Below, in pieces: positions 1-64,000 of a stretch of 64,000 nucleotides of DNA (positions are counted from its first letter, which is position 1; the number at the start of each line of letters is the position of its first letter). The stretch spans positions 96,001-160,000 of the forward strand of contig CAVXLD010000001.1 of assembly GCA_963762565.1 (NCBI GenBank), in the 5' to 3' direction. The position numbers and the translations under genes are program-made. Source of the stretch: an uncultured Verrucomicrobiae bacterium. Its GTDB lineage: Bacteria > Verrucomicrobiota > Verrucomicrobiia > Chthoniobacterales > JAFAMB01. Below the pieces are notes generated by a model that saw only the letters and a list, made by a program, of their open reading frames with translations, searched no databases and was not told the origin of the DNA.

Positions 1-90
1 CCATAAAGAAAGGATGTACCGGTCCAACGCCGGGTTGTGCGGCTCCATGGAAAAGCCGCCTCCACCCAGTGCTACGATATGACCACGCAT
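1..90 (-). CDS. Peptidase E / S51 family protein, N-terminal part (runs off the window)
   Basis: Hand translation from ATG at 90 gives MRGHIVALGGGGFSMEPHNPALDRYILSLW, matching the typical GGGGFSMEP N-terminus of S51 peptidases; not in the ORF track. Confidence 0.75.
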   Translation of the reverse strand, partial: MRGHIVALGGGGFSMEPHNPALDRYILSLW

Positions 91-100
91 GAAGGAAAGC

Positions 101-346
101 GGAATTTCACCACAGAGGCACAGAGAACACAAAGAACAGATAATAAAATCCGCAGATTACGCAGATTACACAGATTTCGTTTTGAGCTTCGGATAGCGGC
201 CAAGTACTCAACGAAACGGCAGCATACCTGGACGACTTTTTTCCCTGCGGCTGGATTCAATCTTTAACGTAATCTGCGTAATCTGTGAAATCTGCGGATC
301 CTAATGTCTGTCTCTGTGTCCTCTGTGTCTCTGTGGTGAAATTTCC
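101..346. repeat. Nested inverted-repeat element: outer CACCACAGAG family, inner CGCAGATTA family
   Basis: Outer arms ~101-140 (GGAATTTCACCACAGAGGCACAGAG...) and ~307-346 (...CTCTGTGTCTCTGTGGTGAAATTTCC); inner arms ~147-177 and ~271-299; ~93-bp unique core. Confidence 0.9.
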
Positions 347-350
347 GAAT

Positions 351-2792
351 TTATTCCCGCAGGGCGATCATTGGATCGATCCGGATCGCGCGCCAAGCGG
401 GCACCACGCAGGCGAGAAAAGCGGCTAATCCCAATACCCCGATAGCCGTCAGAAGCGCAATCGGGTCGGTACCAGAAACACCGTAAAGCAAGCTTTGGAT
501 CAGATGCGTTAAAATCACTGAGCCGAGGATACCGGCCGCCAAACCGATCCCGACGATCATTAAACCCTGGCGAACCACTAAATTAAGGATGCTCCCAGAC
601 TCTGCGCCCAGAGCAATCCTGATTCCAATCTCCCTGGTACGCTGAGCAATCGAATACGCCAATACGCCGTATAAACCAACCGCAGCCAAGAGCAGCGCAA
701 GAACCGAAAACAGACTGACTAACACAACTGAAAGCCGCTGCGTAACTAACTCCTTGCTGAGCTGGCTTTCCATGGTTCTGATATTAAAGACAGGCAGACT
801 GGGATCGGACGATTGTACCGCTTCGCGGACGGCGGACACCAACCCTTGCGGATCACCCTTAGCCCGAAGTAAGACCGTCATCAGTAGCTCAGGCCTCTGC
901 GAAACCGGGAAATAAAGCTCCGCAAGTTTCGGCTCACTCGCTAAATCATCATGCCTTACGGTCCGTACCATTCCTACAATGGTGTATTTTACGGAGTTAG
1001 CTTTGTGGGCATCCTCAGAGAGCTGTTTACCAATTGGATCCTGACCGGGGAAACAGCGATTCGCCAGTTTTTCGTCAATGATAACGACCGGCGTTTTACC
1101 GACTCTGTCTTCGGCATCGAAAGTGCGGCCGCGGATCAATTGGATCTTAAGCGTTTTGAAATAATCGGGCGAGACAGATGCATATTCCGCCGTCGGTTCT
1201 TCTCCGAGTCGAGGTTCGGGCTGGCCGACAACGCCAAAGTCCATTGAGTAGTTGTTACCATTAAATGGCGCATTACTTCCCAGTGCTGATGCTTCCGTAC
1301 CCGGAACGCTTCGAATTCGTTGCAGGAGCGATTCATAAAAGGCTGCCATTTCGGTTTTCGTCGTTTGGTCAGCCTGGTTCTGATACTTCGAGCTCGACAG
1401 TTTAATCTCGACCATAAGCATGTTATGCGGATCAAAACCAAGCGGGACCTTTTGCAGCTGCTGGAAACTTTGGATGAGTAAGCTGGAAGCCACCAAAAGC
1501 AGACTAGCTAGAGCGACCTGCCCGATCACTAATAGTCCTTGGCTTCGTTGGCGCGCGGCGCCGGCAGTAGTGCCTCGACCGCCGGCAGCATCCAGAGTTT
1601 CCCTGAGGTTAACTCGAGACGTCTTCAAAGCGGGCCACAAACCAAATACCAGGCCGCTACCTAAAGTCACGATCGTGGTGAAGAGCAGAACCATCCCATT
1701 CAGATGAACGTGCTCGAATCGGCCAACATCATGAGGTGTTAATACCACAATCGCATCCAGGCTGGTCTGTGCCAATAGTAAGCCGAGAACTCCACCTAAT
1801 ATCGCCAGCACTACACTCTCGAATAGCAACTGATTAACCAAGCGGGCACGGCTTGCTCCCAAAGCCGCCCGGAGCGAAATCTCTCGTTGCCGAACAATCG
1901 CCCGGCCTAATAAGAGATTCGCCACATTGGCACAACCAATCAAGAGCACGAGACCAACGACAGCTAATAATAGATAAAGCGTCATTCGATATTGACCAAC
2001 CACGTCTTCCAGAAGAGGCGTGACTTTGGCTGAGATGTTAGAATTAGTGTCCGGGTACTGTAATTCCAGGTTTCGCGCGATAACTCGAAACTCGGCTCCC
2101 GCAGCTTCCCGCGAAACGCCCGGATTAAGCCGGCCTAGACAATTCAAACCCGGATGCTGACCCCGATCGGTCAAGGCCGCAGGCACTGGAAAATGGCCCA
2201 TGGTTACATAAACATCCATGTTTTCCGGATTCATGATCTGAGGTGGAGCGATGCCGATGACTTCGTAGCTCACGTCATTCAGCACTAGTGTACGGCCGAT
2301 GATCTTCGGATCCGCTGCGAAACGATTTCGCCAGAATTTATCGCTCAAAAGAATAACGCCAGCCTCTCCAGTGCGGTCGTCACTTTCAGCAAAGAATCGT
2401 CCGATTTCCGGTGTGACCCCAAGCACTCGAAAATAGCTCGCAGTGACAATTGCCCCGCTTACCCGCTCCGGATCGCCATTCCCAGTTAAGTTAAAATTAT
2501 CGCGGCGAAATACGGCGATTTCTTCAAAGGAATGCTGGTTCGTTCGCCAATCTAGATAGTCGGGATAATCGAGTGATATTTTAGGGTAGACCGGGCTGGT
2601 TTCCGAAATCGTGAATAACCTCCCCGGATCCGGGTACGGTAACGATTCCAGCAGAACCGCATCGACCAGACTAAAAATTGCGGTATTCGCCCCTATCGCG
2701 AGCCCCATGATCAAGATGGTAGTGATAGTGAATCCAGGCGATTTCAACAACAGCCGGATGGTATAACGGAGATGAGAAATCAGGGTTCGCAT
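351..2792 (-). CDS. ABC transporter permease, duplicated MacB/FtsX (ADOP-type), copy 1
   Basis: 813 aa; KSPGFT..GANTAIFS start, CANVANLLL-REISLRAALGA and GLYGVLAY-QRTREIGIRIALGA FtsX motifs, IDPMIALRE end. Confidence 0.95.
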   Translation of the reverse strand: MRTLISHLRYTIRLLLKSPGFTITTILIMGLAIGANTAIFSLVDAVLLESLPYPDPGRLFTISETSPVYPKISLDYPDYLDWRTNQHSFEEIAVFRRDNFNLTGNGDPERVSGAIVTASYFRVLGVTPEIGRFFAESDDRTGEAGVILLSDKFWRNRFAADPKIIGRTLVLNDVSYEVIGIAPPQIMNPENMDVYVTMGHFPVPAALTDRGQHPGLNCLGRLNPGVSREAAGAEFRVIARNLELQYPDTNSNISAKVTPLLEDVVGQYRMTLYLLLAVVGLVLLIGCANVANLLLGRAIVRQREISLRAALGASRARLVNQLLFESVVLAILGGVLGLLLAQTSLDAIVVLTPHDVGRFEHVHLNGMVLLFTTIVTLGSGLVFGLWPALKTSRVNLRETLDAAGGRGTTAGAARQRSQGLLVIGQVALASLLLVASSLLIQSFQQLQKVPLGFDPHNMLMVEIKLSSSKYQNQADQTTKTEMAAFYESLLQRIRSVPGTEASALGSNAPFNGNNYSMDFGVVGQPEPRLGEEPTAEYASVSPDYFKTLKIQLIRGRTFDAEDRVGKTPVVIIDEKLANRCFPGQDPIGKQLSEDAHKANSVKYTIVGMVRTVRHDDLASEPKLAELYFPVSQRPELLMTVLLRAKGDPQGLVSAVREAVQSSDPSLPVFNIRTMESQLSKELVTQRLSVVLVSLFSVLALLLAAVGLYGVLAYSIAQRTREIGIRIALGAESGSILNLVVRQGLMIVGIGLAAGILGSVILTHLIQSLLYGVSGTDPIALLTAIGVLGLAAFLACVVPAWRAIRIDPMIALRE

Positions 2793-2798
2793 GATAAG

Positions 2799-2919
2799 AA
2801 GGAGCTAGGAGCTAGAAGATGGCGTTGCATTTCCTGCGGGGCGTCTTCTCTAAAAACAGGTTATCCGACATTGGTTGCGATCTCATTTTTCAGTTGTAGT
2901 CGTGATCTACTAGCTCCTA
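2799..2919. repeat. GGAGCTA-family inverted-repeat element (short arms)
   Basis: AAGGAGCTAGGAGCTAGA at ~2799-2817 and TCTACTAGCTCCTA at ~2906-2919; the right arm contains the stop codon of permease 2. Confidence 0.75.
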
Positions 2920-5363
2920 CTCCCGTAGGGCCGTTATCGGGTCGATGCGGCTGGCTCGGAAGGCAGGGAGGAAACAAGCGATCAGCCCAGTAATGACAAG
3001 GACGACTGCGCTCGCTGCAATCGAAAGCGGATCCGTGGCCGAAACTCCATACAAGATGCCAGCGATTAGTCCGGATAGCGCCAAAGCGATCGCCAATCCG
3101 ATCAAAAGTCCGATGCCGACAATCCTTAAGCCCTGTCTAATGACTAACTGTAGTATGGCCGTGGATTGGGCGCCGAGAGCAATCCTGACCCCAATCTCGC
3201 GCTTCTTCTGACTAACCGAATAGGAAAGCACTCCGTATAAACCAATCGCGGCCAATAGCAAAGCGACGGCGGAAAACGCGCTGACTACAATTGACGCTAA
3301 CTGCCGGATGGCAAACGATCTGGCCACCACCTCTTCCAATCGTCCGATGTTCGAGACGGCCAGGTTCGGATCAAGATCCGCCACCACCTTGCGAAGCGGC
3401 TCGATCACCAAGCTCGGATTATTCTCGGTATGGAGCACTAATGTCGCAAAATTGATCCGATTCGGTTCAGTATTTTGGGCGTAGGGATAGTAACATTGGT
3501 ACGGTGTTGGTTGCGATTCAGGATTGTCATATTGAACAGTGCCAACGACGCCCACAATGGTGTAGAAGTTCCGCTTGAGTCCGACCCGATCATGAAAGTC
3601 GTAGAGCTGTTTTCCAAGCGGATCCTGATCGGGAAAGAATGCCTGGGCCACACTCTGGCTAATTATCACGACTTTCTCTTTTTCCGGGCCATCCTGGTTA
3701 GTAAAAGTTCTACCGCGAATCTGCGGAATGCCCATGCTCCGGAAGTAATCCGGCGAGATAAACTGGATTTGCCAAGCCGGAAGTTGGCTTTGGGGTGGCT
3801 CCCGGCGTCCCGAAATCCAGAAGCCGTCAAGGTTGCTGGCCGGCGAAGAGGGCATGAAGGGTAAGGCACTGTTCAGGCCGGCCGAGGTAACTCCGGGCAA
3901 CGTTTTTACCCGATCGAGCAATTTGTCAAAGAATTGGCGATACGCAGTCTGGTCCGAATAGTTGGCGTTGGTTAGATAGAGATCCGCAGCCAATCGGTTA
4001 ACCGCTTCGAATCCTAGCGGGGTGTGCTGCAATGCCTGGAAACTTCTGGCCATGAGACCGGCGCTGATTAACAGGATAACGGTAAGAGCGACCTGACCAG
4101 AGACGAGCACGGCTTGACCCAGATTACGAGCCCGGCCCGCCGTAACCCGCTCCCTTCTCGTTTGAGGGCTGACGCTAGATTGGTCCGAGAATTGACCAGA
4201 GCGGGGAACAATCCGGAAAATGCCGCAGTGACTAGAGTAATCAACAAGACAAAGATCAGAGCGCCGGTATCAAGCCGGACCTCCTGAAAACGTGCGAACT
4301 CATCCGGCGCGAGCGTTCTGATGACGTGAAGCGACCAAGCAGCAGCGGCCAGACCGACGGCGGCGCCGGCCAGAGTCAGGACCGAATTTTCGATAAGGAG
4401 TTGCGCGATCAGCCTTCTCCGATTTGCTCCCAGCGCAGCGCGCACACTCATTTCTCTTGCCCGTTCCTGCGCCCGAACGAGCAACAGTGTGGCTACATTC
4501 GCGCAGGTGATAACCAGCAGACACGCTACCGCCGCTTCCACCAGCCATAACGATCCGGAATAGCTGCCAATCACCGTATCGAGATAAGGAACCGCCCGGA
4601 TCCCGAATCCAATATCCTCAGGATATCGGCTTACGAGGTTCTGTTGGATGACCTCTAAATCGGCTTTGGCCGCTTCTAAGGTGGCGCCGTCTTTAAGGCG
4701 GCCAAAGCAAGCACAATCGTGGTTGAGCCGTTGGGTCATCTCGAGGGTCCCATAAAAACGGCTTTGATTTAGCGGGACATACACATCGATCCTAGCCGAC
4801 TCGCTGGCCACAGAAGGGGTCACGCCGATCACTTGAAGACTTCTCCCGTTTAACGACAAACTCGCGCCGACGACATTCGGATCGCCGTGGAACATCGTCC
4901 GCCAAAAATGTTCACTCACTATCACGACACCCGGCGCATCGGGCCGATCGTCGGCTACCTCTATCGGGCGACCAAACAGCATGGGACGTCCAAATAGCTG
5001 GAAAAATGTTCCCGAAACATAAGCGCCGCTGATTAACTCCGGGTTGCCACGTCCTGTCAGCGTAAAATCATCGTTGAGCGAGAGCGCCATTTCCTGGAAC
5101 GAATGTTGGCCGGCTTTGAGATCGACGTAATCAGGATAATCGAGCGGTAATCGCTCGAAGCTCCGAAAAGACTGGTATACCTGCACTAACTGTCCCGGAT
5201 GCGGGTACGGAAGCGGCTTCAACAGGACTGCTTCAATCACACTGTAGATAGCGGTATTCCCTCCAATCCCCAGTCCTAGAATCAAAATCGCAGTAATCAT
5301 GAATCCAGGCGATTTAACCAGTAGCCGGATTGTACGCCGGAGATGGGAAATTAGGCTTCGCAT
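2917..5363 (-). pseudogene. ADOP-type ABC permease, copy 2, split by a single-base frameshift
   Basis: ORFs 4068..5363 (N half) and 2917..4110 (C half) join into one ~815-aa permease (LKREG-ERVTAGRARNLGQAVLVSGQVAL) if one base is added near 4152-4156. Confidence 0.85.
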
Positions 5364-5370
5364 ACAGGTA

Positions 5371-5518
5371 GAGTTAGGAGGTAGAATCTAGGAGCTAGTG
5401 CGTCGCCGCGACTTCTAAATTCTTACTGTTGCTCTGTCGTTTATTCGTTTAAATTTAAGGGCATCTATTAGTCAGGTATTTTTCCTTCTAGATCCTAGAT
5501 TCTGGCTCCTAGCTCCTA
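5371..5518. repeat. GGAGCTA-family inverted-repeat element
   Basis: GAGTTAGGAGGTAGAATCTAGGAGCTAG (5371-5398) and CTAGATCCTAGATTCTGGCTCCTAGCTCCTA (~5488-5518, includes stop of permease 3). Confidence 0.9.
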
Positions 5519-7933
5519 CTCCCGCAGCGCGTTGATCGGGTTGACTTTGGTAGCGCGGACCGCAGGCACTAAGCAGGCGGCTAAGGCCGTCAAACTCAGC
5601 ACGATCATAGCGGAAAGGATCGCTGCGGGATCGTAAGCTGAGATGCCATAGAGACTGGCTTGAACCAGAGGCCCAATGGCGAGTGTCGCGGCCAGACCGG
5701 CTAAGAGGCCAACGCCTACTAGCGACAAGCCTCTGGTAATGACCAGACGTAGGATATTGGTAGATTCGGCGCCGAGGGTGATGCGAACTCCGATCTCTCG
5801 TGTTCGCTGGCCTACGATGTAGGACAACACGGCGTACAGTCCGACGGCAGCCAGGAGAAGGGCGGTGCCAGACAACAGGCCAACCACAAGAACGGATAAT
5901 CTCCTAGCGTTGAATCTCTTGGCGATCGCCTCCTGAAAACTCTGGAGATTAGACACAGGGAGATTGGAATCTAACGCAGTAACGCTCCTTTGTAGCGCAG
6001 GGATAAACGATCGCGGATCGCCTTCGGTTCGCACAACCAGGGAGCCAAAGTTCCTTGGCGATTGCGCGGACGGGTAGTATACCTGGAAAGAGGTTTGCTG
6101 TATCTCCGGACTATTATGTTGGATGTCCGCTACGACCCCGACGATGGTATAGAGTGTTGGTTTGGTTCTCCCTGGCCGGTAGATCTGTTTCCCAACAGGA
6201 TCCTGGTTATGGAAGAAGCGCTCAGCAATGGCCTGATTGATAACGACAACTTTGTCGCTACTCGGCTGATCTCTGTCGTCAAGAAAACGCCCCCGAATCA
6301 GCGGTATCTGTAGGCTGCGAAAGAATCCTGGAGACACGTACTGAGGTTCCGCTCCGGGCATTTGGTTTAATTCCTTGTATTCTTGGCCGGGGATACCAAA
6401 TACGTTTATCTGAAGACCAACGAAAGGTGGATCACTGTCGAAGCCGGCATCCACAATTCCAGGTAGCTTTCGCAGGTTGCTAAGCAGCGAATCAAAGAAG
6501 AGTTTGCACTTCGTCTCGTCCCCGTACCTGGTTTCAGGAAGATAGATATCCGCCAAGAGCACATGGTCGGGCTTAAACCCCAAGGGCACGTTCTGCAGAG
6601 TCTGAAAACTTCGGGACAACAGAGCCGTCCCGATTAAAAGGACCACGGTGAGTGCTACCTGTCCGCCGACTAACCAAGCCTGGGCACGATGCTTCCCTCG
6701 CCCATCGGTTTGCCCACGGCCGGCCTCCTCGCTCAGCCCGGAAGCCGGATCAGATCGTAAATTAGCCCAGATGGGAACAATTCCGGCTACTAACGCCGTC
6801 AAAGAACTCACCACAATCGTGAACAGAAGCACTGGGCCATCGATGTTCACCTCTTGGAAACGAGTTTCGCTTTCGAGAACAAGAGACTTTATGACGCCTA
6901 AAAGACTCCACGCTAATACCAAGCCGATTGCGGCTCCGGCAATCGCCAGGACCAAGCTCTCCCCGAGCATTTGGGCTCCAAGCCGGATTCGACCGGCACC
7001 GAGCGCCGCTCGGATACTTGCTTCTCTGTGGCGGCCTTGGGCCCTAGCCAAGAGCAGATTCGCTACGTTCGCACAGGCAATCACCAACAGACATCCAACC
7101 GCTGCCTCCAAAATCCAAAGCGTCCCCGCATAGTCGCTAATCACGGTGTCCAGGTACGGCACCAGGCGGATACCGAACCCTTTGTCCGTAGCCGGGTATT
7201 GAGCAATTAAGTTCTGATTGATCCGCTCGAGATCGGATCGCGCTTGGATCAAACTAACACCCTCCTTTAGCCGGCCGATGCAGGGAAAATCGTGGCCGCC
7301 GCGACTCGCCTGCATCACTTTGAAATCCGGCGCGAAAGGCAATGGAATATAAACGTCGATCTTATTTGATTCGTTGCAGACCTCGGGAGTCACACCGATG
7401 ACCTGGAAGCTTTTGTCGTTCAGCGCTATCTTGGTACCGATGATATTTGGGTCCGCCTGGAAATGTTTTCGCCAAAACCGATCACTCAAAACGACTACCG
7501 GCGCCGTGTCTGATTTATCTTGGCCTTTGTCGAAGGGACGACCGAGCAAGAACGTCCTCCCAAAGACCTCAAAGAACGATCCACCGACATAGAAACAATC
7601 GATCCTTTGCGCTTCACCTCTTCCGGTAAGATTTACCTGATCCGGTAAAACCAGCGTCAAGTTTTGAAAGCTGTGCTGCGCAGCCGTATAATCGAGAAAG
7701 TCGGGATAATCGAACGGAAATTCGTTGTAGCCTCTAAACGGTTGAAATAACTGGACCAATTGAGCCGAATCCGGATAGGATAACGGCTTAAGTAATAACC
7801 CGTTAATCAAGCTGAACACCGCAGTATTGGCGCCAATACCTAATGCCAGAATTACGATGGCATTGACAGTAAATGCGGGCGATTTCGTTAATCGCCGGAT
7901 CGTAGGCAAGAGATGGGAAATTAGGCTGCGCAT
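5516..7933 (-). CDS. ADOP-type ABC permease, copy 3
   Basis: 805 aa with the same duplicated MacB-PCD/FtsX motifs; ends VNPINALRE. Confidence 0.95.
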   Translation of the reverse strand: MRSLISHLLPTIRRLTKSPAFTVNAIVILALGIGANTAVFSLINGLLLKPLSYPDSAQLVQLFQPFRGYNEFPFDYPDFLDYTAAQHSFQNLTLVLPDQVNLTGRGEAQRIDCFYVGGSFFEVFGRTFLLGRPFDKGQDKSDTAPVVVLSDRFWRKHFQADPNIIGTKIALNDKSFQVIGVTPEVCNESNKIDVYIPLPFAPDFKVMQASRGGHDFPCIGRLKEGVSLIQARSDLERINQNLIAQYPATDKGFGIRLVPYLDTVISDYAGTLWILEAAVGCLLVIACANVANLLLARAQGRHREASIRAALGAGRIRLGAQMLGESLVLAIAGAAIGLVLAWSLLGVIKSLVLESETRFQEVNIDGPVLLFTIVVSSLTALVAGIVPIWANLRSDPASGLSEEAGRGQTDGRGKHRAQAWLVGGQVALTVVLLIGTALLSRSFQTLQNVPLGFKPDHVLLADIYLPETRYGDETKCKLFFDSLLSNLRKLPGIVDAGFDSDPPFVGLQINVFGIPGQEYKELNQMPGAEPQYVSPGFFRSLQIPLIRGRFLDDRDQPSSDKVVVINQAIAERFFHNQDPVGKQIYRPGRTKPTLYTIVGVVADIQHNSPEIQQTSFQVYYPSAQSPRNFGSLVVRTEGDPRSFIPALQRSVTALDSNLPVSNLQSFQEAIAKRFNARRLSVLVVGLLSGTALLLAAVGLYAVLSYIVGQRTREIGVRITLGAESTNILRLVITRGLSLVGVGLLAGLAATLAIGPLVQASLYGISAYDPAAILSAMIVLSLTALAACLVPAVRATKVNPINALRE

Positions 7934-7938
7934 AAGGG

Positions 7939-8102
7939 AGGAGTTAGGAGCTAGAATCTAGGAGCTAGGAGGGAGACTCTTTTTCTGATTCGTGCGTTGC
8001 TCCAACGACTGGTTTTGTCAGCTGACTTATGCAGATTCGATTCAGTTTTGTTCGCGATATCGTCATCTCTTCTAGATCCTAGATTCTAGCTCCTCGCTCC
8101 TA
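7939..8102. repeat. GGAGCTA-family inverted-repeat element
   Basis: AGGAGTTAGGAGCTAGAATCTAGGAGCTAGGAG (7939-7971) and TTCTAGATCCTAGATTCTAGCTCCTCGCTCCTA (~8070-8102, includes stop of permease 4). Confidence 0.9.
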
Positions 8103-10544
8103 GTCTCGTAGCGCCGTGATGGGATCGATGCGCGTCGCTCGGAATGCGGGTAGCAGACAGGCGAGGAGCGCAGCCGTGGAGAGTACCAGGGCACTGGTCA
8201 ACACCGCCGCAGGATCACTCGCCGATACGCCATAAAGGACGCTTCCGATGATTTGTCCCAGTACGATCCCCGCGCCTATGCCGACAATGAGTCCCACGCA
8301 AATAATGCGCAGTCCCTGATAAGTAACCAATTTAATGATATTCGTTGCTTCGGCCCCTAAAGCCATTCTAACGCCGATCTCCCGGACCCGCATGCTTACC
8401 GAGTAGGAAAGAACTGCGTATAACCCAATTGCAGCCAACAAGAGCGCGACACAGGAGAACAACCCCACTACGACCAATGAGAGGCGCCTAGTTGTGAAAC
8501 TTTTAGCAATCAGATTGTCGTAGGCGCTGACGTTGGCCAGGGGAAGATCGGGATCAAGCGTGCCGATCGTGTTTCGCAAAGCCGGAATCACCGACTGAGG
8601 GTCAACGGTTGTATGCAGAACCAGTGTTTCGAACTTCGTGAATTCGCCGAAGCCTCCTGCCGTCTGCGAGTACGAGAAATAGGATTGAAACGGCGTTTGG
8701 CCGTGCCCGGGGTCGTTGTGTTGTACGTCAGCCACAACCCCAATGATCGTAGTAATATGGCGCGGCCGATTGAATAAATGTCCGACGTCGTCAAGCTGTT
8801 TCCCGATGGGATCTTCACCGTGGAAAAAGCGTTGGGCAATGCTCTGGTTGATAATAACGACATTTTCGGAGTTGGGTTGATCTCGATCGTCAAAGAAACG
8901 CCCTCTTAGCAATGGAATACCAAGCGCGCGAAAATAACCGGGCGAGACGATCTGGTGAATCATCCATGGCAGGCGGCTGACGTCCGTTACCGGTTGGCCC
9001 GCTATGATCAGAGTTTCATGATCGTTATTGTCACCAAAAGGAACGCAATCGTTCAGCCCAAGATCGGTCACACCTGGTATTTGACGAGCCTTATCTAGCA
9101 ATGAATCGAAGAACGCCTTCCGCTTTTCGCCGTCAGCGTACTTCGTACTCGCCAGATAAACGTCCGCCACCAGAACCTGATGACTTTTGAATCCCAATGG
9201 AACACCTTGGACAGCCAAAAAGCTTCGTAAAAGCAATCCTGCTCCGATCAAAAGCACTGAGGCCAGGGCGACCTGCCCGATTACCAGAATGCTTTGGCTG
9301 CGTTGGCGTTCTCGCCCGACCGTACCAGTCCGTCCTCCTTCATCGCGAAGTGCGGAAGCTAAATTTGCCCTCGACAGAACGAGGGCAGGAAAAAGTCCAA
9401 AAAGCAGGGCGGTTAGCAAGGTCAGACCGAAAACAAATAACAGGGCCGTACCATCAATCGCGATGTTCTGCAGGCGACTGATGTCGCCCGGATCGAGCAT
9501 TTTGATTAAGGAGACGCCCCAACAAGCCGTTAACAATCCAATTCCACCACCCATCAGCGCAAGTACTAGGCTCTCGCTTAGCAGCTGTACCAATAAGCGT
9601 TCCCGGCTCGCTCCGAGCGCAGCCCGGACCGTTATCTCTTTGCTTCGTTCACGTGCCCTTGCCAGCAGTAGGTTCGCGGTGTTAGCACAGGTAATTAGTA
9701 GCAAACAAATTACCGCCCCACCGAGCAGCCAGAGCGTGGTCGCATAGTCACTCACGACGCTGGCGAGGAAGGGCTCGATCCTGACTCCAAACGGGGCGCT
9801 CGTGTCCGGATATTGAGTGATCAGATTTCGATTGAGGACTTCAAAGTCGGCTTGCGTCTGCGCAATTGTGACCGCGTCCTTCAATCGGCCAACACAGAGA
9901 AACATGTGGCCGCTACGGCGAGAGCTAACGTCTTGGTAGCGAGGATCAAGAGTAAACGGTATGTACAGGTCGATTCTTGCGATTTCATTGGCCTGCGCCG
10001 GCGTAACCCCGATGATCTCGAAATTGCGTCCGTTCAAAGTGATGTTTTTGCCGATCACCTTCGGGTCCGCGTGAAACCGTTTTCGCCAGAGCACATCGGT
10101 AATCACAACGACGCTGGCCGCGATTTTGTCTTCCTTTTCTCCGAACGGCCGGCCCAGCAGTAGCGGTCTGCCCATAAGGGCAAAGAAATTGCCGGTCACA
10201 TAGGCGCCATCTATACGCTCGGGTTCAGTATCCCCGGTGACCTGGAAATCGTCCGGCTGGATCAGCGCCAAATCCTGGAGCGTATGTTGGCCAGACTTGA
10301 AATCGACGTAGTCACTGTAGGCCATGTCCATTCGCGGAACGTCTTGTGTTGGCTGAAAAATTCTGACCAACCTGTCCCCTTGCGGATATGGAAGCGGCTT
10401 GAGCAGAACGCCATTGATAAGGCTGAAGATGGCAGTGTTGGCGCCAATGCCCAAGCCCAGGATCACGATCGCGGTAATGGTAAATCCAGGTGATTTCAGC
10501 AAGAGCCGAACGGTGAGGCGGAGATGGGAAATTAGGCTGCGCAT
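8100..10544 (-). CDS. ADOP-type ABC permease, copy 4
   Basis: 814 aa, same motifs; ends IDPITALRD. Confidence 0.95.
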   Translation of the reverse strand: MRSLISHLRLTVRLLLKSPGFTITAIVILGLGIGANTAIFSLINGVLLKPLPYPQGDRLVRIFQPTQDVPRMDMAYSDYVDFKSGQHTLQDLALIQPDDFQVTGDTEPERIDGAYVTGNFFALMGRPLLLGRPFGEKEDKIAASVVVITDVLWRKRFHADPKVIGKNITLNGRNFEIIGVTPAQANEIARIDLYIPFTLDPRYQDVSSRRSGHMFLCVGRLKDAVTIAQTQADFEVLNRNLITQYPDTSAPFGVRIEPFLASVVSDYATTLWLLGGAVICLLLITCANTANLLLARARERSKEITVRAALGASRERLLVQLLSESLVLALMGGGIGLLTACWGVSLIKMLDPGDISRLQNIAIDGTALLFVFGLTLLTALLFGLFPALVLSRANLASALRDEGGRTGTVGRERQRSQSILVIGQVALASVLLIGAGLLLRSFLAVQGVPLGFKSHQVLVADVYLASTKYADGEKRKAFFDSLLDKARQIPGVTDLGLNDCVPFGDNNDHETLIIAGQPVTDVSRLPWMIHQIVSPGYFRALGIPLLRGRFFDDRDQPNSENVVIINQSIAQRFFHGEDPIGKQLDDVGHLFNRPRHITTIIGVVADVQHNDPGHGQTPFQSYFSYSQTAGGFGEFTKFETLVLHTTVDPQSVIPALRNTIGTLDPDLPLANVSAYDNLIAKSFTTRRLSLVVVGLFSCVALLLAAIGLYAVLSYSVSMRVREIGVRMALGAEATNIIKLVTYQGLRIICVGLIVGIGAGIVLGQIIGSVLYGVSASDPAAVLTSALVLSTAALLACLLPAFRATRIDPITALRD

Positions 10545-10551
10545 GACAAGC

Positions 10552-11061
10552 AGGAGCTAGGAGCTAGAATCTAGGAGCTAGAAGTTCGCTTCGGGGTTTT
10601 TGGATAGTGCAATCGAGGGACAGATTTCGTGCCGTCATTTAACATTCGTTGTGTAAGATTCGCGCTCATTTTGATGTCTCCTAGATCCTAGATTCTAGCT
10701 TCTAGCTTCTAGCTCTCTAGCTCCTAGCTCCTAGCTTCTAGCTCCTACAGCGACCAACAGCCGATAGCCAACGGGTAGGAGCCAGGTCTGCGCGCACGAG
10801 TGGAACTTCGATTGGCTGGGATGAACGACGTTCCCGCTCCATACGCTTTCCGGTTAAGGTTCATGCTGGATCTCCTATGCCTTTTTCCCTTGGCTACCGG
10901 CTGTTAGTCACTGGGAGTTGCCACAGCAAGGTAACGGGGATTCTTTCACAACAAGGCCACAAAGGCGCCAAGACTGAACAGGTTCAAAAAAAGGCTTTTT
11001 TCGAAATCCACTATCTGTCTCAGTCGTTTTGTCTCTGCGGCCTTTGCGACCTTGCTGTGAA
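10552..11061. repeat. Three adjacent inverted-repeat elements of different families
   Basis: GGAGCTA pair 10552-10584 / ~10678-10747 (right arm expanded); CAGCGACCAACAGCCGATAGCCAA pair 10748-10775 / 10887-10913; TTCACAACAAGG pair ~10945-10965 / 11041-11061. Confidence 0.8.
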
Positions 11062-11220
11062 CTATTCTGTCTCCTTGTTGCGTTCTAAAAATTCACTGAT
11101 CATGATCAGCACACAAAGTTCGCGAAGCTGGGTCCGCTCTTCCGAACTGAGGCCGTCATCGTTTCCCGCCGATTCTTCCTGCCCCATGACCAATGGGTTT
11201 ATTTCATGTAATGGCTTCAT
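11062..11220 (-). CDS. Small hypothetical protein (52 aa)
   Basis: MKPLHEINPLV...NKETE, co-oriented just downstream of the ATPase; no recognisable motif. Confidence 0.3.
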   Translation of the reverse strand: MKPLHEINPLVMGQEESAGNDDGLSSEERTQLRELCVLIMISEFLERNKETE

Positions 11221-11263
11221 TATTTTATTCGGTCCTTGAGACACCCATCTTCGTGGCTGAAAT

Positions 11264-12013
11264 TCATCCACCCACAACCCGAGGGGTAGGTTCTCCTTCG
11301 TTTTCGTTGTTCTCGGCCACGATCTGACCGTCGAAGAGATGCACGGTTCGGTCCGCATAACCGGCAAATCGTGGATCATGGGTTACCATACAAATGGTAG
11401 CGCCGCCCTGATGCAATTCGGATAGCAAATCCATTACGGCGTCACCGTTTTTGCTATCCAAGTTACCCGTTGGCTCGTCGGCCAGCAGGATCGATGGTGA
11501 ACCAACCAACGCTCGGGCTACCGCCACGCGCTGTTGTTGTCCACCACTCAGCTGATTCGGATAGTGCCGTTGCCGATGGCTCATCCCGACTCGATCCAAG
11601 GATTGCAGAACCCGCTGTTTACGTTCGCTCCTGGGCATCTCGCCGCGATAGGTCAATGGTAGTTCGACGTTCTCGTATACCGTCAAGTCACCGATCAGGT
11701 TGAAACTCTGAAAAATGAATCCGATTTCCCGGTTACGGATCCTGGCTCTCTCGGACAGCTTCAGTTGTTCAACTTGCCGCCCATTCAGCCGGTAGGCCCC
11801 TTCCGAAGGCGAGTCTAGCAGACCTAGAATCGATAGGAGCGTCGATTTGCCGCAACCGCTCTGGCCGGCGATCGCCACATATTCGCCCTTCAAAATCTCG
11901 AGATAGATACCGGCTAACGCATGGGTTTCAATCTCGTCAGTAAGAAAGACTTTCTTTATCGCGTCTAGGTGGATGAGGGGTTCTGGGTTCACGTTTGGCA
12001 GTTCGCTGTTCAC
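11264..12013 (-). CDS. ABC transporter ATP-binding protein (MacB/LolD-like)
   Basis: Walker A GQSGCGKS, signature LSGGQQQRVA, ILLADEPTGNLD, VTHD. Confidence 0.97.
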   Translation of the reverse strand: MNSELPNVNPEPLIHLDAIKKVFLTDEIETHALAGIYLEILKGEYVAIAGQSGCGKSTLLSILGLLDSPSEGAYRLNGRQVEQLKLSERARIRNREIGFIFQSFNLIGDLTVYENVELPLTYRGEMPRSERKQRVLQSLDRVGMSHRQRHYPNQLSGGQQQRVAVARALVGSPSILLADEPTGNLDSKNGDAVMDLLSELHQGGATICMVTHDPRFAGYADRTVHLFDGQIVAENNENEGEPTPRVVGG

Positions 12014-12319
12014 GGTTGAGGTTGGCGGTTAGCGGTTTGCAGTTGTCGGTTAGCGGTTTCAATCGTTCTCGTCCTCGCTCTCGTAATCGTCCTCGTCCTC
12101 GATTCGCTTTGGTTTCTGTTCACGGTGGGCGTTTTAGCGTGGTAGGCACGAAATAGTAATCGGTGCTCGTGTTTCGCGCTGGGTAGCCGGTTAGCGACCG
12201 TTGAACCACTTTCACTACACATGCGTGGTAACCAAAGTTTCGGATTCATTTGAAATTTTTTCGGAGTTTTATTTTTCCGTACCAATCACCAATCACTTCT
12301 CACCTCTCACGTTCCCTCA
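12010..12319. repeat. Stacked repeat arms (CGGTTAG, CTCGTC and CACCAAT families)
   Basis: GGTTGGCGGTTAGCGGTTTGCAG ~12020-12060; TTCTCGTCCTCG..GTCCTCGTCCTCGA ~12061-12102; ACCAATCACCAATCACTTCTCAC 12281-12319 ending at the permease 5 stop. Confidence 0.7.
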
Positions 12320-14743
12320 CTCCTGCCGCAATGCGGTCACGGGATCTATATTCATCGCTCGTCGTGCAGGTAAATAATTCGCGAGTAGACCAACCGCGAT
12401 TAAAAGGAAAATCACTCCCAGGAAAGTCTCTGGATCGGTTGCTCTAACACCGTAAAGCAGGCCTTGGATCAGTTGGGTCAGGCAGACAGCCGCGAACAAA
12501 CCGATGGCAATCCCGAGCCCGATCAGCTTTCCTGCTTGAACCAAAAGCAGGAAGAACAGATCTCGCCGTTGGGCGCCGATAGCGGCGCGCACCGCGATTT
12601 CCCGGGTTCGCTGCGCGACTCCGTATGATATAACGCTGTAGATTCCCATCGCGGCCAGGATCAGCGCTACTACTGCAAAACTACCAACAAAGCAGAGGTT
12701 TAGGCTCCGATCACCTATGGATTCCGCAATCAATTGGGACCACGGTTTAACCCTGTCCAGCGGCACCATAGGATCGATCTCGGCGATCTTCTGCCGTATA
12801 GGATTAACGAGAGTTTGAGGATCGATTGAATCTGCCGCCCGAACAACCAAGACCATACCCAGTGCCAGATTTGATCCTCCAAGCCCGTAATGCGGCGCCT
12901 GGCTTACCGGATAATAGAATTCATCGCGAACCGGGGCCGTTAATCCAAAGTGATGGACGTCGCCGACAACGCCAACAATGGTCCCGGTCCAACCGCTTTC
13001 GTTATCGATCTTATTTCCAATCGCGTCTTGAGGGCTCTTCCAGAACCGAAGCGCCATCGAACGGTTGATAAGAATTCTTGGAGGAACATCCGGCCCGTCT
13101 TCTGGGCTAAAAAGGCGTCCAGCAATTAGCGGAATGCCGGCGGATCGAAAATAGTCACCATTGATCACGCGGAATTGGGCAACCGGTTCATGGCCTGGAG
13201 CAAACGCAGGTCTGCCCACAATCTGGAATCCAGTATCGGTATCTCCCCCAGTTAATGGTAACAAAGTAATTGCTCCAGCTGCGGTTACTCCGGGGATCCC
13301 AGCCATCTTTTGTTGGATCGATTGATAAAAGGACCGAACGGATTCATCCGTGGGATAGCGGGCAGGCGGCAACGAAAGCGAAGCGGTTAAGATTTTCTCA
13401 GGGTGTTGTATACCGGAATCGGTTTCCTCTACCTTAAGAAAAGAACGGAGTAGCAGGCCGGCGCAACTGAGCACAACCAGCGCGCAGCTAATCTCGGCGA
13501 TGACCAGCCCATTTCTTATCAGGGCTTGACGGATCCCACCCGCTGAGCCGCGCGAGGTCTCTCGGAGCACATGCTGCGGTCCTACTCGGTCGGCCACCGC
13601 GAGCGCCGGCACTAGTCCACAAACGGTTCCAATCAGAAGGGTAAGCACCAATGAAAACAGAAGACCAAGCGCATTCATGTGGATTTCGGATGCGCGAGCC
13701 AAATGGTCTTGGGCTAGAAATGTGAATACTCTTGTCCCCCAACCAGCTAAAATGATTCCCAGGAGCCCTCCGCTAATGCCCAGCAAGAGACTCTCCGCCA
13801 GCGACTGTCGGGCTAACCGCCAACGGCTTGCACCAAGCGAAGCTCGAATGGCGAACTCTCGCCTTCGGTTCAACGCCCGCGACAACAACAGATTCGCCAA
13901 ATTGAACGACGCGATCAGCAGCATGCAGGCAACCGCCCCTTGCAGCATCAAGAGCCCGGCACGCTGGCTGCCAACCATGTCCTCCTGCAGCGGAACCAGT
14001 CGCACGCCAAAGCCGGTATTATTCTTCTGGTCTTCGCGCGCAAGATCAGCAGCGATTTCCGACATCTGGTTCCTGGCTTGGGTGATATTCACACCCGGTT
14101 TCAGTCTTCCGTAAATCTGAAGCCAACGATTTCCCCGATCCGCGCTTTGCCCCGGATTGAATACTAGCGGTATCCAGAGTTGAACCGTTTCATCTGGAAA
14201 ATGAAACCAGCCCGGCGCAATCCCAACGACCGAATAAGTCTCCGCATTTAATTGAATGCGCTTCCCAAGAGCTGCTTCGGCAGATCCAAATAACTCCCGG
14301 CCCAGACCTTCGCCCAGAACGACAACATGCCCTTGTCCGGGGTTATCTTCATTCGGCAAAAAGCTCCGACCTAGGTGTGGGCTAACGCCCATCAAGTTAA
14401 AATAATTTGGCGAGACAGCTGCGATCGAAATTTCTTGGGCGCCTTGATTACTCTCCAGAGCAATTTTTCGCGTTCGGCAGGCCGCCATCTCATCGAAGAC
14501 AGTGTTTCGGTCCCTCCAATCCTGGAAGTCTAAAACTGAAACCTCGCTGTACGGCCAAGCCGGTTCCCAGTCAGAGTAAATGTGCACCAGTTGTTTAGGC
14601 TGAGAGACTGGAAGTGACCTGAGTAATACCGCGTCGACTATACTGAACACGGTGACATTCGCCCCAATGCCAATCCCCAGCGTCAACACCGCCATGGCTG
14701 TAAAGCCGGGGGATTTCGCTAAGAGGCGTAGGGCATGGCGCAT
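12317..14743 (-). CDS. ADOP-type ABC permease, copy 5 (most divergent, next to ATPase and MFP)
   Basis: 808 aa; KSPGFT, NLANLLL-RREFAIRASLGA, QRTREIAVRAAIGA, IDPVTALRQE. Confidence 0.95.
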   Translation of the reverse strand: MRHALRLLAKSPGFTAMAVLTLGIGIGANVTVFSIVDAVLLRSLPVSQPKQLVHIYSDWEPAWPYSEVSVLDFQDWRDRNTVFDEMAACRTRKIALESNQGAQEISIAAVSPNYFNLMGVSPHLGRSFLPNEDNPGQGHVVVLGEGLGRELFGSAEAALGKRIQLNAETYSVVGIAPGWFHFPDETVQLWIPLVFNPGQSADRGNRWLQIYGRLKPGVNITQARNQMSEIAADLAREDQKNNTGFGVRLVPLQEDMVGSQRAGLLMLQGAVACMLLIASFNLANLLLSRALNRRREFAIRASLGASRWRLARQSLAESLLLGISGGLLGIILAGWGTRVFTFLAQDHLARASEIHMNALGLLFSLVLTLLIGTVCGLVPALAVADRVGPQHVLRETSRGSAGGIRQALIRNGLVIAEISCALVVLSCAGLLLRSFLKVEETDSGIQHPEKILTASLSLPPARYPTDESVRSFYQSIQQKMAGIPGVTAAGAITLLPLTGGDTDTGFQIVGRPAFAPGHEPVAQFRVINGDYFRSAGIPLIAGRLFSPEDGPDVPPRILINRSMALRFWKSPQDAIGNKIDNESGWTGTIVGVVGDVHHFGLTAPVRDEFYYPVSQAPHYGLGGSNLALGMVLVVRAADSIDPQTLVNPIRQKIAEIDPMVPLDRVKPWSQLIAESIGDRSLNLCFVGSFAVVALILAAMGIYSVISYGVAQRTREIAVRAAIGAQRRDLFFLLLVQAGKLIGLGIAIGLFAAVCLTQLIQGLLYGVRATDPETFLGVIFLLIAVGLLANYLPARRAMNIDPVTALRQE

Positions 14744-14753
14744 GGCGGGGGAA

Positions 14754-15042
14754 GTGATTAGTGATTAGTGATTGGTGGTGCTGCGCTCACGCCGATCGGC
14801 CGTTTTTTGCGTTCTCACGAAAAAAGCAACCTCACAGACCGGCAGCGAATACACTGGAAAGGGCGAATCGATTAGTCCTCTGGAGTCGTGGCGTTTCCAA
14901 AAGCTCTCACGATGCGCGATTTGTTTATTGAAAATTTTCATTTTGTTAGCTCCATCACGCTCACCAATCACCAATCACCAATCACCAATCACCAATCACC
15001 AATCACCAATCACCAATCACCAATCACCAATCACCAATCACC
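14754..15042. repeat. TCACCAA heptamer array (11 perfect copies) with an inverted partner arm
   Basis: (TCACCAA)11 at 14961-15037 plus TCACC including the MFP stop; partner GTGATTAGTGATTAGTGATTGGTG at 14754-14777. Confidence 0.95.
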
Positions 15043-16366
15043 TCAGTTGTATGCGTTCATGACTATCAAAGGCGCTGGTATCGGACAGAATCACGTGGTC
15101 ACCCGGCGTTAGGCCATTTAGGATTACAACTTTGGTGGCGGAACCACGACCCAACTGGACCTTAGTTCTGGTGGCGGTGACACCATCTGCACTCAACCGG
15201 AACAAACCGATAGTAGAATCATCCTGGCCGAAAGCGGGTCGACCGACGTAGATGGCATCAGCTAAACGTTCGAGTTCGATGGTTCCTTCCACACTCAGGT
15301 CGGGTCTAGCTCCTTTAGGTAGTTCGATCCCGTGAAAGGTAACATCGACGAGCACGGTCCCTTCGCTCACCGCCGGATCGATTCGAGCCACCGTACCGCT
15401 GACGATACTGCCGTTGCGCATATCAACTTGCGCGGTCTGCCCGATGGCAATGTCCCGGGCTTGAGTTTCCGGGATTTTGATTTGTGCTTTCAGCTTGGTG
15501 TTGTCCGCCACTCGGGCAAGGTTGGTGCCGGCAGAAACCCGCTGCCCGACCTCGACAGCGATTTGCTGGAGGACACCGTTCATTCCGGCTCGCACCTGTA
15601 GGGCATCGACCTGTCCATGGCGTAATTCGGCTTGGGCTTCGGCCTGTTCGAGATCCGTTTGGGCAACTGCCATTCGCGGCGCCATGGATCTCTTCGCGAA
15701 TTCGTAACGCTGTTTCTGTACCTCAAAATTCGCGGATAATTCCGTGGCTGCGATCTTCGCCTTCTGAAAGTCGAGAGTCGAAATCAGGCCGCCTTTCGAC
15801 AACCGTTCATCTGCCTCAAACTCGGCCTGAGCGGTGTCGCGATCGGCCTGAGCTTTGGTCAAGTTGGCCTGTTGCTCCAGCATTTCTCCTTCTAGCTCCG
15901 CTTGTAGCTGGGTCAGTTTCGCTTGAGCGCTCTTGGCTGCGGCATCCGCGTCCCTCGCTTCTTGCTCTAACTCGGCGCTGCTCAACTTCAATATCACGGA
16001 ATCCGCGGTTACTTCTGTTCCCGGCCAGATCACGATTTGCTCGACTCGGGCGTCGGTTCGGGCAGGGATCCAACGGACGTCTTCGGGAACTAGCGTTCCG
16101 ATTCCACGCACGTCGCGAATCAGCGGTCCGCGCGACACGGTATCAATCCAGACCGAGCTTCGGTCTACCGAGGGCAGAGCCGGTTCAAGCCGGGCAACAA
16201 AAATACTAACTCCGGTCACCACCGCTGCCGCCAGCAAAAGCAGCAACACATTTCTGCGCCATTTCTTTTGGCGGTAACCGATTCGCGGAATGTCCATCCG
16301 AGAACCGTCCGCCGGGACAGAGAAAACTGGTTCTACTTTCTTTTTTGGCAGCACGCTGAGCGTCAC
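15038..16366 (-). CDS. Efflux membrane-fusion protein (HlyD/MacA-like periplasmic adaptor)
   Basis: N-terminal TM, VRGIGTL lipoyl half, long coiled coil, IPETQARDI, GARPDLSVEG. Confidence 0.93.
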   Translation of the reverse strand: MTLSVLPKKKVEPVFSVPADGSRMDIPRIGYRQKKWRRNVLLLLLAAAVVTGVSIFVARLEPALPSVDRSSVWIDTVSRGPLIRDVRGIGTLVPEDVRWIPARTDARVEQIVIWPGTEVTADSVILKLSSAELEQEARDADAAAKSAQAKLTQLQAELEGEMLEQQANLTKAQADRDTAQAEFEADERLSKGGLISTLDFQKAKIAATELSANFEVQKQRYEFAKRSMAPRMAVAQTDLEQAEAQAELRHGQVDALQVRAGMNGVLQQIAVEVGQRVSAGTNLARVADNTKLKAQIKIPETQARDIAIGQTAQVDMRNGSIVSGTVARIDPAVSEGTVLVDVTFHGIELPKGARPDLSVEGTIELERLADAIYVGRPAFGQDDSTIGLFRLSADGVTATRTKVQLGRGSATKVVILNGLTPGDHVILSDTSAFDSHERIQLR

Positions 16367-16368
16367 GG

Positions 16369-16611
16369 TTAAGTATTTTGGACAAAGCAGACCGGTTGGA
16401 TATTCTGTTGATCAGCGACGACTGCAGAAGCTCTCGGAGAGTAGGATTGCGCAGAAGCCGGTGTGATCTGAGACAGACTGAAGAGAATGCTGATCGCGGT
16501 GCTTGCGGCAAAGACCGCCCACACGGCGGACTCTACGAAACCAGTACTACGAACCGCTTTTTGGGATTCTCGTTGAAATTCCATGATCGAAGAGAATGGG
16601 ATGATTTTCAT
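16369..16611 (-). CDS. Small single-TM hypothetical protein (~80 aa), first gene after the sigma-54 promoter
   Basis: MKIIPFSS...VESAVWAVFAASTAISILFSLSQ; stop 2 bp before the MFP start; the track TTG start overlaps the promoter so ATG 16611 is preferred. Confidence 0.5.
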   Translation of the reverse strand: MKIIPFSSIMEFQRESQKAVRSTGFVESAVWAVFAASTAISILFSLSQITPASAQSYSPRASAVVADQQNIQPVCFVQNT

Positions 16612-16637
16612 AATAACAGCCTTCGTCCATCCCATAG

Positions 16638-16653
16638 GCATTTGCCGTGCCAA
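16638..16653 (-). promoter_or_regulatory. Sigma-54 (-24/-12) promoter
   Basis: Minus strand TTGGCACGGCAAATGC: GG-N10-GC spacing with TGGCAC core; sigma-54 activator encoded nearby. Confidence 0.8.
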
Positions 16654-16731
16654 GCCAGAAAGTCGCTATCTAAGCGGCTTTCTATGAACGACTTATAAAA
16701 AGTCGTTATTTTAGAACCCTATGGAAAACGA

Positions 16732-16764
16732 TCTCAAAATAGGATTGCGATTCTCAATTTGAGA
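16732..16764. promoter_or_regulatory. Putative tandem upstream activator sites
   Basis: TCTCA-ATT-TGAGA palindrome (16752-16764) and imperfect TCTCA-AAA-TAGGA (16732-16744), 20 bp apart and ~80-110 bp upstream of the -24 element. Confidence 0.55.
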
Positions 16765-16765
16765 C

Positions 16766-16934
16766 GGAAGGGTGAGGGCAAAAGGGCGAAGGGGCGAGGT
16801 TTAAGTGGACTCAGTGGACGGAGTGCACGAAGTGTGCCGCGCCAAACGCCAAACGCCAAACGCCAAACGCCAAACGCCAAACGCCAAACGCCAAACGCCA
16901 AACGCCTTTCACCTTTCACTCTTCACCTTGCCTT
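16766..16934. repeat. Composite element with a (CGCCAAA)9 array
   Basis: (CGCCAAA)9 at 16840-16902; AGTGGACNN 9-mers 16803-16834; GAAGGGTGAGGGC arm ~16766-16794 versus CCTTTCACCTTTCAC arm ~16904-16934 that overlaps the kinase stop. Confidence 0.85.
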
Positions 16935-18300
16935 CCGCGGCGAGCAGAGGTAGACGCAGTTCGGCAATGCAGCCGATGATTCCGTCGATGCGATTCTCGA
17001 GTGTCAGGCTGCCGCCATGGGCTTCTGCGATTTGGCGGCAGAGGACCAGGCCGATTCCGGAACCACCGGACTTGGTCGTGAAGAATGGGACGAACAAGTT
17101 TGTGGGATTAGCGATTCCGCTGCCTTCGTCGATGACCTGGACTAGCCAATCGTTTTGTGACCTGTTCCAGGCGATTTCCACGTCTCGACCTTTCTCTAAA
17201 CTGGCATCAACGGCGTTCTTCACCAGATTGATCAAGAGTTGCTCTATTTGATCGCGATCAATATTGACCACGGCTTTCTCCGTCGACGCCATTTTCACCG
17301 TGAGACGCGTCTCCAAGGCGACTACCTGGCGGACGATTGGGCCAAGCTCGACCGGACGTAAGGTCGGGGGAGGCAACCGGGCCAGCCGGGCATAGGCGGT
17401 CATAAAGCGACCTAACGCTGAGGCCCGATCCCTAATGATCCCCATCCCACCCCGTAGGTCACTTTCCCAAGAGCTTGGCCGGGCGGCCGGGGTGAGGGTG
17501 AGCAGATCGCTTAAACTCTCGGCAATCGACTGGATCGGAGCTAAAGAATTGTTAATTTCATGGCCAAGGACTCGGATCAATCTTTGCCAGGCAATCCGTT
17601 CCTCTTCGCGCAAGGCGCGGCCGAGATCGGTTAGCACTAATAGTTGATGAGGGCGACCGCCTTCGCGGAAAGTGCTACGGCGCAGACCTAAGCGAGTTCC
17701 GGATCGACCAGGAAAATCTCGATCTATGAGACGAACCGGATCTCCAACCAGACAATCATCGAGACCTAACTCAATTGCATCATGTCCGAGAGCATGTTCC
17801 TCACGGCGCATTAACAGATGGGCGCCGGCATGGTTCATCAGTCGTAGCTTTCCGTCTTCGTCGAAGGTAAAAACCGCGATTTCGACAGCGTCGATTACCG
17901 CTTTTAACAATGCGCTCGCTTCGGTGGCTTGTCGTCTTTCGACTAACAATTGGTCGCCCAACGCGTTGACTTCCCGCATGACTTCACCCAAAGAATCGGC
18001 TTGGCGAGCTGCCCGGGCGCGCAACGAATAATCACCTTCGCGGAGTGCAGCGAGTAAATTTGTCAACGTGCGGATAGGAAAAAGCACCTGTTGCCGCACA
18101 GCAGAAACGGCAGCGATCCAAATTCCGACCGCAACAACGCCGATAGTAACCCGGACTGACAAAGGCCAGGATGAATGCCAGAGCAAGAACAATGTTGCGG
18201 CCACTGCAGGCCCACCCGCAACGAAGGTAAGAACCTGGACGGAGCTTTCAAATGGTAGATTCCGCCAGCGGAGTAATGGACGTCGCGAGGAGTCGTGCAT
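16909..18300 (-). CDS. Sensor histidine kinase (NtrY-like; 2 TM, HAMP/PAS, HATPase)
   Basis: HEINNSLAP H-box, QLLINLVKNA N-box, DEGSGI, FVPFFTTK, GSGIGL. Confidence 0.95.
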   Translation of the reverse strand: MHDSSRRPLLRWRNLPFESSVQVLTFVAGGPAVAATLFLLWHSSWPLSVRVTIGVVAVGIWIAAVSAVRQQVLFPIRTLTNLLAALREGDYSLRARAARQADSLGEVMREVNALGDQLLVERRQATEASALLKAVIDAVEIAVFTFDEDGKLRLMNHAGAHLLMRREEHALGHDAIELGLDDCLVGDPVRLIDRDFPGRSGTRLGLRRSTFREGGRPHQLLVLTDLGRALREEERIAWQRLIRVLGHEINNSLAPIQSIAESLSDLLTLTPAARPSSWESDLRGGMGIIRDRASALGRFMTAYARLARLPPPTLRPVELGPIVRQVVALETRLTVKMASTEKAVVNIDRDQIEQLLINLVKNAVDASLEKGRDVEIAWNRSQNDWLVQVIDEGSGIANPTNLFVPFFTTKSGGSGIGLVLCRQIAEAHGGSLTLENRIDGIIGCIAELRLPLLAAEGKVKSER

Positions 18301-18311
18301 TTAGAAGAGGT

Positions 18312-18651
18312 AATTTCACGCCAAGACGCAAAGACGCAAAGGTGATTCGTGATTCGTGATTAGTGATTAGTGATTGGTGATTGGTGGAGGCACTTGGTGG
18401 GGCGAGGCTCCCGAAAGAGTAAGAAGTTCTATCAGAGCTCCCGATGTTTCGCCGCTAAAGAGTTTGTTAGGCCTATTGACGCGCCGAGCCGGGGCCCAGC
18501 GATAGACCACGGCTCGGCGCCCTTAACGGCCTAGCATCGCGGGTCGGCGGGGTTAACCGCAAGGGCTTCGCTATCGCGATGGACCTTTCGGGAGCCTCGC
18601 CCCACCAATCACTTCTCACCAATCACCGATCACGTCTCGCCCTACCAATCA
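18312..18651. repeat. Nested element: GTGATTR arms around a GGGCGAGGCTCCCG-family REP-like unit
   Basis: GTGATT[CAG] run 18342-18387 and CACCAAT run ~18603-18651 (includes regulator stop); inner 24-bp IR 18394-18417 / 18585-18608; internal hairpin 18481-18520. Confidence 0.88.
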
Positions 18652-20064
18652 CAGCCCATATTGCTGCAACCGCCGGTAAAATGTGCTACGACTCAAACCG
18701 AGAGCTTCCGCAGCGCGTCGAGCATTACCACCGTACCGATTAAGCGCTTTCTTGATTAACAACTTCTCGATGTCCTCCAAGGTCATTTCATCGAGGCGCG
18801 ATGAATCAGACGGAGTTTGTCCTCCGATATCGGCCAAGCCGAGATCCGGAGGCCGGATCTGAGCACTGTCTGTCATCAGAACGGCGCGTTCTATGGTGTG
18901 ATCGAGTTCCCGCACGTTCCCCGGCCACCGATGATAGGTGAGAGCCTTCTCGGCAGCAGGGTCAATCCCGGTAATCCGCTTAGCGTACCGGCTAGCATGA
19001 CGGTCCAAGAAGTGTTGGGCCAACGGAACGATGTCTTCCGGCCGGTCGCGCAAAGGCGGAATCTGAATCTCGACTGTTCGCAGTCGGAAATAGAGGTCTC
19101 GCCTGAACCGGCCCGATTCAACCTCAGCCGGTAAATCGGAATTCGTCGCCGACAAAAGCCTGACACTCGCGCGCCGAGTTTTGGAAGAACCGAGCCGCTC
19201 AAACTCGCCGGTCTCAACCGTGCGCAAAAGTTTGGCCTGTTGCGAGAGTGGAATATTCCCGATCTCATCCAGAAATAAGGTCCCTCCGTCGGCGATCTCG
19301 AAACGTCCGGCCCGCTCACTCTTGGCGTCCGTAAAGGCTCCTTTCATGTGGCCGAACAGTTCGCTTTCAAACAGGTTCTCGTTCAGGCCTCCCATGTTGA
19401 CTGTCACAAAGGCCTTTTCAGCTCGCTGACTGGCGACATGAATCGCTCGCGCCACCACGCCCTTTCCCGTCCCGTTTTCGCCGGTGACCAAGACATTCGC
19501 ATCAGAAGGCGCAATTCGTTGGATCGTCTCGACGACGGCGCGCATTCCCGATGATTGGGCGATTAGTCCAGTGGTCGCTAACGCCGTTTTCCGACTGGGC
19601 ATCAGGCCGGCATCTCCGCGAAGGACCTGATTTTCCGACTCCAATCGCTCGCCGCGCAGCTCGGCAGCCGAAAAATCAAGCTGCGTGCGCACAATGGCCG
19701 AGACGCGCGAATTTTCCCAGGGCTTTTCAAAGAAGTCCCGAGCGCCGGTTCGCATGGCAGCAACCGCCAGATCGACCGTCGCCCACGCCGTCATGACTAC
19801 AATTGGTGGAGCGCCCTCGATTTTTTTGATCTGGGCGATAAGCTCGAGACCTTCCTGGCCGCCCGTCGTATCACGAGCGTAATTGAGGTCCAACAATATC
19901 AGCGAGACCTCGCTATTTTCGAGAGTCTCCATCACCTCTTTAGGAGAAGTCGCCAACGCAGTCTCGTACCCTTCCTTCGCGAGAAGTATTCGGAGCGCCT
20001 CCCGGACAGCGGCTTGGTCATCGGCGATCAGGATGCGGGGTTTTTTTGCGGGTTCTCGGTTCAC
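18649..20064 (-). CDS. Sigma-54-dependent response regulator (NtrC family)
   Basis: REC (ILIADD, LLDLN), AAA+ GENGTGK, GAFTDA, LFLDEIG, WPGNVREL, Fis HTH; start moved to GTG 20064 because the upstream codons are repeat DNA. Confidence 0.95.
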   Translation of the reverse strand: MNREPAKKPRILIADDQAAVREALRILLAKEGYETALATSPKEVMETLENSEVSLILLDLNYARDTTGGQEGLELIAQIKKIEGAPPIVVMTAWATVDLAVAAMRTGARDFFEKPWENSRVSAIVRTQLDFSAAELRGERLESENQVLRGDAGLMPSRKTALATTGLIAQSSGMRAVVETIQRIAPSDANVLVTGENGTGKGVVARAIHVASQRAEKAFVTVNMGGLNENLFESELFGHMKGAFTDAKSERAGRFEIADGGTLFLDEIGNIPLSQQAKLLRTVETGEFERLGSSKTRRASVRLLSATNSDLPAEVESGRFRRDLYFRLRTVEIQIPPLRDRPEDIVPLAQHFLDRHASRYAKRITGIDPAAEKALTYHRWPGNVRELDHTIERAVLMTDSAQIRPPDLGLADIGGQTPSDSSRLDEMTLEDIEKLLIKKALNRYGGNARRAAEALGLSRSTFYRRLQQYGL

Positions 20065-20360
20065 GGTTCGCAGTTCACGGTTGGCGGTTGCGGTTGGAGT
20101 TGTTCCTCGTCCTCGTTCACGTCGTCGTCCTCGTCCTCGAAAGGTTTGCACCGGGACCCAGCGGCAACATCCGCTCTATGTTGATACAGGAAATAACAAT
20201 CATCGAAAAAGCCTTACAAGATACGCGTGACCAGTAGAAAGGCCCATTCGCGAAGAATTAGCAACAACTTCTCATTGGTTGCGTGAGGATAACCGAGGGG
20301 ACAACCGCAAACTGCAAGCCGCTAACCTTGACACCCTCGAGGACGAGGACGAGAACGATT
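20051..20360. repeat. Interleaved CGGTT-family and CTCGTC-family inverted arms
   Basis: GGTTCACGGTTCGCAGTTCACGGTTGGCGGTT ~20051-20095 / AACCGCAAACTGCAAGCCGCTAACC 20303-20327; GTCGTCCTCGTCCTCGA ~20102-20140 / TCGAGGACGAGGACGAGAACGATT ~20336-20360. Confidence 0.75.
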
Positions 20361-20430
20361 ATCAGCCAGCAGCCGTGCCCCGCACTGTGTGCATTGACGA
20401 CGCTGAGGGTGTTAGTAGACTCCGCAACCA

Positions 20431-20793
20431 ATGGAAGTGATTAATCGTAACGAGGTCGCGGCATTCGTCGGACCGGATGGCGGCATTATCCGGGAGCTTG
20501 CTGCTAGCCGGAATTCATCGGCCCGAAAACAGAGTTTGGCCGAGGCTACGATTCCGGTCGGAGGAACGGTTACCGAACATTTTCACAAAACCACAGAAGA
20601 GTTTTACTACATCCTCAGCGGAACCGGCCTGATGAAGATCGAGGACGAACTGAGAGAAGTGGGTCCGGGAGACACGGTTATTATCATTCCCGGTAAACGC
20701 CACAAGATCACAAACAACGGCCAAGTTCCGTTAGTTCTGCTGGCGTGCTGTTCACCTGAATGGACTGCAGAAGATCAGGTGCTGGTGGACTGA
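20431..20793 (+). CDS. Cupin domain protein
   Basis: EHFHKTTEEFYYILSGTG and GDTVIIIPGKRHKI cupin motifs. Confidence 0.92.
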   Translation: MEVINRNEVAAFVGPDGGIIRELAASRNSSARKQSLAEATIPVGGTVTEHFHKTTEEFYYILSGTGLMKIEDELREVGPGDTVIIIPGKRHKITNNGQVPLVLLACCSPEWTAEDQVLVD

Positions 20794-20801
20794 TTAAAAC
20801 C

Positions 20802-21306
20802 AAATTTCACCACAGAGACACAGAGGACACGGAGAACTGATCACAGACTAATTATAACACTTTACATTTATGGTGTGTATGCGATGATCGGAATATGGAA
20901 GGGTTTAGAAATGACCTAACGCATGCCGCAATCGGCATGGCCATCGAAGTACACCGGGAGCTCGGCCCCGGGCTCCTCGAATCGGCTTACGAAGAATGCC
21001 TCGCCTACGAGTTGCACCAATCCTCCTTGAGATTTGTTCGACAAAATCCCTTGCCTATCAAATACAAAGGCTTGGAGCTAGAATGCGGCTACCGGGTAGA
21101 CCTCCTCATTGAAGATGAGCTAGTTATCGAGTTAAAGAGCGTCGAAGAGCTGCTCCCGATCTTCGATGCCCAAGTCTTAACCTACATGAAGTTGGCCGAC
21201 AAGCATTTAGGGCTGTTGATCAATTTTAACGTGCCAATGCTGAAAACGGGAATCAAAAGATTTGTCCGTTGAGCTCCGTGTCCTCTGTGTCTCTGTGGTG
21301 AAATTT
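20802..21306. mobile_element. 505-bp cassette: GxxExxY gene between perfect 33-bp inverted repeats
   Basis: AAATTTCACCACAGAGACACAGAGGACACGGAG (20802-20834) and its exact reverse complement (21274-21306); lies between convergent cupin and NCS2 genes; mobility is inferred. Confidence 0.7.
20895..21272 (+). CDS. GxxExxY protein (PD-(D/E)XK nuclease superfamily)
   Basis: GPGLLESAYE motif; YRVDLLI..VIELKS (D..ExK); QVLTY; GLLINFN. Confidence 0.95.
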   Translation: MEGFRNDLTHAAIGMAIEVHRELGPGLLESAYEECLAYELHQSSLRFVRQNPLPIKYKGLELECGYRVDLLIEDELVIELKSVEELLPIFDAQVLTYMKLADKHLGLLINFNVPMLKTGIKRFVR

Positions 21307-21310
21307 TGTT

Positions 21311-22672
<1,362 letters not shown>

Positions 22673-22881
22673 GAGAAACGGGGAGCAGATTTTATCCCAA
22701 ACTGTTTAAGCAATCGGTGAGTTATTAGAAAAGGATAAAAAAGAACGAACGCAGCAAATGATGGGCAACTGTGCATTATTCTAAGCGAGGCGCTCCGGAA
22801 ACTGGGTAACAAAGCCGCCTAGAAACGGTCTGGCTTAAGCAGAAAGCGATTTTCCCCTCGTCGTGCGCGCACCCCGGTTTT

Positions 22882-23560
22882 TACCCCAAAGGGGTAATAG
22901 GACTCAGCCTGGGGTTTTAACCCCAGGAATGCGCCAAAAAAAAGACCCCCGCCCTGAAAGGGCGGCAGATTTTTGGAATGACAAATACATCAATATATTA
23001 TGTAATAGATACAATGTCTTAATCACTGGCACGCATCTTGATTCACCTTGTCTTTTCGACCAAGAACCGGGTCGCGTTCTTGCAATCTCAACAGCTCCGA
23101 TCTGAAGTTCACGCGTATCTTACTGCGACTTTACGCGCCCTGGATTGCGAACCCGTTCAGGTCGGCGGAGTCAGCGATCACGTACATCTACTCTTTGGTC
23201 TTTCCCGAACCGTCTCGCTGGTAGATGTAGTTAAACAGCTTAAAACCAGCTCCACGAAGACGATTCGAGAGAAAGGTCATCACGCTTTCAGTTGGCAAAC
23301 CGGCTACGGCGCCTTCTCAGTCAGCGAATCGAATAAAAGCGCAGTCATCGACTACATCATCAATCAAGAAATCCACCATCGTAAGATGACATTCCAAGAA
23401 GAAATCAGGGTGCTTCTAACCAAGCACAGTATGCGTTTCGATGAGCGATACGTCTGGGATTGAGACACTCTCAATCTGCCGCCCTTTCAGGGCGGGGCAT
23501 TTTTGGGGCGCATTCCTGGGGTTAAAACCCCAGGCTGAGTCCTATTACCCCTTCGGGGTA
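22882..23560. mobile_element. IS200/IS605-like (REP-associated) element with ~90-bp terminal inverted repeats
   Basis: TACCCCAAAGGGGTAATAGGACTCAGCCTGGGGTTTTAACCCCAGG...GCCCTGAAAGGGCGGCAGATT (22882-22971) mirrored at 23473-23560; each arm holds three small hairpins. Confidence 0.85.
23014..23463 (+). pseudogene. tnpA: IS200/IS605-family Y1 transposase with a nonsense codon at position 3
   Basis: ATG TCT TAA TCA CTG.. reads MS*SLARILIHLVFSTK; HUH motif DHVHLL, WQTGYGAFSVS, catalytic YIINQ..HH. Confidence 0.82.
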
Positions 23561-23632
23561 CAACCCCAACGTCCGAAAGATCGGCGCTTCGTTAGAACCT
23601 GACGTTCTTTCGGGAGGCGCACCCTAGCAACG

Positions 23633-24730
23633 TCACAAATTCCCTCGTTTTGCCTGCTCGCGTTCTAACGCTTCAAACAACGCTTTGAAATTACCTGCTC
23701 CGAAACCCTGACTGCCATGACGGCGGATAACTTCATAAAACACTGTTGGCCGATCCTCAACGGGTTGGCTGAAAATCTGAAGCAGGTAACCTTCTTCATC
23801 TCGGTCGACAAGAATGCCCCGACGCCCTAATTCGCGATAGTCTTCTTCAATCTCGCCGATCCGTGACGGTAGTTCTTCGTAGTAGGTCTCCGGCACCCGC
23901 AGAAAGTCGACTCCTGCCGCGCGTAAAGCATCAACCGTGGCAATGATATCTTTCGTCGCTAGAGCGATATGTTGCACCCCGGGCCCGCCGTAGTGAATCA
24001 GGTATTCCTCGATCTGGCTGCGCCTTTTTCCTTCCGCTGGTTCATTAATCGGAAACTTGATGCGTCCGGAACCGTTTTGCATGACTTTGCTCATCAGGGC
24101 CGAATAGTCAGTACTGATGTCTTTATCGCTGAAGTGGGTTAGCTGGCTAAACCCAAGGACTTCACGATAGAAATCAACCCAATGATTCATCTGCCCTAAT
24201 TCGACGTTCCCAACGATGTGGTCGATGGCCGCGATCCCGGTCTCTGGCGCCGGAGGCTGATTGGCGATTTCTTTAAAGCCTGGAAAGATCCCGCGATAGT
24301 TTCGGCGCTCAATGAAACTGTGTACCGTGTCTCCATAGGTAGCGATCGAGGCTCGCACGAAGCGTCCGCTGCCGTCCTCAAATTCTTGTGGTTCTTGAAC
24401 ACCTTTGGCGCCTCGGCGCAAAGCCTCTTGATAAGCAGCTCGAGCATCACTAACTCTCAATGCGATATCGCGAACGCCATCGCCATGACGCGCAATGTGT
24501 CGTGATACGTCTGGCGCAGAATCCGGAGCAAGTGGTGAAGTTAAGAGAAAATGAACCTGGCCTTTTTTTAGCAACCAGGAGGCGCGATCTCGCACTCCGG
24601 TTTCCAGACCTGAGTAGGCAATTGGAACCAAGCCGAGGGCCGTGCGGTAGTAATGAGCGGCTTGCCGAGCATTTGATACGTAGAACTCGACGTAATCAAT
24701 TCCGTGAAAATCGAAAGGATCTGAACTCAT
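23633..24730 (-). CDS. hppD: 4-hydroxyphenylpyruvate dioxygenase
   Basis: IDHIVGNV, FPINEP, GVQHIAL, GYLLQIF, GFGAGNFKALFE. Confidence 0.97.
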   Translation of the reverse strand: MSSDPFDFHGIDYVEFYVSNARQAAHYYRTALGLVPIAYSGLETGVRDRASWLLKKGQVHFLLTSPLAPDSAPDVSRHIARHGDGVRDIALRVSDARAAYQEALRRGAKGVQEPQEFEDGSGRFVRASIATYGDTVHSFIERRNYRGIFPGFKEIANQPPAPETGIAAIDHIVGNVELGQMNHWVDFYREVLGFSQLTHFSDKDISTDYSALMSKVMQNGSGRIKFPINEPAEGKRRSQIEEYLIHYGGPGVQHIALATKDIIATVDALRAAGVDFLRVPETYYEELPSRIGEIEEDYRELGRRGILVDRDEEGYLLQIFSQPVEDRPTVFYEVIRRHGSQGFGAGNFKALFEALEREQAKRGNL

Positions 24731-24857
24731 ATGGGCTTCTTCGGTTTTGAGTGACGCGTACTCCCAGACGCATCATTGGAGGTGATATTCAGGCTATCAT
24801 TAAGTAGAGAATGAAACAACGGAAAGGACGACCTTTGGTGGGGCGAGCCTCCGGAAA

Positions 24858-25084
24858 GACCGGTAGGGCGAAAATCTCGGCGCGCCCAACGGAAACCATT
24901 TTTTTTGTGACTCAATCGCGCCGGATTTGAGCCATGCGTGGGCCCTGCATCGTCCGGGACGCAATCGTTCTGTGGCGTGTCGAACCGTCGGAAGTTGCGG
25001 CTCCACGGAGCGGCTCAAATCCGGCGCGGTTAGACGTTTTAAAAAACGCATCCTGGGCGCGCCGAGATTTTCGCCCTACCGGTC
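24858..25084. mobile_element. MITE/REP-like element, GTAGGGCGAAAATCTCGG family, copy 1
   Basis: Perfect 31-bp IR 24858-24888 / 25054-25084; inner IR CGCGCCGGATTTGAGCC / GGCTCAAATCCGGCGCG; second copy at 43312-43529. Confidence 0.8.
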
Positions 25085-25639
25085 CTGGGTCGGCAAAGCG
25101 TGGGTACCCAAGATTCCGCGATCCGGAATACCATACGCCGTGCGCGACTCTGCAATGATACCAAGAGTATCTTTCGACTCGGGGACGAGACGATAAATAC
25201 GCCCTTTGGGGATAATCACATAATCACCGGGACGATAAGGCAGGATGCCGAACTCGGTCTCGAAGACACCAACCCCACGATGGAAGAAATAGAGTTCGTC
25301 GCCATCGACCGTTCGATAGAGGAACGGCATTGCCTCACGCCTCCGAGTTAAATAGAGCGAGAACGAACGCCGGGCACATGCCGCCATGGATTGCATCAAC
25401 AAGGCCGGCGTTCCTTTCGGGTCCGCTAAATCCAGCGTCTCGATCGTCCGGCAATCCATAGCGATCGGCTTTAGAGAACCTTCAATCCGCTTCCAGGCCG
25501 AGGGCATCTCTTTAGCGTAAAGATGGGTGGCTTCACCAAAAAAGCCTTCGCGGCCATACTCCATTTCATAGGTCCCTTCCGGGACACCAACGTGCGCCTG
25601 ATTCGGATAAACGCCGTTTTTAAGGGGGAAGCGCTGCAT
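25076..25639 (-). pseudogene. hmgA: Homogentisate 1,2-dioxygenase, N-terminal half only
   Basis: GTYEMEYGREGFFG, FLYRTVDGDELYFFHRG.G.FETEFG, GDYVIIPKG; only ~187 aa with the stop supplied by the IR element; directly upstream of hppD. Confidence 0.75.
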
Positions 25640-25704
25640 GCTGGCAATGTATTCCGGGGGCCGGGGAGCACAAGAGCGTGGCACGCGGTAAGGGGTGGCA
25701 GCAC

Positions 25705-25935
25705 AAGTAAGCAGTAAGCAGTTTAGGAGCTAGAATCTAGGAGCAAGGAGGGCGGGGGCTTGGCAGCCGACGGTGCGGGTGGCATGCGAGTAATCAGTGA
25801 TCGGTAAGTCAGTAGTCAGTGCTGAAGGCGGATCGATCACTGCTTACTGCTTACTTTGAGACTCCTGGCTATCTTTCGTCCAACGTCCGCCAGACCCCCG
25901 ACCCGTTAGCTCCTAGATTCTAGCTCCTAGCTCCT
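25705..25935. repeat. Two crossed inverted-repeat pairs (AAGCAGT and GGAGCTA families)
   Basis: AAGTAAGCAGTAAGCAGT 25705-25722 / 25839-25856 (perfect); GGAGCTA arms 25724-25750 / 25907-25935. Confidence 0.85.
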
Positions 25936-25978
25936 CTTTTTTCGAGCTTTCTGAACGATTCCGGCTATAAACCCTGGC

Positions 25979-26392
25979 GTGAACCTTTGGCAAAAATTGA
26001 GCTTATTGGCTGTGGTCGCCTTGCTCTTACCCTTCGTCGCTTCAGCTCAAGAGCAGGCAAGTAAGTATCATTACGACGGGATCTACAAAGGGACGGTCCT
26101 GATCGACCTTTTGGTGAACGGAAATGACAAGCAACGGGCTAAGGCCCAGGCCGTTTTTTATCCGGACGGGCGCCTGCTCGTGTTGACGGTCGAATCGCCG
26201 CAAGTTCGCAACCCGATGAATATCAAAGGCGTGCTCCGAAAAAACGTCTTTACCGGAAACTGGAAGAAAGGGCTCTTCGGGACTGATCTTTCTGTCGAAG
26301 CCACCTTCCACAGTGGCTCCGCTGTACTCATCGTTACCGAGAAAAACAAGAAACCTGAGAAATGGTTCTTTACGAAGGTAAGCGGAGCGTGA
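25979..26392 (+). CDS. Secreted hypothetical protein
   Basis: 137 aa with a signal peptide (KLSLLAVVALLLPFVASA-Q) and a beta-rich mature part. Confidence 0.75.
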   Translation: MNLWQKLSLLAVVALLLPFVASAQEQASKYHYDGIYKGTVLIDLLVNGNDKQRAKAQAVFYPDGRLLVLTVESPQVRNPMNIKGVLRKNVFTGNWKKGLFGTDLSVEATFHSGSAVLIVTEKNKKPEKWFFTKVSGA

Positions 26393-26427
26393 CTTCGTTG
26401 TGAGAAGTGATGGTGAGGCGAGGCGGC

Positions 26428-26467
26428 CTCCTGGCTCCTAGATTCTAGCTTCTAGCTTCTAGCTCCT
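26428..26467. repeat. Solo GGAGCTA-family arm overlapping the TetR stop
   Basis: CTCCTGGCTCCTAGATTCTAGCTTCTAGCTTCTAGCTCCT. Confidence 0.8.
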
Positions 26468-27093
26468 TTTTTGGATCGCTTCGGCGCTGTTTCTTGGGCC
26501 TGGTGCAAGCGCGCGAGCATCATCTCGATAGCTGTGTCCAGACAATGTTGCGCGGAGTATAACGTTAGGGCCCCATGGCTTCGCCGGAGAGAATCTATGA
26601 AGATGACTCCTTCCAGCATATCGATGAGCATCTCAACGTCCGCGCCGCGCCGCGGTTTTTTTTGCTGCGAGGTCAACAGCGTGTTCATCGCCGAACGCAT
26701 CGGCCTGAAAACGTCGTGCAAGACGTCGCGATGATCTTTGCTGAAATGATGCAACTCACCGAGCAGTACCCGGATGATAGGCAGACTCTCATCCATTAGC
26801 CGGTGTTGAAGCTTGGCGTAATGTAATAAAGCGGCGCGCAGGTCGCCGGGTGGCTCGTGCACAACAGGCGGCTCAATCCGCCGCGCAAAAAAACGTTCTA
26901 CTACGGCGCGCAAAAGCTTTTCCTTCGTGCCAAAGCGGCGAAAGAGCGTCATTTCGCTGAGGCCGGCTTCGATGGCGATTTCCCGGGTGGTAGCGCCTTT
27001 TAGGCCTTTACGCGCAAATACCCGGGCGGCAGCATCAAGAAGTCTTTCTGCAGCGTTGCTTCTTTGGGGGGTCTGACTCTGGGGTCGACGCAC
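26452..27093 (-). CDS. TetR/AcrR family regulator
   Basis: LLDAAARVFARKGLKGATTREIAIEAGLSEMTLFRRFGTKEKL HTH. Confidence 0.93.
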   Translation of the reverse strand: MRRPQSQTPQRSNAAERLLDAAARVFARKGLKGATTREIAIEAGLSEMTLFRRFGTKEKLLRAVVERFFARRIEPPVVHEPPGDLRAALLHYAKLQHRLMDESLPIIRVLLGELHHFSKDHRDVLHDVFRPMRSAMNTLLTSQQKKPRRGADVEMLIDMLEGVIFIDSLRRSHGALTLYSAQHCLDTAIEMMLARLHQAQETAPKRSKKGARS

Positions 27094-27178
27094 TGATTAC
27101 CGCAAGCAAAGTCGCAAATGCTAGGCGCAAGTCAACTTTTAATCATACTTAACCTCTTACATCGGTTGATATTACGTT

Positions 27179-27269
27179 GAGGGGTTTGCAGTTTGCGGTT
27201 GACGGTTGGGGGTGGCGGCTTCGGCCGTCAATGAACCGCTAACGGCAAACCGCCAACCGCCCAACCCTC
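27179..27269. repeat. CGGTT-family inverted arms
   Basis: GGTTTGCAGTTTGCGGTTGACGGTT versus AACCGCTAACGGCAAACCGCCAACC. Confidence 0.7.
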
Positions 27270-27272
27270 AGG

Positions 27273-27290
27273 CCGTCACAGAAATGTCAC
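27273..27290 (+). promoter_or_regulatory. Putative Pho box
   Basis: CCGTCAC-AGAA-ATGTCAC: GTCAC direct repeats 11 bp apart, ~60 bp upstream of pstS. Confidence 0.65.
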
Positions 27291-27349
27291 AAAGCAGAGT
27301 TTGCCCGAAGCGCGACTTTCGATCAGTGGAAGAATGACTGCTTCAGACT

Positions 27350-28366
27350 ATGAAAACTACCTCATCACGGTTTGCCGGGTTGATCGCGCTGATCGCGATT
27401 TCGCCTCTGTCAGTTCACGCAGCTACCCAGCTGCAGGGAGCGGGAGCAACCTTTCCGGCACCACTCTATCAGCGTTGGATCGCTGAGTTCTCCAAAGCAA
27501 ACCCAGGAATTCAGATCAATTATCAAGGCGTTGGGAGCGGCGCGGGTATCAAGCAATTCACAGACGGTCTGGTGACGTTCGGCGCAAGCGATGCCGCAAT
27601 GACTGACGCACAAATTGCTAAAGTAAAGCAAGGCGCGGTGCTGATTCCAGCGACCGCCGGCAGCATTGTATTGGCCTACAACCTCCCTGGGGTTGAAACT
27701 CTGAAGTTGTCTCGCGACGCATACGCCGGGATCTTCTTGGGCAAGATCACCAAATGGAGCGACCCGGCTATAACGAAGACCAACGAGGGGGTAAAGCTTC
27801 CAGATTTGAACATTACGGTTTGCACCCGCTCTGACAGCAGCGGCACAAACTTTGTATTTACGGGCCACTTGTCTGCTATAAGCGCCGATTTTAAGAACCA
27901 AGTTGGACAGGGAACGTCTGTGACCTGGCCTGCGGGTGTGGCCGGCCAAGGCAATGACGGCGTCACCGCGCTCATTAAACAAACCCAAGGCGCCATCGGT
28001 TACGTCGAGTACGGTTACGCAAAGAATAACAAGATTCCTTTCGCACAACTACAGAACAAAGCAGGCGAGTTCGTAGAGGCCACCCCGGCGTCTGGAGCAG
28101 CAACGCTAAATACTACTGAGTTCCCGCCGAATATTCTGCGCGCTTGGCCGAGCGATCCTGCTGCGAAAGATGCTTATCCAATCGCCACGTTCACTTGGCT
28201 TCTCCTGTACAAGACCTACAGCGACAAAGACAAGCTCGCAGAGCTAAAGAAGTTCGTAACATATGGGTTGACCGATGGCCAGAAACTGTCCGACTCTCTC
28301 GGGTATATACCTATGCCTCCTGAGGTAGTGCAGAAGTGTGAGGCTGCGTTGGCCACCGTTCAATAG
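27350..28366 (+). CDS. pstS: Phosphate ABC transporter substrate-binding protein
   Basis: GAGATFPAPLY, GSGAG, RSDSSGT, GAIGYVE. Confidence 0.97.
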   Translation: MKTTSSRFAGLIALIAISPLSVHAATQLQGAGATFPAPLYQRWIAEFSKANPGIQINYQGVGSGAGIKQFTDGLVTFGASDAAMTDAQIAKVKQGAVLIPATAGSIVLAYNLPGVETLKLSRDAYAGIFLGKITKWSDPAITKTNEGVKLPDLNITVCTRSDSSGTNFVFTGHLSAISADFKNQVGQGTSVTWPAGVAGQGNDGVTALIKQTQGAIGYVEYGYAKNNKIPFAQLQNKAGEFVEATPASGAATLNTTEFPPNILRAWPSDPAAKDAYPIATFTWLLLYKTYSDKDKLAELKKFVTYGLTDGQKLSDSLGYIPMPPEVVQKCEAALATVQ

Positions 28367-28388
28367 AGCCCTTACTATAACGAATCCA

Positions 28389-29345
28389 ATGACAGACGGA
28401 GCCGAGTCCCCGACGCCAAGCTTTCACCGAAAAGGGTTTCGGTTCGACTTGTTCCGTGTATTTACGTGGGTGGCCTCCGTGGCAACGGTTGCCACCCTCG
28501 TTTGTATTGCCGCCAGTATTCTGATCCAGGCGTGGCCGGCCATTGCTCGCTTTGGCCTGGGCTTTTTTACCACTGTCGCGTGGAAGACCAGCGATCCGGA
28601 GAACTATGGAGTGCTTCCGTACCTGGTGGGGACAGCCCTCAGCTCGCTGATCGCTCTGTTACTGGCTTTACCGCTTGGCGTTCTTATTGCGATTTTCTTG
28701 AGTGAAAATTTCTTGGCGCTTCCTCTGCGTCATACGGTTCGGTTTGTGGTAGAGCTGCTAGCGGCGATTCCCAGTGTTATATACGGATTATGGGGTATCG
28801 CAGTGGTGATCCCCATTGTTCAGCGGATCGGCGGATCCATCGCCGGAGCGCTTGGGTTCCTGCCCCTGTTTGCAGGTCCGTCTTCCGGAAACAGCATGCT
28901 AACCGCAAGTTTGGTTCTAGCGTTGATGGTATTGCCAACCATCACGGCGATCTCAAGAACCGCGCTGGTAGCCGTGCCTGGGCAATTGCGAGAGGGATCG
29001 TACGCGATTGGCGCGACCCGCTGGGAGACAATTTTTGGTGTCTTGTTACCGACGGCTGCCCCCGGCATCGTGGCGGCCACGATTCTGGCGTTTGGCCGCG
29101 CCATGGGTGAAACCATGGCTGTCGCCATGCTCATTGGAAATAGCCCTCGACTGACTTGGTCGCTGCTTTCGCCGGCTGGAACACTGGCCAGTTTAATTGC
29201 CAATAAGTTTGGTGAAGCAGAGGACTTGCAAGTGAGCGCGCTTTTGTACGCCGCATTTGCTCTGATGCTCTTTACCTTGCTGGTGAACGTTATCGGCGAG
29301 TTGGTACTACGCCGAGCCCAAAAATCAATCAGCGGGTTGCGCTAA
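28389..29345 (+). CDS. pstC: Phosphate ABC transporter permease
   Basis: ELLAAIPSVIYGLWG, GATRWE, RAMGETMAV; ATG 28389 preferred. Confidence 0.95.
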   Translation: MTDGAESPTPSFHRKGFRFDLFRVFTWVASVATVATLVCIAASILIQAWPAIARFGLGFFTTVAWKTSDPENYGVLPYLVGTALSSLIALLLALPLGVLIAIFLSENFLALPLRHTVRFVVELLAAIPSVIYGLWGIAVVIPIVQRIGGSIAGALGFLPLFAGPSSGNSMLTASLVLALMVLPTITAISRTALVAVPGQLREGSYAIGATRWETIFGVLLPTAAPGIVAATILAFGRAMGETMAVAMLIGNSPRLTWSLLSPAGTLASLIANKFGEAEDLQVSALLYAAFALMLFTLLVNVIGELVLRRAQKSISGLR

Positions 29346-29349
29346 CATC

Positions 29350-30240
29350 ATGTCGACCGCAGTTTTCAATCAAAATCTAGCGCCGGAAATGAAGGCCCAG
29401 AGCATCAGAGATCGGTTGCGCTTGGGTCGAAACCTATTTTGGACGGTGATCTGCGTCCTGGCTTCGTTTCTAACGCTGATCCCTCTCTTCTCGATCATAT
29501 TTCTGGTGGTCAGCAACGGGATTGGTTTGCTGACACCCAGCGTGTTTTTCCAGCTCCCGCCAGCTCCTGGACAAGAAGGAGGCGGTCTAGGAAATGCGAT
29601 TCAGGGCACAGCGCTTATGGTCGGAATTGCGATTTTCATCGCCGCGCCTCTTGGCATTTTATCCGCCGTCTATATTTCCGAATATGACAAGCGTTCCGTG
29701 CTGGCGGCGACAGTCAGATTCATTGCCAAACTGTTGACCGGCATCCCGTCGATCATTTGTGGTATGTTCGCGTTTGCGACCATCGTCGTAAGCACCCATA
29801 CAAAATCGTCTATTGCCGGCGGCGTTGCGCTGGCGGTTCTGGCTTTGCCCACAATCCTCTTAACGGCAGAACAAGCTCTGCTAGGAGTACCGCATGCTTT
29901 GCGCGAGGCCTCGTACGGTATGGGCGCGACGAAATTTCAAACCATCTTTCGCGTGGTTTTGCCCGAAGCCGTCCCGGCAATCATGACTGGGTTAATGTTG
30001 GCAATAGCCCGAGCTGCTGGCGAAACTGCACCGGTCCTGTTCACGGCGACTTCCAGCGCGTATTGGCTCTCGTCCCTGATGGAACCGACCCAATCGCTGG
30101 CAGAGCTCATTTATCGGTTCGGTAAATATCCATACCCTCACCTGATCCAGCTGGCCTGGACCGCTTCACTGGTGCTCGTCGTTCTCGTCACCCTGACGAA
30201 TGTGACCGCCCAGTTAGTGTTTGCTAAGCGGAGACGGTAA
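29350..30240 (+). CDS. pstA: Phosphate ABC transporter permease
   Basis: GLGNAIQGT, GIPSII, ARAAGETAP. Confidence 0.95.
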   Translation: MSTAVFNQNLAPEMKAQSIRDRLRLGRNLFWTVICVLASFLTLIPLFSIIFLVVSNGIGLLTPSVFFQLPPAPGQEGGGLGNAIQGTALMVGIAIFIAAPLGILSAVYISEYDKRSVLAATVRFIAKLLTGIPSIICGMFAFATIVVSTHTKSSIAGGVALAVLALPTILLTAEQALLGVPHALREASYGMGATKFQTIFRVVLPEAVPAIMTGLMLAIARAAGETAPVLFTATSSAYWLSSLMEPTQSLAELIYRFGKYPYPHLIQLAWTASLVLVVLVTLTNVTAQLVFAKRRR

Positions 30241-30281
30241 AAGACAGCGAATGGGCGAGTAGGCGCACCGGCGAAAGGGCG

Positions 30282-30552
30282 TGGTAGGGCGAGGCTCCCG
30301 AACACCAAGGGGTTTTCGCGGAGCTGGGATCGGACCAGACACCCATTATCGTTGCGACGCCTTAAATCCCGCCGAGCCGTGGTCCCAGCGCTCGCCAAAC
30401 CGATGGGATCAGCTTCATTTTTCGGCCGTGCGCGGGGGGTGGCACGTTGAATATCCGCGGCTCGGCATTTCTAGCGGCCTTTGATCACGACGGGCAGCAC
30501 ACGTCGTGGTCCTTGGAAAAAGGTTTGGAAATGCGGGAGCCTCGCCCTACCA
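30282..30552. repeat. GGGCGAGGCTCCCG-family REP-like element
   Basis: TGGTAGGGCGAGGCTCCCG 30282-30300 / CGGGAGCCTCGCCCTACCA 30534-30552; internal GCCGAGCCG..CGGCTCGGC. Confidence 0.85.
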
Positions 30553-30558
30553 AACTGC

Positions 30559-32142
30559 TCACTTCGCATACCCCACGGGCGACTTGCCGCCGGGCTCGAG
30601 CTGAGCGGACGGCTTGGGGCCGCCCCAAAGGAACGTGATGGCGGCACTAACGACGTCGATGCTGACGCCGAACTTCCCGCTGACGTTATGGCCTAGGCTG
30701 TCGGTAAAATTGACCGCCGCGTCTTGCGCAAAAAGGTGGGCATAACCAACGTCGAACGCGACGAAAGAGCACGGCTGCCAGCGGAGCCCGGCAGAGAGGA
30801 AATAACGGCTGTTATCCGGGATCCGGGGATCTCGAGTCTGGGCGCTCTGGATCGGGGTTTCATCGTAAGCGAAGCCGGCGCGGAGCGTGAGTTGTTTTAG
30901 GGCATACCATTCAAAGCCGATCGAATAACGGAGCGAATCATCGTACTGAAGATTCAAGACGTTCGTTGGAGTAGATGGATTGCTAAAGGTGATATCGACC
31001 TGTTGCAGCCGGTTCCAGCGAGTCCACTCAATGTCACCCATCACGGCAAATTTCTGGAGAAATCGTTGGTAGAGGCTGAAGTGATAGATCGCCGGAAGAT
31101 CCAACCCGGCGCTGGCGTTTTGATTAAAGAACACATCTTGCAGTGCGCTGGGGAAAGGGAATTGGACCGGTGCTCCGATCGCGTTGAGACTCGGAACTCC
31201 CCGAAATTCGCCAGTCCCTTGCAAAGTATGGTCGATGGCGGAGCGATAGCTAAACCCGAATCGGCCATCCTGCAGAAACTCGAGTTCGTTACCTTTGAGG
31301 TATTCGAAGATGAATCCAACAGTAAACCCCACGCTCCAATCGTCCCCTTGAACCTCGGCCACCCCATCGCGCCCTTGGGGCACGAAACCGGCCGCAGAAT
31401 AGGCCCGCTCCGTCGCTGCCACCACCCCGGGGATAGCGGCCAACGGGACTCCGGAGGCGGCAAGTCGCGCCGGGAGCGCAGCATAGAAAGGAGCCAAGGT
31501 TTCCGCCCCGATCTCGCCAAAATCAATCGCTTGGGTGAGCCGGGCTGAGGCGTATTGGACGTCTAGTCCGGCTCCGATGGAAATTCTATCAAGGAAACGG
31601 TAAGCGATAGTCGGCTGGATATCGAACGTTGTTAGTTTAGTCCTCAGCGCTGCATAGCGACCCACCCAATCGGGTTCATAGTTTGTCTCAAGACCGAAGG
31701 GAACAGTAAGTCCGATCCCGACACTCAAATCGCCGTAAACAGGACTCCGGAACAATGGTTGAGAAAGATAAACATTCGGAATCAGATGATCGACGCCAGG
31801 GTCGCCGCCATTTCCTCCGGTTAGCGGTTCATTGTTGAACGGAGTTCCGGGCGCGACTAAGTGAGAGCCCTGATTCTGGAAGGTGGCGTTGGGGATAATA
31901 AATTGTCCGCCGATTTGCAACTGGCCCTGGTCGAGCAACGCAAGTCCGGCCGGATTGAAAAAGATGGTTGAGGCGTCCTCGGCCTGAGCAGCGCCACCGG
32001 CATACGCGCTGCCCAAGCTGGAGACGCTTTGTTCGTTTAAAGCAAAGCTGCCCGCCCAGCTTGCCGGCGGGGTCCAAATCAGGAACGTAACAAAGCCAAT
32101 TACAGTAGAGAACGACTTCCGCCATCCTGGTGCAGAGTTCAT
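30559..32142 (-). CDS. fadL: Long-chain fatty acid outer-membrane transporter (OmpP1/FadL)
   Basis: FALNEQS..LGSAYAG..A.AEDASTIFFNPAG hatch; LRAGFAYDETP, PRIPD; start moved to ATG 32142. Confidence 0.9.
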   Translation of the reverse strand: MNSAPGWRKSFSTVIGFVTFLIWTPPASWAGSFALNEQSVSSLGSAYAGGAAQAEDASTIFFNPAGLALLDQGQLQIGGQFIIPNATFQNQGSHLVAPGTPFNNEPLTGGNGGDPGVDHLIPNVYLSQPLFRSPVYGDLSVGIGLTVPFGLETNYEPDWVGRYAALRTKLTTFDIQPTIAYRFLDRISIGAGLDVQYASARLTQAIDFGEIGAETLAPFYAALPARLAASGVPLAAIPGVVAATERAYSAAGFVPQGRDGVAEVQGDDWSVGFTVGFIFEYLKGNELEFLQDGRFGFSYRSAIDHTLQGTGEFRGVPSLNAIGAPVQFPFPSALQDVFFNQNASAGLDLPAIYHFSLYQRFLQKFAVMGDIEWTRWNRLQQVDITFSNPSTPTNVLNLQYDDSLRYSIGFEWYALKQLTLRAGFAYDETPIQSAQTRDPRIPDNSRYFLSAGLRWQPCSFVAFDVGYAHLFAQDAAVNFTDSLGHNVSGKFGVSIDVVSAAITFLWGGPKPSAQLEPGGKSPVGYAK

Positions 32143-32375
32143 GGGGGATACAAAAACGAAGCGTTGTGGGGGAGGAATACTACAACAGCAAAAAAGTAAG
32201 AACCGTTTTTGGCCGCAGTTACAAGCCAATTCCGCTAAACCAGCAGCAAATAAGCTTGCAAAGTCGAGCTTCAGAATGAGATTGGGTTTAGCGGGACGGC
32301 GGTGCTGGAAGTTAAGGCTGGAAGTTAATTTAACGAAGGTATCTGATGGCTGAATCGCTCCGTCCCGGGTCTTCC

Positions 32376-34196
32376 ATGAGTAGTCCGTTATCGACGACTC
32401 CCACTCGCGTTTTTGACCTGCTAGTTCACCAACAGGCACATTATCCGAAGACCGATTCGCTGGCTTACAAGGTGAACGGCGTGTGGGTGAAATTTAGTAC
32501 GTCCGAGGTGCTCTCCATCGTCGAGCACCTAGCCTGCGGGCTCCAGCTGGCCGGCATTAGAGCCGGGGATAAGATCGCCAACGTCACCGATAACAATCGA
32601 CCGGAGTGGAACTTCATCGATCTCGCCAGTCTGACGCTCGGCGCCGTTCATGTCCCGATCTACCCCAACGCCTCACCCGACGATTATCGATTCATCCTCT
32701 CTGATGCCCGCCCGAGCCTGGTTTTCGTCTCCAATCAGCGTCTGTTAGAGTTCATCCGGCCGATCGCAGCCGAGATTCCGGACATCGGACACATCTATAC
32801 TTACGATGAGGTGACGGGGGCTGACTCCTGGAAGAAATTGGCTGAAGCGGGGAAAACCGCGCTGCTTGACACTGCGAACAGGGAAAAGTTAGCGGAGACA
32901 CGAGCTGCCGTTAAACCAGAAGATCTGGCCACGCTCATTTACACGTCGGGTACGACCGGACAACCAAAAGGGGTTATGCTTTCGCACGCCAATCTCGTGA
33001 GCAACGCCATGGCGGCCGCGGAGATTCTACAGCCGTGCGGCCATGAGCGAGCTCTTTCGTTCCTTCCTTTGTGCCACATTTACGAGCGAACCGTGGCCAA
33101 TATGTACGCCTATGTCGGCACCTCGATCTATTACGCGGAAAACTTGGACTCTATCGGGCAAAATCTGAGGGAAGTTCAACCGGATACCTTCAGCAGCGTT
33201 CCCAGACTCCTGGAAAAGATGTACGAACGGATTCTGGCTCGGGGTGAACAACTCTCTGGATTGCAGCGGCGCATCTTTTTCTGGGCGCTTAATCTCGGGT
33301 TGAACTTTGATCCGGACGCTCATTGCCCGTGGTTCAAACGGCTGCAATTAGCAATCGCAGATTTTCTAGTGTTCCGGAAGTGGCGAGAAGCGTTCGGCGG
33401 GAGAGTCAGCGGGATAATTTCAGGGTCCGCCGCCCTCCAGCCGCGGTTAGCACGCGTGTTCTTTGCTGCTGGGATCTCCGTTTGGGAAGGCTATGGACCA
33501 ACGGAGGCGGCGCCGGTGATCGCGGTCAATCGGCCTAAAACCACCTTGCACAAGCTGGGGACAGTTGGACCAGTTATTCCGGGCGGAGAAATCAAAATTG
33601 CCGAGGACGGCGAAATTCTCTATCGCGGTCCGAACGTGATGATGGGCTACTATCAGCGCCCGGATCTTACCAAGGAAGCAATCGATTCAGAGGGCTGGCT
33701 TCACACCGGTGACGTCGGGGAGATGGATGGCCCATTGCTTAAGATCACTGATCGTAAGAAAGAGATCTTTAAGACTTCCGGCGGAAAATACATTGCTCCT
33801 CAACAGGTCGAAAATCAGCTGAAAGAATCGCGTTTCATCGCCCAGTGCATCGTTGTCGGTGAAAATCATAAGTTCCCGGCGGCATTGATCGTTCCTCAAT
33901 TTGACGCAGTGCGATCTTGGCTGACGACACAGAATGAAGAGATCGAGGATCGAACGGAGATGTCGAAACATCCGAAGGTGATTGAGTTGATTCAGAGTGA
34001 AATTGATCACTGTAATTCGCGTTTTGGCCGTTATAGCCAGATTAAGAAATTTGCTCTCGTAGCAGAGGAATGGACCATCGCCAGCGGAGAACTAACGCCA
34101 ACATTGAAACTGAAGCGCAAACAAATCTTGAAGAAGCACGCCAAGGAGATCGCCGCTTTATATGAGAAAGAGGAGTTGGCGTCCGCCACCTATTAG
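32376..34196 (+). CDS. fadD: Long-chain fatty acid-CoA ligase (AMP-binding)
   Basis: IYTSGTTGQPKG, EGYGPTE, GWLHTGD, DRKKEIFKTSGGKYIAP; start could be 32346. Confidence 0.92.
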   Translation: MSSPLSTTPTRVFDLLVHQQAHYPKTDSLAYKVNGVWVKFSTSEVLSIVEHLACGLQLAGIRAGDKIANVTDNNRPEWNFIDLASLTLGAVHVPIYPNASPDDYRFILSDARPSLVFVSNQRLLEFIRPIAAEIPDIGHIYTYDEVTGADSWKKLAEAGKTALLDTANREKLAETRAAVKPEDLATLIYTSGTTGQPKGVMLSHANLVSNAMAAAEILQPCGHERALSFLPLCHIYERTVANMYAYVGTSIYYAENLDSIGQNLREVQPDTFSSVPRLLEKMYERILARGEQLSGLQRRIFFWALNLGLNFDPDAHCPWFKRLQLAIADFLVFRKWREAFGGRVSGIISGSAALQPRLARVFFAAGISVWEGYGPTEAAPVIAVNRPKTTLHKLGTVGPVIPGGEIKIAEDGEILYRGPNVMMGYYQRPDLTKEAIDSEGWLHTGDVGEMDGPLLKITDRKKEIFKTSGGKYIAPQQVENQLKESRFIAQCIVVGENHKFPAALIVPQFDAVRSWLTTQNEEIEDRTEMSKHPKVIELIQSEIDHCNSRFGRYSQIKKFALVAEEWTIASGELTPTLKLKRKQILKKHAKEIAALYEKEELASATY

Positions 34197-34268
34197 AGAG
34201 CGTGGCGAGGAACGTGCAGGGCGACGGTTGCAAGTGCCGGGAGGACAGGACATTTGGAATACTGAATC

Positions 34269-35558
34269 ATGAAGGAACCGATTTATATCGTTGCCGGGGT
34301 CCGCACTCCGTTTGCCAAGTCAGGGACTATCCTGGCGGACACCACGGCGATGGACCTGGGTAAGACCGTAGCCAGCCTCCTGATGGCAAAGACAGGACTT
34401 GCGCCCGAGAAGATCGAGGAAGTCATCTTCGGATGTGTCGGGCAACCAGCGGAAGCACCTAATATCGCGCGAGTCATTGCCCTGCGTGCCGGTCTGCCTG
34501 AATCCGTGCCGGCCGTTACCGTCCATCGAAACTGCGCGTCGGGGTTCGAAGCCGTGACCCAAGCTGCCGAGAAAATGATCGCGGGTCGCGGTGATGTCTT
34601 CCTCGTGGGCGGCGTCGAAAGCATGTCACAGATACCGCTGCTTTATTCCTATGAAACTGCTAAAAAATTGGGCGCGTTCGCCCGTGCAAAAAATATTGCT
34701 CACAAATTTCAAGCGGCTACCCAATTTCGGTTAAGCGATCTGAAGCCGGAGGTTGCGTTACAGCTTGGTCTTTCCGATCCGGTTTGTGGCCTCAATATGG
34801 GGCAAACCGCCGAGAACGTGAGTCGTGATTTCAATATTTCGCGTGAAGAACAGGACAGCTTTGCGATGCAATCCCATCATCGCGCCATTGCGGCTCGGGC
34901 GAATCTGGATGCCGAAATCACGCCGGTGTACCTGTCCAGATCTAAGAACGGCAAAGCCTACCTGCAGCAGGACAACGGGCCACGAGAGAACCAAACGATG
35001 GAAGCTCTGGCCAAACTCAAGCCGGTGTTCGAAGCGAACACTGGTACGGTGACGGCTGGTAACTCGTCTCAAATCACGGATGGAGCAACTGCGCTTCTTT
35101 TAATGACCGAGAAAGGCTTAAAGGAGTCTGGTTTAACGCCATTAGGCCGGCTGCTCGGGTATGACTACGTGGGGCTGGATCCTGCCAGGATGGGCATGGG
35201 GCCGATCCATGCGATTCATCGGGTAGAGCAGCGAGTCGGTCTTGGGTTGAAAGACGCCTCTATCATCGAGATCAACGAGGCCTTTGCGGCCCAGGTGCTA
35301 GCCTGTCAAAAAGCGGCTGTCTCGGCGGAATGGAGCAAGAAGCATCTCGGAAGAGATTCAGCTCTGGGAGAAATCCCGGATGAGATCCTCAACGTGAACG
35401 GAGGAGCAATCGCTCTGGGTCACCCCGTTGGAGTGACCGGATCGCGTTTAGTGCTTACCGCGTTAAAGGAACTTCACCGTAGGCAGGCCGATAAGGCGTT
35501 GGTTGCTCTGTGCGTTGGGGGCGGCCAAGGAGGGGCGCTTTGGCTAACGCGAAATTGA
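34269..35558 (+). CDS. Acetyl-CoA C-acyltransferase (thiolase, FadI-like)
   Basis: NCASG, EINEAFA, GGAIALGHP, LCVGGGQG. Confidence 0.95.
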   Translation: MKEPIYIVAGVRTPFAKSGTILADTTAMDLGKTVASLLMAKTGLAPEKIEEVIFGCVGQPAEAPNIARVIALRAGLPESVPAVTVHRNCASGFEAVTQAAEKMIAGRGDVFLVGGVESMSQIPLLYSYETAKKLGAFARAKNIAHKFQAATQFRLSDLKPEVALQLGLSDPVCGLNMGQTAENVSRDFNISREEQDSFAMQSHHRAIAARANLDAEITPVYLSRSKNGKAYLQQDNGPRENQTMEALAKLKPVFEANTGTVTAGNSSQITDGATALLLMTEKGLKESGLTPLGRLLGYDYVGLDPARMGMGPIHAIHRVEQRVGLGLKDASIIEINEAFAAQVLACQKAAVSAEWSKKHLGRDSALGEIPDEILNVNGGAIALGHPVGVTGSRLVLTALKELHRRQADKALVALCVGGGQGGALWLTRN

Positions 35559-35590
35559 TATTACCCTAAAGGAATAGAAGGAAACGAAAC

Positions 35591-37723
35591 GTGGATCGAA
35601 CCATTACTTGTGAAGTTCGCGGGCCCGGGATCGCCTTTTTAACTTTCGATCGCCCTGGCTCGGCGGCCAATATTTTCGATCAGGCGACCTTTGAACAGCT
35701 GAATGCGTTGTTGGATCAAGTAGAGAACGACTCGTCCGTACGCGGTCTGGTCATCGTTAGTGCAAAGCCAAAGATCTTCATCGCAGGAGCCGATCTCACC
35801 GGATTCTCTAAGGACCCGAGCGGAGAGAACCTGGCAAAGATCGTCGATCAAGGGCAACTCACCTTTGATCGCATCGCTAATTTGAAGTTCCCGACGGTCG
35901 CAGCGATCCACGGGGTCGCGCTTGGCGGTGGGCTTGAGATTGCGTTGGCCTGCGACTATCGAATTGCCTCACTCGATTCAGCAACCAAGGTAGGGCTGCC
36001 GGAGACAAGTCTCGGTATCATCCCCGCGTGGGGAGGTTGCACGCGCCTTCCCCGATTAGTGGGGTTACCGACCGCTCTCGAGGTGATCCTGTCCGCGAGA
36101 CAATATCCCACCCGACAAGCCCAGAAACTCGGCTTGATCGACGATTCCACTTATCGCGAACGATTGGACGGCCTGGCCACAAAAATGATTGTTGATGGCC
36201 GCGGACGAAAGCGGGAGACCAAGACTCATTTTTCCAATATCTCACTACTCCCAGCGATCATTGCTGACCGAGTAAAAAAGAAGACGATCGAAAAGACGCG
36301 CGGACACTACCCTGCTCCTTTGAAAGCCCTCGAAGTTGTGGTCAACGGGCTGAAGAGCACAACTGCGGTCTCCTTCGAGAACGAAAAGAATGCTTTCATC
36401 GAACTGACAAAAGGTGAGGTCGCCCAAAACTTGATTCGAATCTTCTTTCTGCAGGAACGCTCCAAGAAATTGACGATTGGGGATCTTAAACCGGAAGTTA
36501 AACCCAAGCGGGTTCTCGTGGTGGGAGCTGGGCTGATGGGCTCGGGAATCGCGCAATGGCTGAGCGCGCGCGGGCTCAATGTGGTTCTAAAGGATGTCGG
36601 ACCGGACCCCCTGGCTAAAGGTCTGCAGTCCATCGAGCGAGTTTATCGTGACGCCGTCAAACGGAAGATTCTAAGTGAGGTCGATGCCCGCGCCGGGTTT
36701 GATCGAATTTTGCCGATCTACGAGGATGTGCCGTTAACGAACGTCGATCTCGCCATAGAAGCGGCTGTCGAAAAACTCGACCTAAAGAAACAGATTTTTT
36801 CGGAGCTCGAGCCGAAAATTCCAAACACTCTGCTGATTGCATCAAACACGTCCGGACTTTCGATTGACACGATTTCGGAGGGACTGACTCATCCCGAGAA
36901 AGTCGTCGGGGTTCACTTTTTCAATCCGGTCCATCGCATGCAATTGGTTGAGGTCGTGCGCGGCTCGCGGACCAGCGAAACCGTGCTGGCGATGGCGATT
37001 CAGTTCGTTAAATCAATCGGTAAGTTACCGGTGCTAGTGAAGGATAGCCCGGGCTTTTTAGTGAATCGGATCTTGCTGCCGTACTTGGTGGAGGCCATTA
37101 GAATTTTTTCTGAAGGGCACAGCGTCGAAGCGATCGACCGGGCAATACTGGATTTCGGAATGCCGATGGGCCCGCTGCGCCTCAACGATGAGGTCGGGCT
37201 AGATGTTTCGCTGCATGTCGGAAGTGATTTGGCTGCGCGAGTATCGCATCTGCCACCCCTCAATAATGTGTTACCTCGAATGATTCAGAAGGGCTGGTTA
37301 GGGAAAAAGTCCGGAACCGGCTTTTACATTTATCGAGATCAGTCAGAGACACCCAACCCAGGGCTCAAGGAGTTGCAGCCATCCATCGAACCAACCAATG
37401 CCAATCAACTGACGGACCGATTGATTTTTATTATGGTCAATGAAGCCGCCAGAGTATTGGAAGAAAAGGTGGTAACCGATCCGGCAGATGTGGATTTCGG
37501 AATGATCATGGGCACCGGTTGGGCGCCGTTCCGCGGCGGCCCATTAAAGTACGCAGACACCGTCGGAATCTCCACTGTGGTCAGCCGGTTAACCCATTTG
37601 GCCGGAAAGTTTGGAGAACATTTTAAACCGTGTGCGCTGCTCAACGACATGGTTAATCACGGAGGCACGTTTTTCGGGCCGGTAGGATCCAACGCTGAAG
37701 TAAGTCGGGCGACTGGCTCCTAA
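35591..37723 (+). CDS. Fatty acid oxidation complex alpha subunit (FadJ/FadB-like)
   Basis: FIAGAD, GGGLEIALAC, GAGLMGSG, HFFNPV, PGFLVNR. Confidence 0.95.
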   Translation: MDRTITCEVRGPGIAFLTFDRPGSAANIFDQATFEQLNALLDQVENDSSVRGLVIVSAKPKIFIAGADLTGFSKDPSGENLAKIVDQGQLTFDRIANLKFPTVAAIHGVALGGGLEIALACDYRIASLDSATKVGLPETSLGIIPAWGGCTRLPRLVGLPTALEVILSARQYPTRQAQKLGLIDDSTYRERLDGLATKMIVDGRGRKRETKTHFSNISLLPAIIADRVKKKTIEKTRGHYPAPLKALEVVVNGLKSTTAVSFENEKNAFIELTKGEVAQNLIRIFFLQERSKKLTIGDLKPEVKPKRVLVVGAGLMGSGIAQWLSARGLNVVLKDVGPDPLAKGLQSIERVYRDAVKRKILSEVDARAGFDRILPIYEDVPLTNVDLAIEAAVEKLDLKKQIFSELEPKIPNTLLIASNTSGLSIDTISEGLTHPEKVVGVHFFNPVHRMQLVEVVRGSRTSETVLAMAIQFVKSIGKLPVLVKDSPGFLVNRILLPYLVEAIRIFSEGHSVEAIDRAILDFGMPMGPLRLNDEVGLDVSLHVGSDLAARVSHLPPLNNVLPRMIQKGWLGKKSGTGFYIYRDQSETPNPGLKELQPSIEPTNANQLTDRLIFIMVNEAARVLEEKVVTDPADVDFGMIMGTGWAPFRGGPLKYADTVGISTVVSRLTHLAGKFGEHFKPCALLNDMVNHGGTFFGPVGSNAEVSRATGS

Positions 37724-37814
37724 CCATGAAATGGTTGCAGAGCGCTCGGAAACTGACGACAACCGGCCCCGGTTTGAAAAGTGGGCGACCTCTCGGTGAG
37801 CGGTCTGCAAATCG

Positions 37815-37936
37815 GGGAGGGCGCGCGTCCCCGCGCGCCGCGAGGACGTGGCACAACCTAAAGGTGTATGTTGGCCCCCGATTACAACACATGCTCGGCT
37901 TCGGCGACAACGGATCGCGGGGACGCGATCCCTCCC
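37815..37936. repeat. GGGAGGG(CGCG/ATCG)CGTCC-family IR element, copy 1
   Basis: Arms 37815-37843 and 37912-37936; reverse-oriented copy at 59560-59677, modified copy at 63712-63888. Confidence 0.8.
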
Positions 37937-37952
37937 GGTCGCTCGGTTTCGC

Positions 37953-39857
37953 ATGCAAAGTGATAAACTAGCGTTTGACCGCAGTTATCCGCCGATCGAA
38001 CGGGCGTTCGCTGGGTTCGATCCGGCAGATCTACAAGCCTATCTCGACGGAGAGTTCGTGGAGACACGAAACTTCGTGAAGAGCATCATTACCCGGCCAG
38101 AGTTTCGTTATTTCGAGGGCACTGATCTGCATGCCTATAGAAAACAGGTGCTCGACTGGTTGCGCGCGATTTCAGATGCCGGCCTGGGGCGCTTGTTTTT
38201 GCCTCCGGAGCTCGGCGGCGAGGCCAACTTAAGGAAATTGATAGCGGTCGTGGAGACCCTCAGTTTCCATGATGGGAGCCTCCTGATCAAACTCGGTGTG
38301 CAATTCGGGCTCTTCGGAGGGAGCATTCACCAGCTGGGGACGGAATATCATCATCGGGCATATTTGCCTAAAGCAGCCGCCTGCGAGTTATTCGGAGGCT
38401 TTGCCATGACCGAGATCGGTCATGGCTCAAACGTCCAAGCTTTGGAGACAACCGCTCTGTATGATGCTGAACACCGGGAATTCATCATCAACAGTCCATC
38501 GTACAGTTCGGGGAAGACTTTTATCGGCAATGCTGCTGTCGACGGACGGTTCATGGTTGTGTTCGCGCAGTTGCATATTGGAGCCACAATCCATGGGGTC
38601 CACGCCTTCGTAGTTCCAATCCGGGATGCAAGCGGCCAGGCTCTTCCCGGGATTGCGATCGAAGACAACGGGCTCAAGCTCGGTCTTAACGGGGTAGATA
38701 ACGGTCGCATCTGGTTTCAGAACGTGCGGGTGCCTAAGACAGAACTATTGAATCGGTTTGCAGAGGTAACCGACGACGGCCAATACCGGAGCCAGATCAA
38801 GAGCAATAATCGCCGTTTCTTCACGATGATCGGCACGTTAGTGAACGGTCGCATCACCATGGCTTTAGCCGCGAACAGTATGGCGAAATCAGCGCTTACT
38901 ATCGCGATCCGTTACGCAGCGCGTCGACGGCAATTTGGAGAAGCCGTCCAGGAAACGCTGGTGCTGGATTACCCGGCAACCCAACGGAGGCTCATGCCCT
39001 TGCTGGCCAATGTTTACGCCTTTGACTTTGCGGTGAAACGCCTTGCTCAGGTCCGCGAAACCTCGCCATCGACCAGTGCACGCCCAATCGAAACTTTAGC
39101 CGCTGGCATCAAGGCTTTCTCTACGTGGAACGCAATCCGCACTATCCAGATCTGCCGGGAAAGCTGCGGCGGCGAAGGTTATCTGTTTGTGAACCGGTTC
39201 GCGGCCCTGAAAGCTGATGCCGATATTTTCACCACCTTCGAGGGCGACAACACTGTCCTGATGCAGCTAGTCGCCAAGAACCTCCTTGGGGAGCTACAGG
39301 ACCAGCTTAAAGAGATGAAGCCTGGCCGGATTGCCCGTTTTTTTCTGGATCAGCGATTAAGAGTGCTAAAAGGGAAATTTGCCAGCCTGGCGACCGACAG
39401 CGCCTCCGAGCTGACTCCCGAGCACCAGCTAAGTCACTTCCGGTTTCGCGAATCAACCCTGCTGCTCCGGTGCGGCGAAGCGTTTCGGCGGTTGGTTCGC
39501 CATAAGGCGATAGATGCATACTCCGCTTTTAGTCAGCTACAGCCGGAATTACTGGAGCTAGCAGAGGCTTACGCCGAACGCCAGGTGCTGGAAAGCTTTC
39601 TTCAAGGCATCACGGACATATCCAACCAAACGTTACAGCGGCCATTGCGCAAGCTGGCTGACCTTTTCGCTCTTTACCATCTGGAGAAACACAAAGGTTG
39701 GTTCTTGGAGAACGGTTTCATGTCGGCAAAAAAATCGAAGGCGATCACAAAACAGATCACTGGTTTGTGCGCCCAGGTTCGGCTTGATGCGGTCGGACTA
39801 GTAGATGCCTTCGGTATCCCCGACCAGTGCCTCAGCGCCCCGATTGCGTTGGGGTAG
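37953..39857 (+). CDS. Acyl-CoA oxidase-like flavoprotein
   Basis: FAMTEIGHGSNV, GLNGVDNG, CRESCGGEG, FEGDNTVL, C-terminal LVDAFGIPD..LSAPIA; start moved to ATG 37953. Confidence 0.88.
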   Translation: MQSDKLAFDRSYPPIERAFAGFDPADLQAYLDGEFVETRNFVKSIITRPEFRYFEGTDLHAYRKQVLDWLRAISDAGLGRLFLPPELGGEANLRKLIAVVETLSFHDGSLLIKLGVQFGLFGGSIHQLGTEYHHRAYLPKAAACELFGGFAMTEIGHGSNVQALETTALYDAEHREFIINSPSYSSGKTFIGNAAVDGRFMVVFAQLHIGATIHGVHAFVVPIRDASGQALPGIAIEDNGLKLGLNGVDNGRIWFQNVRVPKTELLNRFAEVTDDGQYRSQIKSNNRRFFTMIGTLVNGRITMALAANSMAKSALTIAIRYAARRRQFGEAVQETLVLDYPATQRRLMPLLANVYAFDFAVKRLAQVRETSPSTSARPIETLAAGIKAFSTWNAIRTIQICRESCGGEGYLFVNRFAALKADADIFTTFEGDNTVLMQLVAKNLLGELQDQLKEMKPGRIARFFLDQRLRVLKGKFASLATDSASELTPEHQLSHFRFRESTLLLRCGEAFRRLVRHKAIDAYSAFSQLQPELLELAEAYAERQVLESFLQGITDISNQTLQRPLRKLADLFALYHLEKHKGWFLENGFMSAKKSKAITKQITGLCAQVRLDAVGLVDAFGIPDQCLSAPIALG

Positions 39858-39864
39858 TTTAGAA

Positions 39865-40141
39865 AGGAGCTAGGAGCCAGAATCTAGGAGCTAGGGGGTG
39901 TGTCGTAGCTCCAAGATAGTCGTTCTCGTCGTCGTCCTCGTCCTCGTTCTCGATGAGGCGCGCGCTAGCATCACCGATGTGACAAACAGAGGCGTGTTCG
40001 CGAAGATCAAAGTCGTCGGTGATTCGAAAATGCCCGGAGAAAACAAACGTCTCGAGGACGAGGACGACGACGAGCACGAGAACGACTTCGGCGGAGCCAC
40101 TACACGCCCTCCTAGCTCGTGGATTCTAGCTCCAAACTCCT
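39865..40141. repeat. Nested element: GGAGCTA arms outside, CTCGTC arms inside
   Basis: Outer 39865-39898 / 40107-40141; inner 39918-39953 / 40051-40087; ~97-bp core. Confidence 0.9.
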
Positions 40142-40150
40142 TGCTCTTGT

Positions 40151-40834
40151 TCACGCGCCCTGGGCCTGGTAGACCCCCTTAAGGTCGACCGAGAGACTCG
40201 GGTCAGCCAAGACCCGGGGATCGATCTTCAGGCTATCCGCTATAATGTGCCGGAGCCGCTCGAGATGGACGTTCTTCCGATCCAACTGATTTTGGCTGGC
40301 CCACCGGGCGGCGGCAACGATCAAGCTGGACACTTGCTCGGCCGTTAACTTCTCGGTGTTGATGATGATATCGAAATCGCTCCGATCGTTACTGTCGATC
40401 CCGTAGAGGCGAAGGTACCGTTTCCGGTTCTGTTCGTCTCTCTGCAACGTACGGTAGAGCACGGACTCGTAGGTCAGACCTTTATCGACCTCCCGGCGGA
40501 AAATCCGCTTGGCTCGTTCCTCCAGTGAAGCCTGTAACCAAACCCGGAGATCGGCATTCACCAGCCAGGCGGCCAGGCGTGAACCCACGACTACCTTCGG
40601 CTGAAGTGAGAGCCGGATTTGATTCAAGTCGGTCAGGTAGTCGAAAGTTCGGTTCTGCTGCGATTGTTCATGAATTTCTTCAAAGCTGACTCCGATATCG
40701 GCCGCCAAATCCCGAAAGGTGTAATTCACGACCTTGAGCCCCAAGGTCCGGCCGACATTCATTGTGGCCGTGGTGTTACCGCAACCGCTTAAACTGGAGA
40801 TCGCAATCCTTAATGACTTTGAATCCGGGTGCAC
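40151..40834 (-). CDS. Cytidylate kinase-like protein (archaeal/spirochaete type)
   Basis: IAISSLSGCGNTT P-loop variant, GSRLAAW, RYLRLYGID, IINT. Confidence 0.78.
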   Translation of the reverse strand: MHPDSKSLRIAISSLSGCGNTTATMNVGRTLGLKVVNYTFRDLAADIGVSFEEIHEQSQQNRTFDYLTDLNQIRLSLQPKVVVGSRLAAWLVNADLRVWLQASLEERAKRIFRREVDKGLTYESVLYRTLQRDEQNRKRYLRLYGIDSNDRSDFDIIINTEKLTAEQVSSLIVAAARWASQNQLDRKNVHLERLRHIIADSLKIDPRVLADPSLSVDLKGVYQAQGA

Positions 40835-40838
40835 GCCG

Positions 40839-41768
40839 TTAAACTTTCCTGTTTTTGAGAAACCATTCGTACGTCGACTCGATCCCTTTACGCAGAGGGA
40901 TCTTTGCCTGCCAGCCCAGCTTGCTGAGCTTGCTCACATCTAGAAGCTTCTGCGGCGTTCCATCCGGCTTGGTGCTGTCAAATTCCAGCGTCCCGGTAAA
41001 GCCGACGACGTCGCAAACCAACTCCGCCAACTCTCGAATCGTCACATCCCGGCCGCAGCCAACGTTAACGATCTCGGGGGAGTCATAGTGCTCGATCAGA
41101 AACGCAACCGCATCCGCTAAATCGTCGGTGTGCAAAAATTCGCGCCTCGGATTACCTGTGCCCCAAACGACGATGCTTGCGTTGCCGGAGACTTTGGCTT
41201 CGTGCGCCTTTCTTAGCAAGGCTGCCAGGACATGTGAGTTCTGCAGGTCGAAGTTGTCGTCCGGACCATAGATGTTTGTCGGCATCAGGGAAACAAAGTT
41301 CGCCCCGTATTGGCGAGCGTAAGCCTGACAAAGTTTGATCCCGGTTATCTTCGCCAATGCATAGGGTTCGTTGGTGGCCTCAAGCGGACCCGTCAATAGG
41401 GCATCTTCAGATATGGGTTGAGGCGCGAGCCGCGGATAAATGCACGAGCTTCCCAAGAAGAGCAGCTTCTTCACACCGGCCAGAAAGCTCGCAGCAATGA
41501 CGCTGTTTTGGATTTCCAGGTTTTCTAATAGGAACTCAACGGGAGACTGGTAGTTCGCCTGAATCCCACCCACTTTGGCCGCCGCCACGACGACTACTTG
41601 GGGCTTGGCAGCCTTGAGGAATTCTTCGACTGCTCCCCGCTCCCGCAGATCAAGTTCCTGTCTGGTTCTTGTGAACAGCTCGATCCCGGGTTTCTGCGCG
41701 AGATTGCGAACGATCGCGCTCCCTACTAAACCTCGATGGCCAGCGACAAAAACGGAGCGGAATCGCAT
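40839..41768 (-). CDS. fcl: GDP-L-fucose synthase
   Basis: AGHRGLVGSA, LGSSCIYP, YALAK, MPTNIYGP, REFLH. Confidence 0.95.
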   Translation of the reverse strand: MRFRSVFVAGHRGLVGSAIVRNLAQKPGIELFTRTRQELDLRERGAVEEFLKAAKPQVVVVAAAKVGGIQANYQSPVEFLLENLEIQNSVIAASFLAGVKKLLFLGSSCIYPRLAPQPISEDALLTGPLEATNEPYALAKITGIKLCQAYARQYGANFVSLMPTNIYGPDDNFDLQNSHVLAALLRKAHEAKVSGNASIVVWGTGNPRREFLHTDDLADAVAFLIEHYDSPEIVNVGCGRDVTIRELAELVCDVVGFTGTLEFDSTKPDGTPQKLLDVSKLSKLGWQAKIPLRKGIESTYEWFLKNRKV

Positions 41769-41812
41769 GAGGCAGCTTAGCTAACGCGTTTTTTTGGACT
41801 GGTCAACGGCAG

Positions 41813-42003
41813 AGGAGCTAGGAGCTAGAATCTAGGAGCTAGGAGGGTACGGACAAAAGTGGACGGAGTGGACTGAGTAGACGCAGTGGACAGAGTGGAA
41901 CCGGCCACCGGCCGATGCGCCTGATTGCGTCCACTAAGTCCACACTGTCCCCGCCGATACGCCGACACGCCCTCCTAGCTCCTGGATTCTAGCTCCTGGC
42001 TCC
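41813..42003. repeat. Nested element: GGAGCTA arms outside, AGTGGACNN arms inside
   Basis: Outer 41813-41847 / 41970-42003; inner ~41858-41899 / 41929-41950. Confidence 0.88.
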
Positions 42004-42076
42004 CTTCTTCGGATTCGACAACGGCGTTAGGCCGAGTTTCTTATACCCCATCTTAATGGTAAGTTTAAACGACCTT

Positions 42077-43276
42077 ATGAACTTTGAGTTCGATCCGATC
42101 GAGGAGGCGCTGGTCGCCTTGCGCGAGGGAAAGCCGGTGATTGTGACCGACGACGCTCAGCGTGAAAATGAGGGCGACCTGATTTTGGCAGCGGAAAAGG
42201 CGACTCCAGAGACGATCAGTTTCATGATTCGTTACACCTCGGGCGTGATTTGTGTTCCGATGGAAGGTTCCGCTCTGGACCGTTTGGATTTGCCTTTGAT
42301 GACCCGAAGGAATACCGAGTCAATGCGCACGGCATATACCATCTCGGTCGACGCAAAGAATGGGGTCACGACCGGAATATCGGCGGCGGACCGCTCTCGA
42401 ACGATCCGACTCCTGGCGGACCCAAGTACCGAGGTCGACGATCTGGTTAGGCCGGGGCACGTTTTCCCCCTACGGTATCGTCGGGGCGGCGTGTTGCGCC
42501 GAGCTGGCCATACAGAGGCGGCAGTCGATTTAGCCCGGCTGGCAGGACTACGTCCAGCCGGCGTTCTGGCTGAAATCGTCAACGATGACGGCACCATGGC
42601 ACGCTTGCCGGAGCTCTTTGCCTTTAAGGACAAGTTTGGCCTCAAGATATGCACGATCGAAAATCTGATCGCTTACCGGCGGGTTCGAGAAAAACTCATC
42701 GTCAAAGAGACAGATGTCGAACTGCCGACGGACTACGGCGATTTTCGGTTGCATCTCTATCGATCCGTTGTGGACAATGTCCATCACCTGGCGCTTACGA
42801 CCGGACCTTTGCCGCCGGTAAACCCAACGCTGGTTCGGGTGCATAGCGAGTGTTTAACCGGTGATGTGTTCGGTTCTCGCCGATGCGACTGCGGCAATCA
42901 ACTGCACGCCGCGTTACAGCAGATTCAAAATGAGGGTGCAGGTATCCTCGTATACATGAGACAGGAAGGCCGAGGGATCGGCTTAGCCGCCAAGATCCAG
43001 GCTTACAAACTCCAGGAAGAGGGTCTCGACACGGTCCAGGCAAACGAGAAACTCGGTTTCCCTAGCGATCTGCGCGAGTATGGCCTCGGGGCACAGATTT
43101 TAGTCGATCTTGGAGTCCACGATATCCGTCTACTCACGAATAACCCAAAGAAAGTCATTGGGCTGGAAGGTTACGGTCTAAACATCATCGACCAGATCCC
43201 GATCCGGGTTCCGGCGAATCCGCACAACGAGAAGTATCTCGAAACCAAAAAACTTAAGCTGGGACACTTGCTGTAA
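42077..43276 (+). CDS. ribBA: Bifunctional DHBP synthase / GTP cyclohydrolase II
   Basis: RENEGD, RAGHTEA, RVHSECLTGDVFGSRRCDCG, LLTNNP; start could be 42056. Confidence 0.97.
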   Translation: MNFEFDPIEEALVALREGKPVIVTDDAQRENEGDLILAAEKATPETISFMIRYTSGVICVPMEGSALDRLDLPLMTRRNTESMRTAYTISVDAKNGVTTGISAADRSRTIRLLADPSTEVDDLVRPGHVFPLRYRRGGVLRRAGHTEAAVDLARLAGLRPAGVLAEIVNDDGTMARLPELFAFKDKFGLKICTIENLIAYRRVREKLIVKETDVELPTDYGDFRLHLYRSVVDNVHHLALTTGPLPPVNPTLVRVHSECLTGDVFGSRRCDCGNQLHAALQQIQNEGAGILVYMRQEGRGIGLAAKIQAYKLQEEGLDTVQANEKLGFPSDLREYGLGAQILVDLGVHDIRLLTNNPKKVIGLEGYGLNIIDQIPIRVPANPHNEKYLETKKLKLGHLL

Positions 43277-43311
43277 GGTGAGAAGTGAGAGGTGATTAGT
43301 GGGACGTGACT

Positions 43312-43529
43312 GGTAGGGCGAAAATCTCGGCGCGGCCTACGGGAACCACCTTCCTGGCTGAACCGCGCCGGATTTGAGCCATGCGTGCGCGGTGTATTGC
43401 CCACGACGTTATTGCTCACCGTCGGATCGAAGCCAGCGAGGTGGTCCATCCACGGCGCGGCTCAAATCCGGCGCGCACGGTCCCAGCGCAGGTGGCCCAT
43501 CCTCAACGCGCCGAGATTTTCGCCCTACC
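43312..43529. mobile_element. MITE/REP-like element, GTAGGGCGAAAATCTCGG family, copy 2
   Basis: IR 43312-43334 / 43507-43529 with the same inner IR as 24858-25084; flanked by a GTGAGAA run (43277-43309) and a solo GGGAGCCTCGCCCTACC arm (~43544-43564). Confidence 0.8.
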
Positions 43530-43611
43530 GGAGTCTCGGCCATTTCGGGAGCCTCGCCCTACCATCCTGGCCCTTGCGGGCAATCTTGGCCGGAGTATCG
43601 TCCCAAGCTCA

Positions 43612-44088
43612 ATGTCGAATCAGTTTCCAATTCGTCCCGATACGCAGACTGAGACGTGGCGGTTCGGAATCGTGGCCAGCGAATACAACCGCGAATATGT
43701 GGACGGGCTAGTTGGATTTGCCAAGGACGAGCTTCTAGCGATCGCCCCCAAGAGCGAGGCGACGGTTGTTCGGGTGCCCGGCTCTTTCGAAATCCCGATC
43801 GGGGTGCAGGCGGTCATCGAGCATCAGCCTATCAATGCAGTTCTCGCCTTTGGCGTTATCTTCGATGGCGAGACCATGCACGCAGAGCTGATTGCTGGCG
43901 CAGTGACTACTGCGCTAATGAATCTGAGTCTGCAGCATAAGATCCCGATTTTACACGAAGTACTTGTTGTTAAAACGGATGAACAGGCCAAGGAACGATG
44001 TTTATTACCCAAGATAAACCGGGGTATAGAAGCCGCCCGCGCTGCGATCCGGATCTTAAGTACCCTGAGCAACCTGGCAAAGGAGTAG
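43612..44088 (+). CDS. ribH: 6,7-dimethyl-8-ribityllumazine synthase
   Basis: VPGSFEIP, GVIFDGETMH; ATG 43612 chosen because upstream codons are repeat DNA. Confidence 0.93.
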   Translation: MSNQFPIRPDTQTETWRFGIVASEYNREYVDGLVGFAKDELLAIAPKSEATVVRVPGSFEIPIGVQAVIEHQPINAVLAFGVIFDGETMHAELIAGAVTTALMNLSLQHKIPILHEVLVVKTDEQAKERCLLPKINRGIEAARAAIRILSTLSNLAKE

Positions 44089-44091
44089 GCT

Positions 44092-44526
44092 ATGGGGAAG
44101 CGACGAGAAGGCAGAGAAGCGGCCGTGCAACTTTTGTTTCATTGGGATCTAAACGCTCAGCAACCATTAGAGGAGGCTGATCTGGATGGGTTCTGGCAGC
44201 TTCGAACCGCCAATCAAGCCACTAAAGAGTTTGCCACCCGGGTGGCCAGCGGAGTGATCGCGGAGCAAGGTATCATCGACGAAAAGATCACCCGTTACAC
44301 GGCCAACTATGAACTGAAACGGATCTCGGCAGTCGACCGCAATATTCTGCGAGTGGCCATTTACGAGATGCTTTTTTGCAATGACGTTCCACCCATTGTC
44401 GCAATCAACGAAGCGATCGAGATCGCCAAAAAGTTTGGCACTGAAGAATCCGGGAAATTTGTGAATGGCGTGCTCGACCGGGTAAAACTTGATCTGAATC
44501 GCCCACTAAGAACGGCGGCGAGTTAG
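44092..44526 (+). CDS. nusB: Transcription antitermination factor NusB
   Basis: RREGRE, DRNILR, AINEAIEIAKKFG, FVNGVLD. Confidence 0.97.
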   Translation: MGKRREGREAAVQLLFHWDLNAQQPLEEADLDGFWQLRTANQATKEFATRVASGVIAEQGIIDEKITRYTANYELKRISAVDRNILRVAIYEMLFCNDVPPIVAINEAIEIAKKFGTEESGKFVNGVLDRVKLDLNRPLRTAAS

Positions 44527-44610
44527 AATGTTCGCGCAGCACTCCCGATTCTGGCTAACCGAGGGCGTGCCATCCCGGGCACGTTGATCAAACGAAAACA
44601 GCGACATTCT

Positions 44611-45456
44611 ATGGCTTTTGGATTTCTCAAAGATTTGTTCGACCGGTTTTCCGGAAAACCCGTCGACTGGGACGAGCTCGAGGAGAGCCTCATTCGTGCC
44701 GACATTGGGGTCCCGATGACGCTTGAAATCATCAAAGCTCTGCAAGAAAGGCCAAACGTCAGCGCCAAAGAAATCGTTAATGTAGTCAAGCAGCACATCG
44801 AACAGATTCTTCCCCTGGCCAATCCGCGCCTCAGACCACTACCGGATCGTCCGAAAGTTATTTTGATGACCGGAGTGAACGGCACGGGAAAAACGACCTC
44901 CACCGCCAAGCTTGCGCATGTTCTTAGGAGAGAACGTCACTCAGTGATGTTGGCGGCAGCCGATACCTTTCGGGCGGCTGCGATCGAACAGCTCAAGATT
45001 TGGGGTGAACGCGTTGGCGTCGAGGTCGTCGCGGGTGAATATCAAGCGGATCCGGCTGCGCTTTGCTATGACGCCTATTCCGCTGCCAACAAGAGGAACA
45101 TTGAGTTCTTGATCTGTGACACCGCCGGACGTCTTCACACCCGCTACAATTTAATGCAGGAACTCGGCAAAATTGTCCGCACTCTGCAGAAACATGATCC
45201 AGCAACCCCGCACGAAAGCTTGCTTGTAGTGGACGCAACCACCGGGAGCAACGCGCTCGTTCAAGCTCGCGAATTCAAGGAAGCCATCGGGTTGACCGGT
45301 CTCGTGCTCACTAAACTGGACGGCTCTGGAAAAGGCGGTATCGCAGTCGCCATTCAACAAGAGCTGGGTATCCCTCTCCGGTTCATCGGCACCGGGGAGA
45401 AAGTGGGCGATTTCGCGTATTTCGATCGGGAGCAATTCGTTGATCAGCTGTTATAG
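44611..45456 (+). CDS. ftsY: SRP receptor FtsY
   Basis: GVNGTGKTT, DTFRAAA, DTAGR, TKLDGSGKGG. Confidence 0.96.
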   Translation: MAFGFLKDLFDRFSGKPVDWDELEESLIRADIGVPMTLEIIKALQERPNVSAKEIVNVVKQHIEQILPLANPRLRPLPDRPKVILMTGVNGTGKTTSTAKLAHVLRRERHSVMLAAADTFRAAAIEQLKIWGERVGVEVVAGEYQADPAALCYDAYSAANKRNIEFLICDTAGRLHTRYNLMQELGKIVRTLQKHDPATPHESLLVVDATTGSNALVQAREFKEAIGLTGLVLTKLDGSGKGGIAVAIQQELGIPLRFIGTGEKVGDFAYFDREQFVDQLL

Positions 45457-45471
45457 GATTAATCCGCACCT

Positions 45472-47073
45472 ATGGCTGACCGGCACCCTCTGAAAATAGC
45501 TGCTGCTGAACCCCCGAAGTCGACAGTCAAGGCGGACCATCGGTCCCACGGTTTACGCTTCGGTCCGCCGCAACCTTTCTCGTACGATTGGCTCAAGCAG
45601 CATGCAGAGAATCTCGCGGCGAAGGAATATCAGTCTCCCCCACTGCCTGACCCGAACATTGTCGCTAACATCGACTATGACGCTTACGGCAAGCTAAAAT
45701 ATAAGCAGGACTTCGCTCTTTATGGAGACGGCCAGACCGGGGTCTTTCCCATTACCTTCATGTTTGTGGGGCATTATTTCCCGAAGACGGTCCGGATGTA
45801 TGCTGTCGAGAAAGGGGCTGAGATCGCCCGCGAGATTCTCTACGACCCTGAATATTTCGACATTCCGGCCAACAGTGTCGCTAAAAAACTTCCCACTGAG
45901 CCTTCCTGCATGGCCGGCTTTTGGGTCATGGAAGCGAAGACCGGCCCACTCGATTGGCATAAGGAAGAGCCATGGGCAACCTTTCTCGGCGCCTCTTATT
46001 TCCGGGCCAAGGGAGAACTCGGACAAGTTGGTATATCGGCTCGCGGTATCGCGCTAACACCCGGAGGAAGTGGGCCTGAAGAATTCCCAGACTTTGTGGC
46101 GTTCTGGTTTAGTCCAGCCGAATCCGCCACTGAACCGCTCAACTGCTATGCCCTGCTTGACGGCCCAAGCGTCACCGGTGCTTATCGCTTCGCCCTCCAG
46201 CGAACCAAGGCTGTGATCACGGACGTTGAAGCGACCCTTTTCTTCCGTAACCCCGTCGAGCGGCTCGGCTTAGCCCCCCTCACCTCGATGTACTGGTACT
46301 CAGAGACCGTGAAACCCGTAGCGGTGGACTGGCGACCGGAGGTTCACGATTCCGATGGACTAGCCATGTGGACCGGCAACGGGGAGCGCATCTGGCGTCC
46401 CTTGAATAACCCGCCACGGATCGTGATATCGAGTTTTTCGGATGAGAATCCTCGCGGCTTTGGGTTGATGCAACGAGACCGCAGCTTCGACCATTATCTC
46501 GATGGCGTCATGTATGAGAAGCGGCCTTCAGTCTGGATCGAGCCGCTCGGCAATTGGGGCTCCGGTGCGGTTCATCTGGTCGAGATTCCGACGGGCGATG
46601 AAATCAACGATAACATCATTACCTATTGGTGCCCAACTAAGCCGGTGCAGGCAAAGGACCGGATCGCGCTCCGCTACCGTCTGCATTGGGTCGCGGACGA
46701 GCCCTATCCTCCACCGCTCGCTCGCTGCGTCGCGACTCGCCTCGGACGGGGAGGACGACCAGGCCAGCCTCATCCTGCTGGCGTTCGAAAATTCGTAGTT
46801 GAATTCCTCGGCGGCCCATTGACGGCGCTGCCTGATAATGCAAGACCGGAGCCGGTACTCTGGGCGTCGCGGGGCAAATTTTCCTACTTTAAGGTAGAGA
46901 AAGCCCCCGGTAGCACACTCGGTCTTTGGCGAGCGGAATTCGATCTGGAAGCGGATGGACACGATCCGGTTGAGATGCGCCTTTTCTTAAGGACACCGGA
47001 TCAAGTGCTGACTGAAACCTGGCTTTATCAGTATCATCCGTTTCATGTTGAAGGAGCTCCAGTCGGAAATTGA
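45472..47073 (+). CDS. Glucan biosynthesis protein OpgD/OpgG family
   Basis: FLGASYFRA, SARG, EEFPDF, APLTSMY, RPEVHDSDGL, TETWLYQY. Confidence 0.93.
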   Translation: MADRHPLKIAAAEPPKSTVKADHRSHGLRFGPPQPFSYDWLKQHAENLAAKEYQSPPLPDPNIVANIDYDAYGKLKYKQDFALYGDGQTGVFPITFMFVGHYFPKTVRMYAVEKGAEIAREILYDPEYFDIPANSVAKKLPTEPSCMAGFWVMEAKTGPLDWHKEEPWATFLGASYFRAKGELGQVGISARGIALTPGGSGPEEFPDFVAFWFSPAESATEPLNCYALLDGPSVTGAYRFALQRTKAVITDVEATLFFRNPVERLGLAPLTSMYWYSETVKPVAVDWRPEVHDSDGLAMWTGNGERIWRPLNNPPRIVISSFSDENPRGFGLMQRDRSFDHYLDGVMYEKRPSVWIEPLGNWGSGAVHLVEIPTGDEINDNIITYWCPTKPVQAKDRIALRYRLHWVADEPYPPPLARCVATRLGRGGRPGQPHPAGVRKFVVEFLGGPLTALPDNARPEPVLWASRGKFSYFKVEKAPGSTLGLWRAEFDLEADGHDPVEMRLFLRTPDQVLTETWLYQYHPFHVEGAPVGN

Positions 47074-47111
47074 CGAGTCCATCCAAAGCGCGATACAGGC
47101 TCGTATCACGT

Positions 47112-47350
47112 ATGAAAACCGCCTCCGTGCGCGACTTGCGCAACCGCTTCGCAGATATCGCCAAATGGATCGAAGACGGGGAAAAAGTCGCTATCACACG
47201 TAACTGAGCTATTTTCGCTACTCTCTCGCCGGCAACTCCAAGACCAGCTCGTAAACCGGATTGGGCTGCCCGGTTCAGACAGTATCAGGCGGTAGGGCGA
47301 AAACTATCGAAGAAGAGACGGAAGAGTCCTGGTCCAATTTGCGGGATTGA
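47112..47350 (+). pseudogene. Phd/YefM-type antitoxin relic
   Basis: MKTASVRDLRNRFADIAKWIEDGEKVAITRN*AIFATLSP with an internal TGA and a later frameshift. Confidence 0.75.
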
Positions 47351-47373
47351 CAGCATGCCAGGCGACGCCCCCA

Positions 47374-47561
47374 GTAGAGTAGACGAATGTGTTCCGGCGA
47401 GCCGATGAACTCAGCGCCAAACACGCCCGTTCAGCTCCACAACGGACGATCGATTTAATCCACGTCGCATCGCCCTCGAAAGCGACGCAAAAAATTTTCT
47501 ATCCTTCGATAATCGACAACGTCTTCTGGCGAGGGCTGCCGGACTAAGAACTAATCCCTGA
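47374..47561 (+). pseudogene. VapC/PIN toxin C-terminal relic
   Basis: VE*TNVFRRADELSAKH..RTIDLIHVA/ALESDAKNFLSFDNRQRLLARAAGL; N-terminal half missing. Confidence 0.7.
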
Positions 47562-48260
47562 GTCTCGCGCCAGGTATAAGCCACGAGAACTGAATGCGTC
47601 TGGCAAATACTCGACGCTGAGACGTGCTCGCCGAAAAAGGTCCTTCCACTGATCGTGGTCTAACAAAAGCAACTCATGCCTTTCGACCGCATACCTGACA
47701 TCTATTCCATCTGCGAACAAATGATGCCCGATCAATATCGCGACATCCCCCTTCCTATCGCTCGTCATCAGGCGGCAAACCTTTCGCCGGTCGTCTGCTC
47801 CAGTAGCGATGTTGGCCTCGCCGGCACGCCACGCGTTAGGCTCGATAAAAGGCTCGATAAAGATGGCTCCTCCCGGGGCCAAATGGGCCTTGAAACAACC
47901 CAGGGCTGATAGAATCGCTTCAGCCGTTAGCAGGTGCCCAATCGCGCTGAACAGACAGATCAGAAGGTCGAACTTGCGCCCCAGCTCGAATCGCTGCATA
48001 TCGGCGACTTGAAAATTTCCATCGGGCCGTTTTTCGCTCGCGATCCTCACAAGAGCGGGCTCAAGATCGATACCGGCTACTTCGTATTCGGGCAAGAAGC
48101 GGAGGTGTTCGCCTGTGCCGCATGCGATGTCTAAGATTGTGCGTCCCTCGGGAACAAATCGACGAAAAAGCTCCCGTAACCGATCGGTTTCTCCCCGGTA
48201 ATCCTTCTTAGAGTAAACTAGGTAATAATATTCGGCGGAAGCAGAATACATAGCCTGCAT
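47544..48260 (-). CDS. Class I SAM methyltransferase (TylM1/DesVI-like)
   Basis: LDIACGTG, ADMQRFELGRKFDLLICLFSAIGHL, HLAPGG. Confidence 0.88.
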   Translation of the reverse strand: MQAMYSASAEYYYLVYSKKDYRGETDRLRELFRRFVPEGRTILDIACGTGEHLRFLPEYEVAGIDLEPALVRIASEKRPDGNFQVADMQRFELGRKFDLLICLFSAIGHLLTAEAILSALGCFKAHLAPGGAIFIEPFIEPNAWRAGEANIATGADDRRKVCRLMTSDRKGDVAILIGHHLFADGIDVRYAVERHELLLLDHDQWKDLFRRARLSVEYLPDAFSSRGLYLARDSGISS

Positions 48261-48446
48261 GGTAACAAATGCGCAGGCATTTGTGTACCATGCAGGCTAC
48301 CGCAGAATGATCCGGCAAAGCCGGACAATTCTGCTGAAATCTACAGAGAGAGATTCCGACAGCCGACTTTTCCGGCGTAGCCGGAGAAGTCGGCTCATAG
48401 CCTGCGCAGCCGAAAAATGCCTGCGCATTTTTCGGCTGCGCAGGCT
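48251..48446. repeat. Four-hairpin intergenic element
   Basis: Hairpins 48251-48299, 48302-48334, 48361-48395 and 48399-48446; a related hairpin lies at 51079-51113. Confidence 0.8.
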
Positions 48447-49837
48447 TAGTTTGCAGCCACTTCTTCAGACGGTTGAACCTGGCGTTTTTTGAAGTGGAGC
48501 TGGAAAATCCTGAGACCGTCCGTTTGGGTTATCGTCACTAAATATTCCTCAATCTGGACTTGTTCGCCCTGTTTGGGTAAGTGTCCGAGGAGCTGGACGA
48601 CATACCCGCCGATAGTGGCCACTTCGGGGTTCTCCAGGTGAAGATCAGCCAGCTCTTGGAGCTCGTAGAGGTTCAGTTGACCCTGGACGACGAACTCTTC
48701 TTCGTTGAGCCGGATAAATTCTCGAGCTGGTTCCTGATCGAACTCATCCTTGATTTCACCAACCAATTCTTCCAGCACATTGTCCATTGTTACAATCCCA
48801 ACCGCTCCCCCAAACTCATCCACTACCACCGCCAAATGCACTCTTTTTGCCAGGAATGTATTCAGCAGCTTATCCAATGGCATAAATTCCGGGACCGGTA
48901 GAAGATCGCGCTTGATCGCTAAAAGATCCGGCTTGGGCTTCTTCATCTCCTTCATCAGGTCTTTGATATGAATCAGACCAATCGTGTTGTCGAGATGGCC
49001 CTGAACCAAAGGGAAGCGAGTGTGTGCCGACTCGATCGCGACCTGAAGATTGGCTTCGAAGGAATCTTGGGCGTCCAAGTAGATCACATCTCCCCGCGGT
49101 GTCATAATATCTCGAACAACGCGGCGTCGAAAATCCAACGCGTTAATGAGGAGCTCCCTACTCAGCGCAGTAACCTCCGTTTTGGAATCGCTTTCGGTAA
49201 GGATAACCCGGAGTTCTTCCTCGCTATGGCCTAGCTCATTTTCGGCCACCGGATCCAGACGCAGAAGCTTCAGGATCTCCCTGGCCGAGACTTGCAGGAA
49301 CCAGATGGCGGGCCTGAAGATAAGGTAAAATAGATGTAACGGCGCGCACAGCCAGAGACTGGTCTCAAGAGCTTTCCGAATCGAGACGGTTTTCGGGGTT
49401 AATTCGCCAAGAACAATGTGAAAGTAGGTGATCAGAGCAAACGCCAATGTGATCGAGACGCCATCAACCACCGCTGGTGAGTTAATACCTACGTGAGAGA
49501 GGAGCGGTGAAAGCAGGCCGGCGACATAAGGTTGCCCGATCCAACCCAGGGCCAGGCTGGCTAGTGTGACTCCCAACTGAGTCGCCGATAGATAAGCATC
49601 CAGATTTGCGATGACATGCTTGGCTAAACGCGCCCTCCGATTCCCCTCCTCTTCAAGAAGATCAAGCTGGCTGGATCGGACTTTGACCAAGGCGAATTCC
49701 GAGGCCACAAAGAATCCATTCAGAAAAATCAGAAGCAGTATAACGAAGAGGTGGGTGAACACCCCACTAGGGGTAGTGTCCTCTGTCTCCGCACCCAGGA
49801 ATGGTAAAACCATCCCTAAAGAAATCGCCATGATCAT
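48446..49837 (-). CDS. Hemolysin-family CNNM/CBS/CorC transporter
   Basis: NGFFVASEFAL, LGELTPK, HTRFP, VVDEFGG, LEELVGEI. Confidence 0.95.
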   Translation of the reverse strand: MIMAISLGMVLPFLGAETEDTTPSGVFTHLFVILLLIFLNGFFVASEFALVKVRSSQLDLLEEEGNRRARLAKHVIANLDAYLSATQLGVTLASLALGWIGQPYVAGLLSPLLSHVGINSPAVVDGVSITLAFALITYFHIVLGELTPKTVSIRKALETSLWLCAPLHLFYLIFRPAIWFLQVSAREILKLLRLDPVAENELGHSEEELRVILTESDSKTEVTALSRELLINALDFRRRVVRDIMTPRGDVIYLDAQDSFEANLQVAIESAHTRFPLVQGHLDNTIGLIHIKDLMKEMKKPKPDLLAIKRDLLPVPEFMPLDKLLNTFLAKRVHLAVVVDEFGGAVGIVTMDNVLEELVGEIKDEFDQEPAREFIRLNEEEFVVQGQLNLYELQELADLHLENPEVATIGGYVVQLLGHLPKQGEQVQIEEYLVTITQTDGLRIFQLHFKKRQVQPSEEVAAN

Positions 49838-50146
49838 TGGAAATTAGGCCATTCTCAAGCACCAGGTATTGCTGTCGGTTCCATAGTCCGCCTTCGTCCC
49901 TTTCTGCGGGACTTCCGCCGTCGCTAAAGCTATGGCGGACAAGTCAGCGCGACAAGCCTACCTCGAAATGCCGAGAGAGCCTTGAAATGGCCGGTCTTTT
50001 TCGCAAGGAACGAGACCCGACATTTCGAGATCCTCGCGGGCTCAGCAATGAACTTACCCTCGATTACCAGCGATCTATCGACTGGACAGCATCGTTTACG
50101 CTGCTGCCACCTGACGGTCAAGAGTGAAGATCCCGCGGCTGCGGGA

Positions 50147-50416
50147 CTACCAACTCGATTTAGTGACTCCAGGAATCAATCCCTGGGAAGCACACTCCCG
50201 AAAAGCAATTCGGGATAGGCGAAAGCGCCGGTTGAAGCTACGGCGGCGCCCGCTTTGTTCACAGCGATTAACCAAGCGCGTCGGACTGGCGTCTCGCGGG
50301 AGCTGGGCGAGCCCTTCGTAGTCGCCTTTAGCCTTTAATTCGGCTCGTAGGGCGGCATACTTCTTCACCGTCTTCAGCTTCCGTTTGTTCCTTTCAATCC
50401 AAGCTTTCTTCGCCAT
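50147..50416 (-). CDS. rpsN: 30S ribosomal protein S14 (89-aa form)
   Basis: MAKKAW, LPRDASPTR, NRC..SGR, LSRIAFRE, IPGVTKSSW. Confidence 0.97.
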   Translation of the reverse strand: MAKKAWIERNKRKLKTVKKYAALRAELKAKGDYEGLAQLPRDASPTRLVNRCEQSGRRRSFNRRFRLSRIAFRECASQGLIPGVTKSSW

Positions 50417-50471
50417 AGAGGAGTGACGACCATACAGGGAAGCGCCCTCTTTTCAACGGAAAAATTAAGGG

Positions 50472-50713
50472 AAAGGAGCTAGGAGCCAGAATCTAGGATC
50501 TAGGAGAAAACGTGTAGGCGGGTTGGCGTATCGACGTTTCGGCGTGCGCTGGACGCCGCGATCGAATGGGATCCGCCTTCGCCAAGCCTTCGGCGCGACG
50601 GGCTTTATGGGACCTGTAGGACCTACCTGATTGACGCATACCTCCGGTGAGTCTAATCGGCTTTGCCACACCCACACGCGCGTCTCTCCTGGCTCCTGGA
50701 TTCTGGCTCCTTT
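50472..50713. repeat. GGAGCTA-family element with mixed internal repeat units
   Basis: Arms 50472-50507 / 50685-50713; internal GGCGTAT-like 8-mers and a TCCGCCTTCG..TTCGGCGCGAC unit. Confidence 0.85.
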
Positions 50714-50714
50714 C

Positions 50715-50891
50715 TTAGGGCGTCCGGCCGATCCAAGCAGGGATCTGAACAGGGATACTCGAACCGGAAACATAATCCTGGGAATAGCTGGCCGGAGCAT
50801 ACTCACGGTGACCGGCGATATAGACGAAAGCGAGGAGGTTCAGCGTTCCTACAGTGATGAAAGCGATCAGTGGCAAACGGAATTTTTTCAT
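50715..50891 (-). CDS. Small membrane-anchored protein (58 aa)
   Basis: Hand translation MKKFRLPLIAFITVGTLNLLAFVYIAGHREY...GRTP; below the ORF-track cutoff. Confidence 0.55.
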   Translation of the reverse strand: MKKFRLPLIAFITVGTLNLLAFVYIAGHREYAPASYSQDYVSGSSIPVQIPAWIGRTP

Positions 50892-51136
50892 GGACCGAGG
50901 CTAACGCCGGTCCGTGTTTCTATTAAATCGATAGATTATCTATGATTATCGTTTGTATCGATGTACCGCCTTGGGACGGATCCTTGCCGGCACTGACGAC
51001 GGTTCAACCGAAAGTGGACCTAGTGGACTGAGTGGACGTAGTTGCGAATGCCTTTGCTTGATAGACGCCCCTAAGGCAGCAGAAATACTGCGGAGTAGCC
51101 GGAGTGTTTCTGCCGTAGCCTGCTTCGGCGAGCAGC

Positions 51137-53551
51137 TTAATGATTCCAGAACTGGCGGAAAGCGTTGGACCAATTGCGGTCCTGGACCCGTTGGCGGGCG
51201 TGATCGCCCATCTGGCGGCGGAGTTCCGGGTCAGCTGCCAAGCGTCGGATCGCCTCAGTAAAGTCCTCTACATCCAGCGATCGCGTGATGAACCCGTCTA
51301 CCCCATCGGTGACAAGCTCAGCCGGACCGCCTTGATCGGAAACAACACAGGGTAAACCGGCAGCCTGAGCTTCCAGGACGACATTACCAAAGGTGTCGGT
51401 AGTACTCGGAAAAATGAAAACATCGCTCGAAGCGTAGGCAGCACCGAGCTCCTTTCCTTTCAAATAACCCGTATAGCAGGCTTCGGGTGCAATGTGCCGT
51501 AATTCTTTAAGGTAGGGGCCGTCACCAACAATCAATAGACGAACCGGGAGCTTCTCTTGTCGTAGTCGGTTCACGGCCTTTGCGGCGATATCGAGGTTTT
51601 TCTCCTTTGAAATTCGTCCCACATAAAGAAGTCCGATCTCTTCCGGAGCTTTGCCGAAATGGCTCCAAAACTTCGGATCACGGAGTCCCGGATTGAAAAG
51701 CCGGGTATCGATTCCTCGAGGAAAAATCTTCAGCCGCTCAGGAGCGATCCCGCGCCCAATCCATCGTTGCCGGTAGTACTCAGAGTTGACGTAGACCAAA
51801 TCAAGCTGGGAGTAGAACCACTGCATGAAATTCCAGGCCAATGTTTCCATATAGTTGTCCTGGGTGAGAATCCGGACGTACTGGGGAAAGTCCGTGTGAT
51901 AGATGCCCACGGCGCGTATATCGAGAATTTTGGCTGCAACCAATGCGGTTAAACCGACTGGCCCCGGCGTACTGATAATCAACTCGGTGAATCGCTCACT
52001 CTGGACGTAGTCGATCATATGCAACACCGGCGGGAAGCTCAGCTTTTGCAACTCGTATTCTGGCAACTCGAACTCGCCAATCGGAACAAAGTTCTTGATT
52101 GGGATATCAGCAATTCCGATCTGCTGACGCGAAGTGACGACAATGAGATCGGCTCCACTTTCCAGGCCGGCCGCCGTCATTTTTCGGATCGTAGTGGTGA
52201 CGCCGTTTACGTCTTCCAAGGTGTCGGTAAACCAAGCCCGTTTCGTGTTTTGCAGAACGTCCGGGACGAAATTTACGGTACCTAAACAAATGTCGGTCAA
52301 TCGGCTCCGGGACGGCGCCTGGCTATGGTAGCCGTAGAAATAGGGGCCCAGCAGTAAAGCGAGCGGCGTCAAAGCACTGAGCGTTTGCACAGCGTCCATC
52401 ACGTTGCCGGCAGAGATTTGCTGGACAAAACGATCAAAGAACCGAAACCCGAGCTGGTTAAAGACGGTAGCAACGAGCAAGAATGCTCGTCGTTCGGGTT
52501 CCTGAACTCCCTGGGTCTCCTTCGCAAGTTGAGCTTGGACGTCCTGATTCCCGAAATAATTAGCGAGCTCAGGCCAGAGGGACAGGTTCACCGGCTTGGC
52601 TAACTCGAAGATCTTGCCGGAGACGATTCCGTTAAAGATGAGACCGATCTTCTCGCCAATACTGAAATGGGTGGGGTTTTTGCCTTCTAAAAACCGCGAG
52701 ATAACGACCTCCAAGAAACCCAGATTCGGGCTAACTGCAGCTGAGAACTTGTCCTTGGCGAATTGGTACGCGGTATTGTAGAGGCCGTGAGCAATCACCA
52801 ACGGGGTACCGCCGAACCCGCGAGTGACGCAATCACCATGCTCCAAGTAGTGCAGAAAATCGCGGATAGATTCTGCATCCGCTGTTTCTGTGTAGGCGGA
52901 ACCGGGAAAGATTCCGGCATGATCATCGGAGCCAGCCACCAGCACCTTACGCCACGGTTCTGGATGAGTTGGCGCAAGTTTTTGGCGCTCGGCAAATTCA
53001 TCGATCCTTTCCGGCGTCAGCGAACGAAAAACGAAGCGGGCAACCTCGCTCAACAAGCTGTCTCGCAGACCGTTGACCCCTTCGAAATGCTTGAACAGCA
53101 GGATCAGCTTTTGGACGTGATCGGCAGTCAGACGACGGTCTTTGTCGTAGAAAGGATGGGCCACAGCATGGCAGATCCCATTGCGACTTAGATACTCTCG
53201 TACCTCGAAAATATTCCGGCGTAGTTCCTGGATCTCGGAATGCTGCGTTTCGGAGATATTCCAAACGAGCAGATGCACTGACACACGGTCGTCGGGGAAC
53301 TCAGCTCCGACTTCGACACTGACGAAGCTGCCGGGTAAGCTGGCGATTTCCAGACAACCGTCGATGCGATTGTGGTCAGTGAAAGTCACAAAAGTCATCC
53401 CCTTCTCTTTGAGCCGATGATAAAGGGCGCGCGGAGCAGAATAACTATCGGGAAAATCGAATCGACGAAAGAGCCACTCAGCGGATCGGTCGCTAAACCG
53501 GGAGTGGAGATGGAGATCGACTTTAGCTGCCATCCTAGTTTCTGCGGACAT
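51137..53551 (-). CDS. PHP-like domain fused to a GT4 glycosyltransferase
   Basis: DLHLHS, TDHN, HPF, GSDDH; VNGV, YVGRISKEKN, DTFGNVVLEAQAAGLP. Confidence 0.9.
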   Translation of the reverse strand: MSAETRMAAKVDLHLHSRFSDRSAEWLFRRFDFPDSYSAPRALYHRLKEKGMTFVTFTDHNRIDGCLEIASLPGSFVSVEVGAEFPDDRVSVHLLVWNISETQHSEIQELRRNIFEVREYLSRNGICHAVAHPFYDKDRRLTADHVQKLILLFKHFEGVNGLRDSLLSEVARFVFRSLTPERIDEFAERQKLAPTHPEPWRKVLVAGSDDHAGIFPGSAYTETADAESIRDFLHYLEHGDCVTRGFGGTPLVIAHGLYNTAYQFAKDKFSAAVSPNLGFLEVVISRFLEGKNPTHFSIGEKIGLIFNGIVSGKIFELAKPVNLSLWPELANYFGNQDVQAQLAKETQGVQEPERRAFLLVATVFNQLGFRFFDRFVQQISAGNVMDAVQTLSALTPLALLLGPYFYGYHSQAPSRSRLTDICLGTVNFVPDVLQNTKRAWFTDTLEDVNGVTTTIRKMTAAGLESGADLIVVTSRQQIGIADIPIKNFVPIGEFELPEYELQKLSFPPVLHMIDYVQSERFTELIISTPGPVGLTALVAAKILDIRAVGIYHTDFPQYVRILTQDNYMETLAWNFMQWFYSQLDLVYVNSEYYRQRWIGRGIAPERLKIFPRGIDTRLFNPGLRDPKFWSHFGKAPEEIGLLYVGRISKEKNLDIAAKAVNRLRQEKLPVRLLIVGDGPYLKELRHIAPEACYTGYLKGKELGAAYASSDVFIFPSTTDTFGNVVLEAQAAGLPCVVSDQGGPAELVTDGVDGFITRSLDVEDFTEAIRRLAADPELRRQMGDHARQRVQDRNWSNAFRQFWNH

Positions 53552-53593
53552 GACACTAGCTCACGCTGTAGCGCTGGCAAATAATTAGATCGA

Positions 53594-53724
53594 AGCGCCC
53601 CGTGGAGCGTGCCTCGCTTGCGAGTCCGACGAACCACCCATTGCGTATTTCCTCTTTCCGCGGGCTGTCAGGCGAAAATATCTCAGAGTCGGCCTTGCAA
53701 GCGAGGCACGCTCCACGGGGCGCT
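53594..53724. repeat. GTGGAGCGTGCCTCGCTTGCG-family IR element
   Basis: 31-bp arms 53594-53624 / 53694-53724 (one mismatch) touching the upstream stop; other copies at 59761-59789 (solo) and 62616-62794. Confidence 0.88.
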
Positions 53725-54487
53725 ACTTCCCCACCTCAACGCTCGCCGCCTTGAGATGATTGGCGATAAACTTTTCGTACGATAACGGTTGCCGGTCCTG
53801 AAGAGCAGCGGTGACCAAGCTCTTAACATGGGACCAAACTGCGGGAATCTCGCAATCTGCGGGGTGAATCCCGATCCGCAGCAACGGTTTATCTCGTAAC
53901 CGAGAAAGCAGACCTTGGTTCCAAGCCAGGCTCACCATCCGCCTCCAAGGGGCTCGAGTGCTCCACACCAACGATCGTGAGTAATAATTGTGAACCCCGT
54001 CAAAAACTTTAACGGAGCCCACATTGGTAATGTAAGAAAACCCCACCTTGCGGACAGCGGCTTCCGCTTCGTAGCCCAAAAGCCAAGCCGGTGCTACGAA
54101 CCCGTTCAGCTTTCGGTCCAGGAATGCCAAGTCCTCAATACCCATTTGGAGGCGGGAAATCGCTTCATCCCTGGCGAGATCGAAAAATTCTCCTTCACCG
54201 GCCGTGTACACTTGAGTCGTGAATTTGGTAATACCGGCATCCGTTGGTTTGGGATTGCGAGCGTGATAATAGCCGTGCAGCACGGGTTCGTAACCTTGTC
54301 GTACTCGATCTGATACCCACTCTTTGAATGCAACGTTATCCCGGACCGGCGCGTTGTGGTGATGGTTTGGGATGACCAGTAACGAGCCCTCGGAGACACC
54401 CAGGCTGCGAAGGGCCTCTATAATTTTGTCACAGCTCGCCTGAGTCAAAGGCGATACATCATGAACGGAAACGACGAGAGCTCTCAT
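53723..54487 (-). CDS. Polysaccharide deacetylase-like protein (DUF2334)
   Basis: VSVHDVSP, LHGYYH, GEGEF, FVAPAW, IHPAD. Confidence 0.85.
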   Translation of the reverse strand: MRALVVSVHDVSPLTQASCDKIIEALRSLGVSEGSLLVIPNHHHNAPVRDNVAFKEWVSDRVRQGYEPVLHGYYHARNPKPTDAGITKFTTQVYTAGEGEFFDLARDEAISRLQMGIEDLAFLDRKLNGFVAPAWLLGYEAEAAVRKVGFSYITNVGSVKVFDGVHNYYSRSLVWSTRAPWRRMVSLAWNQGLLSRLRDKPLLRIGIHPADCEIPAVWSHVKSLVTAALQDRQPLSYEKFIANHLKAASVEVGK

Positions 54488-55961
54488 AAAAGTCAGACAA
54501 ACGCTGGCGAAGCCCGAAAACGAGACAGAGTGCACCGCTCACAATCGGAAGCCAATCTCCAAAAGAACCGTAGGGCGTCATATCATTCGCCACCGGAAAG
54601 TCGAGGCTATATGTGGACAATAGACGTGTCCTCGGCGGCGCCTCCTTTACCACTCTGCCGCTAGCGGTCTGCATAAAGGCTCCGGCTCGATCGGACTCAA
54701 AGATGATAGGCCTTCCGAGGGAGACGCCCCAGCAACGAAGGTTCTCGCTAAATTGTTCCTCACCAATCGCTGTCCCTTTCGGAGTATCAACCAAGACAAC
54801 AAATCCTTGAGCCGGGACCTTGAGCCCGGCTTTGAGCGCCTTTAACGACATGCCTTCCTGGTTAATGAATGGAAGTAGCGCAACACCTTTGACGGAAAAG
54901 CTCTGAAGATTCTTGGGAACCTGATCTGCTAAGATTTGAAAACCGGGATTCTTTTGAAACGAGAGCACACTTTTGACTGTGGTCGGAAGATAGGCGGAAT
55001 AACCAGAGATGGGTGCATTACTAGCGGCGGCTACCCCTGTGATTACGCCGACATCGGGCGCCGCTGACTTCCGATCGAAGCTCTTAGATTCTATCCCCCC
55101 TTCAGTGATTCGCCGCCAAACCAGCAAATCCGATTTCAAAGCCGCTACTCCAGGAAGCAAACTGTTGAGCTCGCTCGCGCTGGATCCGGGCGATGCCGTG
55201 ATGCTAATCCTGAGCTGGAGAGGTTGCGGTCGAGGCTGAGCAAATTGGAAACCGGCGGCGGCAATGACGAAGAGCATCGCCAAAGTAAAAACGATGTCGA
55301 AACGGGCCGCCCAGTTCATCCTCCCCGGCTGCAATGCGAGCCGCCGAATCGCCAGAAAAATGATCGCATTGGCAAATACCGCGATGAAACTCAAACCGAA
55401 CGGACCCGTGACTCTAACAATTTGGAGGAGCGGAAGATTTGCGGCGATCGGCAAGCCGACTGGATTCCAAGCGGTCAAGATCATTCCGCGACACCATTCT
55501 AGGAACGTCCATGAACTTGCGATCAGAACCGCCTGACGGAGATGCGCGGTGGAAACACGCCACGCCTCGGCATTACCGGGCGCCCCCATAAAAATCGGCT
55601 GAAGCCCTTTTTTGCGCTTCTTTTCATCGGGTTTAGCCAGCTCCGGGAGCTTACAGAATCGCCAGACGAACCAACTCCAAACGATACCTAGAAGGCCAAG
55701 CACACCCAGAATCGTTCCGAGCTCTTGATACCGATGTTCTTTCCACAGCCAGTGAAACGTGATGAGAGCAAAGCTCGTGGAAAACAGGGCGCCCTGAACG
55801 ATCACCATTCCCGCTCTTCCTCTTAGGGAAAGCAAAGAGAATAGGATCGGAACAAAAGCAACCCAAATAAGCCAAGACAAGTTCCAGGGAGGCAGACCTA
55901 GGGCAAGCAAAGCGCCCGCAAGAAGACTCAATAGGAGCTGCCACAACCAAGCCAATCTCAT
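54459..55961 (-). CDS. Lnt-like membrane protein with degenerate catalytic motifs
   Basis: Lnt-type TM motifs (PPWNLSWLIWVAFVP, WTFLEWCRG..W, GPFGLSF, TPYGSFGDW) but VWRR, no KxxLVPFGE, and INQE instead of WPE/K/ICYE; ATGA overlap with the upstream gene. Confidence 0.72.
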   Translation of the reverse strand: MRLAWLWQLLLSLLAGALLALGLPPWNLSWLIWVAFVPILFSLLSLRGRAGMVIVQGALFSTSFALITFHWLWKEHRYQELGTILGVLGLLGIVWSWFVWRFCKLPELAKPDEKKRKKGLQPIFMGAPGNAEAWRVSTAHLRQAVLIASSWTFLEWCRGMILTAWNPVGLPIAANLPLLQIVRVTGPFGLSFIAVFANAIIFLAIRRLALQPGRMNWAARFDIVFTLAMLFVIAAAGFQFAQPRPQPLQLRISITASPGSSASELNSLLPGVAALKSDLLVWRRITEGGIESKSFDRKSAAPDVGVITGVAAASNAPISGYSAYLPTTVKSVLSFQKNPGFQILADQVPKNLQSFSVKGVALLPFINQEGMSLKALKAGLKVPAQGFVVLVDTPKGTAIGEEQFSENLRCWGVSLGRPIIFESDRAGAFMQTASGRVVKEAPPRTRLLSTYSLDFPVANDMTPYGSFGDWLPIVSGALCLVFGLRQRLSDFYESSRRFRS

Positions 55962-57157
55962 GACGCCCCCTTTCGGCGGAGCTCGATAAAGGTTCGCCAA
56001 ATTAATAGAACGATGAGCGGATAAATCGCCGGGTGAAATCGTTGAGGAAGCCAAGGCGACGAAAACATAAAAAGGAGCCCTTCAAGCATGGCCAGGAACA
56101 AATAAAGCCGGGGCATGAATACCTTATTGGCCGAAAAAAAAAGCAATCCGAGGCCTGCAACTAAATGGGTGGGTACAAGCCAAGCCACGTTCCAATTCTG
56201 ATATGCCTCCCAGTGCAAGGTGTTCGCCGCCAGCACAACTAAGAACAGTCCGGTAAAACCGAACACCATATAAATGACCGCTGAAATCAATCGAGACGCC
56301 TTGCGTCCGCGCAACGCCCATAGTCCGATCCAGGCGATAAGCACGGCAGAAAATACAATCTCCGGATCGAATGCTCGAGGTATTCTTGGCAGAGGACGAG
56401 CTGGAAACAGCCGAACCGGCGCCTGGCCAAAAGCATCATCATTAATTTTAGTCTGGCATACCGCGGACTCGAGGTTTGCCGGCAGAAAACAGGCTTCCCG
56501 AGGCTGAACCAATCGATCAACCCCAGCCCCCAGCAATAAATAAATGCCAAAGCGAATCCAGGGAATCCGATCCAGGTAAGGATCCAACATTTGGCGAAAG
56601 GTTACTCCGGCGACAGTCTTGTCTGCCACAGGCGTTCCGATGATTTTCTCAAAAGCGTCTCGCACTCGGGTTGAGCAGTTATCAAGGAGAAAATCGTATC
56701 GATAGTAGCGATTCTCTGGGGCGAGATTCGTCTCCAGCGCCTCGAACAAGCTCTGTTTTTGTTCAGGGGTTAGATTTAGTTGGGCTTCAGTTACGCCTTG
56801 ACCCAGAGCACCATGCTCCTCGATGTCCGCGGCTCCTTGATCCACCGAAAGCTGGTAAAGAAGGTCGCCTCGCGCAAATCGGAGGTAGAAATTGCCCACA
56901 CTCATGTCAAACGTCCCAAAGTTGTAGAGCCGATCAAATCCAAGTTCTGGATCCAGTATCCGGATCGCGCTGTGTCCGAAAGCTGTATACAGCTCATCAC
57001 CAGGTGAACAGGTCACCAGAGAAATCTTGGTGGCAGGGCTGAGCGCAGGAAGTCCGCCCGGTTGGTTCTCTTCGGCAGCGCGAGCACTCCAACTGAGCAG
57101 GATTAAGGTGGCAAACAGGCCGCAAAAAATACATTTCCAGTCGGTAAACGCCCTCAT
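55958..57157 (-). CDS. DUF4105 / Lnb-like lipoprotein N-acyltransferase
   Basis: SLVTCSPG.ELYTAFGHSAIRI, YNFGTF, YRYDFLLDNCSTR, C-terminal TM bundle with NWN..W..P. Confidence 0.82.
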   Translation of the reverse strand: MRAFTDWKCIFCGLFATLILLSWSARAAEENQPGGLPALSPATKISLVTCSPGDELYTAFGHSAIRILDPELGFDRLYNFGTFDMSVGNFYLRFARGDLLYQLSVDQGAADIEEHGALGQGVTEAQLNLTPEQKQSLFEALETNLAPENRYYRYDFLLDNCSTRVRDAFEKIIGTPVADKTVAGVTFRQMLDPYLDRIPWIRFGIYLLLGAGVDRLVQPREACFLPANLESAVCQTKINDDAFGQAPVRLFPARPLPRIPRAFDPEIVFSAVLIAWIGLWALRGRKASRLISAVIYMVFGFTGLFLVVLAANTLHWEAYQNWNVAWLVPTHLVAGLGLLFFSANKVFMPRLYLFLAMLEGLLFMFSSPWLPQRFHPAIYPLIVLLIWRTFIELRRKGAS

Positions 57158-57296
57158 TGGCGGACTCTGCGATATTTCAACGAGCATCCGTACGCCGGTT
57201 CTTGCGGCAAGGACCAAGACTCTGGCACGAGAAAATCTTCCGTCCAGTACTTTGGTAGGGGGGAACGCCGGGAACGAGCTAGAACGCCGGGAACGC

Positions 57297-57509
57297 TGGT
57301 AGGGCGAGGCTCCCGAACCTACACAAAGGGTTAGCAAAGGCTAAACTCCGAGGCGAATCGCTGATACGCTGTACCGACAAACGCGCCGAGCCGTGGCCCA
57401 GCGATAGATCACGGCTCGGCGCGCTTCATGGCCTATGAACACCGTTCGCCAGGTGACGTACATGGCCCTTCGCGATAGCGATGGATTCTTCGGGAGCCTC
57501 GCCCCACCA
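57297..57509. repeat. GGGCGAGGCTCCCG-family REP-like element
   Basis: Arms 57297-57317 / 57489-57509; internal hairpin 57383-57422 nearly identical to 18481-18520. Confidence 0.88.
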
Positions 57510-57531
57510 ATGATTGTAGCCTAAATCCTCC

Positions 57532-59478
57532 CTACCCCACCCGACGTTCGGCATCCGTGCGTAACCACTCCCAGAGTCGCTTCAGCGCCTGGTCTAGTTC
57601 CGCCTTTGTGGTGGCTAGCGCCTCGCGGCTATCGACGGAGCGCCGGCCGAATAGATAGAACTTGATCTTCGGCTCGGTACCGGACGGCCGAACGGCTATT
57701 CGCCGCCCATCAGCCAAATGAAACATGGTCATTTTTTCCTTCGGCAATACATCGCCTTCGACATCTCGAATCCCGCCCTCGCTAAAATCCACCACCTCGG
57801 TGACCGCACTAGCATCGATTTCCTTGGGCGGCGATGCCTTATATGACTCTGCCAATCGACGGATCTTTTCCGAGCCCGCTGCTCCCTCGAAGACCAATGA
57901 ATTACCTTTCTCGAGATAATATCCGTACTCGCAATAGATATCATCCAGAAGCTCATCGACGGTCCTATTGAGAGACTTCGCGTAGGCGCACATTTCTGCA
58001 AACATCACCGTCGCGGCGTTGGCATCCTTGTCGCGAACAAAATCCGCGCCGCTGTATCCGTAGCTTTCCTCTCCCCCGAACACAAAAAAGCTCGAATGTT
58101 CCAGCCTGGCCCGGCGGGTTTCTTCCTCGGTCAATGACCGGTACCGTTGGCGAATCGGCTCCGGCAACTGGTTTTCATATTTGCCCAGTTTCTCGCCGAT
58201 ATATTTGAAACCGGTCAAAGTCTCAACGCAGCGCAGACCTTCCTTCGAAGCGATCGCCTTCTGCAGGTCAGTCGTGACCAATGTCTTGATGATCACGCAG
58301 CGTTCCTTGTTCGCATCGGTCAGGATCCCGTTCGCCCGATAAGCTTGGATCCGGTAGTAAGCCAATAAAGAACCGATCTGATTTCCGGTCAGCAAAACCA
58401 ATTCACCAGCCCGGTTCCGAACCGCCACTCCCATCCGATCGGCGTCCGGGTCGGTGCCAACCACTAGATCTGCACTGGTCCGGTCAGCCAATTCCATTCC
58501 TTGAGCGAGCGCTTCTGCATTCTCAGGATTCGGCGATTTAACCGTTGGAAACGCGCCATTTGGTTCCATTTGCTCATCCACTGTCGCGAGATCGAACCCG
58601 ATCTCCCGAAGCACCGGCACTGAGATGACGGCTCCGGTGCCATGGATGGGCGTAAAAACGATTTTGAGATCTTTCTCCCCATTCACCATCTCCGGCCTAA
58701 GTACCAAGGTGCGAAGCCGAGTCTTATAGATCTCATCGAAATCTGCGCCCAACGGAATCACTTTGCCTTGTTCGGTCGCAGGAAGGGCTTCGTAGGTTTC
58801 GCGGGCAATTTCATTAAAACATTGGATTACGCCGGTGGCGTGCGGTTCGACGAGCTGCGCGCCGTCCGAGAAGTAGGCCTTGTAGCCATTATCGTGTGGT
58901 GGGTTATGGCTTGCCGTTATCACAATCCCGGCCGTAGACCCGGTGTGCCGGACAGCAAATGAAAGTTCGGGCGTTGATCGGGCCGACTCAAAGAGGAAAA
59001 CGTTGCAGCCTAATTCGGAAGCCACTTTAGCGGCTAGTTCGGCGAACTGGCGCGAGAAATAGCGAGTATCATGAGCAATGCAGAGGCTTGCCCGCTCGGA
59101 TACTGCGCTCTTGGCCAAGTGCGCTTTCATATAAGTGACCAATGCCTGAGTCGCCTTGCTGACATTGTAAAAATTCATCGCGTTGGTCCCAACGCAGGGG
59201 TACTGCGGGCAACACGCCGCATTGTGGGCTCCCTGCTCTGCTCCCGTCACTACTCGGCCAATCGATCGGCCGCGAATCCCTCCGGTTCCAAACGCTAAGG
59301 TCCTGAAGAAACGGTCATTCAGTTCAGCCCAAGCCTGAGCCGATAGCAGTTCCGCTACGGAACTCCGGTAGATCGGGTTGTCTCCGGAGCCAAGGAGCTG
59401 CAGCATATTGGCTGCGCTTGACTGCAATAGTGAACCGTCATCCACCGCTTGCTGAATCGTCTTATGCAGGTCGCTCAT
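57532..59478 (-). CDS. Phosphoglucomutase/phosphomannomutase
   Basis: FGTGGIRG, ITASHNP, DPDADR, GGEES, RPSGTEPK. Confidence 0.95.
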   Translation of the reverse strand: MSDLHKTIQQAVDDGSLLQSSAANMLQLLGSGDNPIYRSSVAELLSAQAWAELNDRFFRTLAFGTGGIRGRSIGRVVTGAEQGAHNAACCPQYPCVGTNAMNFYNVSKATQALVTYMKAHLAKSAVSERASLCIAHDTRYFSRQFAELAAKVASELGCNVFLFESARSTPELSFAVRHTGSTAGIVITASHNPPHDNGYKAYFSDGAQLVEPHATGVIQCFNEIARETYEALPATEQGKVIPLGADFDEIYKTRLRTLVLRPEMVNGEKDLKIVFTPIHGTGAVISVPVLREIGFDLATVDEQMEPNGAFPTVKSPNPENAEALAQGMELADRTSADLVVGTDPDADRMGVAVRNRAGELVLLTGNQIGSLLAYYRIQAYRANGILTDANKERCVIIKTLVTTDLQKAIASKEGLRCVETLTGFKYIGEKLGKYENQLPEPIRQRYRSLTEEETRRARLEHSSFFVFGGEESYGYSGADFVRDKDANAATVMFAEMCAYAKSLNRTVDELLDDIYCEYGYYLEKGNSLVFEGAAGSEKIRRLAESYKASPPKEIDASAVTEVVDFSEGGIRDVEGDVLPKEKMTMFHLADGRRIAVRPSGTEPKIKFYLFGRRSVDSREALATTKAELDQALKRLWEWLRTDAERRVG

Positions 59479-59559
59479 AAGTTAGAACTGGTTGGGGTAA
59501 CTACTTTATGTGAAGCAACACGCATATTCCAGGCGAGACAACTCGAAAGGAGGTCGAAA

Positions 59560-59677
59560 GGGAGGGATCGCGTCCTCGCGATCCTTCTTTAGCGAAGCCC
59601 GCGACAGAGCAGATCACGCGTTTAGCCAGGTTCACCAGGCAGACCTGGTCGCGGCGCGCGGGGACGCGCGCCCTCCC
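59560..59677. repeat. GGGAGGG-family IR element, copy 2
   Basis: GGGAGGGATCGCGTCCTCGCGATCC / TCGCGGCGCGCGGGGACGCGCGCCCTCCC. Confidence 0.8.
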
Positions 59678-59789
59678 TGCTCTGTGTCACCAATTCAGCG
59701 GATTTCACACGCAATAGCGCCGACGGAATACGGGTATGAACCGCGATTTCCCCTTGCTTACCACGGCCTCGCAAGCGAGGCACGCTCCA

Positions 59790-60677
59790 GTGTTGCAGGA
59801 CAAAATTGAAGCAGCCATTTCACGCCGGTCCGGCCTAAGATCACCCAACACCGACGTTTGCCGTCTGGTCAATGGGACCGGAGACGGCTTGGACGGAATC
59901 ATCATCGACGACTTCGGCGGGCGCTGGCTGGTCTCAAGCAAAGAAGGAGAAAACCGGCCTAAGCTTCCACCGGCATTGGGCTATCGCGCTCTTTATGCGA
60001 AAACCCTTTCGAAAAACGAGAAGACGCGTCCCTCGTACATCGGAGGCGAAGAGTTAACCGCACGTTTCCCCATTCTTGAAGATGGGCTTTCCTACTGGAT
60101 CGATTTCCAAAGTGGCTATTCGCAAGGCTTATTCATTGACCAGCGCCTCAATCGCCGCCGGTTACGCGAGCTTTGTCCCGGCAAAACCGTACTCAATACG
60201 TTTGCTTATACGTGTAGCTTCGGAGTAGCCGCGGTTTCCGCTGGAGCCAACGCGGTGAACCTGGATCTCTCCCGCAACTACCTCGAATGGGGTCAGCAAA
60301 ACTACCAGCTGAACGGTCTGCAACCCCAGCAAAGCGACTTCGTCTATGGCGACGTGTTTGATTGGATGGCCCGTTTCGCCAAACGAGGCCGCCGGTTCGA
60401 CATAGTGATACTGGACCCTCCAACGTTTTCACGTAGCCGAGCTTCAGGTGTTTTTCGCGCAGAAAAAGATTACGTAGCGTTGCTAGAACGCGCGCTTCGC
60501 GTGATCGAACCCGCAGGGACCGTTCTTTGCTGCCTGAACGCTCACCATATTTCCGCGGGCGAGTTCAGGTACCTGCTGAAAAGCAGCCTCCCACCTTCCG
60601 CGGGCTTGCTGCAAATGCCAATGCCCGAGGATTTCCCAGGAAGCGATTATCTGAAGAGTTTCTGGGTACGGGTGTGA
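59790..60677 (+). CDS. RlmI/RlmK-like SAM-dependent methyltransferase
   Basis: GLFIDQR.NR, VLNTFAYTCSF, FDIVILDPPTF; GTG 59790 preferred. Confidence 0.88.
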   Translation: MLQDKIEAAISRRSGLRSPNTDVCRLVNGTGDGLDGIIIDDFGGRWLVSSKEGENRPKLPPALGYRALYAKTLSKNEKTRPSYIGGEELTARFPILEDGLSYWIDFQSGYSQGLFIDQRLNRRRLRELCPGKTVLNTFAYTCSFGVAAVSAGANAVNLDLSRNYLEWGQQNYQLNGLQPQQSDFVYGDVFDWMARFAKRGRRFDIVILDPPTFSRSRASGVFRAEKDYVALLERALRVIEPAGTVLCCLNAHHISAGEFRYLLKSSLPPSAGLLQMPMPEDFPGSDYLKSFWVRV

Positions 60678-60683
60678 CGGTTC

Positions 60684-60956
60684 GCGTTTGGCGTTTGGCG
60701 TTTGGCGTTTTGGCGTTTTGGCGTTTGGCGTTTGGCGTTGGGCGTTTGGCGTTGGGCGTTGGGCGTTGGGCGTTTGGCGTTGGGCGTTGGGCGTTGGGCG
60801 GTTCACCGTTCGCTGGTTGGCTTTTCGTGCTCGTCCTCGTGCTCGACGAAACCCGGGCCACCTCGAAAAGAGATCCATCATCCCTGTTCTCCTTTTGCTG
60901 GCCATCAATCGCTTTCAGGCGTCGAACGCGCTCTCGAGGACGAGGACGAGAACGAT
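60684..60956. repeat. GGCGTT[TG] heptamer array (~16 units) plus a CTCGTC-family IR pair
   Basis: Array ~60684-60800 (reverse complement of the CGCCAAA array); arms ~60821-60849 / 60933-60956. Confidence 0.9.
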
Positions 60957-61015
60957 AGGACCCCTTGCACGAGAGCGAGCCTCACGTATATGATTTCGCG
61001 ACCAAACGTTCCCCT

Positions 61016-61204
61016 ATGCTCAGATTCGCTTGCATCCTCATCCTGCCGCTCAGTTTTTTGTTGGCATCCTGTGACAACAACACCCAAGAAGATTCTCGCT
61101 GGGATGTCATCTATAAGGATCTGGACTCCGGCGGCAAAGTTCAGCCGTGGAAAGACGCTCAACAGAGCTGGAACAGCTCTAATCACGGGAAGGACTGGAA
61201 CTAG
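61016..61204 (+). CDS. Small lipoprotein (62 aa)
   Basis: MLRFACILILPLSFLLAS-C lipobox. Confidence 0.65.
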   Translation: MLRFACILILPLSFLLASCDNNTQEDSRWDVIYKDLDSGGKVQPWKDAQQSWNSSNHGKDWN

Positions 61205-61214
61205 GGGTTGGCGG

Positions 61215-61664
61215 TTATCCCTTCCGCCACCGCTCAATCACGTAATCGGGAGTCTCTCGAATCTGTTCGGCTAGCTTGAACTTGGGCTCGAATTCTGGAA
61301 AGTAGGCATCCCCATCGTACTCGTTCTTCACGCGGGTAATCAGGAGTTCCCGGCACTGGTCAAGTAGTTGGGCGTAAATTTCGGCGCCGCCGATAACAAA
61401 AACTTCCGACGAATATTGGTCTGGATCGAATTGGGAAAGATCTCGAATCATTTCGACTCCCGGCCAGGAACGGGTGCGACTGACAACCAGGTTCTGCCGG
61501 CCGGGCAATGGTCGTCCGATTGACTCAAAAGTTCGGCTTCCCATGATGATCGGGTGACCGAAGGTCGCCTCTTTGAACCATTTCTGTTCACCGGGAATGC
61601 GCCATGGGATCCGGCTTCCACGGCCGATTACGCGAGACGGTGTCATGGCAGCAATAGCGATCAC
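61215..61664 (-). CDS. folA: Dihydrofolate reductase
   Basis: VIG..IPW, IMGSRTFESIGRPLPGR, VIGGAEIY, GDAYFP; start uncertain because a TAGCCAA array lies at 61672-61700. Confidence 0.93.
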   Translation of the reverse strand: MIAIAAMTPSRVIGRGSRIPWRIPGEQKWFKEATFGHPIIMGSRTFESIGRPLPGRQNLVVSRTRSWPGVEMIRDLSQFDPDQYSSEVFVIGGAEIYAQLLDQCRELLITRVKNEYDGDAYFPEFEPKFKLAEQIRETPDYVIERWRKG

Positions 61665-61749
61665 CCGGAAATAGCCGATAGCCAATAGCCAATAGCCGAC
61701 AGTCCTGGTGTGGGCGAGGTCACGCCGCCTCCGTTGAACTCCTCTCTCG

Positions 61750-62544
61750 TCATACCGCGATCGGCGCCTTGATGGTCGGATGAGGGTCGTATCCCGCGAG
61801 CTCAATGTCTTCGTACACGAACTCGTGCAAAGTCGCTGGTACTTTCCTAAACTTGATGGTTGGCAGAGCCTTAACTGGCCGGGACAACTGTTCTTTCACC
61901 TGATCCAGATGATTCAGATAAATATGCAGGTCCCCGAAGGTGTGAATGAAGTCACCTGGCTCCAGATGACAGACCTCGGCGACCATTAAAGTCAGCAATG
62001 CGTAAGAGGCGATATTAAACGGCACCCCCAGAAACAAATCGGCACTACGTTGGTAGAGCTGGCAGCTCAAACATCCATCCAGCACGTAGAATTGGAAGAG
62101 GGCGTGACAAGGTGGCAAAGCCATTTGCTTTAATTCTCCCGGATTCCATGCAGTCACGATCAATCGACGGCTGTCCGGGTTTTCTTTGATCATGCGAACA
62201 ACTTCACTCAGTTGGTCTACCGGTTGGCCGTCAGCGGTTTTCCAATCTCGCCATTGCGCGCCGTAAACGCGACCCAATTCCCCTTGGGGATCCGCCCACT
62301 CATCCCAGATCGTGACGCCGTTTTCGTTAAGGAACCGGACATTCGTCTGTCCACGGATAAACCAAAGTAACTCGTGAACGACTGATTTAAAGTGGACCCG
62401 TTTGGTGGTCACTAAAGGGAACCCCTCGGACAGGTCGAATCGGGCCTGAGCCCCAAAATAGGAGAGTGTGCCAACGCCTGTGCGGTCGTGTTTTGGCCGG
62501 CCCTTCTCCAACACCAAACGGAGCAGTTGATGATACTCTTTCAC
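61750..62544 (-). CDS. thyA: Thymidylate synthase
   Basis: [35 protein letters not shown] 62544 gives 264 aa. Confidence 0.97.
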
Positions 62545-62557
62545 CGGTACGTAATTT

Positions 62558-62851
62558 ATCCGCAGATTGCGCAGATTACGCAGATTTTTTTTCGGTGGGG
62601 CGAGGCCATAAACCGTGGAGCGTGCCTCGCTTGCGAAGCCGTGGTGAGCAACGCTGACGATGTGGCAGCGCATCCGCCGGCTGCGCTCTTGCGTGTGAAG
62701 TTGCAGGAGGCGGGAGATAGAGCGCTGACCGAAATAGGGCCTGCTTCAAAATGTTGCTTTGTTTACCACGGCCTCGCAAGCGAGGCGCGCTCCAAGGCTT
62801 CGCCTCGCCCTACCCGAAAAAAAATCTGCATAATCCCCGTAATCTGTGGAT
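62558..62851. repeat. Triple-nested IR element between divergent thyA and folE2
   Basis: CGCAGATT arms plus GGGCGAGGC arms 62558-62606 / 62802-62851; inner GTGGAGCGTGCC arms ~62616-62650 / ~62761-62794. Confidence 0.88.
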
Positions 62852-62879
62852 ATTTGGCCTGACAAAACGCGAGTATAGA

Positions 62880-63671
62880 ATGGAACCGAAAGCAACGACA
62901 GCTCTGGTCGATACGCAAAGCCTTCCGGATCACCGGGAAGTTAGAATCGATCGTGTCGGTGTTACCGATGTGCGTTTCCCGATTGTCGTCCGAGACAAGG
63001 CGCACTCTTCTCAACACACCATTGCCAGGGTGGCCTTGACCGTTGACTTACCACATCACTTCAAGGGCACCCATATGAGCCGCTTCATAGAGGTGCTTAA
63101 CGAGCATGGCTCGGTGGTACACGTCGATAATATCAAAGAAATTTTACACCACCTCCAACAGCGCCTTGATGCTCAACAAGCGCACGTCGAATTCGAGTTT
63201 CCGTTTTTTATGGAAAAAAGCGCTCCGGTAACGGGATCGGTCGGCCTGATGGATTATAATGTGCGCTTTACGGCGACCGCCTCCCGCAAGGAGTCCGATT
63301 TACTCTTAACCGTAATCGTCCCAGTAACGACGCTTTGCCCCTGTTCCAAAGCCATCAGCAAATATGGAGCGCACAATCAACGCGGGCAGGTCACCTTCAG
63401 CATACGGTCTAGCCGGCTGGTTTGGATCGAGGAGCTGATTCAGTTGGTGGAAAGCTCGGCCAGCGCGGAACTATACAGCTTGTTAAAACGTCCCGATGAA
63501 AAGGCACTGACCGAACGAGCCTACGAGCACCCCGTATTCGTCGAAGATCTGGTCCGCAATATCGCCATCAAAGCCAACGCCGATTCAAGGATCATTTGGT
63601 ATCGGATCGAAGCGGAAAACTACGAATCGATCCACAATCATAACGCTTATGCGATGATCGAGAAGGGGTAG
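62880..63671 (+). CDS. folE2: GTP cyclohydrolase I type B
   Basis: KGTHMSRF, TTLCPCSK, GAHNQR, LKRPDE, ESIHNHNA; ATG 62880. Confidence 0.95.
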   Translation: MEPKATTALVDTQSLPDHREVRIDRVGVTDVRFPIVVRDKAHSSQHTIARVALTVDLPHHFKGTHMSRFIEVLNEHGSVVHVDNIKEILHHLQQRLDAQQAHVEFEFPFFMEKSAPVTGSVGLMDYNVRFTATASRKESDLLLTVIVPVTTLCPCSKAISKYGAHNQRGQVTFSIRSSRLVWIEELIQLVESSASAELYSLLKRPDEKALTERAYEHPVFVEDLVRNIAIKANADSRIIWYRIEAENYESIHNHNAYAMIEKG

Positions 63672-63711
63672 GCAGTATTTCCTTCTCGGATTGAATGCGG
63701 GCCCATCGCCC

Positions 63712-63888
63712 GGAAGGGATCGGATCCTCGCGATCAGGAAGGGATCGGATCCTCGCGATCAGTTTGGTGTCGGACCGAGGATGTGATGTAATCTCGGACG
63801 AAATTACGCCTTGGGCTTTGGCATGTCCCCGCGGCGCGCGGGGATCCTCCGTCGCTAAAGCTATGGCGGACAGGCAGCGCGCTCTCCC
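63712..63888. repeat. GGGAGGG-family element with a duplicated left arm and an insertion in the right arm
   Basis: 25-bp direct repeat 63712-63736 / 63737-63761; right arm interrupted by ~31 bp at 63845-63875. Confidence 0.78.
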
Positions 63889-64000
63889 CTTTTAGCGGCC
63901 TCGGTGAACGAGGCCGCTCCACGCAAGTGTCTAAGCTAAAGCTGGCTAGTCTTGTTTCTTTTCTTTGTCCTTGTTTTCACCCTTCCCTTCGGGTTTAGCC

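Follow-up and report, generated by a model that had tools for sequence, protein, structure and literature searches.

Intergenic inverted-repeat arms of a soil verrucomicrobial genome are the ends of small gene cassettes

In the genome of this soil bacterium, the repeat arms that lie between genes mark, in inverted orientation to each other, the two ends of small gene cassettes, and every type of repeat has a gene of its own. Three unrelated gene families are found between the arms, namely those for four-helix-bundle proteins (PF05635), GxxExxY proteins (PF13366) and Y1 transposases, and the arm type follows the partner: 6/7-mers and AGTGGACNN go with PF05635, 8-10-mers with PF13366 and palindromic arms with the Y1 transposase. 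The gene-less arm-core-arm units are best read as mostly empty, non-autonomous cassette copies, standing to the cassettes as REPINs do to RAYTs; their turnover is fast, and newer units insert into the middle of older ones. Because many cassette genes share a control box with DNA-uptake genes, the sequences suggest that the hairpins may travel on environmental DNA taken up by the cell.

An earlier note had described a set of inverted-repeat elements in the 64,000-nt stretch of DNA analysed here (the window). They are present: de novo seeds yield 29 strict arm pairs in 13 arm families, to which solo arms and a few families missed by the seeds are to be added. Exact 14-mer inverted pairs 30-700 nt apart occur in 20 window bins, whereas 20 dinucleotide-shuffled controls gave 0-2 apiece, and two nested elements fold with z-scores of -12.3 and -10.7. 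Nesting, stacking and crossing are seen as described, the last in one pair. The statement that most gaps are filled stands for the larger window gaps, 22 of 33 chosen by eye having a stem score of at least 15; genome-wide, a seeded pair lies in 1,241 of 2,894 gaps of at least 100 nt and in 92 of 1,845 shorter ones. The layout of arm, unique core and inverted arm mostly holds in the periodic-arm families, whose cores are mostly unique and for the most part lack a homologue elsewhere in the genome, but fails for several arrays of unpaired solo arms (16840-16906, 60684-60800, 61670-61699) and for some REP-like families, in which 143/170 and 169/225 cores have such a homologue. One separate family of about 230 nt looks MITE-like.

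Genome-wide there are more than 30 arm families and 1,844 paired elements with fixed polarity, against 53 with the opposite one. Hairpin-forming, extragenic inverted doublets are over-represented in all arm classes; periodic arms are tandem words rather than short palindromes, and REP-like arms are palindromic. Heptamer elements enclose REP-like ones in 138 nests and the reverse is seen in 28, while 62% of 386 nests are symmetric within 10 nt. The window features are as follows, with the strand where one is assigned.

103..343: gene-less nest, outer CACAGAG and inner CGCAGATTA arms, both GxxExxY-type
2799..2923: GGAGCTA pair, right arm degenerate; same gap in G002, G005 and G003 has TAGCCAA or CGCAAA-type elements
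5366..5518: GGAGCTA pair, four-helix-bundle type
7939..8101: GGAGCTA pair; same gap in G002 and G005 has a CACAGAG element
10551..10771: GGAGCTA pair with expanded right arm, then solo TAGCCAA arm
10942..11064: CACAAAG-type 9-mer pair read from the sequence, ends approximate
11995..12310: stack of arms without partners (CGGTTAG-type array, GAGGAC arm, TCACCAA arm)
14753..15044: GTGATTG/TCACCAA pair whose right arm has grown to 11.7 units
16785..16906: solo arms GGCGAAA, AGTGGACNN and CGCCAAA x9.6
18318..18649: nest of solo ACGCAAAG arm, GTGATTG pair and inner REP-like pair; inner REP-like family differs in G002 and G003
20051..20360: CGGTTAG-type arm and GAGGAC pair
20793..21315, + strand: complete GxxExxY cassette with 42-nt CACAGAG-type arms in inverted orientation (20793-20834, 21274-21315) on either side of the gene
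20853..20877: dyad box AACA-N11-TGTT upstream of the GxxExxY gene, common to comEC/comM; score 16, matrix from comEC of other genomes only
20895..21272, + strand: GxxExxY/PDDEXK_3 protein, 125 aa, nuclease fold (PF13366, E 9e-42; TIGR04256)
22876..23566, + strand: Y1-transposase cassette, 73-nt REP-like inverted arms
22983..23007: dyad box upstream of the Y1 gene; score 21, comEC-only matrix
23014..23463, + strand: Y1_Tnp gene, IS200/RAYT-like (PF01797, E 1.6e-21)
24833..25084: nested REP-like pairs; arms of both families flank a Y1 gene at C7:542247
25705..25936: crossed pairs AAGCAGT and GGAGCTA
26400..26464: solo GTGAGAA-type and GGAGCTA arms
27181..27265: CGGTTAG-type pair read from the sequence, ends approximate
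30247..30553: GGCGAAA arm and REP-like pair
37814..37936: REP-like pair; family flanks Y1 gene L330 in G012
39864..40133: nest, outer GGAGCTA, inner GAGGAC; four different fillings in G002-G005
41812..42003: nest, outer GGAGCTA, inner AGTGGACNN; same arms fused without core in G005, 500-nt core in G002
43276..43564: solo heptamer arm and nested REP-like pairs
48257..48446: REP-like doublet, of which a collapse has left a few bases in G002 and G004
50473..50711: GGAGCTA-type pair, further arms inside it
53594..53724: REP-like pair; family flanks Y1 gene L331 in G004; no such gap in G001
57261..57511: REP-like pair with central hairpin
59560..59789: REP-like pair and solo REP-like arm
60684..60956: solo GCGTTTG x16.4 array and GAGGAC arms
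61670..61699: solo TAGCCAA arm
62556..62852: triple nest, outer CGCAGATTA, two inner REP-like pairs; outer pair only, with a core of about 40 nt, in G002, G003 and G005; two layers in G004
63712..63888: tandem REP-like arms, decayed element

Stems enclose the genes themselves. In the host genome (G000) the stem score is at least 16 at 11/11 GxxExxY genes and at least 13 at 6/8 four-helix-bundle and 7/7 short Y1 genes. Across phyla, scores of at least 15 are found at 71 of 103 GxxExxY and 18 of 28 four-helix-bundle genes, with periods mostly of 8-10 and 7, against 0 of 300 random windows within the same loci. The possibility, raised in the earlier note, that no family encloses a gene can thus be set aside, as can known IS ends as the source of all families, since periodic arms end non-IS genes. 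The ORF at 25979-26392, which lies between GGAGCTA arms, was rejected as cargo, being a resident gene present in relatives too. Arm type tracks protein clade (7 label changes, the fewest possible, on both trees, against at least 12 and at least 13 in 300 shuffles), although many tips are orthologues at one locus and plain gene-arm linkage would also give this congruence. Values of dN/dS between 0.03 and 0.21 in 23 of 24 pairs drawn from all three gene families, one pair not being computable, indicate that cassette genes are under purifying selection. In the window GxxExxY protein, D69, E79, K81, Q93 and Y97 are 96-100% conserved among 140 homologues; the window Y1 gene, compared with its G002 copy, has an in-frame stop at codon 3 and an open frame from 23038. 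The Y1 protein L034 exceeds the NF047646 cut-off. HUH-Y1 genes are flanked by the arms of REP-like families only, and when arms are labelled by gene family and placed on the trees, the partners of periodic 6-10-mer arms are PF13366 and PF05635, with no HUH-Y1 among them. A single mechanism generating all arms is not supported in the form proposed: the partners come from three unrelated protein families, and every clade has an arm word to itself. The common ground of the arm families lies in the use of the same gaps, in concentric nesting and, within the host's family, in a shared upstream box.

At several further loci, among them C13:1378, C14:123033, C5:122463 and C10:281632, cognate arms enclose remnants of the cognate gene, and 6 of 1,190 cores match a cassette protein, two of them weakly. 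In G000, which is 93.7% complete, several abundant families lack an intact cognate gene (GGAGCTA, 69 elements; ATGACAA, 75; GGCGAAA, 67; GCGTTTG, 30). Three of these four have one in relatives; for ATGACAA none was found among 30 of 57 matches.

Window gaps were compared with those of G002-G005 in the 54 cases where G000 has a seeded family: in 4 the families agree, in 17 they overlap, in 24 they differ entirely and in 9 none is detected. Sister species thus swap families in matching gaps, which bears out the suggested exchange of arms at fixed sites, and the elements are not fixed and identical across relatives. By our own count, 7 of 19 shared loci carry the cassette in different orientations, and at one site gene and arms have been replaced jointly. 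Within the genus, cassette genes mostly keep one locus at low copy, where they are flipped or replaced. The window GxxExxY cassette occupies the same site in G004 and G005, is inverted in G002 and gives way to other elements in G003 and G012; the Y1 cassette is inverted in G002 and G005 and absent in G003. In a contig of run X5, a near-identical strain, 149 other letters replace 22743-23582, leaving it without the Y1 cassette.

A dyad box, AACA-N11-TGTT, lies upstream of 16 of 35 cassette genes (score of at least 12, matrix from comEC alone; background 0.9%, shuffles 0.7%) and is absent from the other 19, including 6 of 8 four-helix-bundle genes. Its sharing by cassette genes, comEC, comM, DUF2851 and radC is new. 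At a score of at least 10 it is found, in genomes of the host's family, at comEC (16/16), DUF2851 (15/15), comM (12/15) and radC (6/17), against a background among 4,754 genes of 4.2% at this score and 1.5% at 13 or more; in G000 it also stands at a pilin gene and recQ. It is absent from dprA (0/16) and nearly so from comF (1/19), both of which may lie inside operons. At lexA and recA the box scores below 2, which speaks against a LexA (SOS) regulon. The lexA gene carries its own dyad, TGTTC-N4-GAACA, which we take to be the Verrucomicrobia LexA box. The box seems limited to the host's family: outside it, 4 of 77 and 0 of 28 GxxExxY genes reach a score of 13, and in family f27 it is found at 0 of 15 comEC and 1 of 30 GxxExxY genes, the cassettes there simply following a stop codon. 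The literature searched contained neither the cassette design nor this box.

We lean towards regarding these as REPIN-like elements with two partners not known as transposases, in which cassette ends go together with word recognition and uptake-linked spread. Under this proposal, we infer mobilisation by the cassette proteins, each of which would recognise the word of its own arms in single-stranded DNA that has folded into a long hairpin. Y1 and GxxExxY proteins may cut or join; a four-helix-bundle pentamer (entries 2gsc and 2rld, solved structures of relatives, contain five chains each) may bind and protect, depending on host recombination. Spread possibly occurs on incoming single-stranded DNA: the shared box would switch cassette genes on with DNA uptake, when such DNA is inside the cell, and this would include kin DNA with other hairpins between homologous genes. 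Such a scheme would explain same-site swapping, nesting and inversion. A bolder version, which we offer tentatively and hold to be possible rather than probable, is that REPIN-like mobile hairpins form a class that spans phyla and is mobilised, through clade-specific 6-10-base words, by an Avd-like pentamer and a RecB-type nuclease (GxxExxY). In the host lineage both, and Y1, would have come independently under the DNA-uptake regulator and so act as single-stranded DNA enters the cell. If this is true, the heptamer repeats described long ago in Xanthomonas and cyanobacteria would represent empty copies of a cassette system.

It is unlikely, by comparison, that the proteins move nothing, gene and arms merely co-descending. 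Deletion, slippage, copying between arms and ordinary homologous recombination would then produce the gene-less units, which would accumulate at the few positions where insertions are tolerated. Arm expansions of up to 16 units, the collapsed and core-less hairpins of relatives, the closer resemblance, in most families, of the two arms of one element than of arms of different elements, the persistence in G000 of families without a cognate gene, and the lack of a known catalytic site in the four-helix-bundle protein are all compatible with such passive dynamics, which nevertheless leave unexplained how copies of fixed polarity reached hundreds of unlinked gaps, why gene remnants turn up at new loci, why genes and arms are paired alike in different phyla and why the cassette genes are under selection. 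We give a little less credence still to a domesticated host function, in which the hairpins would be DNA marks, like very long uptake sequences, read by uptake-programme proteins, for instance so that kin DNA is recognised, protected or trimmed, with spread as a side effect. The box common to comEC, comM and radC, the stable loci, the strong purifying selection and the report that RAYTs behave like housekeeping genes (PMC5581495) fit this; the number of families, their fast turnover between sister species, the frequently broken cassette genes and the lack of the box outside the host's family do not.

Least probable, and in our view quite improbable, are RNA-level elements like the intervening sequences (IVS) of 23S rRNA, whose insertion would be harmless because RNase III cuts the stem from transcripts and which would spread via RNA, an Avd-like four-helix-bundle protein aiding a reverse transcriptase. 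An IVS with the S23p gene does have PF05635 between terminal inverted repeats cut by RNase III, and spreads horizontally (PMC4990558); PF05635 resembles Avd, the accessory protein of diversity-generating retroelements, in a homologous four-helix-bundle fold (PMC10053308); heptamer arms often start 0-10 nt past a stop codon (121/342); and reverse transcriptase genes are present in G000. However, sense-strand mismatches show no clear excess of G.U over A.C (heptamer 184:170, REP-like 211:199, 8-10-mer 76:54), 226 of the 637 large divergent gaps contain elements, the best reverse transcriptase is of group II intron type, and cassettes invert, which is a DNA event. Unlike IVS, the present elements have periodic arms and gene-less copies in hundreds and sit between protein genes, the window having no rRNA match. 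As for a diversity-generating retroelement, the one protein that matched the Avd profile NF033474 did so at E 5e-11 and 42.8 bits, below the cut-off of 80. Reverse transcriptase loci of G000 do not coincide with four-helix-bundle loci.

Among known systems, the partial analogies with REP/RAYT and heptamer repeats drawn in the earlier note are supported. Cyanobacterial STRRs are comparable heptamer repeats, forming intergenic arrays and often inverted pairs. Those of Xanthomonas (GGGAATC) and Nostoc (GGGGA(C/T)T) likewise occur between genes as arrays, each of roughly four units and frequently arranged in convergent inverted pairs, with the G-rich strand just past a stop codon; the consulted portions of the report interpret them as G-quadruplex motifs and describe no partner gene (Rehm et al. 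2015, PMC4692102). In contrast, a forward test found inverted Xanthomonas-type GGGAATC arms, 410-440 nt apart, enclosing a four-helix-bundle gene at 13 of 24 metagenome loci.

The Y1 transposases with palindromic arms are REP/RAYT, already known (Bertels and Rainey 2011, PMC3116915; Quentin et al. 2018, PMC6006769), and the window Y1 gene resembles the class 3 TnpA-Y1 with atypical arms (PMC6006769). As in the portions of these accounts available, there are hundreds of extragenic inverted arm doublets with a poorly conserved spacer that form hairpins, and a resident gene flanked by its own arm type, a Y1 HUH protein for the palindromic families; the partner is vertically inherited, low-copy and conserved, which is true of all three gene families here. 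Unlike REPIN/RAYT, however, periodic arms are tandem 6-10-mers that go with an Avd-like bundle or a PD-(D/E)XK nuclease in place of HUH proteins, and a single genome holds over 30 concentrically nesting families; those same portions make no mention of a box shared with uptake genes. TIRtrons and TIRYTs likewise comprise Y1 genes with flanking terminal inverted repeats that are also dispersed as families, with REP dimers inside longer target palindromes, yet the sections consulted describe tyrosine transposases only, with no periodic arms, GxxExxY or four-helix-bundle genes (Di Nocera et al. 2013, PMC3733652). Classical IS or MITEs with a DDE transposase fit poorly, most periodic-arm cores having no homologue elsewhere and flanking direct repeats of 3-8 nt not exceeding control in 466, 160 and 522 outermost elements, although old copies could have lost such target duplications. 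Finally, Rfam Acido-Lenti-1 (RF01687), listed as a candidate RNA (PMC2864571), matches above its gathering score at 23515-23560; unlike that listing, the match here is the right arm of the Y1 cassette, a position that identifies it as a REP-like end.

The earlier note had seen most intergenic gaps of the window as filled with inverted-repeat elements, and this is borne out by inverted and tandem repeat scans and by direct reading: the elements, each consisting of an arm (a short 6-10-mer periodicity or a palindromic REP-like sequence), a core, and the inverted arm, are real. Exact 14-mer inverted pairs occupy 20 bins of the window versus 0-2 in each of 20 shuffles. In the 6.1-Mb host genome (G000, 93.7% complete), whose contig C1 contains the window at positions 96001-160000, families defined from de novo seeds give 1,844 left-right pairs in 33 groups versus 53 in the opposite order, a figure that measures the rarity of the reverse order, as the "left" arm was set by the commoner one; the window holds 29 pairs from 13 groups. 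Because the seeds overlook at least the CGGTTAG, AGTGGACNN, and GGAGTGT families, the element counts are lower bounds. Seeded pairs lie in 1,241 of the 2,894 gaps of at least 100 nt (44% of tandem, 48% of convergent, and 35% of divergent gaps), and elements make up about 4.7% of the genome. Nesting is concentric (of 386 nests, 62% deviate from symmetry by no more than 10 nt) and has a preferred direction, 6/7-mer arms lying outside REP-like ones in 138 cases and inside them in 28. Target duplication at the elements was not above control, and the cores show weak structure (mean z -0.6 to -1.6). A segment of ~63 nt common to the cores of several heptamer families (G000:C1:1485424 and six other cores) is probably a further nested family that the seeds overlooked. 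Nearly all sequence records that hold related DNA are soil metagenomes.

Two genes of the window lie between such arms:

Window 20895-21272: GxxExxY gene (PF13366) between arms
Window 23014-23463: Y1 transposase gene (PF01797) between arms, with a stop at codon 3

Clustering of the ORFs enclosed by arms returned three cassette families, namely these two and a four-helix-bundle family (PF05635), along with host genes that happen to lie between neighboring elements and ORFs created spuriously by repeats; no further cargo family was seen among the clusters listed. There are 14 matches to PF13366, 8 to PF05635, and 12 to PF01797 in G000, and inverted stems surround 11/11, 6/8, and 7/7 of the genes scored, respectively. 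When loci of related genomes are added (30 per gene family from G002-G005 and G012, out of 57, 43, and 30 matches listed), every arm family named in the earlier note acquires a partner protein clade. The four-helix-bundle clades go with GGAGCTA, TCACCAA, CGCCAAA, AAGCAGT, TAGCCAA, CGGTTAG, GAGGAC, and AGTGGACNN (the last on the upstream side only), the GxxExxY clades with CACAGAG and CGCAGATTA, and the Y1 clades with REP-like arms. On both protein trees, where 22/33 and 24/36 rows carry an arm label, the labels require 7 changes, the minimum, versus at least 12 and at least 13 in 300 shuffles; one row, L243, is mislabeled with the outer arm of a nest. Sister clades bear related arm words. As far as trees and labels can tell, the pairing shows co-descent of gene and arms, short of recognition. 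At other loci, cognate arms hold copies that have lost internal sequence but keep ends of the cognate gene, and therefore whole cassettes have been copied; such remnants are rare (6 matches in 1,190 cores). A search confined to close relatives found no phage copy of the window's GxxExxY gene among nine candidates.

The predicted fold of the GxxExxY protein is a PD-(D/E)XK nuclease (pLDDT 92.6), in which D69, E79, K81, Q93, and Y97 are 96-100% conserved among 140 sequences; D-ExK-QxxxY is a RecB-type signature. Fold searches, with a best Foldseek E of 2.5e-3 and a best Z of 7.7 (rmsd 3.0, 91 aligned), returned only generic PD-(D/E)XK matches, among them lambda exonuclease, Cas4, and Hjc. The four-helix-bundle proteins match the solved five-chain structures 2rld and 2gsc, and match Avd weakly. 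To our knowledge, both are large families of unknown function. PMC3424549 likewise gives the function of GxxExxY as unknown. Cassette genes are under selection, with dN/dS of 0.03-0.21 in 23 of 24 pairs; dS is mostly near 1, and thus no special mutation process is needed for the unrelated-looking cores between species.

The window is syntenic in the related genomes G001-G005, and the fillings of its gaps vary: in 54 comparisons with G002-G005, restricted to gaps with a seeded family in G000, 4 fillings are the same, 17 overlap, 24 are wholly different, and 9 show no detected family. At window 62556-62852, the layers number three in G000, two in one species, and one in three species. The counterpart of 41812-42003 in G005 has its arms fused with no core between them, and those of 48257-48446 are short fillings with palindrome remnants that look like collapse rather than ancestral empty sites. 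Cassette genes are mostly fixed in place (19 loci common to relatives), and at 7 of these 19, by hand count, some genomes carry the gene in the opposite orientation; matched host genes keep a single orientation per contig in G002-G005. Replacement occurs as well: at one site TCACCAA and AATCAGT cassettes substitute for each other, genes included, and at another a four-helix-bundle cassette alternates with a Y1 cassette. On a contig of run X5, 149 other letters stand where the window has 22743-23582, with both flanks about 98.5% identical; two records of this comparison bear on the site, and its joints, which derive largely from other copies of the repeats, were left out. Two genes of the relatives are missing in G000, one of 287 aa before the GxxExxY site (window 20793-20895) and one of ~483 aa after the Y1 site (window 23566-23633), and both losses stop at element arms.

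This organization extends across phyla. Across a phylum sample and named genomes belonging to many phyla, with contig-end loci and duplicates dropped, 71/103 GxxExxY and 18/28 four-helix-bundle loci reach a stem score of at least 15, versus 0/300 random windows. Arm periods are mostly 8-10 for GxxExxY and 7 for the four-helix bundle, and the phylum sample contains GxxExxY in 58/121 genomes and the four-helix bundle in 85/121. In a family designated f27 (L464-L488), GxxExxY cassettes start a few bases from the host stop codon, without a promoter region of their own. We know of no accepted origin for bacterial heptamer repeats. A forward test used as its query a Xanthomonas heptamer published in PMC4692102. 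Inverted arms of this heptamer (GGGAATC) 410-440 nt apart occur at 24 metagenome loci, 13 of which, including one exact duplicate, enclose a four-helix-bundle gene, in one case confirmed as TIGR02436; of the other 11, the 7 for which ORFs were listed showed no common cargo.

The palindromic families belong to a known kind, the REP/RAYT/TIRYT systems, as described in PMC3116915, PMC6006769, and PMC3733652. The periodic families resemble REPINs in the way they work but fall outside them, their partners not being HUH proteins and their arms not being palindromes. With the 23S IVS, as PMC4990558 presents it, they have a gene with inverted ends in common, whereas the location differs. A link to tandem inverted repeats beside RAYTs was set aside, those words being absent from the main text of Bertels 2017. 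In the literature outside subscription journals, we found no publication tying GxxExxY or PF05635 to periodic arms; the supplements of bioRxiv 10.64898/2026.10.21.760802 may list co-localizations of this kind.

The upstream regions of all three cassette gene families yielded a dyad, AACA-N11-TGTT, often in contact with the start codon, which in G000 also precedes comEC, comM (YifB), and genes for DUF2851, type IV pilin, and RecQ:

G000 C10:399289, C1:903756, C11:64582, C1:421150, and C1:768947: further box loci, candidate uptake regulon (comEC, comM, DUF2851, pilin, recQ)

At a score of at least 10, the box is present across the family at 16/16 comEC, 15/15 DUF2851, 12/15 comM, and 6/17 radC genes, and at 0/16 dprA and 1/19 comF genes, versus 4.2% of the 4,754 genes of G000. 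To avoid circularity, a matrix was built from comEC of 15 other genomes without forcing symmetry; it recovers the identical dyad and, at a score of at least 12, finds 16/35 cassette genes (GxxExxY 6/11, four-helix bundle 2/8, Y1 8/16) versus a 0.9% background. SOS control is ruled out, the box being absent at lexA and recA, and so is mere AT richness: shuffled upstream sequences gave 0.7%, and shuffled matrix columns gave 5-13 matches versus 48, of which 20 are training sites. The box is lineage-limited, being found neither in f27 nor at most other loci examined. Genes such as comEC, comM, and radC are markers of competence regulons. The box defines a candidate uptake regulon, still unnamed, in soil Verrucomicrobiota, gives DUF2851 a functional lead, and bears on the timing of, and the reasons for, the expression and retention of RAYT-type genes. 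ComM promotes the integration of heterologous transforming DNA, according to PMC6158740.

The anatomy of the cassettes, the pairing of arm words with clades, the selection on the genes, the turnover, the inversion and replacement of cassettes, the remnants, the lack of duplication, and the shared box were all observed; on these we place a model in which each protein would recognize its own arm word in hairpins on single-stranded DNA, the elements would be mobilized in trans by cassette proteins, and cassette activity would be timed with DNA uptake. Sense-strand G.T and A.C mismatches are equal in number, with no clear G.U bias, and this, together with the filled divergent gaps, speaks for a process at the level of DNA rather than RNA. 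The model is weakened by four large arm families that have no intact partner gene in G000, by a bundle protein for which we know of no chemistry, and by the absence of the box from more than half of the cassette genes. On balance, we lean modestly toward the model as a whole, hold its competence step to be possible but somewhat doubtful, and regard a new class of mobilizer as a fair possibility. The tie between arm word and protein clade allows a direct test with matched and mismatched protein-arm pairs, and provides a naturally occurring set of small proteins differing in DNA-word specificity.

Several other features were observed. At L366 (G000:C1:487385-490213), the box lies near genes for a Rep3 initiator and a TrwB-like coupling protein, which belong to an integrated element directly downstream of comF; elsewhere it adjoins two related short ORFs of 92 and 82 aa (G000:C3:365032 and C1:903815), neither with a Pfam match. 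A MITE-like element of ~230 nt, with a conserved interior and about 40 copies in G000, interrupts the four-helix-bundle gene of L020 (G000:C3:44185-44911). At G000 C1:531665, C5:482843, C12:565110, C3:501538, and C1:1159781, genes for long Y1 proteins extended at the C-terminus have short GGGGTCA/C-type terminal repeats, like the TIRYTs described in PMC6006769. The Rfam Acido-Lenti-1 match at window 23515-23560 falls on the Y1 cassette's right arm, so that Acido-Lenti-1 may be a REP-like end rather than a free RNA. Long heptamer arrays at window 60684-60800 and 16840-16906 give rise to spurious Leu-Ala-Phe-Gly-Val-Trp-Arg repeat ORFs, which could enter protein databases. Finally, a tandem array at window 351-14743 comprises five or six permease genes of the ABC/ADOP type (MacB_PCD and FtsX), with a hairpin element between successive genes and a copy number that varies among relatives.
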